DNA from: Dehalococcoidia bacterium
GTDB lineage: Bacteria; Chloroflexota; Dehalococcoidia; UBA2979
DNA: 64,000 nt
Assembly: GCA_965219085.1 (NCBI GenBank)
Contig: OZ244720.1
Coordinates: 64,001 to 128,000 of the forward strand
Direction: 5' to 3'
Position 1 is the first letter of the stretch. Every line of letters starts with the position of its first letter. Below, piece after piece: positions 1-64,000 of this stretch. Both the position numbers and the translations under genes were made by a program. The notes beneath the pieces are model-generated. The model was not told the origin of the DNA. It was given only the letters and a program-made list of their open reading frames with translations, and did no database searches.

Positions 1-499
1 GCTGTTCGAGACACCGCTGATCGGGTGGACGGTGTGGCTGTACGGTGCGTTCCCCGTCCGGCGCCACTCGGGCGACCTCGGCGCGCTGCGGGCCGGCCGC
101 AACCACCTGCGAGCGGGCCGCGCCGTGCTCGTGCATCCCGAGGGCACGCGGTCGCCGGACGGGAGACTCCAGCCGGGCTTGCCGGGCTCGGCCGTGATGG
201 CGTTGCTCGGCGGCGCACCGATCGTGCCGTGCGCGGTCACCGGCACGCTGCCCATCAAGGGCACTCGATCGATCCTGCGCGCGCTGCTCGGCCGCCGTAC
301 GTCGATCCGCATCGTCTTCGGCGAGCCGTTCACGCTCGACGCAGGCAAGCCGACGGCCGATCGGGCGGAGGCGGCGACCGATCTGATCATGCGTCGCATC
401 GCCGAGCTGATGCCGGAGGAGTACCGGGGCGCCTACGGCGCGGGCTCGGAGGGTCAACTCGTCGTCGCCCGCCACCGCGACAGCGCCCGCTCCGAGTAG
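1..499 (+). CDS. plsC: 1-acyl-sn-glycerol-3-phosphate acyltransferase (PlsC family), 5' end outside window
   Basis: Motifs GAFPVRR, HPEGTRS and APIVP typical of lysophospholipid acyltransferases; frame is open from the window edge. Confidence 0.8.
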   Translation, partial: LFETPLIGWTVWLYGAFPVRRHSGDLGALRAGRNHLRAGRAVLVHPEGTRSPDGRLQPGLPGSAVMALLGGAPIVPCAVTGTLPIKGTRSILRALLGRRTSIRIVFGEPFTLDAGKPTADRAEAATDLIMRRIAELMPEEYRGAYGAGSEGQLVVARHRDSARSE

Positions 500-522
500 C
501 CGTTCCTCGCCCGCGGGCGCTA
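491..522 (+). repeat. Direct repeat, copy 1 (plsC stop codon region), left boundary of ATPase/HEPN islet
   Basis: TCCGAGTAGCCGTtcctCGCCCGCGGGCGCTA matches 3457-3488 at 28/32 nt. Confidence 0.8.
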
Positions 523-912
523 TCCGTCTGGCATCGCCGGACGGGACGGCGCGCGTGCCGCGACCGCCTCGACGAAGTCTTCAACCATCTCGATCCAATA
601 TCGCAACTCGTCACGAGAGGGTTCGATCTCGTACGGATGGTGGTGGCAGACACGGCTCAGAGCCGTCCAGGTCTGCCACGCCGTCGCCGCAACTTGCTCG
701 CTGCGAACGTACTCACCCAGACAGAGGAATTGCGCTCGGGCCGGGAGTGACTCAACGCTCGGCGCGCGCTCGTGCCACAGATCGCGCATTGCCATTTCAA
801 GCGCCTGGCGTGCGAGCGCCGCGGCTGCACGAGGCCAAAGCCCTGCGGTGGCCGGCTCGTGCCGCTCGACGAGGGCGCGTGCCTCTGCGACCAGGCGGGC
901 AGAGGAGGTCAC
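520..912 (-). CDS. Small HEPN-like hypothetical protein, coupled to the upstream ATPase
   Basis: 130 aa, predicted helical; ARQALE and LSRVCHHH resemble the HEPN RxxxE and R..H motifs; GTGA overlap with the ATPase stop at 909-912. Confidence 0.65.
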   Translation of the reverse strand: MTSSARLVAEARALVERHEPATAGLWPRAAAALARQALEMAMRDLWHERAPSVESLPARAQFLCLGEYVRSEQVAATAWQTWTALSRVCHHHPYEIEPSRDELRYWIEMVEDFVEAVAARAPSRPAMPDG

Positions 913-3359
913 TTCGAAGACCTGAGCGCCGTGGCCAGGGCTTCGGAATTATCGATGAGCGCGCGAAGCGCGCCGATGCTCACGCCCTCGTGCGAACCGC
1001 GGGTGCATGCGAAGAAGGCGTCACCGGCGCGCCGGCCAAAGCGAGAGTTGATCGCGCTCCCAACTTCGTGAGCCCGCCCGGGCTTGTCGAAGAGGAGCAG
1101 GCCAGCCTTCTCGACGAGTGACTGGGCCTGTTCGAGCGACTCCTCGACTTCGCGGTGGGGGACGCCACGCCCGATCCATCGACGCCGCACGACCTCCATG
1201 CACACCGCCTCAATCGCGTTGCGGCAGAAGACCGGCACAACCCTCCCTGCGACATCCGCCGACAGGCCCGGCGTCTGCACCAAGGCCCTTGCATCATCGA
1301 AGTAGCGAGCCACCGGGTCCGAGACTGGACGTACTTCAACCACTGACGAACCGCGGCGCGCGACTTGTAGTTGCTTCGCGCGGATCCCGAGTCTGCGGAC
1401 CGCCTCGGGCAGCCGGTCGTCGTGGGTGAACACGATGACCTGACGCTCCCGAGCGACGTCATCGAGCACTCGCGCGAGACCGTCGACCTTCGCCGCATCC
1501 ATGGCCTGAACGGGGTCGTCGATCACGACGAAGCGAAACGGACTGGCATTGAAGGTCGCCCGCGGCAGAAACAGGCTCAGAGCGAGCGAATGCAACTCGC
1601 CCTGGCTCATCACACCGAGCGCCGCGCCTTCGGTTCCGTCGACGGTCACATCAACCGCGAGACGACGCCGATTCCCGCTGCCGGCGAGGTCGAAGCGGGT
1701 GATGTCAACACTGCTCCCCTGCCGCAGTTGCGCCCAGATCGCAGACGATTGCTCGGCCAACGGGGCGAACCGCTCGGCTCGCACGGCATCCATGGTGCCT
1801 TGCAGCCACTCCTCGCCAGCGCTCAGCTCCCCGATTTGCTCGCTCCCCCGCTGTGCTTCGCGAGCGGCGGGCGACCATGCGCGCAGGCGTTGAGCCACAG
1901 GACGCCATGCGTCCTCGCGACGTTCAAGCTCGGCTCCGGCTCGTTCGCGCACGCCAGCGGCCGCTTCGCGAACGGGACCGAGCGCGGACTCTATGTGGTC
2001 GGCAAGTGCGCCCGCGTCGACGTCGTCGGGAGGGGCAAGCCACGCGTCCCACACCGTACGGAGCCCCACAGCTTCGATGCCCACCCGGTGGGCTTCGCCG
2101 AGCGCGTTCGGTGCGGGCTGCAAGAAACCTCGCCCCGCGCGCATCGCGGCGTCCACGCCGTCACGCGCGGCCTGCGCCCCGGCCGCCCCGTGCTGGAGCG
2201 ATTCGACCTCTTGCTCTGCCCGCTGGCGCCACGCGGCATCGAGCGTCCCGGCGCCGCAGACGGGACACGGCCCGCCGCCGGCGTGGTCGTGGAACCGAAC
2301 CGCCGCTTCGAGCAAGTCTGCTACCTGCAGCGCACGGCCCGCATCGGTGTTCCGCGTGGCGTCGTATGCCATCTGGGCGTCCCGAAGCCCCTCGCAAATC
2401 ACTGCCGCCGCTGCCTCATCCGGTGCGTCGATTGCGGCCAGTTGCCGCAAGGTCGTCAGCTCATCCGCGGCATCCGAGCCCGTGGCCCCTTCGAGCGCCC
2501 GCTCCACGACGCCGAGCCCCCAACCATCGGACTGCAGCGCCTCCAGACACTGCGTGGCCCGAGCGTCGTCGAGGGCTCCGAGCGCCTCGATGAGCTCGCT
2601 GCGGATTGCGTCCGCGTCTCCGAGGGCTTGCCGGCGGCTCAGCCGCGCCCGTCTGAGCCGCGCGCGGGCGTCGACCAGCGCGTCGAGACCGAGCACTCGC
2701 GAGACGCTGTCGTAGAGCGTCGTCGGCCCGGCTTCCAGCGTCGTTCCGAGTTCGTTGTAGGAGAGGAACGGACGGAAATGGGCTAGAGCGTCCTCCCAAC
2801 CCAGCATCGAGAGATCGCCTCGCGGTTGCCCGATGGTCTGTGCAGTCGCGACGCCGTCGGGCAGTAGGTCATCCGCGTCCCAGTGCCGCTCGATCCGTGT
2901 CTCGCCGGTCGTCCCCTCGATAGCGAGTCCCGCTTCGACGCGCACGGGGTCTCCATGGTGCAGGTTTCGCCAGCCCTCCTTCCAGATGGCCGAGCGATCG
3001 TCCCAGCGCCGGTTGCTACCCGTCAGCAGCATCTCAAGGCCCTCGGCGAAGCTCGACTTGCCGCACCCATTCGGGCCGATTACGAGCGTGAGACCGGGCC
3101 CGGGCTCAATCGGAAGCTCGGCCCGAGCTCCGATGCCACGAAAGCCCTCCACGGAGATGGACGTGAGGTACGCGCCGACAGGCGCCGGGGCGGTAAGGGG
3201 GTCACTGTCCTCGGCGTCTGGAGATGCTTCGCCGTCCAGCGCGGAATCAAGGGCCTCGTCCGACTCCAAGCTGGCCAGAACGAGCAGTCCCGACGCAACG
3301 TCGATTCCCCCATCCCGGTCCAACTTGTTCCCGACGAGTGCAGCCAGCTCGCGATCCAT
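909..3359 (-). CDS. Rad50/SbcC/RloC-like ABC-ATPase with zinc hook and HEPN-like C-terminal domain
   Basis: ISVEGFRG, Walker A GPNGCGKS, coiled coil with central CPVC, signature MSQGE, Walker B/D-loop VVIDDPVQAMD, H-loop FTHD; about 170-aa tail with CRNAIE and TRGSH. Confidence 0.85.
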   Translation of the reverse strand: MDRELAALVGNKLDRDGGIDVASGLLVLASLESDEALDSALDGEASPDAEDSDPLTAPAPVGAYLTSISVEGFRGIGARAELPIEPGPGLTLVIGPNGCGKSSFAEGLEMLLTGSNRRWDDRSAIWKEGWRNLHHGDPVRVEAGLAIEGTTGETRIERHWDADDLLPDGVATAQTIGQPRGDLSMLGWEDALAHFRPFLSYNELGTTLEAGPTTLYDSVSRVLGLDALVDARARLRRARLSRRQALGDADAIRSELIEALGALDDARATQCLEALQSDGWGLGVVERALEGATGSDAADELTTLRQLAAIDAPDEAAAAVICEGLRDAQMAYDATRNTDAGRALQVADLLEAAVRFHDHAGGGPCPVCGAGTLDAAWRQRAEQEVESLQHGAAGAQAARDGVDAAMRAGRGFLQPAPNALGEAHRVGIEAVGLRTVWDAWLAPPDDVDAGALADHIESALGPVREAAAGVRERAGAELERREDAWRPVAQRLRAWSPAAREAQRGSEQIGELSAGEEWLQGTMDAVRAERFAPLAEQSSAIWAQLRQGSSVDITRFDLAGSGNRRRLAVDVTVDGTEGAALGVMSQGELHSLALSLFLPRATFNASPFRFVVIDDPVQAMDAAKVDGLARVLDDVARERQVIVFTHDDRLPEAVRRLGIRAKQLQVARRGSSVVEVRPVSDPVARYFDDARALVQTPGLSADVAGRVVPVFCRNAIEAVCMEVVRRRWIGRGVPHREVEESLEQAQSLVEKAGLLLFDKPGRAHEVGSAINSRFGRRAGDAFFACTRGSHEGVSIGALRALIDNSEALATALRSSK

Positions 3360-3456
3360 ACGGGTCTCCTACAGGAACGGTCTATGCGCGTCTGCGCATG
3401 AATAATTGGAGATCACGAGTGTACTAGCATCGGTCGTTGGGACGATAGTCGCCTCA

Positions 3457-3488
3457 TCCGAGTAGCCGTCGGGCGCCCGCGGGCGCTA
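3457..3488 (+). repeat. Direct repeat, copy 2, right boundary of ATPase/HEPN islet
   Basis: TCCGAGTAGCCGTcgggCGCCCGCGGGCGCTA, 28/32 nt identical to 491-522. Confidence 0.8.
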
Positions 3489-3524
3489 CGCTTGCGGGGG
3501 CGGGGCCGACGCGAGGACTGCGTT

Positions 3525-5378
<1,854 letters not shown>

Positions 5379-5489
5379 GCGCCCGGCCCGCGCCGAGCCC
5401 CGCGCTCTGTGGATTCGACGCGTCACGAGCCGGTCCGTCGCTCCCTCGGGCCCGGCGGCGGCACGTATCGTGGCTGACGGCGAGGGGCG

Positions 5490-7091
5490 TTGCCGGTGAC
5501 GGGACCCGATCTGACGCTCGCGAACTGGCTGCTCGCGGCCGTGCCCGTGGTCGTCCTCATGGTCGCGATCTTCTTCCTGAACTGGAGCGCGCCGCGGGCC
5601 GGCGCCACGGCGTGGGTGCTGGCGCTCGCGCTCGCATTCCTCGTCTTCGGCGCGGCGAGCGACCACGTCGCGATCGCGAGCGCGAAGGGGCTGAGCCTGT
5701 CCGTCTTCGTGCTCAGCATCGTCTGGACGTCGGTCTACATGTTCAACCTCGTCGACAAGCTCGACGGCATCGACGCGATCGGGCGGGCGATGGCGAGGCT
5801 GTCGAGCGACCGGCTCGCGCAGGCGCTGCTCATTGGCTGGGGGTTCGCGAGCTTCGTGCAGGGCGTGACCGGCTTCGGCGTGCCGATCGCCGTCGCCGCG
5901 CCGATCCTGATCATGCTCGGCTTCTCGCCGGCGCGCGCCGCGGCGATGGCGCTGGTGGGGCACGGCTGGGCCGTCACGTTCGGCTCGATGGGCTCCTCGT
6001 ACTACACGATCCAGCTCGTCACGGGCATCGAGGGCCCCGTGATCGCGCCGCACATGGCGCTGCTCTTCGCCCCGGTGATCGTCGTCAGCGGCGCGCTGGT
6101 GGCGCACATCCACGGCGGGCTCGCCGCCGTGCGACGCAGCTTGCCGCTCGTGCTCGTCGCGGGCGCGGTCATGGCGGCCGGCATGTACGCGCTCGCCGAG
6201 GCGAACGCGCCCCAGATCGCGTCGAGCGTGCCCGCGGTGCTCGGCATGGCCGCGATGGCGCTCGTCGCCCGCACGCCGCTGCTGCGGCCCGAACCCGCAG
6301 CTCCCGCTCCACCGGAGCCCGAGGGCGACGACGACGCCCGGCCGATGCCGTTCTGGCTCGCGTTCATGCCCTACACGCTGCTGATCTCATTGAGCGTGAT
6401 CGCGCAGATCGGGCCGATCAAGGAGGCCTCCTCGGGGCTGCGCTGGGCGCTGGACTACCCGGGCTTCGAGACCGCCGAGGGCTTCGCGGTGGCGGCCGTG
6501 AACGACTACGCACCGATCCGGCTGCTCAACCACCCGGCGCCGCTCATCGTGTTCGCGCTGCTCATCAGCGTGGGCCTCTACATCGCGACCGCGCGGTGGC
6601 GGCGCGGCGTCGCGTGGGAGGCGCTGCGGCTCACCTACTCGCAGTGCCTCGCCACGAGCATCGGCGTCGCGACGATGGCGATGATGGCGGTGATCATGGC
6701 CGACTCCGGCATGACCGTGCTGCTGGCGCGCGGGCTGGCCGACGCTTCCGGGCCGGTCTTCCCGCTCGTCTCGCCGTTCATCGGGATGCTCGGGGCGTTC
6801 ATGAGCGGCAGCAACACCAACTCGAACGTGATGTTCGGCCTGCTGCAACTCGAGACGGCGCGAGCGCTGGACATCGGCCCCGTGACGATCTCGAGCATCC
6901 AGTCGGTGGGCGCCTCGGTCGGCAGCGCGATGGCGCCCGCGAAGGTGCTCGTCGGGGCGGCGGTGGTGGGGCTGTCGGGCAGCGAGCGCGCTATCTTCCG
7001 CATCGTCACCCCGTACATCGTGCTGCTCGTGCTGCTCGCGGGGATCGAGGCCTTCATCGTGATCGAGCTGCTCACGGGGCTGTCGAGGTGA
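5490..7091 (+). CDS. lctP: L-lactate permease family transporter
   Basis: Multi-TM protein; FASFVQGVTGFGVPIAV and GAFMSGSNTNSNVMFG motifs. Exact start uncertain. Confidence 0.85.
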   Translation: MPVTGPDLTLANWLLAAVPVVVLMVAIFFLNWSAPRAGATAWVLALALAFLVFGAASDHVAIASAKGLSLSVFVLSIVWTSVYMFNLVDKLDGIDAIGRAMARLSSDRLAQALLIGWGFASFVQGVTGFGVPIAVAAPILIMLGFSPARAAAMALVGHGWAVTFGSMGSSYYTIQLVTGIEGPVIAPHMALLFAPVIVVSGALVAHIHGGLAAVRRSLPLVLVAGAVMAAGMYALAEANAPQIASSVPAVLGMAAMALVARTPLLRPEPAAPAPPEPEGDDDARPMPFWLAFMPYTLLISLSVIAQIGPIKEASSGLRWALDYPGFETAEGFAVAAVNDYAPIRLLNHPAPLIVFALLISVGLYIATARWRRGVAWEALRLTYSQCLATSIGVATMAMMAVIMADSGMTVLLARGLADASGPVFPLVSPFIGMLGAFMSGSNTNSNVMFGLLQLETARALDIGPVTISSIQSVGASVGSAMAPAKVLVGAAVVGLSGSERAIFRIVTPYIVLLVLLAGIEAFIVIELLTGLSR

Positions 7092-7264
7092 TCCTGCTGC
7101 GCGACGGTACGCGCCGCCGGCTGCAACACATCGCCCTCGCCGGCATGGCGGCAAGCTTCCCGCTGCTCTACGTCGGTGCGGTGACGCTGGAGAGCGCGCC
7201 CGTGACGGTGGCGGGCCTGGCCGTGGCCGGCGTCACGGCCATCCTCGCCTGGCTGGCGTTCTGA
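7088..7264 (+). CDS. Small two-helix membrane protein (58 aa)
   Basis: GTGA overlap with the lctP stop; VILLRDGTRRRLQHIALAGMAASFPLLYVGAV...AILAWLAF with host-like codon use. Confidence 0.55.
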   Translation: MILLRDGTRRRLQHIALAGMAASFPLLYVGAVTLESAPVTVAGLAVAGVTAILAWLAF

Positions 7265-7277
7265 CGCCGCGAGCGCC

Positions 7278-10200
7278 TCAGTCCCCGGCGGTGACGGCGA
7301 GGATCGCGAGTACCGGCGCGAGCGCCGTGAGCAGGGCGGGCACGGGCGCCGCGCCGGTCGCGTGCGCGTCGAGGATGGCGTCTTGCCGCCAGCGGCGCTG
7401 CAGCCGCGCGCGGCTGCGATCCCACCACTCGCGCTGCAGCAGCACCGTGACTCCCACGGCCAGCAGGAAGAAGCCCGCGACGGCGAGCATCACCCAGTAG
7501 GGCACGACGTCCGTATCGCGGTTCACCCACAGGAAGCGCAGCGCCACCCCGGACAGCGTCGCGACCGCCGTGACGGCGAGCCAGCGCGTGTTGAGCGCGA
7601 TCGCCAGACCGAGCAGCGCGATCCCCTCGATCAGCAGCACGAGGCCCCACCGCGCCCCGCCCGGCTCGAATCCCTGCTCTGCCTGCGGGAGCACCAACAG
7701 CCCGGCGCCCACGATCTGCAGCACCTCGTGCCAGCCGATGTTGTCGCTCAGCCGGTCCGTGCTGCGCATCGTGAGCCCGACGAGGGCGAGGTAGATCGCC
7801 GCGGGCAACGTGTGGGCCTGGACGTTGCCGGGCTCAAGCGTGGCGATGGCGAGTTCGAGCGCCACCATGGCGAGCGCCGACGCCGGCAGGTACGCCCAGC
7901 GCACCCCGAGCCGGTATCCCTCGAACGCCACGGCCCCGGCAAGCGGCAGGAAGAGCAGGGCCAACACCCGGAACTCGACGAGGGTTGCGGGCTCGGCGCC
8001 GAGCCCCTCGAGGCGGACCCCGAGCGCCCACATCGCGGTCAGCGGCCCGAGTATCAGGCCACTCCAGGCGATGGCCTGCACGGACACCTCGGGCCACGCG
8101 GCGCCCGGCCGTCGCCACCTCGTGAGCGCCGCGAAGACGCCTGCGCCCGCCACCGAGTAGGTCGCGGCGAGGGTCCACACGGGCCAGCCGAAGACCGGCC
8201 AGGCCGCGCCGACCACGCCCAGCAATACCGCGTGGGCCGCGAGCGCGGGCTCCCAGCGCGCCAGGCGCCGCGCCTCGATCGCCACGAGCGCCCCCAGCAC
8301 GAGCACGACGAGGATGAGCGCGCGGTACTCGACCGTGCCCACCATCTCGACGCCGGGATCCTCGATGCGCGCCCCGAGGGCGGCAATCGCGACGCCGATC
8401 GCCGCCGCGATCGGGAGCCACGAGAGCGCCTGCGCGGCCGCGAAGGTCTCTGTCTCGGCGTCGGACTCCGGCGGTTCATATCGCCGCATCGGCGTGACCA
8501 GACCGAACAGCGCGACGCCGGTCGCCGTGTAGCCGGCGGCGAGCAGCCACCACGGCCACGCCTCCACCTCCCACAGCACGGCCAGCGCGAGCATCGCCAG
8601 CGACACCCCGACGACCGCGAGGCTCCAGCGCTGCCGTACAGCGAAGACACCGAGGACGTGCGCGGCGGCCAGGCCGAGCAGGATCGCGTCGTGGCCGACG
8701 TGCTCCTCGACGGGGTGCAGCGATGCACCGACCGCGAGGAGCAGCGGCGGGAGGATCGCCCACAGCAGCGCGGGCCTCGCGCGCGCAGTGAGCACCATCG
8801 CGCCGGACGCCCCCGCGGCGATCGCCGCCGGTACCCACCCGGTGTCAGGGGGGCTCACTCCCTGCGCTCGCTGCGCGAAGCCGAGAGCCATGAGGGCTGC
8901 CGCGAACGCCAGCCAGCCGAACACGACGCGTTCCGCCGGATGGTTCGGCCGGGTGCGCGTGGTTGGCCCCACACCCTCGCCGGTCCACGGGGAGATCCCC
9001 TCTCTGGTGTTCATCCAGGCGATAGCGGCGAACAGGACACCCGAGCCGAGGAACGCAGCCACGGCAATCCAGCTGTCGCCTTCCAGGTGCGTGCCGACGA
9101 GCAGGAGCGGCCAGGCCGCCCCGGCGGTCGCCAGCAAGAGCGCTCCGAACCCGAGCTGCGGGCTCGATGTGATCCAGTTGGGTCTGCCGGCGAGCAGTAG
9201 TGCGCCGGCCACGAGAGGCGGGAAGCTGTACCACTCGGCTGCAACCTCGGCCGCTCGCAGGCCGGCAAAGGCAGTCATGACTGCGAGCGGGGCCACGGCC
9301 ACCGCGGCCAGACGTTCGCGTCGCGACACGCCGGCGACGCCGACGACTCCGAGCAACAGCCCGAGCGTGACGGGCAGCTGCCAGGGGTGTGCGTCGGAGA
9401 ACTGGGCGGCGCCAGCCGCGAAGAGCACCGCGAGGGTCGCAACCACGGCGATCACGGCCGTCCCGGCTCGGCTCAAGCGGCGCGCCGCGGAAAGCGCGTC
9501 CGTGGCGACGAAGGCGAACGCCACCCACCATGCACCACTCCACTCGAGCGGAATCCCCGCGGTGAGCGCCAGCGATCCCCACGCGCTGAGCACCGCAACC
9601 CCTGTCGGAATGGCGTACAGCCGACCGGCGCCGGCGGCGAACAGGAGCCCGTAGAACGCCGTGCTGTACAGGGAGGCGACGAACCACACGAGCTCGCCCG
9701 ACACCTCGCGGTCACTGAGCACCTCGTTGTGGAGGAGCAGGAAGTTCAGCGGCGTCATCAGGGCGCCGATGGCGAGGAAGGCCGGGCCAGCCTCGCGCAC
9801 CCGCGGCCACCGCTGGAGCACCAAACCGGCAGCCATGAAGGCGACGGTGTAGACAGCGAGGATCGCCACTCGCCACTCGCCGGCGAGTGCCTCCTCCTGG
9901 CTCGACACGAAGATCAGCGCCGAGATCACCAGCAGGAACGCGCCGACGTACAGCAGCACGTCGGCCTGGCGCCGCGCCGCCCACTCGCCGACGCCGGTCG
10001 CCGGCCGGGGTGTTGGAGGGCGCGGCCTCGCGAGCGGAGGACTGGGGGTGGCCGTTGGCGGCATTGCAGCGGTGGTAGCCGGCATCGTGGCCGGGGCCTG
10101 CGCTGCCGCGGGCTCCCGACCCGCAAGCAGGTCCGCGCGGCGGGACTCGTAGTACCCGGCGAGCCGCCCTGCGGCGGCGGCGTCGATCAGGCCGTCGGCG

Positions 10201-10367
10201 CGCCAACCCGCGATGGCGTTGAGCAGCGTCGCGATCGAGGTGGGGTCATCGGCGAGGCCGGCGGGCTCCCAGCCAGCGCCGCAGTTGGGGCATCGCTCGG
10301 CTTCGAGCGGACGTATCACGCCACAGGCAGCGCAGTACTGCGGACGGGAGCCCCTCGGACCGGCGAT
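7278..10367 (-). CDS. Large polytopic membrane protein (DUF2157/SCO7613-like) with N-terminal zinc ribbon; start probably ATC at 10367 (ORF track uses GTG 10319)
   Basis: WRADGLID and LLYVGAFLLVISALIFV motifs, many TM segments; in-frame CAAC..CPNC ribbon begins upstream of the GTG; GGAGG 6 nt before the ATC. Confidence 0.75.
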   Translation of the reverse strand: MAGPRGSRPQYCAACGVIRPLEAERCPNCGAGWEPAGLADDPTSIATLLNAIAGWRADGLIDAAAAGRLAGYYESRRADLLAGREPAAAQAPATMPATTAAMPPTATPSPPLARPRPPTPRPATGVGEWAARRQADVLLYVGAFLLVISALIFVSSQEEALAGEWRVAILAVYTVAFMAAGLVLQRWPRVREAGPAFLAIGALMTPLNFLLLHNEVLSDREVSGELVWFVASLYSTAFYGLLFAAGAGRLYAIPTGVAVLSAWGSLALTAGIPLEWSGAWWVAFAFVATDALSAARRLSRAGTAVIAVVATLAVLFAAGAAQFSDAHPWQLPVTLGLLLGVVGVAGVSRRERLAAVAVAPLAVMTAFAGLRAAEVAAEWYSFPPLVAGALLLAGRPNWITSSPQLGFGALLLATAGAAWPLLLVGTHLEGDSWIAVAAFLGSGVLFAAIAWMNTREGISPWTGEGVGPTTRTRPNHPAERVVFGWLAFAAALMALGFAQRAQGVSPPDTGWVPAAIAAGASGAMVLTARARPALLWAILPPLLLAVGASLHPVEEHVGHDAILLGLAAAHVLGVFAVRQRWSLAVVGVSLAMLALAVLWEVEAWPWWLLAAGYTATGVALFGLVTPMRRYEPPESDAETETFAAAQALSWLPIAAAIGVAIAALGARIEDPGVEMVGTVEYRALILVVLVLGALVAIEARRLARWEPALAAHAVLLGVVGAAWPVFGWPVWTLAATYSVAGAGVFAALTRWRRPGAAWPEVSVQAIAWSGLILGPLTAMWALGVRLEGLGAEPATLVEFRVLALLFLPLAGAVAFEGYRLGVRWAYLPASALAMVALELAIATLEPGNVQAHTLPAAIYLALVGLTMRSTDRLSDNIGWHEVLQIVGAGLLVLPQAEQGFEPGGARWGLVLLIEGIALLGLAIALNTRWLAVTAVATLSGVALRFLWVNRDTDVVPYWVMLAVAGFFLLAVGVTVLLQREWWDRSRARLQRRWRQDAILDAHATGAAPVPALLTALAPVLAILAVTAGD

Positions 10368-10396
10368 GGGTCACCTCCGGCGCGGGACGGAGCCTC

Positions 10397-13120
<2,724 letters not shown>

Positions 13121-13366
13121 GGTTGGGTCTCCCGCCGCTCGCCGCGCGCCGGTGTCACTGTCCGCCGTGCCCGGGGAGAGGGCGGTCGAGGCCGCACTGG
13201 CGATGGGCCGGAGCGCGCGCTGCGGCGATTATACGGCAGCCGCGTTATCGCCCCACTCCAGTGCGATATGCCCTCGGAGCACCAACTCCAGGGAGGCCCT
13301 TATCACATCTCACGGAGCGTCAGGTGTACGCCGCCTGGCGACCACACCACAGGCTCTCGTCGTCGC

Positions 13367-14338
13367 TCAATTCACATTCGGGAGGCGGGACCACTCGTCC
13401 TGCTGTTCGAAGAGCAGGTCGTGCATCTCCCGGAACTTGCCCTCGCTCCCGGCGCACTCGGCAGCGGCATGCGCAGCCGCCGCGTTCGGGTGGATCTGCG
13501 TGAGCGGGAAGTGCAGGAAGGCGAGCGCGACGTCGTCACCGATGCGCGACCGGATGTCCGGGAGCGTGTCGTAGTACCAGCGCTGGCAGAACGGGCACTG
13601 GAAGTCGCTGAACTCGACGATCACGACGCTGGCGCCGGGGTCTCCCTCGGTGGGGGCGCCGCTGACGTCGGGACGTTCGGGGAGAATCGCGAAGGCGGGA
13701 GGGTCTCGCTCGGCGAGTTGCCGGATCGCCGGCGGATACTCATCGATGCTGGTCGGACTGCCTGCGAGTTCGGCGGCGATCAGCGCGGCGAACAGGGCGG
13801 CCGGCTGCGCGCCCGAAATCCGCTTGTTGTTGACGAAGAACGTCGGTGTGCCCTGGACGCCAAGATCGATTCCGCGCTGGAGCTGTGCTCCGATGGCTTC
13901 GTACGTGGCTGGGTCCTCGAGGCACTCGCTGAAGCGGTCGGCATCGAGACCGAGGGAGGCGGCATAGCCGCCGAGTGCTTCTCCGAGCGTAGCGGGGCGT
14001 GAAGGCGGCGCCTGTGTGGCAGGTGTGGTCTGCCCGGCGGGTGTGGCAGCCGGAGCGGGCGAGATCCGCGCGACATCGTCTGCCAGCGACTCGACGGCGG
14101 CGGTCAGGGCGGCGAGGGCCGGAGCGACGGGTTCGGAAGGAGCGTGCTCCTGATCGGCCAGGAAGATGGCGCCGACGATGGCCGCGGCGCCGATCAGGAT
14201 CGCGATCGGGGTGAGGAAGGAGGTCCAGAGTGGTGGGGGGATCGGCTCGTTGGTTGAGTCAGGAGGAACCGGATCACCGCGACCGGCCGTAGGGTCCGGT
14301 TCCGCGTCTGGCTCCTGTGGGGCGACATCCTCGGGCAT
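13367..14338 (-). CDS. Membrane-anchored DsbA/BdbD-like thioredoxin-fold protein, circularly permuted
   Basis: TM helix, then GVQGTPTFFVN..ISGAQP, then EFSDFQCPFC..HFPL..HPNA..AAECA..GKF.EMHD.LF. Confidence 0.85.
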   Translation of the reverse strand: MPEDVAPQEPDAEPDPTAGRGDPVPPDSTNEPIPPPLWTSFLTPIAILIGAAAIVGAIFLADQEHAPSEPVAPALAALTAAVESLADDVARISPAPAATPAGQTTPATQAPPSRPATLGEALGGYAASLGLDADRFSECLEDPATYEAIGAQLQRGIDLGVQGTPTFFVNNKRISGAQPAALFAALIAAELAGSPTSIDEYPPAIRQLAERDPPAFAILPERPDVSGAPTEGDPGASVVIVEFSDFQCPFCQRWYYDTLPDIRSRIGDDVALAFLHFPLTQIHPNAAAAHAAAECAGSEGKFREMHDLLFEQQDEWSRLPNVN

Positions 14339-14469
14339 CGGGCGATGCTAGGGCGCGGGCGATGGCTCGGGCAAACGGGCCTCGTGGCGTCTGCTCCTCG
14401 ATGGAGCCTGCGAGCAGGCGGCCTCGTGGAGCGCTTGCCGCACTCTCCGCCTCGGCGGACACTCCCCAC

Positions 14470-15519
14470 ATGGTCTCCGCCGCCACCGCCCGCGTCCGCG
14501 CCGCCCTCGAGGCGCGCGAGGCGCTGCTCGCGCCGGGCGCGGCACGCGAAGGCGACTCCCCCGGTCGCGAACGGCCCGAGCCGCCCGACCCGCTGCGCCT
14601 CGCCTGGCAGGTCGACCGCGACCGCATCATCCACACCCGCGCCTTCCGGCGGCTCAAGCACAAGACCCAGGTCTTCGTCGCGCCGGACTCCGACCACGTC
14701 GTCACCCGCATGACCCACACCATCGAGGTGCAGCAGATCGCGCGCACGATCGCCCGCGCGCTCGGCCTCAACGAGGACCTGGCCGAGGCGATCGCGTTCG
14801 GACACGACCTCGGCCACACGCCGTTCGGCCACGCCGGCGAGGAGCGCCTGGGCGAGCTGCTGCCCGGCGGCTTCCGCCACAACGCGCAGTCGCTTCGCAT
14901 CGTCGAGCTGCTCGAACGCGACGGGCGTGGCCTCAATCTCATGGCCGACACGCGCGAGGGCATCTACATGCACTCGAAGGAGCTGTCCTCGGTCGCCGCC
15001 GAGGGCTGGGGCGTCGCCTCGACGCTCGAGGGCCAGATCGTGAAGCTCGCCGACTCGATCGCGTACCTCAACCACGACATCGAGGACGCCGTGCGCGCGG
15101 GCCTGCTCGCCGAGGGCGACCTACCCGACGCCGTCCACGACACGCTCGGCACGACCCACTCACAGCGCATCGACCGGCTGGTGACGGACTGCGTCGAGGC
15201 GTCGCAGGCAGCGGCGAACGCGTCGCGGAGCGCCGCGAGCCGCATCGAGCTCAGCGCCGAGGTGCTGCACGCCACCGACGAGCTGCGCGCGTTCCTGTTC
15301 GAGCGAGTCTACCTCGCGCCTCCGGTGATCGAGGCGGCCGAGCGCGGGCAGCGCGTGATCGGGGCGCTGTTCACGTACTACAAGCGCCACCCCGATCAGA
15401 TCGAGGGCTTCTCGCTGCCGGACGATCCGCCGTGGCGGCGCGCGGCCGACTACGTGTCGGGGATGACCGACGGGTTCGCCCTGCGCCGGGCTGCAGAGCT
15501 CGCGCTCAGGACCGAGTGA
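14470..15519 (+). CDS. dgt: Deoxyguanosinetriphosphate triphosphohydrolase (HD family)
   Basis: DRDRIIH..AFRRLKHKTQVF, TRMTHTIEV, HDLGHTPFGHAGE, ADSIAYLNHDIED, DYVSGMTD. Confidence 0.95.
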   Translation: MVSAATARVRAALEAREALLAPGAAREGDSPGRERPEPPDPLRLAWQVDRDRIIHTRAFRRLKHKTQVFVAPDSDHVVTRMTHTIEVQQIARTIARALGLNEDLAEAIAFGHDLGHTPFGHAGEERLGELLPGGFRHNAQSLRIVELLERDGRGLNLMADTREGIYMHSKELSSVAAEGWGVASTLEGQIVKLADSIAYLNHDIEDAVRAGLLAEGDLPDAVHDTLGTTHSQRIDRLVTDCVEASQAAANASRSAASRIELSAEVLHATDELRAFLFERVYLAPPVIEAAERGQRVIGALFTYYKRHPDQIEGFSLPDDPPWRRAADYVSGMTDGFALRRAAELALRTE

Positions 15520-15689
15520 GTCGGTCCGCACGGGCGGCCCGGTCGCTTACAATCGTGGCGCGCTGAGGGGACACGACCCGAGCCCGCTTGGCGCCGCTTC
15601 TGGCCTATCTCCCCCGATCCGGATCGCGAACCGTGCGCTCGACCCGCCTTGTGCTCGAACGGCGCGCGGCTCCTGACACGAGGAGCTAG

Positions 15690-16772
15690 ATGCCTGGCCG
15701 GGCCGGATCGTGCCTCGTCCGCGTGTTCGCCCTCCTCGCCGCATTCGCCGTGGCCGCCGCGCTCACGGCAGGAGCCGTGCTCCTGCTCCTCGACACCGAC
15801 GAGGAGGTGGAAGCGCCACCGCCCGCCGAGCCGACGGAGTCCCCTGCGCCGATCGCGGAGCGCCCCACGATGGCGCGGAGCACGCACGCGCTGGACGCGC
15901 CGGGGAGCGGCGGCTGGTCGCGCGGTACGCTGACCGCGGGCACGCCGCTGCGCATCGAGGGACGCTCGGCGGACAGCCAGTGGGTGGCCGTCACCGAGCT
16001 CGGCGCCGACGGCGCCTCGGCGGCCTCGCCGGTGGCGGGGTGGGTCCCCATCGACGCGCTTGCAGGCCTGAGCGACATCGACTCGCTGGAGGTGGTCGAT
16101 GCGCGGTCGTACCGGTTGCCGGTGGCGACATCCACCGCGGAGCCGGAGACCGAGGCACGTCCGACCCTGCCGCCCGACCTGCCGGACCTGGTCGTGCGTG
16201 AGGTCTTCGCGCGCGAGAACCGGCTCGTCGTCCTGGTCGCGAACGAAGGGAGCGGGGATGCCGACGGCGCGATCGAGGCCAGCGTCGACGGCGGCCCGTT
16301 CCGGCGCATCGACACCGGGAAGGCGCTGCGGCCCGGCGACGAGCTGGAGCGCACCGTCGAAGGGGCGTACGTGCAGCGCCGCTCCCGCGTATCGATCACG
16401 CTCCGCACGCCCGGCATGGAGGAGGAGAACACCGACAACAACGCGTTCGAGGGCGAAGTGGCGCCGGACATGTACAACGACATCGAGGTCCTGGGCGTCG
16501 CGATCGACCCGGACGGGGGCCACATCGTCGTCGAGCTGCGCAACAACAGCCCGATCCCGCTGGTGGGCGCAGTGACGCTCGCCGTGTACGAGTCGACGCC
16601 CGACGGTCCGCTGTTGCTGCGGGACGAGCTCCCGCTGGACGTGGAGGCCGGGGCGACGAGCCGCTACGATCTGCGGGCGTTGACGGACGTCGATGCCGCC
16701 TCGATCCTCGTGACCGTCTCGACCGACGCGATCAGTGACGCAGACAGCGAGAACAACACGTACCCGCGATGA
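15690..16772 (+). CDS. Membrane-anchored exported protein with SH3-like and CARDB-like domains
   Basis: N-terminal TM; IEGRSADSQWV..GWVP (SH3b-like); LPDLVV..VANEG..EENTDNN and DADSENN (CARDB-like). Confidence 0.6.
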   Translation: MPGRAGSCLVRVFALLAAFAVAAALTAGAVLLLLDTDEEVEAPPPAEPTESPAPIAERPTMARSTHALDAPGSGGWSRGTLTAGTPLRIEGRSADSQWVAVTELGADGASAASPVAGWVPIDALAGLSDIDSLEVVDARSYRLPVATSTAEPETEARPTLPPDLPDLVVREVFARENRLVVLVANEGSGDADGAIEASVDGGPFRRIDTGKALRPGDELERTVEGAYVQRRSRVSITLRTPGMEEENTDNNAFEGEVAPDMYNDIEVLGVAIDPDGGHIVVELRNNSPIPLVGAVTLAVYESTPDGPLLLRDELPLDVEAGATSRYDLRALTDVDAASILVTVSTDAISDADSENNTYPR

Positions 16773-17173
16773 CCACACAACCCGACGCCACCGCCCTCCG
16801 CGCCCGCCTCGAGGCGTCGCGAGCGTCGCTGCTCGACGCGATCGCGCGCCTCACCGAGCAGGACTTCGCCTTGGACCTCGGCGACGGCGAGAGCGTCGTC
16901 GGCACGCTGGCCGCGCTCGCCGCCGACGAGCGCGAAGCAGCCGCCGAGGTCGGCGGCGATGCCGTGGTCCTGCCGGGCCGAGAGTCGACCGCCTCGCTGG
17001 CCCCACAGGTCATCCACGACCTCGCGGGCGCGCGCTTCGAGACACTGCGCGTCCTCGACGCCGTCGAGGGCTCGGCCGAGCCAGCCGAGGCCGTGATCGC
17101 GGCGATCACCGCGACGGCGGAGCGCGAGGAGGCCGCGGCGGCGCGGATTCGCGCGAGATTTGCGAGCGAGTGA
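16769..17173 (+). CDS. Hypothetical protein, degenerate DinB-like helical bundle
   Basis: LEASRASLLDAIARLTEQDF..SV..TLA resembles the DinB N-terminus, but His ligands are missing; ATGA overlap with the upstream gene. Confidence 0.5.
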   Translation: MTTQPDATALRARLEASRASLLDAIARLTEQDFALDLGDGESVVGTLAALAADEREAAAEVGGDAVVLPGRESTASLAPQVIHDLAGARFETLRVLDAVEGSAEPAEAVIAAITATAEREEAAAARIRARFASE

Positions 17174-17221
17174 CGCCGACCCGTAACGATCCGGCCGGAT
17201 TGGTGTCTTAACAGATAGACC

Positions 17222-19367
17222 ATGAGCACCATCGAAGACGTCAAGACGCGCCTCGACATTGTCGAGACCGTGGGGAGCTACGTCCCCAATCTCAAGCGCA
17301 GCGGGCGCACGTGGAAGGCGAACTGCCCCTTCCACAACGAGCGCACGCCCTCCTTCATCGTCGACCCCTCGCGCGGGAGCTGGCACTGCTTCGGCGCCTG
17401 CTCGACCGGCGGCGACGTGATCGAGTTCGTGCGCCGCATCGAGGGGCTCGACTTCCGCGAGGCCCTCGGCCGCTGCGCCGAGCGCGCCGGCGTCGAGCTG
17501 CGCCCGCCCACGCGTCGCGAGGTCGAACGCCGCGAGGAGCACGAGCGGCTGCTGGCCGCCAACGACGCGGCGACGCTGTTCTACCAGGCGCAGCTCGCCG
17601 GTGCGCGCGGCGCCGAGGCGCGCGAGTACGCCGAGCGCCGGGGCCTCGACGCCGCGACGCAGCGCGAATGGCAGATCGGGTACGCCCCCGACGCGTGGAG
17701 CGCCCTCACCGACCACCTCACGGCGCGCGGGTTCCGCGACGAGGAGCTCGTCGCGGCGGGCCTCGCGATCGAGGGTGAGCGTGGCCTCTACGACCGCTTC
17801 CGCGGGCGGCTCATCTTCCCCACCCGCGACGTGCGCGGGCGCATGGTCGGCTTCGGCGGCCGCGCGCTCGGCAAGGACCAGGAGCCGAAGTACCTGAACA
17901 CGCCGCGCACGCCGCTGTTCGACAAGAGCGGCACCCTCTTCGGCCTCGACCGCGGCGGTATCGAGGCGCGGCGCCAGGACCGGCTCATCGTCGTCGAGGG
18001 CTACATGGACGTCATTGCCTGCCACCAGGCGGGCATCGAGAACGTCGCCGCCTCGATGGGCACGGCGATCACCGAGCCGCAGATGCAGCTCATCAAGCGC
18101 TTCACCCCGAACGTCGTGATCGCGCTCGACGCCGACAACGCCGGCTCCGAGGCGACCATTCGCGCCGTCGAGGTGGCCTCCGGCGCCGCCGACCAGGACA
18201 CCGTCGCCACCATCGACTGGCGTGGGCTCGTCTCGTACCAGAACGTGCTGCAGGCCGACATCCGCATCGCCGCACTACCCGAGGGCGAGGACCCGGACTC
18301 GCTCGTGCGCTCCGATCCCGCGCGGCTGCGCGCGCTCATCGACGACTCAAAGCCCGTCGCCGACCACCTCTTCGAGGCGATCGCGGAGCGTACGGACCTC
18401 GACGACCCTCGCGCGCGTTCGCGGGCGGTCGAGTCGATCGTGCCGACCGTGGCGGCGATGGCCGATCCGATCGTGCGGGCGGAGTACGTGCAGCGTCTCG
18501 CCCGCCTCGGCCGCGTCGACGAGCGGACGGTGCTCGGGCTGCTCGCGCGCCGCGCCCCGGCGCAGCGGCGTGTACGCCGGGACAACGATGGGCCGCCGCC
18601 CCCGGGGCCGGACGACGCAGCACCGGCGCGCCCGGTACCCGTGCCGTCGGCACGCGAACTCGCGCAGGCGACGCGCCGCGCGTCGCACGCGGGCACGGCG
18701 GACCCCGCGGCCGGCGACGACATGCACCCGGGCGAGGTGCAGCTGCTGCGCCTGCTGCTGTTGCGGCCGGAGTGCCGCGACGCGGGCCTCGAGCTCGACG
18801 CCGACACGTTCGAGCACGGCCTGAACCGACAGCTTTTTGAGACGTGGTGCGAGGTTGACGGCTTCGAGGAACGGATCGACGAACTCAGTGAGGATCTTCA
18901 AGCACACTACGTCCTGCTTTCGGGGAAGGGACTCTCGGAGGGGGACGAGACCATGACGGGGCCCCAAATCGGCGAAGTGGTGAGGAGAACCGCAGAAGCC
19001 CTGCGCAAACGCCGGCGTCAGGAACGCCTCACCGTGGAGAGCTTCGCCGTCGCGCACGAAGTCGCAGAAGCTAGGCGCGAGGGTGCCGACATGCTTGAAT
19101 TCGCCCGTCTTGCTTACGAGAGTGGACCGCTCCCGCCCGGCAGCACCAATGCTAAGGCGGAACTCGCAGCGACCCTCGTGGAACTCAGCCGACAACAACG
19201 CGATGAAATCCGGGCAAGCGCTTCCCAAGGGGCGGAAGAGGTCGCGGACGGCCTCGAGAGCGGCGATAATGGGTCCACCGCATGGACCGACGAACGAGCG
19301 TACGAGCAGGCGAGCGCCGGCGCGCCCTCACGGGCGACGACGGCAACGGGAGTGATGGAGGAGCCAG

Positions 19368-19384
<17 letters not shown>
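17222..19384 (+). CDS. dnaG: DNA primase
   Basis: [18 protein letters not shown] zinc finger, [39 protein letters not shown]. Confidence 0.97.
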
Positions 19385-20885
<1,501 letters not shown>

Positions 20886-20930
20886 CTCAGGTAGACTCTC
20901 CGCGAACGTGGGACCGGAAAGGGAGCCACC

Positions 20931-21176
20931 GTGCCAATCTACGAGTACCGCTGCCTCGAGGAAGCCTGCAAGGCAGAGTACGAGGATCGCCGCTCCTTCT
21001 CCGCCATGGACGAGACGCGCGCATGCCCGACGTGCGGCTCGAACTCGACCGAGCGCAAGGTCAGCATGAGCTTCGCCTACGTCGGCAGCTACGGTAGCTC
21101 CGACACCGGCCCCCCGCTCGACGACTTCGACCCGGAGGGCGGGCTGCCCGACGACTTCGACTTCGACGACTTTTAG
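20931..21176 (+). CDS. FmdB-family zinc ribbon protein (copy 1)
   Basis: MPIYEYRC...C..CPTCGS; acidic tail; AAGGGAG upstream. Confidence 0.85.
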
Positions 21177-21206
21177 CGGCCCGACGGGGCGGCACGGAGG
21201 CCGACC

Positions 21207-21476
21207 ATGCCGATCTACGAGTACCGCTGCAGCGACTGCGAGACGGAGTACGACCAACTCCGGTCGATAGCGACGATGGACGATGCGAGAGCGTGTCCCG
21301 AGTGCGGCTCGATGGCGACTGAGCGCCGGCTGCCTTCGCGCTTCGCGCTCTCGACCGGCGCCCAGCGGGACGACCGCGGCGCCTACGACAACGGCGTCGC
21401 CGCCGAGTACGCGCGCGTCCAGCGCCAGCCCGACCCGGACGCGATGACCACCGAGGAGTGGTTCCACGCACCGTAG
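21207..21476 (+). CDS. FmdB-family zinc ribbon protein (copy 2)
   Basis: [17 protein letters not shown]; GGAGG upstream. Confidence 0.85.
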
Positions 21477-21509
21477 GCCGCTCGACCGGCCACTCGACGG
21501 GGCGGGCCC

Positions 21510-22262
21510 TCAACCGCCCGCTTCGGTGACCCCATCGGAATCCACGACCGGCGCCGCGCCCACCGCGAGCGCCGGTCGCGTGCCACGCGCGTACCGCTCG
21601 TAGCCGAATCCGGCGAGCCACAGCAGGGCTCCGCACGCCACGGTGAACAGTCCGACGGCCAACGTCACGTCGAACCAGAAGCCCTGCGCATACATCTGCA
21701 CCAGGTGGTCCCGCTTCGGGTCGAGCTGCCAGAAGTCGTTCGCGAACGAGAGCACGTGGAACTGCCGGAACAGCGAGTCGAACCCGACCACCACCGCCGA
21801 CGCGGCCACACCCAGCAGCGCGACGGTCCCGATCCCCGCGAGGCGCAGTCGACTCGCCAGCTCATCGATCGGCCGCTCGCGGTTCCATACCAGTACGGCG
21901 ACGACGAATGCCACGACGTACACGAAGGCGGCCTCGTGCACGCGGAACGTGAAGCCGATCAGGTCCTTCACATCCTTCATGTGCAGCACCTCACGCTCGT
22001 TGAAGAGCGGCTGCTCTTGCCCGTCGACGGTCACGTGGACGGCGAGGAATTCGTCCTCGTTGCGGAAGTAGCGGATGATGTCGCGCGCCGCCCGGTCGAG
22101 TTGGGCGCGGTCGATGCCGGTCCGCTCGACGGCGTCGTAGCGTGAGAAGCCGTACTCGTGCACGCGCGGCTCGACCGCGGCGATGCGCACGAAGGTCAGC
22201 ACGAGGAACACGGGCACCGCGACGATGAACAGCCCGGTCGCGACGCGTCGGAGTACCAGCAC
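21510..22262 (-). CDS. TIGR01906/DUF1461-like integral membrane protein
   Basis: FNEREVLHMKDVKDL, FDSLFRQFH..F.ND.W.LDP..D.LVQM motifs; start chosen from TATACT-N6-GTG. Confidence 0.85.
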   Translation of the reverse strand: MLVLRRVATGLFIVAVPVFLVLTFVRIAAVEPRVHEYGFSRYDAVERTGIDRAQLDRAARDIIRYFRNEDEFLAVHVTVDGQEQPLFNEREVLHMKDVKDLIGFTFRVHEAAFVYVVAFVVAVLVWNRERPIDELASRLRLAGIGTVALLGVAASAVVVGFDSLFRQFHVLSFANDFWQLDPKRDHLVQMYAQGFWFDVTLAVGLFTVACGALLWLAGFGYERYARGTRPALAVGAAPVVDSDGVTEAGG

Positions 22263-22315
22263 CCGCCGAGTATACTGCCGGGCATGGCGGGGAGCCCGAT
22301 GACCAGGTACGCACC

Positions 22316-23323
22316 GTGACCGCTCCCGGAGGGCCCCACCCCTCCCTCGACCCCATCCTCGACGCGTTCGGGCTCGCGCCCAGCGAGGTGCAGGCGTTCG
22401 ACCCGGCACACCCGCACGTCGACGCGCAGCGCCCGCTGCTGATCCTCGCCCCGCAGCGCGAACCGGCCGCGAGCGTCATCGCGGACCGCTACCCGCCGGG
22501 GCACGGCGTTATGTCGCTGACGACCGAGGGGGTCACGGAGACGACCACGGACGCCCTCGACCCCGGTGACTCGGCCGAGGCGTGGCTCGTCTCCACGCTC
22601 GCGCCCGAGCAGGACGCCCGGTCGCTGGCCGGGCTGCGCGGGATCATGGAGCGGCTCTACAGCCCCGACGGCTGCCCATGGGACTACGACCAGACCCACG
22701 AGTCGCTGCGCAGCTACCTCATCGAGGAGTCGTACGAGGCGATCGAGGCGATCGACCGCGGCGACCTCGAGGGGCTGCGCGAGGAGCTCGGCGACATCTT
22801 GCTGCAGGTGTTCTTCCACGCCGTCGTCGCGCAGGCGAGCGGCGCGTTCACCCTGGACGACGTGGCCGAGACGATTGCCCGCAAGATGGTGCGCCGCCAC
22901 CCGCATGTCTTCGGCGACGCGGAGCGGGGATCGACCGCCGAGGAGCAGTGGACGCGCTGGGACGCGATCAAGGCCGCCGAGCGCGCCGAAGCCGGCAAGA
23001 GCGGCGAGGACGATTCCCCGTTCGCCTCGCTCCCCGTCGCGCTACCGGCGCTGCAGCGCGCGCAGTCCGTGCTGGGCCGCGCGGCCCGCGCGGGGCTGGG
23101 CGAGGCGCCATCGGCCGACGCCGCGCTGCCCGAACTCGCCGCCGCCGTCGAGGCACTCGTGGTCGCGCCCGCCGCCGAGCGCGACGAGCGCCTCGGCGCG
23201 CTGCTGTGGGCCGCGGCCGCGTATGCCCGCGCCGGGGCTGTCGACGCGGAGAGCGCGCTGCGCGAGCGGACCACGCGCTTCATCGCCGAGGCGACCTCGG
23301 ACGCCGCGGACGGCGGCGACTAG
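22316..23323 (+). CDS. mazG: Nucleoside triphosphate pyrophosphohydrolase MazG with N-terminal extension
   Basis: GCPWDYDQTHESLRSYLIEESYE, EELGDILLQVFFH, KMVRRHPHVFG. Confidence 0.92.
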   Translation: MTAPGGPHPSLDPILDAFGLAPSEVQAFDPAHPHVDAQRPLLILAPQREPAASVIADRYPPGHGVMSLTTEGVTETTTDALDPGDSAEAWLVSTLAPEQDARSLAGLRGIMERLYSPDGCPWDYDQTHESLRSYLIEESYEAIEAIDRGDLEGLREELGDILLQVFFHAVVAQASGAFTLDDVAETIARKMVRRHPHVFGDAERGSTAEEQWTRWDAIKAAERAEAGKSGEDDSPFASLPVALPALQRAQSVLGRAARAGLGEAPSADAALPELAAAVEALVVAPAAERDERLGALLWAAAAYARAGAVDAESALRERTTRFIAEATSDAADGGD

Positions 23324-23418
23324 CGCCGGGCGATGATACCGGGGGGTGGTACACTGCGCGCCAGCAGTCACAGCACGCGCCGCGCAGTGCGCGGCCCCCG
23401 ACAGAGAGGACCTGATCC

Positions 23419-24003
23419 ATGGCCAGTGAGACCTCCGTAGTCACGCCCGAGCGCTTCGCCGAGGGCATCCAGACGTTCGAGGAGTGGATAGGCGCGATCG
23501 AGGTGCGCAAGACCGAGTTCCTGCGCCACTACGAGGAGTTCGACCCCAACGCGGACGACATCGCGGCGATCGCCAAGATGGTCGAGGAGCGCGGCGTGAA
23601 GGCGCTGTGCCTCGGCGAGGACTGGTGCCCGGACGTGTGGCGCGGCATTCCCGTCATCTCCAAGGTCTCCGAGGCGACCGGGATGGAGCTGCGGATCTTC
23701 TTCCGCGACAAGAACAAGGACATCATGTCCGAGTTCCTGAACCAGGGTGAGTTCGAGTCGATCCCGACCATCGTCTTCTACGATGGCGATCACAACTACC
23801 TCGGCCACTGGATCGAGCGTCCCGTGCTCGCCAACGATGAGATGGAGGGCCTGCGCGGCATGCTCAGCGGCGTCGAGCGCGGCACCCCGCAGTTCGACGA
23901 GGCGCGCGCCCGCTACGACGAAGAGACCTGGAAGCTGGCGGCGAACTGGCGTCACGCCTCGGTCGCGGAGTTCCGCACCATGCTCGAGGAGGCCCTCGGG
24001 TAG
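23419..24003 (+). CDS. Thioredoxin-like protein (Thioredoxin_9-type, single Cys)
   Basis: GEDWCPDV, SIPTIVF, WIERP; GAGGA upstream. Confidence 0.8.
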   Translation: MASETSVVTPERFAEGIQTFEEWIGAIEVRKTEFLRHYEEFDPNADDIAAIAKMVEERGVKALCLGEDWCPDVWRGIPVISKVSEATGMELRIFFRDKNKDIMSEFLNQGEFESIPTIVFYDGDHNYLGHWIERPVLANDEMEGLRGMLSGVERGTPQFDEARARYDEETWKLAANWRHASVAEFRTMLEEALG

Positions 24004-24031
24004 GGCGCGGGACGGGGACGGGAGAGCGACC

Positions 24032-24211
24032 ATGACGTTTGGACCCATCGGCCCCATGTCGGAGCAGCACGCGGAGGCCGAGGCGAAGCGCGTCGGCGAA
24101 CGCGCGCAACTGCACGGAGAGGGGCGCACCCTCGCGCACGACCTGCTCAACGCAGCGCTGCTGGTGCGACGCCTCGCGCGACGCCTGAGGCGGATGGTCA
24201 GCAGGCGCTGA
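24032..24211 (+). CDS. Small hypothetical protein (59 aa)
   Basis: GGAGAG upstream of ATG; plausible codon use; no recognised motif. Confidence 0.4.
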   Translation: MTFGPIGPMSEQHAEAEAKRVGERAQLHGEGRTLAHDLLNAALLVRRLARRLRRMVSRR

Positions 24212-24291
24212 CCGGAGCAATCGTCGGATGAATCCAGGAGGCGGCCTCACCGGCCGCCTCTTGCTATTCGGGTCCCGAGTCCGCTGGTGCG

Positions 24292-24921
24292 CTATAGGCC
24301 CGAGCGCTCCTCGGACGAACCTCGGCCGGGGCGTGCCGAGATGGGAACGGTCTCGGTCGCGGACGGCCGGCGTGGCGCAGCCGGGAGGCCCGGTGCGGAC
24401 GCGCCGTCCGCCTCGGCGGCAGCGTCTGCTTCCGCGCGCTCCTGCGTCGCGGTCTCCGCGAGGTCGCTCGCGCGCTGGCGCTGGGTGGAGCAATACGGGC
24501 AGTGCCGCCAGGCGTTCTGCAACAACCGTCTACACGAGGGGCACGGCTCCTTCAGCTCATAGCTGCAGAAGGCGCAGATCGCCCAGTCCTGGTCGACCGG
24601 CCGCCGGCACTGCGGGCACGTCGGCACCGCGTGCAGGTCGGAGAGGATCGCCTCCTGCTCGAGCTGGCGGTCGTAGGCCTCGCGTAGCGTCTCGCGCGGT
24701 CGCGCGATCAGGTACGCGGGGACGCCGACCAGTGGCAGCAGGACGATGATCGACATGGCGATGACCTGCGAGGCGATGTCGCGCGTACGACCGCGGATGT
24801 CGCGGTAGGCCCACAGCACGGACGCGGCCCAGATCAGGAACAGGTACGAGCCGATGACGAGCCCGAGGATCTTGCCGGTGGTCTGCCAGTCGCCGCCGGG
24901 CCAGCCGAAGGGTAGCTCCAC
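24292..24921 (-). CDS. Membrane protein with double zinc ribbon
   Basis: Two TM helices, YLIARPRETL, then CPQC/CAFC/CPSC/CPYC; GAGG before GTG 24921. Confidence 0.85.
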   Translation of the reverse strand: MELPFGWPGGDWQTTGKILGLVIGSYLFLIWAASVLWAYRDIRGRTRDIASQVIAMSIIVLLPLVGVPAYLIARPRETLREAYDRQLEQEAILSDLHAVPTCPQCRRPVDQDWAICAFCSYELKEPCPSCRRLLQNAWRHCPYCSTQRQRASDLAETATQERAEADAAAEADGASAPGLPAAPRRPSATETVPISARPGRGSSEERSGL

Positions 24922-25028
24922 GCGCGCCTCGCAGTTCGTGTTGGGGAACCCCGCAAGGCAGCGTACCATGAGCCATCGGGGTGGTCGCCGAAGCCGTCCC
25001 GCCGTCCTCCCCGCATCACCGGACGCCG

Positions 25029-27260
25029 ATGACCACGACGCATGACGTGCTGCAAGGGCTGAACGACGCACAGCGGCGCGCCGTCGAGGTGCCCGACGGG
25101 GCGCTCCTCATCCTCGCCGGACCGGGCTCGGGCAAGACGCGCGTGATCGCGCACCGCATCGCCTACCTGGTGCGCGAGCGCGACGTCGCGCCGTGGCGGG
25201 TGCTGGCCGTGACCTTCACCAACAAGGCCGCCAACGAGATGCGCGAACGCGTCGAGGACCTCCTCGGGGCCGAGGGGCTGGATGTGTCGATGGGCACGTT
25301 CCACTCGTTCTGTGCGCGCGTGCTGCGCCGCGACGGCGACGCGATCGGCATCCCCTCGGACTACGCGATCTACGCCACCGACGACCAGCTCGCCGTGGTG
25401 CGCGAGACCCTGGAGGCGCTGCGCATCGACCCGAAACGCTACGCGCCGCGCGCGGTCCTCTCCGCCATCTCGCGCGCGAAGAACGAGCGCCGCGACGCGG
25501 CCACCACGCTGCGCGAAGCCGGCTCATACTTCGAGGAGATCGTCGGGCGCGTCTTCGAGCGCTACCAGCGCACGCTGCGCGAGTACGGCGCGCTGGACTT
25601 CGACGACCTACTGGGCGAGGCGCTGCGGCTGTTCGAGGAGCACCCCGACGTGCGCGAGCGCTACGGCGACCGCTACCGCCACATTCTCATCGACGAGTTC
25701 CAGGACACGAACCTGACGCAGTACCGGCTCTCCGGCCTGCTGGCCGAGGTGCATGGCAACATCACCGCCGTCGGCGACCCCGACCAGTCGATCTACTCGT
25801 GGCGCGCAGCCGATCTGCGCAACCTGCTGCACTTCGAGCGCGACTTCCCCGACGCGCAGGTCATCCTCCTCGAGCAGAACTACCGCTCGACCGGGCGCAT
25901 CCTGCGCTCGGCCCACGCGGTGATCTCGGAGGCGAAGGACCGACGCGAGCGCTCACTGTGGACCAGCAACCCCGACGGCGACCCGGTGGTCGTCGAGGAG
26001 CTCTTCGACGCCGACGAGGAGGGGCACTTCGTCGCGCTCGAAATCGGGCGGCAGATGCGCGAGCAGCACCGTGAGTTCGCCGACTTCGCGGTGATGTACC
26101 GCACGAATGCGCAGTCGCGCGCCATCGAGGAGGCGTGCATCCAGCAGGGCGTCCGCTACCGCATCGTCGGCGGCACGCGCTTCTACGACCGCCGCGAGGT
26201 ACGCGACCTGTTGGCGTACCTGCGGCTGATCCGCAACCACGCCGACGGCGTGGCGTTCCGCCGGATCGTCAACGTACCGCGCCGAGGCATCGGCGATCGC
26301 AGCATGGAGCGCGTCCGAGCGGCGGCCGAGGAGCTCGAGCTGCCGCTGCTCGCGGTCGCGGCGCGGATCGCGCGCGGCGACGACGACCCGGCGCTGCCAG
26401 CGCTGCGCGGCGATATCCGCCTCGCGCTGCGCGACTTCGTCGCGCTCATCGACCGCCTCACTGCCGCGAGCGAGGAGCAGCCGGTCGCAACGCTGCTCGA
26501 GACCGTGCTTGCCGAGACGCGCTACCACCAGTACCTCGAACGCAACGACGAGGACCACGCCGAGGTGCGCTGGGAGAACGTCCAGGAGCTCATCAACGTC
26601 GCCTCGCAGTACCAGGACCTCGACCCAACGGCCTCGCTCGCCTCGTTCCTCGAGGAGGTCGCGCTGGTCGCCGACGTCGACGATCCCGGGGCCGAGGCGC
26701 CCGACGCCGTGACGCTGACGACGCTCCATGCGGCGAAGGGCCTCGAGTTCCCCGTGGTGTTCATGCCCGGCATGGAGGAGGGGCTGCTGCCGCACTCGCT
26801 CTCGCTCGACGATCCGGCGCAGATGGAGGAGGAGCGGCGCGTCTGCTACGTCGGCATGACCCGCGCGCGCGAGCGCCTCTATCTCACCCACGCACGGCGG
26901 CGCATGCGGCAGGGCCGCTACTCGGGCGCGATCCATTCGCGGTTTCTGGACGACCTTCCGTCCGAAGAGACCGCTCGTGCCCGTGCGGCCCGCCCCACCG
27001 AGACGCCTCGGGAGCGTCGTGCGGCATTCGCCGCGCGCCAGGCCGAGGGCTGGGACAGCGGTGACCCCGGCGGCGACGGGGGCGAGGTGGACGAGCCCCG
27101 CTACTCGCCCGGCGAGCGCGTGCGCCACGCCACGTTCGGCGTCGGCGTCGTCGTCTCGTGCGAGGTCGAGCGCGGCGACCAGCGTGTCACCGTCGCGTTT
27201 GAGGGACAGGGTGTGAAGAAGCTGCTGCTGTCGCTCGCGCCGCTCGAACCGGCCCCGTAG
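25029..27260 (+). CDS. pcrA: ATP-dependent DNA helicase PcrA/UvrD
   Basis: LAGPGSGKTR, VTFTNKAA, IDEFQDTN, VGDPDQSIY, LEQNYRST, TLHAAKGLEF, EERRVCYVGMTRA, C-terminal tudor-like domain. Confidence 0.97.
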   Translation: MTTTHDVLQGLNDAQRRAVEVPDGALLILAGPGSGKTRVIAHRIAYLVRERDVAPWRVLAVTFTNKAANEMRERVEDLLGAEGLDVSMGTFHSFCARVLRRDGDAIGIPSDYAIYATDDQLAVVRETLEALRIDPKRYAPRAVLSAISRAKNERRDAATTLREAGSYFEEIVGRVFERYQRTLREYGALDFDDLLGEALRLFEEHPDVRERYGDRYRHILIDEFQDTNLTQYRLSGLLAEVHGNITAVGDPDQSIYSWRAADLRNLLHFERDFPDAQVILLEQNYRSTGRILRSAHAVISEAKDRRERSLWTSNPDGDPVVVEELFDADEEGHFVALEIGRQMREQHREFADFAVMYRTNAQSRAIEEACIQQGVRYRIVGGTRFYDRREVRDLLAYLRLIRNHADGVAFRRIVNVPRRGIGDRSMERVRAAAEELELPLLAVAARIARGDDDPALPALRGDIRLALRDFVALIDRLTAASEEQPVATLLETVLAETRYHQYLERNDEDHAEVRWENVQELINVASQYQDLDPTASLASFLEEVALVADVDDPGAEAPDAVTLTTLHAAKGLEFPVVFMPGMEEGLLPHSLSLDDPAQMEEERRVCYVGMTRARERLYLTHARRRMRQGRYSGAIHSRFLDDLPSEETARARAARPTETPRERRAAFAARQAEGWDSGDPGGDGGEVDEPRYSPGERVRHATFGVGVVVSCEVERGDQRVTVAFEGQGVKKLLLSLAPLEPAP

Positions 27261-27272
27261 CTCGTCGGACGC

Positions 27273-28109
27273 CTACCCGCCGAGCAGCGCCGTGAGTGCG
27301 TCGTCGTCGACGGCCGCGGCCATCAGCTCGCCGATGCGCTCGACCTTCGTCTCGTGGCCGAACGGCGAGCTGCCGAAGCTGCCCTCGATGTCGCGCACGG
27401 TCTCGACCGTGCCCTCGGGCGCCACGAGCAGCGTCGTGCCGCGCGAGGCAGCGACGCGATCGAGCAGGTACGGGCTCGGCTCGGAGCCACCGCTCAGGAT
27501 CAGGCACACCGGCTCGGTGTGCATCGCCGCGAGCGCCACATCGACCTTCTCGCCGCGCGTGACGACGGCGCTGTCGGGGTAGCGCCCAAAGTAGTCGTCA
27601 CCCCAGACGGGTGCGATGGGGCCGACGACGATGTGCTGGCAGATGGCGGCGTCGCCCTCGGTGGACCGCACGATGACGCGCGCCCGGCTCGCCTCGACGA
27701 GTTGCCCGACCCTCGGCGCGGCGAGCACGCGGTCTTCGGGGATGCGCAGAGGGCCCCGGTCGACGGCGTGCGTCGTTATGTGCAGCGCGCCGCCATCGGG
27801 TGCGTCCGAGCCCTCGCGCCCTACGGTCACGAGTTGCGCGTCGTACTGCGCGGCGAGGGCGCCTGCGTCCGCGTCGGCTGGCGCCTCGACGACCGTCACC
27901 GCGTCGTCGGAGCCGGCGACGCTCGCGGCATCGACCACCTCGGCGAAGTCGAGCATGCCGAGCGTGGCGGCGTCGGCCGCCGCGCGGTCGCCGCCGTCGA
28001 GGCGGGAGACTCGCACTGTGCGGCCGGAGTGCGCGATGCGGTGCGCGAGGCCCACGGCGACCGTGGTCGCACCCGCGCCCGGCGCACCTGCAACGAGGAT
28101 CACTGGCAT
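27273..28109 (-). CDS. DRTGG-domain protein (resembles phosphotransacetylase N-terminal region, degenerate P-loop)
   Basis: GAPGAGATTVAVGL; AVVTRGEKVDVALAA..CLILSGG; no catalytic PTA domain. Confidence 0.7.
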   Translation of the reverse strand: MPVILVAGAPGAGATTVAVGLAHRIAHSGRTVRVSRLDGGDRAAADAATLGMLDFAEVVDAASVAGSDDAVTVVEAPADADAGALAAQYDAQLVTVGREGSDAPDGGALHITTHAVDRGPLRIPEDRVLAAPRVGQLVEASRARVIVRSTEGDAAICQHIVVGPIAPVWGDDYFGRYPDSAVVTRGEKVDVALAAMHTEPVCLILSGGSEPSPYLLDRVAASRGTTLLVAPEGTVETVRDIEGSFGSSPFGHETKVERIGELMAAAVDDDALTALLGG

Positions 28110-28131
28110 GTCACCGTCCGATCGGAATGGT

Positions 28132-28207
28132 TGGTGCCGAGGGGCAGAGTCGAACTGCCGACACCACGATTTTCAGTCGTGTGCTCTACCAACTGAGCTA
28201 CCTCGGC
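28132..28207 (-). tRNA. tRNA-Phe (GAA)
   Basis: GCCGAGGTAGCTCAGTTGGTAGAGCACACGACTGAAAATCGTGGTGTCGGCAGTTCGACTCTGCCCCTCGGCACCA; full cloverleaf with encoded CCA. Confidence 0.98.
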
Positions 28208-28412
28208 GCCTCTTCCGCCACAGCGGGGAGCGCTGCGCCGAGGGCCGCGACGCCTCGCGGCGGAGAGCCCTCGAACGCCCCCTGCCGGAGCGTGGACAGC
28301 GTAGTTTACGGCGATCTCGCGGACAACAGCAGGCCCCGGAAGGCGTACCATGGATCGTGCAACTGCGCGGCTCCCTCGCTCCCGTCCGCCGCGCGCCCGT
28401 GAGGAGTTCGTG

Positions 28413-29069
28413 ATGGTGTGGTTCTACCAGAAGCAGATCGAGATGCCCTCGCCCGAGGAGGCCCTGCAGGGCCGCGAGATGCGGGTCCCGGTGCCCGAGG
28501 CGCACTACGTGAACGGCAACCCGCTCGAGCCGCCGTTCCCCCAGGGGCTCGAGATGGCGCTGTTCGGCATGGGCTGCTTCTGGGGCGCCGAGCGCGTCTT
28601 CTGGCAGGCGCCCGGCGTCTACACCACCTACGTCGGCTACGCCGCCGGGTACACGCCGAACCCGACGTACGAGGAGGTGTGCAGCGGCCGCACCGGCCAC
28701 AACGAGGTCGTCCTCGCGGTCTTCGACCCCGCACAGATCAGCTACGACGAGATGCTGAAGCTGTTCTGGGAGAACCACGACCCGACACAAGGCATGCGCC
28801 AGGGCGCCGACACCGGCACGCAGTACCGCTCCGGCATCTACTGCTACTCGCCGGAGCAGCTCGAGGCGGCCGAGCGCACGCGCGACATGTTCCAGCCGGT
28901 GCTGAGCGGCCACCGCTACGGCCCGATCACGACCGAGATCATCGACGCGCCGGAGTTCTACTATGCCGAGGACTACCACCAGCAGTACCTGGCGAAGGTG
29001 CCGAACGGCTACTGCGGCCTCGGCGGCACCGGGCTGAGCTGTCCCGTCGGCGTGGCCGAGATGGGGTAG
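28413..29069 (+). CDS. msrA: Peptide-methionine (S)-S-oxide reductase
   Basis: [36 protein letters not shown]. Confidence 0.97.
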
Positions 29070-29109
29070 GCGGCTCCCGCTCTCTCGCGACGCTTGGTAG
29101 ACTGCACGC

Positions 29110-29130
29110 AGTGATTGCGTTGCAATCACT
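29110..29130. promoter_or_regulatory. Palindromic operator, probable TA autoregulation site
   Basis: AGTGATTGC-GTT-GCAATCACT perfect 9-bp inverted repeat between a TAGACT -10-like hexamer and the antitoxin start. Confidence 0.7.
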
Positions 29131-29165
29131 TACGTGAATCGCCAATCGGCACGAGAGGGCGCACC

Positions 29166-29420
29166 GTGGCCAGCATCACCATCCGCAACCTCGACGAGGG
29201 GCTGAAGCAGCGGCTGCGCGTGCGCGCGGCTGAGCGCGGCCACTCGATGGAGCAAGAGGCGCGAGACATCCTGCGTGCAGCGCTGGCACGGCCACCACAG
29301 ACCGGCGAGGAGCTGTACCGCGCGATTCGCGCCCGCGTCGAGCCCATCGGCGGCATCGAACTGGACGAACTGGAGATACCGCCGCGCGGTCCGATGCGCG
29401 AACCGCCCCGATTCGACTGA
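29166..29420 (+). CDS. FitA-like ribbon-helix-helix antitoxin
   Basis: ASITIRNLDEGLKQRLRVRAAERGHSMEQEARDIL. Confidence 0.9.
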   Translation: MASITIRNLDEGLKQRLRVRAAERGHSMEQEARDILRAALARPPQTGEELYRAIRARVEPIGGIELDELEIPPRGPMREPPRFD

Positions 29421-29431
29421 GCGCACGACTG

Positions 29432-29851
29432 ATGATCGTCCTCGACACGAATGTCGTGTCGGAATTGTTGCGTCCCGTCCCAACGCCGCACGTCGTCGAC
29501 TGGTACGTCGGCCAGGCAGCGCCCGACGCATTTGTCTCCGCCGTGACAGAGGCAGAACTTCGCTACGGCGTCGCGATCATGCCGGCTGGCCGAAGGCGCG
29601 ACAGCCTTGCGACCACCATCCAGGGACTGCTGGAGCGTGAGTTCGCCGGGCGCATCCTGTCCTTCAACAGCTCCGCCGCAAAGGCATACGCGACCATTGC
29701 AGCCGAGCGACGGTCGGCGGGCCGGCCGATCGAGCCCGCGGACTGCCAGATCGCCGCGATCGCTCGCTCCCTCGGCGCCTCGGTCGCAACGCGCGACACG
29801 CGCGGCTTCGAGGGCTGCGGCGTCGACGTCATCGACCCCTGGGCCGACTGA
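29432..29851 (+). CDS. vapC: VapC/FitB PIN-domain toxin
   Basis: MIVLDTNVVSEL, AELRYG, DCQIAAIA, ATRDTRGF. Confidence 0.93.
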   Translation: MIVLDTNVVSELLRPVPTPHVVDWYVGQAAPDAFVSAVTEAELRYGVAIMPAGRRRDSLATTIQGLLEREFAGRILSFNSSAAKAYATIAAERRSAGRPIEPADCQIAAIARSLGASVATRDTRGFEGCGVDVIDPWAD

Positions 29852-29852
29852 G

Positions 29853-30836
29853 CTACGGCGCGAGCGCCTCGGCGACGCGCTCGAAGTCCGGGAGACGCGG
29901 CAGCAGCAGCGGACGGTCCACGCCCGCCTCCATGTACTCCTCGACGCGCTTGCGGATGCGGCCTGCGTCGCCCACGAGCGTGCACGCCTCGGCGACCTCA
30001 TCGCTGACGAGCCGCACGCCCGCCTCGCGGTCGCCGGCGGCGTCAGCCGCGCGGAGCGCGTCGATGTCGCCGAGGTCAACGCCGCCGCGTTCCACCATCA
30101 GCTCACCGACGTGCGGCTCGGCCATGATGCCGGCGAGGCGACCGCGCAGCTGCGGCAGCATCGAGGCGGTGTCGTCGGTGAGCCGCACGACGAGCATGCA
30201 GGCTATGTCGACTGCGTCCGGATCCCGCCCTGCCTCCTCGGCGCCCGCGCGCACCTCGGCTACCGCGTAGCGCACGTACTCGGCCGGAACGTACGCGTTC
30301 AGCAGCACACCGTCGGCGACGGCGCCCGCGAGACGGAGCGCCCGCGGCCCGATCGCGGCGAGGTAGATCGGCGGCGGCCGCACCGGCGTCACGGCGAGCC
30401 GCGCATTGCGCAGCACGGAGCGGCCATCGGGCTCGTCGACGGTCTCGCCCGCGAGCAAGCGGCGGATGACGCCGACCGCGTCGGCGAGGGTTTCGCGCGG
30501 GCGGGCATAAGGGATGCCAAACGTGCCTTCGATGACGCCGGGGTCGCTGCGGCCAAGGCCGAGCAGCAGCCGCCCGCCCGCGAGCCGGTCGACGGTCGCC
30601 GCGGCCATCGCGACCAGCCCCGGGTGCCGCGTGTACGGGTTCACGACGCCGACACCGAGCTCGATGCGCTCCGTCGCGGCGGCGAGGAAGCCGAGCAGCG
30701 AGAACGTCTCCTCCTGGAAGTAGCGCTCCGTCACCCACAGCGAATCGAAGCCGCGCTCCTCGGCGAGCCGGGCGCGCCGCGCGAGCTCCGCGCCTCCCTC
30801 GATGCCGTGGTGCAGGACCATCCCGAGCCGCGCCAT
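29853..30836 (-). CDS. LLM-class (probably F420-dependent, Mer-like) oxidoreductase
   Basis: AEERGFDSLWVTE, GVVNPYTRHP, GRLLLGLG, PIYLAAIGP..AGAVADG. Confidence 0.85.
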   Translation of the reverse strand: MARLGMVLHHGIEGGAELARRARLAEERGFDSLWVTERYFQEETFSLLGFLAAATERIELGVGVVNPYTRHPGLVAMAAATVDRLAGGRLLLGLGRSDPGVIEGTFGIPYARPRETLADAVGVIRRLLAGETVDEPDGRSVLRNARLAVTPVRPPPIYLAAIGPRALRLAGAVADGVLLNAYVPAEYVRYAVAEVRAGAEEAGRDPDAVDIACMLVVRLTDDTASMLPQLRGRLAGIMAEPHVGELMVERGGVDLGDIDALRAADAAGDREAGVRLVSDEVAEACTLVGDAGRIRKRVEEYMEAGVDRPLLLPRLPDFERVAEALAP

Positions 30837-30910
30837 GCCGCCTCCCGCCGAGCGCCCGCAGCGTCCGGCAGGCCGGGCCGCGCGTCAACGCTGCGCGACG
30901 CTTCGAGGCG

Positions 30911-31513
30911 TCAGCGGCGGATGAGACTGCCGCCGACGTCGGGTGACGGACGGTCAAAGGGCTCGTAGTCCGCGCTTGGGCGGCCGAGCGCGACGAGCGC
31001 CTGCGGGCGCCACCCTTCGGGCAGGTCGAGCGCCTCGCGCACGGCGTCCTGCGCGTACAGCGGCGCCGCCATCCAGTACGCGCCGAGGCCGCGCGCGCTG
31101 GCCTCCAGCAGCAGGTTCTGTAGCGCCGCTCCGAACGAGTGCGCAGCCATCGTCCACTCCGCGCGGTCGCGCCGCTCGTCTGGGTACGAGGCGAGCCCGT
31201 CGCCGACGATGCAGCCGAGCAGCAGCGTCGGGGCGCCCTCGACGCGGCGGCGCGAACGTTCGAGCGCGCGCGCCTGCTGCGCCTCCGGAACGCCGTCGGC
31301 GGTCATGTCGGCGCGCCAGGCCTCGCCCATCGCCTCGGCGAGCGCCGCCCGCCGCGCGGGCGTCACCTCGGCGAAGCGCCACGGCCGCGTGTGGTGCGGC
31401 GCCGGCGCGAGCAGTGCGAGCTCGACCAGCGCCTCGACCTCCTCGGCGGACAGCGGCGGGCCGTCGAGGCCGCGGATCGAGCGGCGCGCCCGGATCGCGT
31501 CGGCGAGGCTCAC
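30911..31513 (-). CDS. Nitroreductase family protein, stand-alone FbiB C-terminal-like
   Basis: RRSIR, APAPHHTRPWRF, GAALQNLLL, P.GW.PQALVALG. Confidence 0.8.
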   Translation of the reverse strand: MSLADAIRARRSIRGLDGPPLSAEEVEALVELALLAPAPHHTRPWRFAEVTPARRAALAEAMGEAWRADMTADGVPEAQQARALERSRRRVEGAPTLLLGCIVGDGLASYPDERRDRAEWTMAAHSFGAALQNLLLEASARGLGAYWMAAPLYAQDAVREALDLPEGWRPQALVALGRPSADYEPFDRPSPDVGGSLIRR

Positions 31514-31638
31514 CTGACCGCCTCGAGAGCGGGGACGTTGGATGTACGCATGGCGTGAATCTACACCGCCGAGGAGTCCTCGACCCGCGCGGCTGGTACG
31601 ATGCGCGCCGTCGCGATCACATGCATCGAGGAGCGCTC

Positions 31639-32070
31639 GTGCCCGTACCTGATCTGCAAGAGTGGCTCGGTAACTGGGAGAAGCCGGAGCACCGCAACCT
31701 GGGGCTGCGCGGCCACCACATCGAGTCCGGCTATGCCAGCTTCGTCGTCGAGCGCCCCGAGGGCGCCGACGACCTGCTGCTGCGCAGCGCGATCGTCACC
31801 GCTGCCGACATCGCGGCGATCTCGGCCGTGCGTGCGCGCCTCGACGACACGCAGATGGCGAATGGCACCGCCGAGCTGCACTTCTCGTTCATCGGCCCGC
31901 CGCCCGAGGTGAGCACCGTGGATGCGCGCGTCATCCACTGGTCGGACTACACGGCTCACCTCCAGATGGAGGCTCGCACGCCGGACGGCGAGCTGGCGGC
32001 GACCGGCCTCACCACCTACTCGCTGCGCCCGGTACCGCCGGGTGGCACACCAGATAGCGGCCGGTGGTGA
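31639..32070 (+). CDS. PaaI-like hotdog-fold protein
   Basis: AADIAA..NGTAELHFSF..ARVIH..GELAATG; GAGGAG upstream of GTG. Confidence 0.65.
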   Translation: MPVPDLQEWLGNWEKPEHRNLGLRGHHIESGYASFVVERPEGADDLLLRSAIVTAADIAAISAVRARLDDTQMANGTAELHFSFIGPPPEVSTVDARVIHWSDYTAHLQMEARTPDGELAATGLTTYSLRPVPPGGTPDSGRW

Positions 32071-32525
32071 GCGGCGTGTCACCCGAACCGCGCTGGCCCG
32101 CCGAGCCGCTCGAAGCGGTCGCTGCGTACTGGGAGCAGCAGCCCCTGTACGCGATGTTCGGCATCGAGCTCGAGGCGCTCGAGGAGGGCTACGCGCGCAT
32201 CGGCGTCGAGCGCGACCGCGTGCCGCTGCGCGGCGTGCGCGACTCGCTCAACGGTGGTGTCGTGGCCTCGCTCGGCGAGGCCGCCGCGCAGCTATGCCTG
32301 ACGACCCAGCTCAGGCCCGACGAGGTGCTGGGCGTGACGCACGAGGTGAGCGTCTCCTACCTGACCTCGGCGCGCGGCGAGCACACCGTGGCCGAGGCGC
32401 GCCTGCTGCGCCGCGGCGGGCGCATCGCCGTCGCCGACGTCGAGCTGCGCGACACGACAGACGGCGCGATCAACGCCAAGATCCGCGTCTCGATGGGCAT
32501 CGACCGCGTCGAGGCGAGCACGTAG
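32064..32525 (+). CDS. PaaI-family thioesterase
   Basis: LNGGVVASLGE, VSVSYL, AEARLLRRGGRIAVADV. Confidence 0.8.
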   Translation: MVSGVSPEPRWPAEPLEAVAAYWEQQPLYAMFGIELEALEEGYARIGVERDRVPLRGVRDSLNGGVVASLGEAAAQLCLTTQLRPDEVLGVTHEVSVSYLTSARGEHTVAEARLLRRGGRIAVADVELRDTTDGAINAKIRVSMGIDRVEAST

Positions 32526-32606
32526 ACCCCTCGCCCCGTCCGACACCGCGCGGGCGGTAGCGGCGGCCATGCGGTACGCTTTCCCCATAACGTGGAAGGT
32601 GGGCGC

Positions 32607-33428
32607 ATGCCCCGCTACCTGATCGTCGCCGACCAGACCGTCACCAGCCCGGACCTCGTCGCGCGCGCCTCGCAACTCGCGCGCGCCGAGCCCGACTCCA
32701 CGTTCTCGCTGCTCCTGCCCGCCCTCCTGCCCTCGCACATCCGCGGCGGGCCGTTCGACGCGGTCACGCGCGGCCGCGCCGAGCAGGCGAAGCGGCTGCT
32801 CGCCGCCGCCGGCATCGAGGTGGGCCGCACGGCCGTCGGCGACGCCGCGCCGCTGCTCGCGATCGAGGACGAGCTCACCGAGCATCCTGACGCGTACGAC
32901 ACGATCATCCTCTGCACCCTGCCGGAGGGCATCTCGCGCTGGCTGCGCATGAACGTCCACCGCGACGCGGCCGAGCGCTTCGGCCTGCCCCTCGTCCACG
33001 TCGAGGCACGCATCGCGACGCGGCTCGAGTTCCGCCGCGCGACGCTGCACGACCACGAACGCATCCAGGCGCTGTGGGACGAGTCGCGCCTCGACACCGT
33101 CGACGAGCACGAGTGGGACACGCTCATCACGAGCCCGGGCGCGATCGTGCTGGTGGCCGAGGAAGAGGGCGCGCTCGTCGGCGCGATCGTCGGCACCTTC
33201 GACGGGTGGCGGGCGTACGTCTACCACGTGGCCGTCGTGCCCGGCCGGCGTCGGCGTGGCGTCGCCAAGGCGCTGTTCGAGGAGGCGCAGGCGCACCTCG
33301 CGTACGAGGGCAACCGCATCGTCTACGTGATGGTGAACGAGGAGAACGAGGGCGGCATGGCCCTGCTGCACTCGCTCGGCTACCGCCAGCAGGGCGACAT
33401 CGTGATGGTCACCGAGATCGGCGAGTAG
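32607..33428 (+). CDS. Fusion of USP-like domain and GNAT acetyltransferase
   Basis: YLIVADQT..VGDAAPLLAIED..IILCTLP..SRWL..LPLVHV, then GTFDGWRAYVYHVAV.P..RRRGVA. Confidence 0.75.
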   Translation: MPRYLIVADQTVTSPDLVARASQLARAEPDSTFSLLLPALLPSHIRGGPFDAVTRGRAEQAKRLLAAAGIEVGRTAVGDAAPLLAIEDELTEHPDAYDTIILCTLPEGISRWLRMNVHRDAAERFGLPLVHVEARIATRLEFRRATLHDHERIQALWDESRLDTVDEHEWDTLITSPGAIVLVAEEEGALVGAIVGTFDGWRAYVYHVAVVPGRRRRGVAKALFEEAQAHLAYEGNRIVYVMVNEENEGGMALLHSLGYRQQGDIVMVTEIGE

Positions 33429-33479
33429 CCAGCGTCGAGGCCCGTCGCACGCCGCCCTGCGAACCACCTGCGACGCAGC

Positions 33480-33839
33480 CTACTGGCGCGCGAGCGTCTG
33501 CCCGAGCCACACCGCCGCGAGCGCCCCCGTCACGCTCAGCACGACGTTGAGCGCGACGTACGTCCACTCGCCGTCCTGCGCGAGCCGCAGCGTCTCCAGG
33601 CTGAACGTCGAGAACGTGGTGTACGAGCCGAGCAGGCCGACGAGCAGCGCGGTGCGCAGCTCGGCGGGCATCCCCGTGCGCTCGACGAGGAACGTCGCAA
33701 GGAAGCCGATGGCGAAGGAGCCGGTGACGTTCACGGTGAGCGTGGCGGCCGGGAACGTCTCGGGCTGCACGGCGCGGCCGACGCCGTAGCGCAGGAGCGC
33801 CCCGGCCGCACCAGCCACCGCGATCAGCGCGAGTTGCAC
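33480..33839 (-). CDS. crcB: Fluoride channel Fluc/CrcB
   Basis: GAAGALLRY, FP.ATLTVNV.GSF, GLLGSYTTFSTFSLE. Confidence 0.96.
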   Translation of the reverse strand: MQLALIAVAGAAGALLRYGVGRAVQPETFPAATLTVNVTGSFAIGFLATFLVERTGMPAELRTALLVGLLGSYTTFSTFSLETLRLAQDGEWTYVALNVVLSVTGALAAVWLGQTLARQ

Positions 33840-33881
33840 ATCGCCACGCTACGAGGCGCGTGGCGTTTGGGCCAGCGGGCG
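33807..33881 (+). repeat. Direct repeat, copy 1: crcB promoter region and first 11 codons
   Basis: 69/75 nt identical to 35290-35364. Confidence 0.92.
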
Positions 33882-33968
33882 TGGGGCATGGGTCGGGTGG
33901 GGGTTGCAAACCCATTCGGAGATCCGTAGAGTCGCCGCTTTCCTCCGCGCGTGTGGGGGAGGTGAGCA

Positions 33969-35288
33969 ATGCGCGTTCCTCGTTCGGCCCCGCTGCTGTT
34001 GTTCGTCGTGCTGCTGGTGGCCGCATCGGCCTTTGCCGGTTGCGGCCGCTTCGAGGACCAGTCACTGACCGTGACCGCGTTTATCGGCAGCGAGGGTGCT
34101 GGCGAAGTGGTGCTGGAGTGGGCGGGCGGTCCCCGGGACGTGCAGCTCTGGCAGTATCAGTACCGCCGCCCATCCCCCCTCCGTGTCGTCCCGTGGGGCG
34201 ACGAATGGCGAGACATCCCGCTTGAAAGCGTGCGCCTCGCTCGGCACCGAGTCGAAGGATTGGAGCCCGGGCGGGGGTACCACTTCCGCATGCGCCCGGT
34301 GTCATGGTCCGGACTCGGAGCGCCATCCGAACTCGCCTCATCAGTGTCGTCGGAGGTTGGCATCGACGGCATCGTGATTGCCGGGCATCGCCTTGCGCTC
34401 GAACGTGGCGGCAGGTTCCGTCTACCAACCTCGGAGTACTGGACCTTCAAGGTACCGCCCGAGGGTATTTTCGGGGCCGAACTCCATCACTTCGATTTCC
34501 CGGGCGACGCGATCACAGAGCTCAAGTCCGACGCGGTTCTGTTCCTTGAGCCGAACACGGGCAGAGAAACGGGCAGGTGGATCCCCGAAGGCAGCCGCAG
34601 CGACGTGGGTCCGCTGTTCGACCAGATCGCCGACTCCGTGCGGTACCGGCCGGAACACCCCGTTGGCCCGCTCTACGCACTGGTAGGTGCAGACGCGGGC
34701 GTGATCGTGCTGGAGTGGGAGCATCACGGATCGGGCGTGAGTCGCTGGCAGTACCGACAGCGAGAACGGCACCGGATCGACCGGGGCGAGTGGGGCGAGT
34801 GGGGCGAGTGGAGTGCGTGGGCAGAAATCCCCGGCAGCGACGCCGGCGCGAGGGTGCACCGGTTGAGTGGGCTCCTCGGCGGCGTGTCGTACGGCTTCGA
34901 GCTGCGACCGCAGCCGTTCGGGGCTCTGGTCTTCGGCGCTGACGCGTCCCTGCCCGCTACGGATCCCGGCAGCTTCGTGTGGACGAGCAGGCCCGAAAGC
35001 GGTCGAACCTTCAAGCTCTCTGAAGACTTCGTCTTTGACGTGCCGCGTGGCTTGCACCTCCGACTACTGTCCTTCACCTACCATCCCGCCGTGGTGCCCG
35101 GAGTGGACGTGCGCACCACCGTACGACGACGCGCAACCGCGATGCTCGACCTAGAGACCGGGTCCACTTTGGTCGTCTACGCGCCGACGGGTGAGTACCT
35201 CGGTCGCCACGTCACGTCCAGGGGTGAGCGGCTAGGGGTCGACGCGCTGTTCGACCAGATCGTCGCGTCCATCCGGCCCGCTCCGTAG
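33969..35288 (+). CDS. Putative lipoprotein with two tandem [FN3-like + unknown domain] units
   Basis: Signal peptide with lipobox FAGC; VVLEW..WQYQYR..W.DIP..GL.PG..Y.F twice; second domain ends LFDQIADSVR / LFDQIVASIR. Confidence 0.75.
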   Translation: MRVPRSAPLLLFVVLLVAASAFAGCGRFEDQSLTVTAFIGSEGAGEVVLEWAGGPRDVQLWQYQYRRPSPLRVVPWGDEWRDIPLESVRLARHRVEGLEPGRGYHFRMRPVSWSGLGAPSELASSVSSEVGIDGIVIAGHRLALERGGRFRLPTSEYWTFKVPPEGIFGAELHHFDFPGDAITELKSDAVLFLEPNTGRETGRWIPEGSRSDVGPLFDQIADSVRYRPEHPVGPLYALVGADAGVIVLEWEHHGSGVSRWQYRQRERHRIDRGEWGEWGEWSAWAEIPGSDAGARVHRLSGLLGGVSYGFELRPQPFGALVFGADASLPATDPGSFVWTSRPESGRTFKLSEDFVFDVPRGLHLRLLSFTYHPAVVPGVDVRTTVRRRATAMLDLETGSTLVVYAPTGEYLGRHVTSRGERLGVDALFDQIVASIRPAP

Positions 35289-35289
35289 G

Positions 35290-35364
35290 CGCTCCGGCCA
35301 CCGCGATCAGCGCGAGTTGCACGTCGCCACGCTAGGAGGCACGTGGCGTTTGGGCCCGCGGGCG
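35290..35364 (+). repeat. Direct repeat, copy 2: orphan crcB 5' fragment
   Basis: Minus strand reads TAGCGT-N6-GTG CAA CTC GCG CTG ATC GCG GTG GCC GGA GCG (MQLALIAVAGA), then diverges; begins 1 nt after the lipoprotein stop. Confidence 0.92.
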
Positions 35365-35472
35365 GCCGACGCGGGTCGACGGCCGGACGATTCGATAGAC
35401 GCACTTCTGCATGTAGCAGGATTCGCGCGCACGCTCCCACAAGGCCCAGCAGCACCAGAGGAACGAGGCAAC

Positions 35473-36045
35473 ATGCCCACTGACAGCACCAGCGATCCGA
35501 CAGACGTCAACATCGCGTTGCTGCGCGGGATCAACGTCGGTGGCAAGAACAGGCTGCCGATGAAGGATCTCGCAGCAATGTTCGTGGACGCGGGCTGCGA
35601 CGACGTTCGGACCTACATCCAGAGCGGGAACGTGCTCTTTCGGACGGAGCCGACGCGAGGCGAGGACATCCCATCCCTCATCAGTGCGTCGATCCTGAGT
35701 CACTTCGGCTACCAGGTTCCCGTGGTTGCTCGCGGAGCCCGGGAGCTCGAAGCGATTGTGCAGGCAAATCCCTTCGTTGAAGGCGGGGCCGAAACCGACA
35801 AGCTGCACGTCGTGTTCCTGGCGGATCTACCCGACGCCGAGCACGTCGGGGCACTCGACCCGGATCGCTCGCCACCCGACGAGTTCGCCGTGCGAGGTCG
35901 TGAAATCTATCTCCACTGTCCGAATGGGCTCGCGCGCAGCAAGCTCACGAACAGCTACTTCGACTCCAGACTTTCGACCATCAGCACGATGCGGAACTGG
36001 AAGACCGTGCGGAAGCTGCTCGAGCTGGCCGCCGATGTCCACTGA
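35473..36045 (+). CDS. DUF1697 family protein
   Basis: IALLRGINVGGKN, VRTYIQSGNV, TMRNWKTV. Confidence 0.9.
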   Translation: MPTDSTSDPTDVNIALLRGINVGGKNRLPMKDLAAMFVDAGCDDVRTYIQSGNVLFRTEPTRGEDIPSLISASILSHFGYQVPVVARGARELEAIVQANPFVEGGAETDKLHVVFLADLPDAEHVGALDPDRSPPDEFAVRGREIYLHCPNGLARSKLTNSYFDSRLSTISTMRNWKTVRKLLELAADVH

Positions 36046-36148
36046 GCGACGGCGCGTCTGCCGCACGACCGCCGGCCCGACCCACGCCGCACCGCCGACG
36101 CGGCTATCATGCGCGCGACCGCGAAGCGCGAGCACCGGGAGGGACGCC

Positions 36149-37264
36149 ATGACCACGGGACGCGTCGTCGTCTTCAAGGACCACGGACTGCCGTTCGAGA
36201 TCGAGGAGTACCCGGTCCCCGACCCGGAGCCGGGCGGCATCATCCTCCGCATCACCCAGGCCGGCGTCTGCGGCTCCGACCTCCACACCTGGCGCGGTGA
36301 CCAGCGGCGCGTCCAGATCCCACCCTCGGGCCGGAACATGGGCCACGAGGGCGCCGGGGTCGTCTGGGCGCTCGGCGAGGGCCGCACCACCGACTCGCTC
36401 GGCCGCCCCATCCAGGAGGGCGACCGCCTGATGTACGCCGCGATCATGCCCTGCAACAGCTGCTACCACTGCGGGCGCGGCGAGAAGAACTGGTGCTCGA
36501 ACCGCCAGACGGGCATCGGCGCGCGCATCGCCGGCGAGTTCCCGTACTTCACCGGCACCTACGCCGACTACTTCTGGATCCCCGCCGGCCACCCCGTCTA
36601 CAAGGTCCCCGACGAGCTCCCCGACTCGGTGCTCGGCTGGGTCAACTGCGCGATGGGCACCGTCACCGAGGGCCTGCTCCGCGCGGGCTGCACCGCCGGC
36701 GACTACGTCGTGATCCAGGGCGCGGGTGGCCTCGGGCTGAACGCGACCGCGCTGGCCAGGGACATGGGCGCGAACAAGGTGATCGTGCTCGACCGCCTCG
36801 CCAACCGCCTCGAGCTCGCCGAGGAGTTCGGCGCCGACCACACCATCAACATCGAGGAGTTCAACACGCACGAGGCGCGCCGCGACCACATCCTCGACAT
36901 CACCGAGGGGCGCGGCGCGAACATCGTGATGGAACTCGTCGGCCGCGCCGAGTTGCTCGTCGAGGGCCTCGACTACCTCACCAACGGCGGCACGTTCATG
37001 GAGATCGGCGACATCGTGCCGGGACGGACCGTCGAGCTCGACCCGTCGACGATCCTGCGCGGCAAACGCATCATCGGCTCCTCGATGTACCGGCCGGAGC
37101 TGCTGCCGGTGATGATGGAGACGCTGGTCAAGAAGATGGACACGGTGCCGTACGACAAGATCGTGTCGGACTTCTACCCGCTCGACCAGGTCAACGAGGC
37201 GTTCGCCAGGGCCGAGTGGAACGAGACCCAGACGCAGATCTCGCGCGCGATGCTCGTGCCGTAG
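36149..37264 (+). CDS. Zinc-binding (MDR) alcohol dehydrogenase
   Basis: GVCGSDLH, GHEG.G, CNSCYHC..C, GAGGLG; GGAGGG upstream. Confidence 0.92.
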   Translation: MTTGRVVVFKDHGLPFEIEEYPVPDPEPGGIILRITQAGVCGSDLHTWRGDQRRVQIPPSGRNMGHEGAGVVWALGEGRTTDSLGRPIQEGDRLMYAAIMPCNSCYHCGRGEKNWCSNRQTGIGARIAGEFPYFTGTYADYFWIPAGHPVYKVPDELPDSVLGWVNCAMGTVTEGLLRAGCTAGDYVVIQGAGGLGLNATALARDMGANKVIVLDRLANRLELAEEFGADHTINIEEFNTHEARRDHILDITEGRGANIVMELVGRAELLVEGLDYLTNGGTFMEIGDIVPGRTVELDPSTILRGKRIIGSSMYRPELLPVMMETLVKKMDTVPYDKIVSDFYPLDQVNEAFARAEWNETQTQISRAMLVP

Positions 37265-37290
37265 CGGCCGGCGTCGACCGACCGAGTGCC

Positions 37291-37329
37291 TCAACGTGCG
37301 CCGGCGGTGACGCCGGCGCGCTGAGTCAC
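37291..37329 (-). repeat. Orphan copy of the pcp 3' end with stop codon (direct repeat of 38031-38064)
   Basis: Encodes VTQRAGVTAGAR-stop versus VTQRAGGTAGAH in pcp; 37296-37329 matches 38031-38064 at 28/34 nt. Confidence 0.75.
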
Positions 37330-37587
37330 GTGGCCCTGTCGGAGGCAGGCGCGCGGATGCTGATCCCTCGGTGGAACCATGCGTGGTCGGGCAACGTAGT
37401 TCATGCGAGTGGATGTTGGTGCTGGCGAGATGCCAGTAGGGCGCGAGGGCGCCTTCCCGCATGCCGGGGTCCCGGTACCACATGCGTAGCGCGCCGACCA
37501 CGGACCGCGCACGACGGTGGAACAGGGGACAGATCGCGATGCGAGTCCACCTGAAGCCGCCGGGCCGGCTTCGGCCAGGCGGCGGTC

Positions 37588-38013
37588 ATGCTCGTCCTCG
37601 CGGTCGTGCTCATCGTCGCACTCGGACGTGAGGACCACTGCGAGCCACGGGCCAGCCTGGACGACGCAGATCAATTTGTAGACATGACCATTGGCTGGAA
37701 GGTGGACCTCCCCATCACTGGCCTCGCGACGCTCATCTGGTCGAAGTCATCCCCGCCGTACGACCGCGGGGAAGATGCCGTGATTCTCGACATTCCCGAG
37801 GGGGTTGTGATGACGGACGTGAGGGTGGAACGGGGGCATGTCCAACCCGGGCAGCCAGAGTATGTGATCGGCATTTTTCTGGAGGACGGTTCGAAGCTCG
37901 TCATTGACCCCGCTGGTCACAGGTGGGACCGAGACTCAAGGAGCCGCGCTGGCGCCATCGCCCTGGACCGTATCCAGGCCTCGATTCGGACGCTATGCCC
38001 GGGCCAGCCGTGA
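37588..38013 (+). CDS. Exported hypothetical protein, single copy of the unknown domain seen in 33969-35288
   Basis: Hydrophobic N-terminus; LDIPEG..LEDGSKLVIDP.G..R..LDRIQASIR parallels FDVPRG..LETGSTLVV...G..GR..FDQIVASIR. Start uncertain. Confidence 0.6.
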   Translation: MLVLAVVLIVALGREDHCEPRASLDDADQFVDMTIGWKVDLPITGLATLIWSKSSPPYDRGEDAVILDIPEGVVMTDVRVERGHVQPGQPEYVIGIFLEDGSKLVIDPAGHRWDRDSRSRAGAIALDRIQASIRTLCPGQP

Positions 38014-38667
38014 CCCTGAGCTGCTGGTATGCGCGCCGGCGGTGCCGCCCGCACGCTGCGTTACCAGGTCACGCACGAACTCGATCGCCGCGCGCACGCC
38101 GAGCGCCTGCGCGTCGAGCGCCATCGAGGGTGTGCCGGCGCGCTTGTCGATGGTCTGCTCGGGCAGGTACGGGAGGTGGATGAAGCCGCCGATCGCGCCC
38201 GCGCCCGTCGCGTCGAGGCGGTCCATCATCGCGTAGAGGGTCTCATTGCAGATGTAGGTGCCCGCCGTCTCCGACACCTGCGACGGGGCGCCCGCCTCGC
38301 GCATCGCCGCGGCTAGTTCGCCGACGGGCAGACGCGCGAAGTAGCCCGCGGGCCCACACGCCACGAGCGTCTGCTCCGGCATCACGCGCCCCTCGGCGTC
38401 GCGGTCGATGAGCACGTTGACGCCGGTGCGTTCGACCGAGAGGTGCGAGCGTCCGCCGGCCTCGCCGAGGCCGATCCACGCGTCGAACCCGCCCGCCTCG
38501 AACGCCGGGATGAGCCGGTCGAACGAGATGCGGCCGCGCACGGGCAGCCGCAGCAACTCGAGGTCGACGCCGTCCGGCGGCGCGGCGCCGATGGCGCTCG
38601 CGACCTCCCACGAGGGGTTCACGCGCTCTCCCCCGAACGGTTCGAAGCCCGACAGCAGCAGCCGCAT
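37993..38667 (-). CDS. pcp: Pyroglutamyl-peptidase I
   Basis: LLSGFEPFGGERVNPSW, GLGEAGGR..SVER, AGTYICN, GFIHLP; GGAGGAGG upstream. Confidence 0.93.
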   Translation of the reverse strand: MRLLLSGFEPFGGERVNPSWEVASAIGAAPPDGVDLELLRLPVRGRISFDRLIPAFEAGGFDAWIGLGEAGGRSHLSVERTGVNVLIDRDAEGRVMPEQTLVACGPAGYFARLPVGELAAAMREAGAPSQVSETAGTYICNETLYAMMDRLDATGAGAIGGFIHLPYLPEQTIDKRAGTPSMALDAQALGVRAAIEFVRDLVTQRAGGTAGAHTSSSGSRLARA

Positions 38668-38733
38668 GACGCCCTCCTCCGGTTGGCCCGTCGCGTGCAG
38701 TCTAGCGACCCGCCGATGCCGTAGGCTGCGCGC

Positions 38734-39600
38734 ATGGAAGTCTTCCTCCTCGACGGGACGTACGAGCTGTTCCGCCACTACTTCGGCGCGCCCCCGCACC
38801 GCGACGCCGAGGGCAACGACGCGGGCGCGGTGGTCGGGGTGCTGGGCTCGGTGGTGAGGCTGTTCGAGGAGGGCGTGACGCACCTCGGCGTGGCGACGGA
38901 CCACGTCGTCGAGTCGTTCCGCAACGACCTGTGGCCGGGCTACAAGACCAGCGCGGGCATGGAGGAGGGCATCCTCGCGCAGTTCGTTCCCCTTGAGGAC
39001 GCGCTCACGGTGATGGGCGTCCGCGTGTGGCCGATGGTCGACCTCGAGGCCGACGACGCGCTCGCCTCCGCTGCCCTCCAGGCCGCCGAGGACCCCGACG
39101 TCACACGCGTGGTGATTGCGACGCCCGACAAGGACCTCGGGCAGTGCGTCGGCGGGAAGGTCGTGCAGTTCGACCGCCAGCGCCGCGAGGTGCGCGACGC
39201 CGCAGCCGTCGAGGCGCGCTTCGGCGTGCCGCCCGCCTCGATCCCCGACTACCTGGCGCTGACGGGCGACAGCGCCGACGGCTTCCCCGGCCTCAAGGGC
39301 TGGGGCGCGAAGTCGAGCGCGACGGTGCTCGCCCGCTACGGCCACATCGAGGCGATCCCGCTCGACCCGGCGGACTGGGACATCACGGTGCGCGGCGCGT
39401 CTCGGCTCGCGACTGCCCTCGTGGACGGCTACGACGCGGCGATGCTGTTCCGCGACCTCGCGACGCTGCGCACCTCGGAGCCCGTCTTCGAGTCGGTCGA
39501 GGAGCTGCGGTGGGCAGGCCCCACTGCCGAGTTCGAGGAGTTGGCGAACCACCTGCGCTCGCCAGGGCTGCTCACGCGCGCGCTGGCAGCTGCACCGTGA
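38734..39600 (+). CDS. Stand-alone 5'-3' exonuclease / flap endonuclease
   Basis: LLDGTYELFR, EADD, TPDKD, LTGDSADGFPG..GWG.K H3TH motif. Confidence 0.9.
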   Translation: MEVFLLDGTYELFRHYFGAPPHRDAEGNDAGAVVGVLGSVVRLFEEGVTHLGVATDHVVESFRNDLWPGYKTSAGMEEGILAQFVPLEDALTVMGVRVWPMVDLEADDALASAALQAAEDPDVTRVVIATPDKDLGQCVGGKVVQFDRQRREVRDAAAVEARFGVPPASIPDYLALTGDSADGFPGLKGWGAKSSATVLARYGHIEAIPLDPADWDITVRGASRLATALVDGYDAAMLFRDLATLRTSEPVFESVEELRWAGPTAEFEELANHLRSPGLLTRALAAAP

Positions 39601-39655
39601 ACCGCCTCGGCGGTAGCATCCCGCGCACCGGCGCACGATGCATGGAGGCCCACTC

Positions 39656-40072
39656 GTGACGCTCGACGTGCAGCCGCCCGGCATCCCGCTGCCCCGGCCC
39701 CGGGAACTCACGCAGCCGCACTGGGAGGGCTGCCGCCGCGGCGAGCTGCTCGTGCAGCGCTGCGAGGACTGCGGCCACCACGTCTTCATCCCCCAACACG
39801 CATGCACGGCCTGCCTCAGCGAGCGCCTCGAGTGGGTGCCGAGCAGCGGCACCGGCGTCGTCTACAGCTACACGACGGTCCACCGCCCGCAGCAGCCGGC
39901 GTTCGAGACGCCCTACGTGTGCGCCATCGTCGAACTCGACGAGGGCTGGCACATGCTCAGCAACCTCGTCGGCCTCGAGGCGGAGGGCGTGCGCATCGGG
40001 ATGCGTGTCGAGGTCGCCTTCCATGCGGTCTCGGACGAGGTGACGCTGCCGTACTTCCGGCCTGCCGAGTAG
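39656..40072 (+). CDS. DUF35-type zinc ribbon/OB-fold protein
   Basis: LLVQRCEDCG..CTAC..SGTGVVYSYT..AIVELDEG..IGMRVEV.F; GGAGG upstream. Confidence 0.9.
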   Translation: MTLDVQPPGIPLPRPRELTQPHWEGCRRGELLVQRCEDCGHHVFIPQHACTACLSERLEWVPSSGTGVVYSYTTVHRPQQPAFETPYVCAIVELDEGWHMLSNLVGLEAEGVRIGMRVEVAFHAVSDEVTLPYFRPAE

Positions 40073-40145
40073 CGGCGGGCGCCTCGAGCCCGGGGGGCCG
40101 CGTCTTGCCCGCGTCCCGCGTGTCGGCCACACTTGGTTGAGGCTA

Positions 40146-40221
40146 TCCCCGATAGCTCAATCGGTAGAGCGAGCGGCTGTTAACCGCTAGGTTCGTGGTT
40201 CGAGTCCACGTCGGGGAGCCA
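40146..40221 (+). tRNA. tRNA-Asn (GTT)
   Basis: TCCCCGATAGCTCAATCGGTAGAGCGAGCGGCTGTTAACCGCTAGGTTCGTGGTTCGAGTCCACGTCGGGGAGCCA. Confidence 0.98.
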
Positions 40222-40405
40222 ACACTTATGTCGCGCATCTCCCCTTCGCCCCGCGCCCGAGGTGACTACGCCCGATCCGCGTCGCAATCTACAGACCGAC
40301 AGGACAGCCGAGGCGGCGGTGGAGGCCGTCGATCGACCCCGTACATGTGGGGAGCGTCTGGCGCGGCGCCAGGCTGGCGCTCGAATTACTTCGAAGGGAA
40401 CCGCG

Positions 40406-41206
40406 ATGACGACAGCAGAACAGTTCTTCACGATCGCGTGGCCCGGCGGAATGATGGGGCTCCGATGCATCGGGGTTGAGCCTGTCGGGGACAATCAGGT
40501 TGCCATAGTTCAAGAGGCCATGGAGCAGTTCGCTACCGAGTCCCACCTGATGTTCATCTGGTACATCGGCGTGCTGAACAGCCGTGAGGCCATTCAGCGT
40601 CAACTCTCTGACAGCATCGCACCCGAGAGTCCAGTCGCCGTCGTCAGCGCACGGGACGATGGCACAACCCGATCGATACGCACTCGAGTTCGCGGCGCCG
40701 AGGCTACTGACGCCATCGCGAGAGGAGCGGAGTTCGAGCGGTTGTACGCCAGATCGCACATCATCTCCGTGTTCACACTCTGGGAGGAGCTCATTCGTCC
40801 AAAGATCGCCGACGCGCTCGGCGTTGACCGAAACGCGGTGACTTCTGATCTCATGGGCGATTGGAGACATCTGAGAAACTGGCTCGTGCATCCGAAAGAC
40901 AGCACAGAAGAGGACTACTTCAACAACGCTCAGGCGCTGTCGGAGGCGCTGGGCTCACAGCGAGGGAGACCTGAGATCACGGCTGGCGGCGTTCTCGTCC
41001 TGATGGAACGGCTGAACGCACTTGCGGTGGTGGTGAACCCCCACAACCAAGAGCCACTCACACAGTTCGTTCCTCCAGACCCAGAGACGTGGGCGAAGAT
41101 ACAGCGAAGCCTTGGTCCTAACGACAGGGTCCTCCCAATGTGGCCCGGGGGCACCACATCCGAACAACGATCGGAGCCCTCGGGGGATCTCCCGACGACA
41201 TACTAA
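40406..41206 (+). CDS. HEPN-like hypothetical protein in tRNA-Asn islet
   Basis: VFTLWE and LRNWLVH (Rx4H) motifs; more A/T-ending codons than the backbone; GAAGGGAA upstream of ATG 40406. Confidence 0.65.
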   Translation: MTTAEQFFTIAWPGGMMGLRCIGVEPVGDNQVAIVQEAMEQFATESHLMFIWYIGVLNSREAIQRQLSDSIAPESPVAVVSARDDGTTRSIRTRVRGAEATDAIARGAEFERLYARSHIISVFTLWEELIRPKIADALGVDRNAVTSDLMGDWRHLRNWLVHPKDSTEEDYFNNAQALSEALGSQRGRPEITAGGVLVLMERLNALAVVVNPHNQEPLTQFVPPDPETWAKIQRSLGPNDRVLPMWPGGTTSEQRSEPSGDLPTTY

Positions 41207-41366
41207 GCGAGGAACTAACACCAGATTCCTCTGGAGCCGCCGGGCCAACTCTCGCAACACTGACACCGCCCTTCGCGGCCTCAGTCGGGTCCCGCAAGAC
41301 GCCCTACGGCACACGGGACGCGCGCGCCGACAGTAGACCGACTCAGAGCGCCCACAACTAGCTCGA

Positions 41367-41400
41367 AGGTTCGTCGTACGGTCTCCCCTGGGGAGCCAAC
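41367..41400 (+). repeat. Degenerate copy of the tRNA-Asn 3' half (attR-like)
   Basis: AGGTTCGTcGTaCG...GGGGAGCCAAC versus AGGTTCGTGGTTCG...GGGGAGCCAAC at 40189-40223; last 11 nt identical. Confidence 0.7.
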
Positions 41401-41536
41401 CCGAGACCCGCCTGATGCGGCGATTGCGGCTGCGATCGTGAGCGGCCAAGTCTGACGAGATGTGGCTCGCCGTAACACACCGCAAGCTGTGCGGGGCACG
41501 TGAGGAACCCGGATCCTCAGCCGCGCCTCGCGCCGC

Positions 41537-48199
<6,663 letters not shown>

Positions 48200-48580
48200 G
48201 AGGCGCCCCGCATCGTGCCGAGGCGGGTGAGCGTGCGAACGAAGACGCCGAGGGGTGAGAGAGCCGGCTCGCGAGGGCGGCCTGCGCCACGCCGTGCGAA
48301 AGTATGGCTACCTCGGGTGCCAGAAAGCGGGACGCGATCGGGCATGGAACGGCTCGCAAGCTCGCCCACGCCGGGGGTTAATGTACACGTGAATCGGCAC
48401 TTAAGCCATATACAGCCGAATAGGTGCCAGGATTGGAGGACCGTCGCCGATACGAGATTGCCCGTGCTCACGCAGCAGTCCGGGCTCAGGGGACCTCGTC
48501 TCGGCCGGCCGCCCCGACCAGCCAGGCTCTTACGTCAATCTACGACGGCTTATGTGTAGTAGCAGCCCGGACTGGCCGCG

Positions 48581-50968
48581 TTACGTCAAGTCACGCTCCC
48601 GCAGGCCCGCATGGCCGCCCGTCCCCACGACCACGGGCTGGAGTTCCCTCGCCCGCTCGATGGTGAGCCGCGGCAGCATGCGATCGAGCCAGCGCGGCAC
48701 CCACCAGTTGCGCTCACCCAGCAGCTCCATCGCCGCCGGCACCAGCAACAGCCGCACCACCGTCGCGTCGAGGAGCACGGCCACAGCCAAGCCGAGCCCG
48801 AACATCTTGATCGCGCGGTTGTCCTCGAACACGAAGCTCCCGAAGACCACGACCATGATCGCGGCCGCTGCCGTGATGACCTGGGCGGTCGAGGCGAGCC
48901 CGTCCGCGACCGAGCCCACCGCGTCGCCGCTGCGGTCGTACTCCTCGCGCATGCGCGAGAGCAGGAACACCTCGTAGTCCATGGAGAGTCCGAAGACGAT
49001 CGCGAACAGCATCATCGGGATGAACGGCTCGATCGGGCCCGCGTCGACGCCGATCACCGAGCCGAACCAGCCCTGCTGGAACACCATGACGACCACGCCG
49101 TAGGCGGCGGCTATCGAAAGCAGGTTCATGATCACTGCCTTGAGCGGCACCAGCACGGACCGGAACACCACCATCAGCAGGATGAACGAGAGCACGAGCA
49201 CAGCCGCGAAGAAGACGGGGGTGCGTCCGGCAAGGTAGTCGGTGAAGTCGATGCCCAGCCCGACGATGCCGGTGACGCTCACCTGCAGCTCGCTCCCGGC
49301 CACGGCTGCGGGGATCACGTCGGTTCGCAGCCGGCCGACGAGCTCTGTGGTCGCCGGATCCTGCGGCGAGGTCGCCGGGAACACCTGCACCATGTACGCG
49401 GACGCGTTCGCAGGATCGTCGAGGTCGTTGGGCAGCGGGCCGTTCACCGAGACGACGCCCTCGGCGGCCCCGAGCGCGGCGAGGAGCGGCCCGACGGCGG
49501 CGTGATCCTGCGCGACTTGCGGTTCGACGGTCACGAGCAGGGGCCCGGTGAAGCCGGGGCCGAAGCCATCGGCCAGGAGGTCGTAGGCGCGGCGCGTCGT
49601 CGTCCCCTCGGGGAAGTTCCCGTCGTCGGCGAACCCGAGCTGCAGCGACCGCACGGGCGACGCCATCGCGAGCAGCAGCGCCGCACCGGCGATGAGTGCG
49701 ATCCACGGGTGGGACTGCACCAGGCGGCTCCAGCGCCAGGCGACCGTGCGCTCAAGCGGCACTCGCGGCCGCCCCGGAACGACCGCGCGCAGCGGCCGGA
49801 CCACGAACCCCGCGAGGAAGACGATGACGGCGAGCGGCGCGCCGAGCAGCAGCGGCCTGAAGCCCAGGCCCACGCCGAGCAGCGCCACCGCAATGCACGC
49901 AGCGGCGACCAGCCCGCGCCATTGCGTGATCTCGATGCGGTCGCGCACGAACGCGATGAGTGCCGGGAGCAGCGTGACGGAGGCGATCATCGTCGCCCCC
50001 ACGGTGAGCGCCGCCGCGACCGCGAGGCCGGTAATGAACGGGAGCCCCATCAACAGCAACCCAAGGAGCGAGACCACCACCGTCAACCCGGCGAAGATCA
50101 CCGCTCGCCCGGCGGTGTCGAAGGCGACGAGGGCGGATGGCTCCACGGCGCCATCCTCGGCGAGACCGTCGCGGTAGCGCGTGACGATGAACAGCGCGTA
50201 GTCGATGCCGACGCCGATACCGATCATCGCCCCGATCGTGGTCGCGAACTCGGGGATCGACAGCACGTTGGACAGCACCACGGTCAGCGCGAGACCGACG
50301 CCCACGCCGGCCACCGCCACGGCGAGCGGCAACCCCATCGCCATCACCGACCCGAACGCGAGGATCAGCACGACGATCGCGAAGGCGAGGCCGATGAACT
50401 CGGACTGTGGCGGCTCGAACTCGCTCAGCGCTTCGCCGCCGATCTCCACCTGCAGCCCGGGGAGTTCGGGGATGACTCGGATGAACTCAGCGCCGAGGTC
50501 AGACGTCTCGTTGAAATCGAGATCCGGGGCCAGGTCGATGCGCGCGAACGCGACGAGGCCGTCAGCGCTGACCTGCGGGCGCCCCGGTGCGTGAGGAAGA
50601 TTCGGTGCCTGCTGCGTCGGGGTCTCGGGGACAGGAATCGTCACCAGGTACGGGCTGGATACGGTCACGCCCTCGTACGACCGGACCGCCGCGAACATCT
50701 CCTCCATGGCGGCCCGCACCGCGGGGTCGTCCACGCCGGACTCGGAGTAGAAGACGATCGAGCCGCTGAGGCCGCTGCCAACGCCTCCGAAGTGCTCCTC
50801 AAGGACGTCGAACCCGCGGCTGCTATCCGACTCCGGCGCCTGCAACTCCGCCAGGAACGATGGGCCCACGGCACCCGCCGCAGCCAGGGCAACGATGAGT
50901 ACGACCACCCAGGCGGCCACCGTTTTGCGCGGGTTGCGGAAGCACCACCCGCCAATCCGAACGAGCAT
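48581..50968 (-). CDS. MMPL-family RND transporter
   Basis: GIGVGIDYALFIVTRYR, FGLSMDYEVFLLSRMREE, LDATVVRLLLVPA.M.LLG..NWW.P. Confidence 0.93.
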   Translation of the reverse strand: MLVRIGGWCFRNPRKTVAAWVVVLIVALAAAGAVGPSFLAELQAPESDSSRGFDVLEEHFGGVGSGLSGSIVFYSESGVDDPAVRAAMEEMFAAVRSYEGVTVSSPYLVTIPVPETPTQQAPNLPHAPGRPQVSADGLVAFARIDLAPDLDFNETSDLGAEFIRVIPELPGLQVEIGGEALSEFEPPQSEFIGLAFAIVVLILAFGSVMAMGLPLAVAVAGVGVGLALTVVLSNVLSIPEFATTIGAMIGIGVGIDYALFIVTRYRDGLAEDGAVEPSALVAFDTAGRAVIFAGLTVVVSLLGLLLMGLPFITGLAVAAALTVGATMIASVTLLPALIAFVRDRIEITQWRGLVAAACIAVALLGVGLGFRPLLLGAPLAVIVFLAGFVVRPLRAVVPGRPRVPLERTVAWRWSRLVQSHPWIALIAGAALLLAMASPVRSLQLGFADDGNFPEGTTTRRAYDLLADGFGPGFTGPLLVTVEPQVAQDHAAVGPLLAALGAAEGVVSVNGPLPNDLDDPANASAYMVQVFPATSPQDPATTELVGRLRTDVIPAAVAGSELQVSVTGIVGLGIDFTDYLAGRTPVFFAAVLVLSFILLMVVFRSVLVPLKAVIMNLLSIAAAYGVVVMVFQQGWFGSVIGVDAGPIEPFIPMMLFAIVFGLSMDYEVFLLSRMREEYDRSGDAVGSVADGLASTAQVITAAAAIMVVVFGSFVFEDNRAIKMFGLGLAVAVLLDATVVRLLLVPAAMELLGERNWWVPRWLDRMLPRLTIERARELQPVVVGTGGHAGLRERDLT

Positions 50969-51176
50969 CGTGGTCCCCGTCTGCGCGTGCACGCGGGCGC
51001 ACCGTCGGCGCCTCGAGTGTCGGCTGGTGGGAGTAGCGCCATTCGAAGTTAACAGCGTGACACGCAAGGGCCAATCGACCGCGTGCTCCGCGCCGAGCCC
51101 GCTCGCGCGTTGACACCCGCCGCGGCCCTCGCTACGAAGAACGCACCACCACGAGCACTACGGAAAGGAAGCAACG

Positions 51177-52289
51177 ATGGCTGACGAGTGGCAGGCGGCA
51201 TGGCAGGGAACGGTCGACGCGGTCGGCGGGGACTTCTCGGGCGGGGTGCAGAGCACGGCGGTCGACCAGATCGAGCTGGGCGCGGTACGCAAGTTCCTCG
51301 AGCCGCTCGAACTCGACTGCCCGCTGCACTACGACCCCGACGCGGCGAAGCAGCACGGCTACCGCAACGTGCTCGCGCCGGTCGCCGGCATCTCGTCGAC
51401 GTGGCTCGACGCCGGGCTGTGGCGGCCGGGCATGGGCAGCCGCTACCCGCAGGCCCACCCCCACGTCGACATTCCGCGCGCCCGCGCCGGGGAGGCGCCG
51501 GAGCCGCCGATGCCCGAGACTACGGCAGGATTCGCGACCGACATCGAGATCGAGTACTTCGAGCCGGCGGTCGTCGGTGACCGCCTGACGGTGCGCGGCC
51601 GCACGCTGCTCTCGTGCGTGCCGCGCGAGACGCGCGTCGGGCGCGGCGCGTTCATGGTGTGGGAGCGCGAGGTCGTCAACCAGGACGGCGCGCGCGTGGC
51701 GCTGCTGCGCAACGGCGGCTACTCCTACGTGCCCCTCGACGCGCCCGGGGACGCCTCCTCGCCGCGCGAGCCGGAGGCCGCGGAGGGAGCAGCGCCCGAG
51801 GAGGACCTGATCGCGATCCGCAACGTCGACCCCGGCGACCCGCCGGCCGTCGACTGGTCGGAGCAACGCTACTGGGAGGACGTGCAGGAGGGCGACGCGA
51901 TGCCGCCGGTCACCGTCAACCTGACCATCGCCCGCCTCGTCGTCGAGGCCGGTGCGAACCGCGACTTCAACCAGATCCACCACAACACGCCGGTCTCGAT
52001 CGCGACCGGCGCGCCTGACATGTACGCCAACAACGGCTTCATCCAGGCGTGGTGGGAGCGCGCGGTGCGCGAGTACATCGGCCTCGGCGGGCGGTTCAGG
52101 AAGACCGGCCCGTTCCGCATGCGCATCTTCAACACCGTCGGCGAGTCGGCCGTCACGTCCGGCGCCGTGAAGCGCAAGTGGGTCGAGGACGGCGAGCACC
52201 TCGTGGAGATCGAGGTGCAGACCGAAATCTCGCGCGGCACCTCGGTCGGCCCCGGCCCGGTGGTCGTCAGCCTGCCGTCGCGCGGCTAG
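51177..52289 (+). CDS. Double-hotdog MaoC-like dehydratase
   Basis: CPLHYD, IEYFEPAVVGD; second domain YWEDVQEGD..NRDFNQIHH. Confidence 0.8.
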   Translation: MADEWQAAWQGTVDAVGGDFSGGVQSTAVDQIELGAVRKFLEPLELDCPLHYDPDAAKQHGYRNVLAPVAGISSTWLDAGLWRPGMGSRYPQAHPHVDIPRARAGEAPEPPMPETTAGFATDIEIEYFEPAVVGDRLTVRGRTLLSCVPRETRVGRGAFMVWEREVVNQDGARVALLRNGGYSYVPLDAPGDASSPREPEAAEGAAPEEDLIAIRNVDPGDPPAVDWSEQRYWEDVQEGDAMPPVTVNLTIARLVVEAGANRDFNQIHHNTPVSIATGAPDMYANNGFIQAWWERAVREYIGLGGRFRKTGPFRMRIFNTVGESAVTSGAVKRKWVEDGEHLVEIEVQTEISRGTSVGPGPVVVSLPSRG

Positions 52290-52356
52290 ACGAGAGCCCG
52301 CTCACCGGCGTGCGCTTCGCGGTGCGCGCCGGGGAGCGAGCGGCTATGCTGGGGCC

Positions 52357-53232
52357 GTGAACGAACTGCTGATCGAAGAGCGGCCCCAGCTCGACCGCCC
52401 CATCCTGCTCGCGGCGTGGTCCGGGTGGAACGACGCCGGCGAATCGGCGACCGGCGCGCTGCGCTTCATGCTGCGGCGCTGGCGCTCGAAGGCCATCGCA
52501 CGCATCGATCCCGAGACGTTCTACGACTTCACGCAGGCGCGCCCGCGCGTACGCCTGGAGAACGGCGAGCGCGTCCTCGACTGGCCGAAGAACGAGTTCT
52601 CGCCACACCACCGAGCCGGCACGGACGCGGACATCATCGTCATGCTCGGCATCGAGCCGCACCTCGCGTGGCACGCGTACAGCGAGGCGATCGTGGAGTT
52701 CTGCAAGACCTTCGAGGTCGGGCACGTCGTCACCCTCGGCGCGCTGCTTGCCGAGGCGAGCCACGCGCGGCCGATCACCGTCAGTGGGTCGTCCGAGGAC
52801 CCCGACTTCCGCGAGCTACTCGGGCTGCCCGAGCCGCGCACGACCGGGTACGAGGGCCCCACGGGCATCGTCGGCGTCGTCAACAACCGCCTCCGCGACG
52901 AGGGCCTCAAGACGGCGTCGATGTGGGCGAACGTGCCGCATTACGTCAACGCATCGCCCAACCCCAAGGGCGCGCTCGCGCTACTCGAACAGCTCAACGA
53001 CTCGCTGCGGCTCGACCTCAGCCTCCACGACCTCGAGGTGTTCGCGGCGCGCTTCGACGCCCAGGTGGGCACCGAGATCGCCAAGAACCCCGAGATGGTG
53101 GACTACGCCCGCCGCATCGAGGAGCAGCTCGACGCCGAGGCCGACGAGGAGCCGGCGGCGGAGCTGCCGGACGCGCAGGACATGGTCGACGAGCTCGAGC
53201 GCTTCCTCCGCCAGCAGCGCGACTCCGACTAA
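52357..53232 (+). CDS. PAC2 (proteasome assembly chaperone) family protein
   Basis: GWNDAGE.AT, FYDFTQARP, GIEPHLAW, YEGPTGIVG, WANVPHY. Confidence 0.9.
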   Translation: MNELLIEERPQLDRPILLAAWSGWNDAGESATGALRFMLRRWRSKAIARIDPETFYDFTQARPRVRLENGERVLDWPKNEFSPHHRAGTDADIIVMLGIEPHLAWHAYSEAIVEFCKTFEVGHVVTLGALLAEASHARPITVSGSSEDPDFRELLGLPEPRTTGYEGPTGIVGVVNNRLRDEGLKTASMWANVPHYVNASPNPKGALALLEQLNDSLRLDLSLHDLEVFAARFDAQVGTEIAKNPEMVDYARRIEEQLDAEADEEPAAELPDAQDMVDELERFLRQQRDSD

Positions 53233-53355
53233 TTGACGGGGATACTGAATTAGGTTCCACCGCGGTGGCACCAACCGCCAGCCTGTCGTGCATGCCCATG
53301 ACAACCACGGTCCGTTTTTCTGCCCGCCATCGAGAGCCGAATGGGAGTCCGACTC

Positions 53356-54243
53356 ATGCCAACCCGTACGCGTGTGGAGAAGCGCCTTGCGACCCTACGC
53401 GACGAACTAACCCTCGTGACGGCGTTCCAGCAGAAGTGGGAGGCGTTGACGGCGTTCACGGTGGAGATGCTCGGGCAGGATGCGATCAGCATGGAGGAAA
53501 TCGAGAAGTTCGATGAACAGCGAGGGGACCTGAATCGGCTTCTTCCTCGTGTAGCCCACCGCCTCGGGAAGCCGCTTGCTCTAAGGTCTCAATTCGGTGT
53601 AACAGAGCAGATTGACGTGTTTGGATTCCTATTAGAGACCGTTCCCCACCTTGGCTCGCTGGCTGGCGACTCCATCCTCGGGATTGAGCAGCAGTATCGG
53701 CAGCGATTCTTCGAGACTCGCGCTCTCGCGAACGCCGCGGTCCAGCGTGCGATAGGGGCCCTTGAACGCGACATCGCCACTGTGGAGGCTGGTCCCTCGA
53801 TCATCGACGCACTGGCTGATCAAGCCGCTGAGACCGGCATAACCGGGTTCCTGTCGCATCTCGAGGAGGCCGAGACGCACTTCGAGGACGACGCGTTTGA
53901 AGATGCGATTCACAGATCGCGCCGCGCTATTGAGCGCCTAGCTACCGAAATCGCAAACGCTGTGAGCAAGACACCGCGGAAGCGAAAATTCAGCGACGCC
54001 ATGAGCGCCTTGAAGGATGTGGGTATCGTCGACGATGCCACCCATCGCTCGATCGTCACGCCTAACGTGGGCTTCTGGGGATGGACGTCGGCGATCGGTA
54101 CTCACGATGAGGATGATCCTGCGGGAAGCTTCGAGGCTGGAGCCGCCGAAGCTCGACTTGCCATCGAGCATGCACGTGCGATTGCGGAGTACCTCCTTTC
54201 ACGGGTCACTCAGCATCTCGCGGACGAAGACAGCACTTCGTAA
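53356..54243 (+). CDS. Hypothetical protein with C-terminal HEPN/Abi-like domain
   Basis: HLEEA..F..AIHRSRRAIE..GFWGWTSAIGTH..EARLAI pattern; more A/T-rich codon use than flanks. Confidence 0.6.
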   Translation: MPTRTRVEKRLATLRDELTLVTAFQQKWEALTAFTVEMLGQDAISMEEIEKFDEQRGDLNRLLPRVAHRLGKPLALRSQFGVTEQIDVFGFLLETVPHLGSLAGDSILGIEQQYRQRFFETRALANAAVQRAIGALERDIATVEAGPSIIDALADQAAETGITGFLSHLEEAETHFEDDAFEDAIHRSRRAIERLATEIANAVSKTPRKRKFSDAMSALKDVGIVDDATHRSIVTPNVGFWGWTSAIGTHDEDDPAGSFEAGAAEARLAIEHARAIAEYLLSRVTQHLADEDSTS

Positions 54244-54330
54244 GCCGCTGCACGGAGGGACCTCCCAGCCGCTCGGGCACGGTTGGCCGCTTGTGAAGGG
54301 CGGTGCTATCCTCCTCAGCGAACGCACGCG

Positions 54331-54364
54331 GTCTTTAAGCCGGTCCCGCGAGGCCGGGAAGGAC
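54331..54364 (+). promoter_or_regulatory. PyrR binding loop (anti-antiterminator)
   Basis: GTCTTTAAGCCGGTCCCGCGAGGCCGGGAAGGAC fits CUUUAA..GUCCNGNGAGGC..AAG; extended -10 TGCTATCCT at 54304-54312. Confidence 0.9.
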
Positions 54365-54427
54365 GCAGGACATGACGCAAGGACCCGTACCGACGTTCTT
54401 TGCGCCTGATGGCGTGCACGCTGATCC

Positions 54428-54453
54428 CCTCCCCATCGGCGGGAGGTTTTTTT
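54428..54453 (+). terminator. Attenuator terminator of the pyr leader
   Basis: CCTCCC-catcggc-GGGAGG followed by T7. Confidence 0.85.
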
Positions 54454-54496
54454 AGGCCATGACCCCTTACCAGACGCTCCCCGAGGCAGGCCAACC

Positions 54497-55075
54497 GTGA
54501 TGGAGCAGTCGCCCGCGGGTGAAACCGTCGGCACGGCCCCCGGTCCAGTCCTCGACGCTGACGGCATCCGCCGTACCATGCAGCGCCTCGCGCACGAGAT
54601 CGTCGAGCGCAACGGCGGCGTCGACCACCTCGTGCTCGTCGGCGTCCAGCGCCGCGGCGTGACGCTCGCCGAGCGCCTCGCCTCGTTCATCGAGGAGTTC
54701 GAGGGCGTTCGAGTGCCGATCGGCCGCCTCGACGTGACCCTGCACCGCGACGACCTCGCATCGCGCGGCCTGCGCACCGCGCCGCAACCCAGCGACCTCC
54801 CCGACATCGAGGGCCAACACCTGGTGCTTGTCGACGACGTGCTCTTCACGGGCCGCACCGTGCGGGCCGCGCTCGACTCGCTCAACGACTTCGGCCGGCC
54901 GCACCTCGTGCGGCTCGCTGTGCTCATTGACCGCGGCCACCGCGAGCTGCCGATCCGCGCCGACATCGTGGGCAAGAACATCCCCACCACGCGCAACGAC
55001 CAGGTGCAGGTGCTCCTCGAGGAGGACGACGGCCGCGACGCCGTGGTCGTCTTTCCGGGGGGTGATCGACCATGA
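54497..55075 (+). CDS. pyrR: Pyrimidine operon regulator / UPRTase PyrR
   Basis: [50 protein letters not shown]. Confidence 0.97.
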
Positions 55076-56166
55076 CCACCGAAACCACGGGTGCGAGGCA
55101 GACCGGCGTGGCCGGCGCGCCGGACCCCGCAATCGGCGATAACGCGGCGCAGCCCGCGCCGTCCGAAGCTGACCCGGTGTGGCAGCACCGCCACGTGCTT
55201 GACCTCGACGACTTCACGACCGACGAGATCGTGACCGTGCTCGATCTCGCCGACCGCATGCAGGAGGTGCTGGAGCGGCGTATCGCGCGCGTCCCCGCGC
55301 TACGCGGGCACACGGTCGTGAACCTCTTCTACGAGCCCTCGACGCGCACGCGCGCCTCGTTCGAGCTCGCGGGCAAGGTGCTGGGCGCCGACGTGATCAG
55401 CCTGACCGTCGCCACCTCCGCGGTGCAGAAGGGCGAGTCGCTGATCGACACCGTGCGCACGCTGCGGGCGATGGGCGCGGACAGCATCGTCATCCGCCAC
55501 GCGTCGTCGGGCGCGCCCTACCTGGCGGCGCGCCACACGAACGCCTCGATCGTGAACGCCGGCGACGGAGCGCACGCGCACCCGACGCAGGCACTGCTCG
55601 ACCTCTACACGATTCGCTCGCACTTCGGCGACCTCGCCGGTAAGCGGGTGGCGATGATCGGCGACATCTCGCACTCGCGCGTCGCGCGCTCCGACCTGTG
55701 GGGCCTCACGGCCCTCGGCGCGGACGTGGTGGTGTGCGGTCCGCCCACGCTGCTGCCAATCGGCCTCGACGCGAGCCAGCGTCCCGAGCACGCGCAGCAG
55801 GCGCTGCCGCCCGTGCAGATCGAGACGGACATCGAGCGGGCGATCGAGGGCGCGGACGTCGTGATGGCGCTGCGGCTCCAGAGCGAGCGTCAGCAGGGCG
55901 GCCTGCTGCCCTCGCTGCACGAGTATGCGCTGCACTACCAGGTGACCGCCGAACGCCTCTCGCGTGCCCACCCCGACCACCTGCTCATGCACCCCGGCCC
56001 GAAGAACGAGGGCGTCGAGATCGCCCGCGACGTCGCCGCCGGCGCGCACTCCATCATCGAGCAGCAGGTCACGAACGGCGTCGCCGTGCGGATGGCGCTG
56101 CTCTCGCTGCTCGCGCTCGGAGCCGACGGCAGAGGCACAGCGACGGGCGAGGGGAGTGCATCGTGA
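55072..56166 (+). CDS. pyrB: Aspartate carbamoyltransferase catalytic subunit
   Basis: [44 protein letters not shown]. Confidence 0.97.
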
Positions 56167-57539
56167 CCACCCTCGCGATCCACAACGGCCGGGTCATTGA
56201 CCCGGCGCTCGGCCGCGACGGCGTCGCCGACGTGGTCATCGTCGACGGACGCGTGGCGCGCGTCGGGCCCGGCGAGGGCGACGCCGTCGTCGAGGCCGAC
56301 CGCATCGACGCGACCGGGCTGGTCGTGGCGCCGGGATTCGTCGACCTGCACGTGCATCTCCGCGAGCCGGGGTTCGAATACAAGGAGACGATCGCGACCG
56401 GCACCGCCGCCGCGGCGCGCGGCGGCTTCACCACCGTCTGCGCGATGCCCAACACCGACCCGCCCCTCGACCGCCGCTCCGCCGTCGAGTCGGTGCTGCG
56501 GGAGGCCGAGCGTTCCGCGAGCGTGCGCGTGCTGCCGCTCGGCTGCATCACGAGCGGGCGCGCGGGCGCCGAACTAGCGCCTGCGGGCGAACTCGCGCAG
56601 GCGGGCGTCGTCGGGCTCTCCGACGACGGCGACGCGGTCGCCGACGCGCGGCTGATGCGCCACGCGCTCGAGTACGCGACGCGCTTCGGGCTGCCGATCG
56701 TGCAGCACTGCGAGGATCCGGCGCTCGTCTTCGAAGGCCAGATGCACGAGGGCTGGGTCGCCGCCCGGCTCGGGCTGCGAGGGCGCCCTTCAAGTGCCGA
56801 GGAGACGCTGGTCGCGCGCGACATCGCGCTGGCGGAGCTGGCGAACGCGCACCTCCACATCCAGCACGTCTCCACGGCCGGCTCGGTCACGCTCATCCGC
56901 GCGGCGCGGGCGCGCGGCACGCACGTCACCGCCGAGGTGACGCCCCACCACCTCACGCTCACGCACGAGGAGGTCGGCTTCACGCCGGCCGCGCGCGACG
57001 CCTCGAACGGCAACGGCGCGGAAGCCTACCGCGAGATCGCCTACCACACCAACGCGAAGGTGAACCCGCCGCTGCGCGAGCAGCACGACGTCGACGCATG
57101 CGTCGAGGCGCTGCGCGACGGGGTCATCGACGCCATCGCGACGGACCACGCGCCCCACGCGGCCTCGGACAAGGAGATCGAGTTCGACCTCGCGGCGGCC
57201 GGCATCAGCGGCCTCGAGACGGCGTTCGGTGCGGCGATGAGCCTGGTGCACGAGGGCCGCGTCACGCTGCCGATGCTGATCGAGCGGTTGACCGCCGGGC
57301 CCGTCGGCGCGTGGGGGTTGGACCAGCACGCGGGCCTCGCGGGCCTCGGGACGCTGTCGCCGGGCGCGCTCGGCGACGTGGTGCTGCTCGACCCGGACGC
57401 CGAGTGGACGGTGAACCCCGACGAGTTCGCGTCGATGGGGAAGAACACGCCGCTGGCCGGTCGCAGCTTGCGCGGCCAGGTGGTCGCGACGGTCCTCGGC
57501 GGCCGTGTCGTGCACGCGCTGGCGGGTGCGGTCATATGA
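56163..57539 (+). CDS. pyrC: Dihydroorotase
   Basis: DLHVHLREPG, CAMPNT, KVNPPLR, ATDHAPH; GTGA overlap with pyrB. Confidence 0.96.
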   Translation: MTTLAIHNGRVIDPALGRDGVADVVIVDGRVARVGPGEGDAVVEADRIDATGLVVAPGFVDLHVHLREPGFEYKETIATGTAAAARGGFTTVCAMPNTDPPLDRRSAVESVLREAERSASVRVLPLGCITSGRAGAELAPAGELAQAGVVGLSDDGDAVADARLMRHALEYATRFGLPIVQHCEDPALVFEGQMHEGWVAARLGLRGRPSSAEETLVARDIALAELANAHLHIQHVSTAGSVTLIRAARARGTHVTAEVTPHHLTLTHEEVGFTPAARDASNGNGAEAYREIAYHTNAKVNPPLREQHDVDACVEALRDGVIDAIATDHAPHAASDKEIEFDLAAAGISGLETAFGAAMSLVHEGRVTLPMLIERLTAGPVGAWGLDQHAGLAGLGTLSPGALGDVVLLDPDAEWTVNPDEFASMGKNTPLAGRSLRGQVVATVLGGRVVHALAGAVI

Positions 57540-58651
57540 CCACGCCCCCTCGCGCGCGGCTGGTGCTGGCCGACGGCCGCGTCTTCGAGGGCGAGGGCCA
57601 CGGCGCCGACGCGCGCGCGACCGGCGAGGTGGTCTTCAACACCTCGATGACCGGCTACCAGGAGGCCCTCACTGACCCGTCATACGGCGGGCAGATCCTG
57701 ACCATGACCTACCCGATCCAGGGCAACTACGGCGTCAACGACACCGACGACGAGAGCGATCGCGTCCAGGTGCGCGGCTTCGTCGTGCGTGAACTGACCG
57801 ACCTGCCCTCGCGCTGGCGCAGCACGCAGACGCTCGGCGCCTACCTGGAGGCGGCGGGCATCCCCTGCATCGCCGGCATCGACACGCGCGCGCTCACGCG
57901 CCACCTGCGCTCGCACGGCGTGGTGATGGGCACCATCACGCGCGACGAGTCGGCGTCCGAGGCGCTCGTGCGGCTGCGCGCGGAGCCCATGTACGGCACC
58001 GAGGATTATGTCGCAGAAGTGTCCACCGACTCGGTCTACGCCTTCGACGGCGCGTCCCCGGACTTCTTGCCTGACGACGCACTGCACATCGTCGTCGTCG
58101 ACCTCGGGGTGAAGCGCAACATCATGCGCCACCTGCGCGGACGCGGGTGCCGCGTCACCGCGGTCCCGCACAACACGGGCGCCGAGGACATCCTGTCGCT
58201 CGGCCCGGACGGCGTGCTGCTGTCGCCGGGGCCCGGCGACCCCATGCTGCTCGACCACGTCGTGCAGTCGGCGCGGGGGCTTGCCGGGCGGACGCCGCTG
58301 ATGGGGATCTGCCTCGGCCACCAGGTGCTCGGGCGGCTCTTCGGCGCCTCGACGTTCAAGCTCAAGTTCGGGCACCGCGGCGCCAACCACCCGGTACGCG
58401 ACGAGGTGACCGGACGGGTCTACATTACATCCCAGAACCACGGGTACGCGGTCGACCCGGACGGGCTCGCCGCCGCGGTGGAGGTGTCGCAAGTGCACCT
58501 CAACGACGGGACCGTCGAGGGTATGCAGCACCGTGAGCTACCATTGTTCACCATCCAGTATCACTCCGAGGCCTCACCGGGCCCGCACGACACGGAGTTC
58601 CTGTTCGATCGATTCCTCGATAGCGTGCGCAACAAGGATGCAAGCCCATGA
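57536..58651 (+). CDS. carA: Carbamoyl-phosphate synthase small subunit
   Basis: GEVVFNTSMTGYQE.LTDPSY, SPGPGDP, GICLGHQ, QYH.EASPGPHD. Confidence 0.97.
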   Translation: MTTPPRARLVLADGRVFEGEGHGADARATGEVVFNTSMTGYQEALTDPSYGGQILTMTYPIQGNYGVNDTDDESDRVQVRGFVVRELTDLPSRWRSTQTLGAYLEAAGIPCIAGIDTRALTRHLRSHGVVMGTITRDESASEALVRLRAEPMYGTEDYVAEVSTDSVYAFDGASPDFLPDDALHIVVVDLGVKRNIMRHLRGRGCRVTAVPHNTGAEDILSLGPDGVLLSPGPGDPMLLDHVVQSARGLAGRTPLMGICLGHQVLGRLFGASTFKLKFGHRGANHPVRDEVTGRVYITSQNHGYAVDPDGLAAAVEVSQVHLNDGTVEGMQHRELPLFTIQYHSEASPGPHDTEFLFDRFLDSVRNKDASP

Positions 58652-59106
58652 CCCCAGCCGTGCGCCGTGCGACTGCCGAAGACGCCGGCCAGATCTCAGA
58701 CATCATCTCCGAGGTGCTCGGGGAGGGCGTCCCCGTCGCCCTCGACGGCCCCATGACCCCCGACGAAGTGCGCGCCTGGCAGGAGCGCATGGGTGACCGC
58801 GGCGCGATCTTCGCCGTCGACGACGACGCCCGCGTGCTCGCCTTCGGGATCATCGATCCGCTCGAGGACAACCCCGACGAGTGCTTCTACGGCGCGTGGG
58901 TGCGCCCCGACGAGCGCCGCAAAGGCTACGCGACGCAGCTGGCCGAGCAGGCGCTCGCGTTCGCGCGCGAGGTCGGCTACGAGGGCATCCGCGGACGGTT
59001 GCCCGAGGGCAACGAGCCCGCGCTGTCGTACCTCTCGGCCATCGGCGCCATGGTTCCATTCACGAATCCCGGCGCTCACTTCGAGCTGCCGCTGGAGCAG
59101 GAGTAA
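58648..59106 (+). CDS. GNAT-family acetyltransferase
   Basis: VRRAT.ED, WVRPDERRKGYA, N..AL.Y...G. Confidence 0.8.
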   Translation: MTPAVRRATAEDAGQISDIISEVLGEGVPVALDGPMTPDEVRAWQERMGDRGAIFAVDDDARVLAFGIIDPLEDNPDECFYGAWVRPDERRKGYATQLAEQALAFAREVGYEGIRGRLPEGNEPALSYLSAIGAMVPFTNPGAHFELPLEQE

Positions 59107-59109
59107 GCA

Positions 59110-59880
59110 GTGACGACTGACACGAGTTCGAGAGCCCCCGCAGACGCAGCGAAGGAGTACGCCCAGCGGCGCGAGGCCGACTGGGCCAGCTTCACCTCCG
59201 CCTCCGGCTCGCCCGGTGACTACTGGGAAGCCTGGGGCGAGGAATCCTACGGCTGGCGGCCCGAGATCAGCTTCTTCCAGCCGGTTGGCCTCGACTACGC
59301 GGAGCTCATCGAGCGCATCGAGCCGCTGCGGGCGGCCCTCGACGGCCTGCCGGGCGTGGACCTGCCGCCGCCCGAGTTCCTGCACATGAAGTTCCTGCAG
59401 CTCGGCTTCCTGCGCGCTGTCGACATCTACTGGTCGCAGGTGGAGACGTTCTACGTGAACGCGGCGCCCCGCGTACACCGCGTCGAGCCGTTCTCGCTCC
59501 ACGTCGCCGGGGTCTCGGCGCGCGAGCAGGCGGTCTACCTCGGCGTCGACGACGGCTACGTGCTGCGCGAGGTGCGCCGCCAGGTCGGCATCGGCGTCCC
59601 GAAGGCACAGCAGGTGTTCAAGGAGAAGGGCATCAAGACCGGCCCCGAGGACGACTTCGTGCCCGACATCCCGATCGCCTACCTCGTCGACGGCGGTGAC
59701 CGCGCCGCCATCATCGACGCGGTGATGCCGTACCTCCACGCTGACTTCGGCTCCTATCCCGTCAGCCACATCAAGATGGGCCGCATCGCGCCGGACCCAG
59801 AGGTGCACTACCCGAACATTGACGTCGTGGCCGAGATCAGCATGCTCGGCAAGGACTATCGAAGGGGCTACCACAACTGA
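59110..59880 (+). CDS. 2H-phosphoesterase (2'-5' RNA ligase-like) fold protein with degenerate motifs
   Basis: [25 protein letters not shown] occupy the positions of the two HxT motifs. Confidence 0.6.
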
Positions 59881-59927
59881 GCGAGCCCGGCCGCGCGCGT
59901 CCCGCCGACACGGAGACGCCCGACACG

Positions 59928-62900
59928 ATGCCCGCGAGTGGAGACGACTCGCGCGGGGAGCGCCCGCGCAAGGTCCTGATCATCGGCAGCGGCCCGATCG
60001 TGATCGGCCAGGCCGCGGAGTTTGACTACGCCGGCACCCAGGCCTGCAAGGCCATGCGCGAGGAGGGCATCTACTCCGTCCTCGTCAACTCCAACCCCGC
60101 GACGATCATGACCGACGAGGACATCGCCGACGTCGTCTACATCGAGCCCCTGACTGTCGAGGTGCTCGAGCGGGTGATCGAGGCCGAGCGCCCCGACAGC
60201 TTGCTCCCCACCCTCGGCGGCCAGACCGGGCTCAACCTCGCCGTCGAACTCGCGGAGGCCGGCATCCTCGATCGCTACGGCGTGCGGCTGCTCGGCACGC
60301 CGCTGGAGTCGATCCAGCTCGCCGAGGACCGCGCGCGCTTCCGCGCGCTGCTCGCCGAGATCGGTGAGCCGTCGCCCGAGTCCGAGATCGTCGAGGACTG
60401 GGAACAGGCGGTCGCGGCGCGCGACCGCATCGGCCTGCCGCTCGTGATCCGGCCCGCCTACACCCTCGGCGGCACCGGCGGCGGGATCGCCTTCACCGAG
60501 GAGGAGTACGAGCGAACCGTGCGCGGCGGCCTCGCCGCGTCACCGATCACGCAGGTCCTGGTCGAGCGCTGCCTGCTCGGCTGGAAGGAGCTCGAGTACG
60601 AGGTGATGCGCGACGGCGCCGACACCTGCGTGACGATCTGCAACATGGAGAACCTCGACCCCATGGGCGTGCACACTGGCGACTCGATCGTCGTGGCGCC
60701 CTCGCAGACGCTCTCCGACCGCGACTACCAGATGCTGCGCACCAGCGCGCTGAAGATCATCCGTGCGCTCGGCATCGAGGGCGGGTGCAACGTGCAGTTC
60801 GCGCTCGCCCCACGCCCCGATATCACCCCGTGGCCGGGCGAGGAGACGGCCGACGCGCTCGAGTACCACGTGATCGAGGTCAACCCGCGCGTCTCACGCT
60901 CCTCGGCGCTGGCATCGAAGGCCACGGGCTACCCGATCGCGCGGGTCGCGGCGAAGATCGCCGCCGGCAAGCGCCTCGACGAGATCACGAACTCGGTCAC
61001 GGGCCGCACGACGGCCGCCTTCGAGCCCGCGCTCGACTACTGCGTGGTGAAGATCCCGCGCTGGCCGTTCGACAAGTTCGCCTTCGGCGACCGCACGCTC
61101 GGCACACAGATGAAGGCCACCGGCGAGGTGATGGCGATCGACCGCACCTTCGAGGCGGCCCTGCAGAAGGCAGTCCGGTCCCTCGAGATGGGCGGGCGCT
61201 CGATCCTCTGGGAGCACCCCGAATGGGCCGAGTCGTTCCCGCAGGACTTCCCCGCCACCGACTACCGGCTGTGGGGCCTGCTCGCGGCACTGCGACGCGA
61301 CATCGAACCGATAGACCTCGCGCGCCGCACCGGGATCGATCCGTGGTTCATCGAGCGTCTTGGACGCGTCGTCGCCCTCGAACGGCGGCTGCTGTCCGAG
61401 GACCTCACGCCCGCGCTGCTGCGCGAGGCCAAGCGCGCCGGCTTCGGCGACACGACGATCGGCACCCTCGCCGACCGCCTGCCGGACCAGGTGCGCGCGC
61501 TCCGCGAGGAGTGGGGTCTGCGCCCCGTCTACAAGATGGTCGACACCTGCGCCGCCGAGTTCGAAGCCGTCACGCCCTACTTCTACTCGACCTACGAGGT
61601 CGAGAACGACGCGGCGCCGGAGATCGGCCGCGAGCGCATGCTTGTCGTCGGCTCCGGTCCGATCCGCATCGGCCAGGGCATCGAATTCGACTACTGCTCC
61701 GTGCAGGCGGCGCGCGCGCTGCAGGCGGCGGGCGTGCAGTCGATCCTCGCCAACTCCAACCCCGAGACCGTCTCGACCGACTTCGACACCTCCGACCGGC
61801 TCTACTTCGAGCCGCTCGACGAGGAGGCGGTACGAGACCTGCTCGACAACGAGGCCGGTGGCGCGGAGGCGCCTCCCTCGATCGTCCAATTCGGCGGCCA
61901 GACGGCGGTGAACCTCGCCGGGGACTTGCAGCGCGCCGCGCTGCCGATTGCCGGCTCCTCGGCCGAGTCGATCGACCTCGCCGAGGACCGTGGGCGCTTC
62001 GAGCGACTGATCTCCGCGCTGGGGGTGCCGCAGCCACCGGGCTCGGCCGTCCGCACGCTCGACGAGGCGCTCCCGACCGCCGAGGCGATCGGCTACCCGG
62101 TGCTCGTGCGTCCCTCGTACGTGCTCGGCGGCCGGGCGATGGAGGTGGTGCAGGACGCCAACGAGCTCGTGCGCTACTTCGGCGCCGCGCTCGCCGAGCG
62201 CTCCGGCCCCGTGCTCATCGACAAGTACCTCGAAGGCCTCGAGATCGAGGTCGACGCGGTCTGCGACGGCGAGTCGGTGCTCATTCCCGGCATCATGGAG
62301 CACATCGAGCGCGCGGGCGTGCACTCCGGCGACTCGATGGCGGTGTACCCACCGCAGAGCATCACGCCCGAGCAGCGCGACGCCATCGTCGACTACACGA
62401 CGCGGATGGCGCTCGCCCTCGACGTGCGCGGGCTCATGAACGTGCAGTACGTGATCGCTCCCGATGCCGACCCGGCCGGTCCGGGCGTGTTCGTGATCGA
62501 GGTCAACCCGCGCTCGTCGCGCACAGTGCCGTTCATCTCGAAGGTCACGGGTATCCCCCTCGTGCCGCTCGCCGTGCATATCATGCTCGGCGAGTCGCTG
62601 GCCGAGCAGGGCTACGAGGGCGGGCTCTACCCCGATCGCAACCTCGTGGCCGTGAAGGCGCCGGTCTTCTCCATGTCGAAGCTGATCGGTGTCGACACGT
62701 TCCTCGGCCCCGAGATGAAGTCGACCGGCGAGGTGATGGGCGTCGACTTCACCTTCGACGCCGCGATTCGCAAGGCGGCGATCGCCTCGAGCGTCGCCGT
62801 CGAACACCCGACGCCGTTCCTGCTGTCGCTCTCGAACCGCACGAAGGCGGAGGCGCTGCCGCTGATCCACATGCTGCACGAGCACGGCTGCAAGCTGTAC

Positions 62901-63212
62901 GCCACCGAGGGCACGGCCGCGCTCGTACAGGGCCTCGGGCTGCCCGTCGAGTTCGTCACCAAACGCCTCTCCGAGGGCCACCCGAACGTCGTCGACGTCA
63001 TCAACGACGGCACCGTCGGGGCCGTGATCAACACGCTCGAGGGCGGGCGCGCCTCGCACATGCGCGACGGCTTCCACATCCGCCGCGCCGCCACCGAGAT
63101 GCGCATCCCGTGCTTCACTTCGCTCGACACGGCTCGCGCGGCGATCCAGCCGCTCACCGCGCCGGGCTCCTATAACGTGCGGCCACTGGCCGCCTACCGC
63201 GACGGCGAATAG
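59928..63212 (+). CDS. carB: Carbamoyl-phosphate synthase large subunit
   Basis: [62 protein letters not shown]. Confidence 0.98.
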
Positions 63213-63236
63213 GCGCAGCACGCAGCGGAGGGACCC

Positions 63237-63935
63237 ATGCAGTCACAGCAGACGGCAGCGCCCCTCCCTGATCCCCTCGACGCGATCGTGTTCGACCTCG
63301 ACGGCACGCTCGCCGACTCGATGACCGTGATCGCCGAGGCGCTGGTCGTCACCCTCGACCGCTTCGGCCACACGACAACGGTGAGCGCGCTGATGCCTCA
63401 CTTCGGCCCGCGCATGCAGGAGGTCATCCAGGCCGCGACGGGCGTCGACCTCGCCGAGGCGGACCGCATCTACGCCGACTACCTGCCTCGCTATTACGAG
63501 GAGTACATGTTGCGCTCGCGCCCCCTGCCCGGCGCCGACGCGCTCCTCGACGCCCTCGCGCCCACCGGCGTGCCGCTCGGCATCGTCACCTCGAAGATCG
63601 AGCGGGGCGCGCACGACCTGCTCGCTCATCTCGGCTGGACCGACCACTTCGGCGTCGTCGTCGGCCGCGACACGACGCCGGAGATGAAGCCCTCGCCGGT
63701 GCCAATGCGCTACGCGCTGAACGCGCTCAACGCCGACCCGGCTCGGACAGCGTCCGTCGGTGACACCGAGGCGGACATGCGCGCGGCGTCGGCCGCGGGC
63801 GTGGCCGCGATCATTGGCCTCACCGTCATCCGCACGCCCGAGCAGATGCGCGCCGCGGGCGCGACCCACGTCTGCCAGAACCTCGACGCCGTACGCGACC
63901 TGCTGCTCGCCACACTCAAGGCCCAACCGGCATGA
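63237..63935 (+). CDS. HAD-superfamily hydrolase (phosphoglycolate phosphatase-like)
   Basis: FDLDGTLADS, VTSK, KPSP, VGDT..D. Confidence 0.9.
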   Translation: MQSQQTAAPLPDPLDAIVFDLDGTLADSMTVIAEALVVTLDRFGHTTTVSALMPHFGPRMQEVIQAATGVDLAEADRIYADYLPRYYEEYMLRSRPLPGADALLDALAPTGVPLGIVTSKIERGAHDLLAHLGWTDHFGVVVGRDTTPEMKPSPVPMRYALNALNADPARTASVGDTEADMRAASAAGVAAIIGLTVIRTPEQMRAAGATHVCQNLDAVRDLLLATLKAQPA

Positions 63936-64000
63936 GCGCTGAGGCAGCGGGCGCCCGCGGATCGTTCTTCGAGGTCCTGAGCACGTTCCTCCGGCTCGGC
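63932..64000 (+). CDS. Probable chromate transporter (ChrA family), N-terminus only
   Basis: ATGA overlap; MSAEAAGARGSFFEVLSTFLRLG resembles the ChrA start EV...FLRLG; only 23 codons visible. Confidence 0.5.
   Translation, partial: MSAEAAGARGSFFEVLSTFLRLG

Follow-up and report, generated by a model that had tools for sequence, protein, structure and literature searches.

Small accessory-gene islets bracketed by duplicated gene ends and lacking integrases in the genome of a sponge-associated Chloroflexota bacterium

Introduction

How does a single accessory gene come to lie between two conserved neighbours, bracketed by two copies of a neighbour's end, when no integrase accompanies it? The 64,000-nucleotide stretch of DNA analysed here (the window) raises this question four times within 41 kb, as it contains four small accessory-gene blocks that were inserted at the end of a host gene or tRNA, each lying between two copies of that end. 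Small accessory genes, especially those of defence and toxin-antitoxin (TA) systems, shift fast between strains, and the vehicle of many of them is not known. Direct repeats of gene ends are routinely taken as the scar of a lost integrase; here, about 30 such scars occur in one genome, none with an integrase.

Materials and Methods

The genome analysed (G000, completeness estimate 92.7%) is that of a sponge-associated member of the Chloroflexota. It was compared with relatives labelled G002 to G018 and with a metagenome contig, L060, the one close relative among 25 loci found in a metagenome scan with the plsC protein. Direct repeats were searched genome-wide using 10-mer seeds and +1/-2 scoring at separations of 300-5000 nt, and the chance level was estimated from pairs at these separations after a shift of 400 kb or 800 kb.

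Results

Four islets in the window

The features of the four slots are listed in Table 1. The repeat pairs lie at the positions given by the first-pass annotation, and its identities for R1 and R3 (28/34 for the latter) were recovered exactly. R2 was likewise confirmed at 69/75 (33807-33881/35290-35364) and extends further, to 89 nt. For R4 the coordinates stand but the identity is weak: ungapped it amounts to 20/34, and the match is a gapped copy of the tRNA-Asn 3' half, made of a 14-nt block with 2 mismatches and an exact 11-nt block. The four repeats are mutually unrelated, with pairwise scores of 5-8, no more than chance. None of the five cargo ORFs encodes an integrase or transposase (Pfam, PADLOC, NCBIfam and PHROGs). 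Cargo stop codons had been placed 0-18 nt from a repeat, and we measured 0 (c1a), 1 (c2) and 17 nt (c3).

Table 1. Positions of host genes, repeat copies and cargo ORFs at the four slots of the window.
Slot	Feature	Position	Strand	Evidence or remark
1	plsC-type acyltransferase gene, 3' part (host gene)	2..499	+	Pfam Acyltransferase 5.8e-13; GC3 0.91
1	R1 left copy: stop TAG with the two plsC codons before it and 23 nt after it	491..522		28/32 to 3457-3488
1	Cargo ORF c1a, 130 aa, no family	520..912	-	Stop codon 520-522, the last 3 nt of R1 left
1	Cargo ORF c1b, 816 aa SMC/ABC-type ATPase, defence-like	909..3359	-	Pfam SMC_N, AAA_23, AAA_21; PADLOC mad3 3.6e-20, LmuB 2.6e-15
1	R1 right copy, continuous with native glmS upstream region	3457..3488		Relatives' single copy runs into same downstream sequence
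1	glmS (right host gene), likely ATG near 3524	3492..5378	+	NCBIfam glmS 1.8e-212
2	crcB fluoride channel gene (host gene)	33480..33839	-	Pfam CRCB 7.7e-29
2	R2 left copy: first 11 crcB codons and 56 nt upstream	33807..33895		77/89 to 35290-35378
2	Cargo ORF c2, 439 aa predicted lipoprotein, fn3-like, hypervariable between species	33969..35288	+	Stop codon 35286-35288
2	R2 right copy, a pseudo crcB 5' end separated from the c2 stop by 1 nt	35290..35378		
2	DUF1697 gene (right host gene)	35317..36045	+	Pfam DUF1697 3.6e-43
3	Gene for a zinc alcohol dehydrogenase (left host gene), probably starting near 36100-36200	35726..37264	+	Pfam ADH_N, ADH_zinc_N
3	R3 left copy: displaced native pcp 3' end	37296..37329		Own stop 37291-37293 (minus strand)
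3	Cargo ORF c3, 141 aa, no family	37588..38013	+	Stop codon 38011-38013
3	R3 right copy, fused to pcp body	38031..38064		
3	pcp pyroglutamyl peptidase gene, new C-terminal tail read from cargo DNA	37993..38724	-	Pfam Peptidase_C15 7e-49
4	tRNA-Asn(GTT)	40146..40221	+	ARAGORN; Rfam tRNA 69.3 bits
4	R4 left copy: tRNA-Asn 3' half	40189..40223		
4	Cargo ORF c4, 314 aa, no family	40262..41206	+	
4	R4 right copy: tRNA 3' half in degenerate form, with two 1-nt gaps	41367..41400		6/400 random chunks as high
4	Giant repeat-rich surface protein gene bounding slot 4	41537..48199	-	

The first-pass claim that the host genes stay intact needs correcting in the case of pcp, which lacks its own stop and ends in a new tail of about 13 residues. 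The gene retains its peptidase domain (Pfam positions 1-201 of 204), and the displaced left R3 copy encodes the native pcp end, ...QRAGVTAGAR-stop. Among the cargo proteins, c2 begins with a hydrophobic stretch ending in AFAGC; its fn3 match is weak but reaches 1.1e-8 in the allele that occupies the same slot in G007, which shares 32% amino acid identity with c2. The nearest protein-atlas clusters of c4 are unnamed, and c3 has no usable match in that atlas. A hairpin in R2 was considered as a known fluoride riboswitch and ruled out by the lack of an Rfam match, as Rfam identified two tRNAs in the window and nothing else.

Independent Logan contigs from two studies span islets 2, 3 and 4 as assembled. 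The Logan contigs also include a low-depth joint from 33718 to 35370 (depth 2.8, a single run).

Chance repeats or insertion footprints

Taken on their own statistics the repeats are of unequal strength. R2, with a score of 57, is far beyond chance and clearly real. Pairs scoring at least 20 number 17 or 8 genome-wide in the shifted controls, about 0.1-0.2 per 41 kb, and R1, with a score of 20, is marginal. At a score of at least 17 the controls yield 125 or 106 pairs, so that 1.3-1.6 are expected per 41 kb; R3, which scores 17, is therefore not significant alone. The gapped R4 alignment has a score of 14, equalled by 6 of 400 random 5-kb genome chunks.

These figures invite the reading that R3 and R4 are chance matches in a genome of 70% GC and that R1 and R2 alone are meaningful. 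However, the congeners have the same sites with one repeat copy and without cargo, and we thus regard R1, R2 and R3 as insertion footprints. At slot 1, the left- and right-flank matches of G018 overlap by 12 nt with no cargo between them, while G003, G008 and L060 have 12-39 nt between the flanks (33 nt in L060) and lack the cargo. At slot 2, the flank matches of G018 overlap by 85 nt, and a single copy is present in G016, G008, G003 and G014. At slot 3, the overlap in G007 and G014 is 38 nt, exactly the repeat, and the left copy of R3 preserves the reading frame and stop of pcp, both at odds with a chance match. Because the flank matches overlap on one repeat copy, R1 and R3 are rescued in spite of their scores, and the duplicated segment is target DNA that is single in the empty site. 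Different cargo in the same slot, which the first-pass annotation had suggested looking for, was found as well: slot 1 holds other DNA of 1254 nt in G014, 1308 nt in G016, 1840 nt in G007 and 2966 nt in G006, and in G016 slot 3 is filled by 655 nt that include a 182-aa ORF. Two or three partial repeat copies occur at the same 30-nt spot of slot 1 in G003, G008, L060 and G007.

At slot 4, too, the contents vary, as the flank of tRNA-Asn is different in all six close relatives. No second tRNA half was found within 1.3-2.5 kb downstream of tRNA-Asn in any of the six, which favours chance for R4. Against chance, the match bounds exactly the segment of low GC (0.62, compared with 0.70 for the window). 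Slot 4 looks like an ordinary tRNA-end scar, statistically weak; as an account of both R3 and R4, chance is in our view very improbable indeed.

Gene-end brackets across the genome

The whole-genome scan proposed by the first-pass annotation showed that the window is not exceptional. It returned 88 isolated direct-repeat pairs (score at least 20, 300-5000 nt apart), against 17 and 8 for the shifts of 400 and 800 kb. Fifty-two of the 88 are not contained in one ORF, and 30 of these 52 have a copy at a called gene end, compared with 46 of 354 shifted pairs. From the 52 pairs, plus R3 and R4, a candidate list of 31 was chosen by eye, the gene caller being a crude GC3 filter, and 29 gene-end brackets, about 25 of them beyond the four slots, were likewise picked by eye from the scan. 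The bracketed cargo comprises TA pairs, defence-like genes and ordinary genes, including PIN+Phd, HicB, DUF5615, Gp49+HTH, NYN, DUF3800, an AAA_16 NTPase and an ordinary DAP_DH_C gene. Repeat length ranges from 22 to 173 nt. No similarity beyond chance was detected among the 31 repeats, and Rfam found nothing at five other islet loci. A congener has brackets at the same density, 5 per 400 kb, and in a different family of the class the figure is roughly half, 3 per 400 kb.

Several of these islets also have empty counterparts. Flank matches overlap by 81 nt at islet 1073814 (G007, G014, G016, G008 and G003), by 38-56 nt at islet 1075912 (G015, G013, G012 and G004) and by 37 nt at islet 1162545 (G018). 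The host gene of islet 874673 had no match in five close relatives.

The edges of the repeats are informative. Of the 15 cases at a 3' end, 12 have a repeat that stops no more than 6 nt beyond the stop codon, where 1.9 would be expected, and none of 200,000 simulations reached 12. This is what homology between two gene copies predicts, unlike a random staggered cut. Differences between left and right copies favour third codon positions (25:22:64), with 59 synonymous and 39 non-synonymous codons in 22 pairs; the third-position share of 58%, however, lies only about 2 SD above the 48% that we estimated, by rough reasoning, for duplication followed by decay of one copy. Four of the five differences at islet 1073814 fall within the first 24 of its 81 nt, where the distal copy matches G007; because of this clustering and match, we interpret the repeat as a mosaic rather than the product of random decay.

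Could the repeats nevertheless be true target-site duplications, made by Ku/LigD ligation of DNA into a long staggered break, followed by fill-in and later divergence? Ku is present in the genome, several pairs are identical or nearly so (39/39, 31/31 and 76/77), repeat length is variable with no motif, and both copies of R2 have a 1-nt deletion that is missing from all six relatives, which fits a duplication or gene conversion within the lineage. Random staggering, however, would not place the outer repeat edge at the stop codon, nor does it account for the clustered differences of islet 1073814 or for the repeated hits on the 30 nt of slot 1. In addition, the distal copy is the native-looking one in slots 1 and 3 and resembles the relatives more at islet 1073814, although it is the non-functional copy, and decay of a pseudo-copy predicts the opposite. 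We therefore hold capture at a staggered break to be very unlikely.

Slot 2 calls for a further comparison, since G014 has a homologue of c2 (36-38% amino acid identity) flanked by DUF1697 and the dehydrogenase gene; over its final 54 nt this homologue matches the end of c2 at 89% identity. A local rearrangement might thus have moved a resident, fast-evolving lipoprotein gene from downstream to upstream of DUF1697, through tandem duplication of the crcB-upstream region, DUF1697 and the cargo, followed by deletions. The bracketed arrangement is also found in G007 and is thus old, and islet 1075912 offers a parallel in that it holds an ordinary gene with a homologue elsewhere in G009, G005, G010 and G002. 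Yet this course of events requires three precise steps, and the empty sites of G018 and G016 lack the gene entirely. It also leaves the low-GC foreign cargo (0.54-0.62) and some 25 other islets unexplained, so that we rate it as quite improbable, mainly proposed as it is for slot 2.

Recombinases and the mobility of the cargo

Recombinase genes are as absent from the relatives' slots as from the cargo of the window. None of the 22 ORFs in the relatives' fillings has a recombinase or transposase domain, and no recombinase ORF was found at slots 1-4 in G003, G006, G007, G008, G014, G016 or G018. Among the 31 genome-wide candidates, three contain IS transposases and were set aside. The inventory of recombinases elsewhere in the genome, another of the checks suggested at first pass, yielded two tyrosine recombinases, both XerC/XerD-like, with no tyrosine integrase of phage type, and eight serine recombinases. 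ComEC is present. Searches for the RecT and Transposase_31 (Rpn) families gave no match in this genome of an estimated 92.7% completeness.

Three kinds of element were considered and rejected. A transposon or insertion sequence is contradicted by the lack of terminal inverted repeats at 28 islets, none exceeding shuffled pairing at 28 pairs of cargo ends, together with the lack of a transposase in the four islets. Integron gene cassettes do not fit, as the cargo ends share no motif (no k-mer is common to the 28 pairs) and the two Xer-like proteins fall far short of the cut-offs of the integron-integrase models. Insertion of the Xer/dif type was rejected for the same want of a shared motif.

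Site-specific elements without an enzyme of their own deserve fuller consideration. They would be either decayed integrative elements that keep attL and attR, in the manner of CIMEs, or minimal cassettes moved in trans, for instance by the large serine recombinases that are common in the class; the element-borne att copy would mimic the gene end and so restore the target gene. [quoted passage not shown] Repeated use of the 30-nt spot of slot 1 resembles accretion at an att site, tRNA-Asn is a standard type of site, and the eight serine recombinases are at hand. There are precedents in the ssrA islands of Dehalococcoides (PMC3146451) and in the definition of CIMEs (PMC5704250); as in the latter, att-like repeats are kept here while integration and transfer genes are absent.

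The addresses, however, number about 28 and have no common sequence, the repeats vary in length, no motif is conserved at the cargo ends, and no integrase was found in the 5 + 22 + 31 cargo ORFs, the three ordinary IS transposases aside. Phage-type tyrosine integrases are absent from the genome as a whole. Recent islets, whose repeats are 97-100% identical, are already just 0.4-2.4 kb long, which makes decay from large islands unlikely. Moreover, one TA cassette family has different host gene ends as brackets in G000 and G015: the G015 cassette (79% nucleotide identity) sits at another address and is bracketed by local gene-end repeats of 55 and 38 nt. This is the one bracketed case in five copies of cargo families at other loci; around the other four, which are the G018 TA cassette, the homologues of c1 in G006 and G017 and that of c3 in G010 (69% nucleotide identity), no bracketing repeats were found. 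Weighing both sides, we find enzyme-less site-specific elements unlikely, while taking them more seriously than either a staggered break or a local rearrangement.

Discussion

Our results show that the islets are real insertions with a target-derived duplication, that they carry no recombinases in cis, that they occur genome-wide and that their repeat edge lies at the terminal codon. The first-pass annotation had left two readings side by side, heavily eroded integrase islands and a general homology-guided capture route. The second fits better, given the empty alleles of slots 1-3, the different cargo, the fillings free of recombinases and the genome-wide occurrence; the first fits less well. 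That annotation had named three outcomes as refuting, namely relatives with the same cargo but no repeats, a lack of empty alleles, and full integrase-bearing islands at each site, and none of the three was encountered in the genomes examined. As a genome-wide set, the islets point to a general route of gene gain without a dedicated mobile-element enzyme.

The explanation we prefer, at a probability of roughly 45% and on the strength of sequence comparison, is that host recombination and repair inserted DNA linking the cargo to a related version of the target gene's end. We infer the donor, the type of crossover and the enzymes. Insertion would be the work of the cell's general recombination and repair, not of an enzyme borne by the cargo. 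The incoming DNA would stem from a related strain or species in which the cargo was physically joined to a copy of the same host gene's end, and that end would pair with its chromosomal counterpart. The exchange might be a single crossover with a circularised fragment (insertion-duplication of the Campbell type), or it might be homologous on one side and illegitimate on the other, through homology-facilitated illegitimate recombination or through donor-copied break repair closed by end joining. Either form would leave two diverged gene-end copies around the cargo. One of them would complete the host gene, while the other, a displaced stump, would preserve the signals of the neighbour. The duplications seen are short (about 20-170 nt); longer ones would presumably recombine and delete the cargo. 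The bracket could then act as an address at which more cargo enters or replaces the old, giving rise to single-gene variable slots.

Several observations weigh against insertion by host recombination. It presupposes a donor whose copy of the gene already has the cargo abutting its stop codon, and it does not account for the origin of that junction. No donor molecule was seen, nor, in public runs examined as assembled contigs, any circle, excision junction or empty allele from the same population. Four of the five copies of the cargo families at other loci stand without a bracket. The polarity of native and foreign copies is inconsistent: at slot 2 the proximal copy looks more native; at islet 1590094 the relatives (four of five aligned) are matched by the proximal copy at four positions and by the distal copy at two, with one tie; and islet 2315983 has a mixed native and foreign pattern, with one of five relatives usably aligned. 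Homologies of 30-40 nt are, furthermore, near the lower limit for RecA-type exchange.

We offer more tentatively, as an idea that we would not yet bet on, that gene ends (the last or first 20-170 nt) serve as portable addresses, so that host recombination, unaided, could bring any DNA joined to them to the corresponding place in a related genome. The bracket would then be a reusable docking point in the compact genomes of this class, and perhaps more widely. If true, this would be a major enzyme-independent turnover route for defence, toxin-antitoxin and surface genes, and it would explain many of the 'integrase-less islands' now called decayed elements. Were host recombination on short gene-end homologies the maker of the islets, it would offer a general mechanism, open to test, by which streamlined genomes acquire single-gene variable slots, with a simple sequence signature by which such events can be counted in any genome. 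Term searches of the literature found no description of a genome-wide set of gene-end-bracketed, recombinase-free islets.

Comparison with known systems

Minimal mobile elements of Neisseria and integrase-free defence hotspots are slots between core genes that are exchanged by homologous recombination in the flanks and are not known to have a duplicated flanking gene end. The islets are like them in that varied cargo lies between the same conserved neighbours and mobility genes are absent, and differ in that the flanking gene end is duplicated. The islets differ from integrase-borne genomic islands in lacking an integrase gene beside the att site (0/5 ORFs in the window and 0/22 in relatives).

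In the ssrA islands of Dehalococcoides, which have been assigned to the serine integrase DsiB, a 20-bp repeat of the ssrA end lies at the flanks; the islands have one site in common, an integration module of six genes and, next to the repeat, a conserved motif of 15 bp (PMC3146451). They share with the islets the short direct repeat of a gene 3' end as a boundary, and their tandem arrangement is a further likeness, but the islets have no single site, no 15-bp motif and no six-gene module. CIMEs, in the passage of PMC5704250 that defines them, are elements without integration and transfer genes but with attL and attR. Accretion at the same site is common to both; CIMEs, however, are derived from and moved by a related element with a matching integrase. 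Neither such an element nor such an integrase turned up at the slots of the genomes examined, and the islets sit at many unrelated addresses.

Homology-facilitated illegitimate recombination and 'C-terminal displacement', with orphan modules, have been reported at rhs, cdi and T6SS effector-immunity loci (PMC5361080, in the excerpt on these loci). There, as in the islets, one homologous anchor lies in a conserved gene, and incoming DNA supplies a fresh end for that gene while the former end survives as a stump further downstream, with no integrase involved. Those loci are polymorphic toxin genes with a constant core, whereas the anchors of the islets are housekeeping gene ends and a tRNA, with tiny stumps and with cargo that bears no relation to the anchor gene.

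During E. coli conjugation, segments of homology were duplicated in 56 of 60 recombinants, and the 14 that were sequenced had 109-950 bp duplicated through a single crossover with a circular molecule, according to the section of PMC3240628 on these recombinants. The duplications of the islets are shorter (22-173 nt), and the proposed course does not account for the natural source of a circle, its transfer or the junction at the stop codon. The islets resemble insertion-duplication of the Campbell type in the following: direct repeats of a homologous chromosomal segment flank the insert, a site-specific enzyme is unneeded, and the target gene can survive intact.

Results

Four islets and their repeats

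The window (70% GC) lies on one 3.31-Mb contig, and the public runs containing it come either from sponge metagenomes or from coded organisms. Four islets, here meaning cargo bracketed by a duplicated gene end, are listed below with their left (R1 to R4) and right (R1' to R4') repeat copies. Cargo GC is 0.68, 0.67, 0.65 and 0.62 in slots 1 to 4, respectively, against 0.70 for the window. The protein atlas neighbours of c4, the cargo of slot 4, are all unnamed. Internal repeats of the adjacent giant surface protein gene, as of similar genes at many genome sites, encode a recurring RGIWSDG-type motif, and paralogues with 70-80% nucleotide identity are dispersed across all congeners.

Features of the four slots, in order (window coordinates), and of palindromic repeats in congeners (coordinates of the extracted loci)
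Slot	Feature	Position	Strand	Remarks
1	plsC	2-499	+	
1	R1			
1	c1a	520-912	-	cargo
1	c1b	909-3359	-	cargo; SMC/ABC-type ATPase; PADLOC matches mad3 and LmuB
1	R1'			
1	glmS			
2	crcB	33480-33839	-	
2	R2			
2	c2	33969-35288	+	cargo; predicted lipoprotein, fn3-like
2	R2'			
2	DUF1697 gene			
3	alcohol dehydrogenase gene	ends 37264	+	
3	R3			
3	c3	37588-38013	+	cargo; without family
3	R3'			
3	pcp	37993-38724	-	
4	tRNA-Asn	40146-40221		R4 within 3' half
4	c4	40262-41206	+	cargo; without family
4	R4'			
4	giant repeat protein gene	41537-48199	-	
	palindromic repeats, G018	L013 3526-3801		
	palindromic repeats, G003	L019 1911-2060		
	palindromic repeats, G008	L017 1684-1978 and 3734-4094		

The first-pass annotation had described four repeat pairs at gene ends; their identities were borne out and the overall observation holds, weakly for the tRNA pair, whose alignment requires two 1-nt gaps and whose score was equalled by 6 of 400 random 5-kb chunks. 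R2/R2' can be extended to 89 nt (77/89 identical). The chance level was taken from a whole-genome scan in which these separations were offset by 400 or 800 kb; it returned 125 or 106 pairs, respectively, scoring at least 17, and 17 or 8 scoring at least 20. On these counts R2 is certainly real, R1 is borderline and R3 does not reach significance by itself; sequence comparison with congeners settles R1 and R3 as real. Logan contigs from two studies span islets 2-4 as assembled.

Neither the five cargo ORFs of the window nor the 22 ORFs with which relatives fill these slots yielded a recombinase or transposase domain. The genome holding the window (G000) encodes two tyrosine recombinases (best models XerC/XerD for both; one of the two exceeds the curated cut-off and the other falls short of it), eight serine recombinases, Ku and ComEC; a search for RecT and an Rpn-type protein found neither.

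The same slots in congeners

The search covered the other 18 species of the genus, of which six (G003, G007, G008, G014, G016 and G018) have syntenic flanks that are 84-92% identical. At slot 1, the flank matches overlap by 12 nt in G018, while in G003, G008 and a metagenome contig (L060) the flanks lie 12-39 nt apart and the cargo is absent; unrelated DNA occupies the slot in G014 (1254 nt), G016 (1308 nt), G007 (1840 nt) and G006 (2966 nt). The same 30-nt stretch is present as two or three partial copies in G003, G008, L060 and G007, and this spot has therefore been used more than once.

Slot 2 has a single repeat copy in G018, where the flank matches overlap by 85 nt, and likewise in G016, G008, G003 and G014, the last carrying a c2 homologue one gene farther along. 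The bracketed arrangement recurs in G007, with a 41-nt repeat at 88%, and in both G007 and G000 the right copy begins directly after the cargo stop. The cargo itself is a hypervariable lipoprotein gene (also L016 1849-3198 in G007 and L018 2447-3526 in G014): its protein is 32-38% identical between species (32% for G007 and G000) although the flanks are 85-94% identical, yet the leader, signal peptide and final codons stay conserved, which suggests diversifying selection or allele swapping. An 8-bp-stem hairpin upstream of crcB (33840-33895 and 35323-35378, minus strand; CGCCACGC...GCGTGGCG) recurs in both repeat copies and is conserved throughout the relatives; no Rfam match to a fluoride riboswitch was obtained there at the gathering threshold.

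At slot 3 the flank matches overlap by 38 nt in G007 and G014, and G016 holds a different insert of 655 nt. G018, G003 and G008 carry G-rich palindromic short repeats (CCCTCTCCC...GGGAGAGGG) in the crcB/DUF1697 and dehydrogenase/pcp slots, where G000 has cargo genes instead; they resemble a MITE or REP-like family. In the slot-3 spacer of G008 (contig C98, L017 about 3880-3920), a stretch of N leads into homopolymer C and T, probably an artefact of assembly or scaffolding in that record. The sequence following the slot-4 tRNA differs in all six relatives, one state being common to G003 and G008; in G018 a giant-gene homologue, from a multi-copy family and in rearranged context, starts 48 nt past the tRNA.

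Genome-wide census

G000 contains 1962 short-range direct-repeat hits scoring at least 20, mostly in repeat arrays of giant proteins. Isolated pairs number 88, of which 36 fall within one ORF; among the remaining 52 a copy lies at a called gene end in 30, compared with 46 of the 354 shifted-separation pairs. Our candidate set of 31 comprises 29 of these 52, picked by eye as gene-end brackets, plus R3 and R4. Three, with ordinary IS transposases inside, were excluded; the others enclose 0.3-3.3 kb, with PIN+Phd, HicB-like, DUF5615, Gp49+HTH, NYN, DUF3800, Exo_endo_phos, an aspartyl protease, an AAA_16 NTPase, unnamed ORFs and one ordinary DAP_DH_C gene. The same scan gave five gene-end pairs in 400 kb of G014, three in 400 kb of G030 (another family of the class) and 1, 8 and 8 in three 400-kb slices of G000, with 0-2 in shifted-separation controls.

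Single-copy empty sites were found for three islets outside the window, named by genome position: 1073814 (81-nt overlap in five of six close relatives), 1075912 (38-56 nt in G015, G013, G012 and G004) and 1162545 (37 nt in G018). Islet 1075912 is common to the seven close species, and its cargo homologue sits elsewhere in G009, G005, G010 and G002. The 1073814 islet is a 1.45-kb insert of 54% GC between convergent genes whose opposite-strand stops overlap with zero intergenic space, an insertion enabled by the 81-nt duplication; the host genes share one CTAG (1073891-1073894 / 1075417-1075420; L032 about 1891-1894 and 3417-3420). Nested brackets occur in G015 (L049 852-2804), where 55-nt and adjoining 38-nt gene-end stretches are repeated at 1869 and 2767 with a HigB/HigA-like cassette inside the second pair, an arrangement suggestive of two insertions made in succession at a single address. 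A 941-nt direct repeat (genome 1107308-1109238, spacing 989 nt, score 716) spanning two small genes is a plain tandem duplication, unlike the short brackets in kind.

Discussion

In 12 of 15 3'-end cases the repeat ends 0-6 nt past the host stop codon (1.9 expected), a count reached by none of 200,000 simulations; two of the 15 offsets were determined by eye. Left/right differences fall at codon positions 1:2:3 in the ratio 25:22:64, with 59 synonymous and 39 non-synonymous codons. We estimate a probability of roughly 45% for the best-fitting explanation, that the chromosome recombined with incoming DNA in which cargo was attached to a homologous version of the gene end concerned. Such DNA would recombine with its chromosomal counterpart, homology would end with the coding sequence, the two copies would differ in the manner of orthologues, and a duplication would surround the insert.

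The left copy of slot 3 is the displaced native pcp end: its minus strand retains ...QRAGVTAGAR-stop, with no differences from relatives other than synonymous ones and TAG to TGA. The gene-attached copy lacks the native stop, so pcp extends about 13 codons into cargo DNA. At slot 1 the distal copy resembles relatives and runs on into the native glmS leader, and the middle of the plsC-proximal copy is unique. The first 11 crcB codons survive in both slot-2 copies (two differences, both synonymous), which also share a 1-nt deletion absent from all six relatives. At 1073814, the first 24 of 81 nt contain four of the five differences, and there the distal copy agrees with G007. A random staggered cut as the source of the repeats is highly improbable, since it would neither put the outer repeat edge at the stop codon nor make a non-functional copy look more native than the working one.

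The main rival, trans-mobilised or decayed att elements, retains the classical logic of the gene-end mimic and has a class-level precedent in the ssrA islands described in PMC3146451. We nevertheless consider it unlikely, because a family of site-specific elements should have a common motif, enzyme or address, none of which was seen, and because even the youngest islets are tiny. Inverted repeats and shared words were looked for at the cargo ends and none was found, and repeats of different islets had nothing in common. In G015 the bracket around one TA cassette family (79% nucleotide identity) comes from a different host gene end, but four further copies of cargo families from the window or the islets (in G018, G006, G017 and G010) have no bracket.

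Recombination with incoming gene-end copies has three main gaps of its own. Neither donor nor intermediate was seen, outgroup tests of which copy is foreign gave mixed results, and the reading does not account for how cargo and stop codon were originally brought together. The proposal in the first-pass annotation of a general, integrase-independent capture route making variable slots is better supported than its alternative of eroded islands, but is not demonstrated.

What makes the finding notable is the number of islets, their small size and their codon-aligned edges; the kind of event is known already. For displaced gene ends at toxin loci, one-anchor illegitimate recombination was proposed in PMC5361080. 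PMC3240628 reports that, with a one-homology substrate in E. coli, 56 of 60 recombinants were single-crossover duplications and not clean illegitimate joins, an explicit laboratory precedent for the best-fitting explanation.
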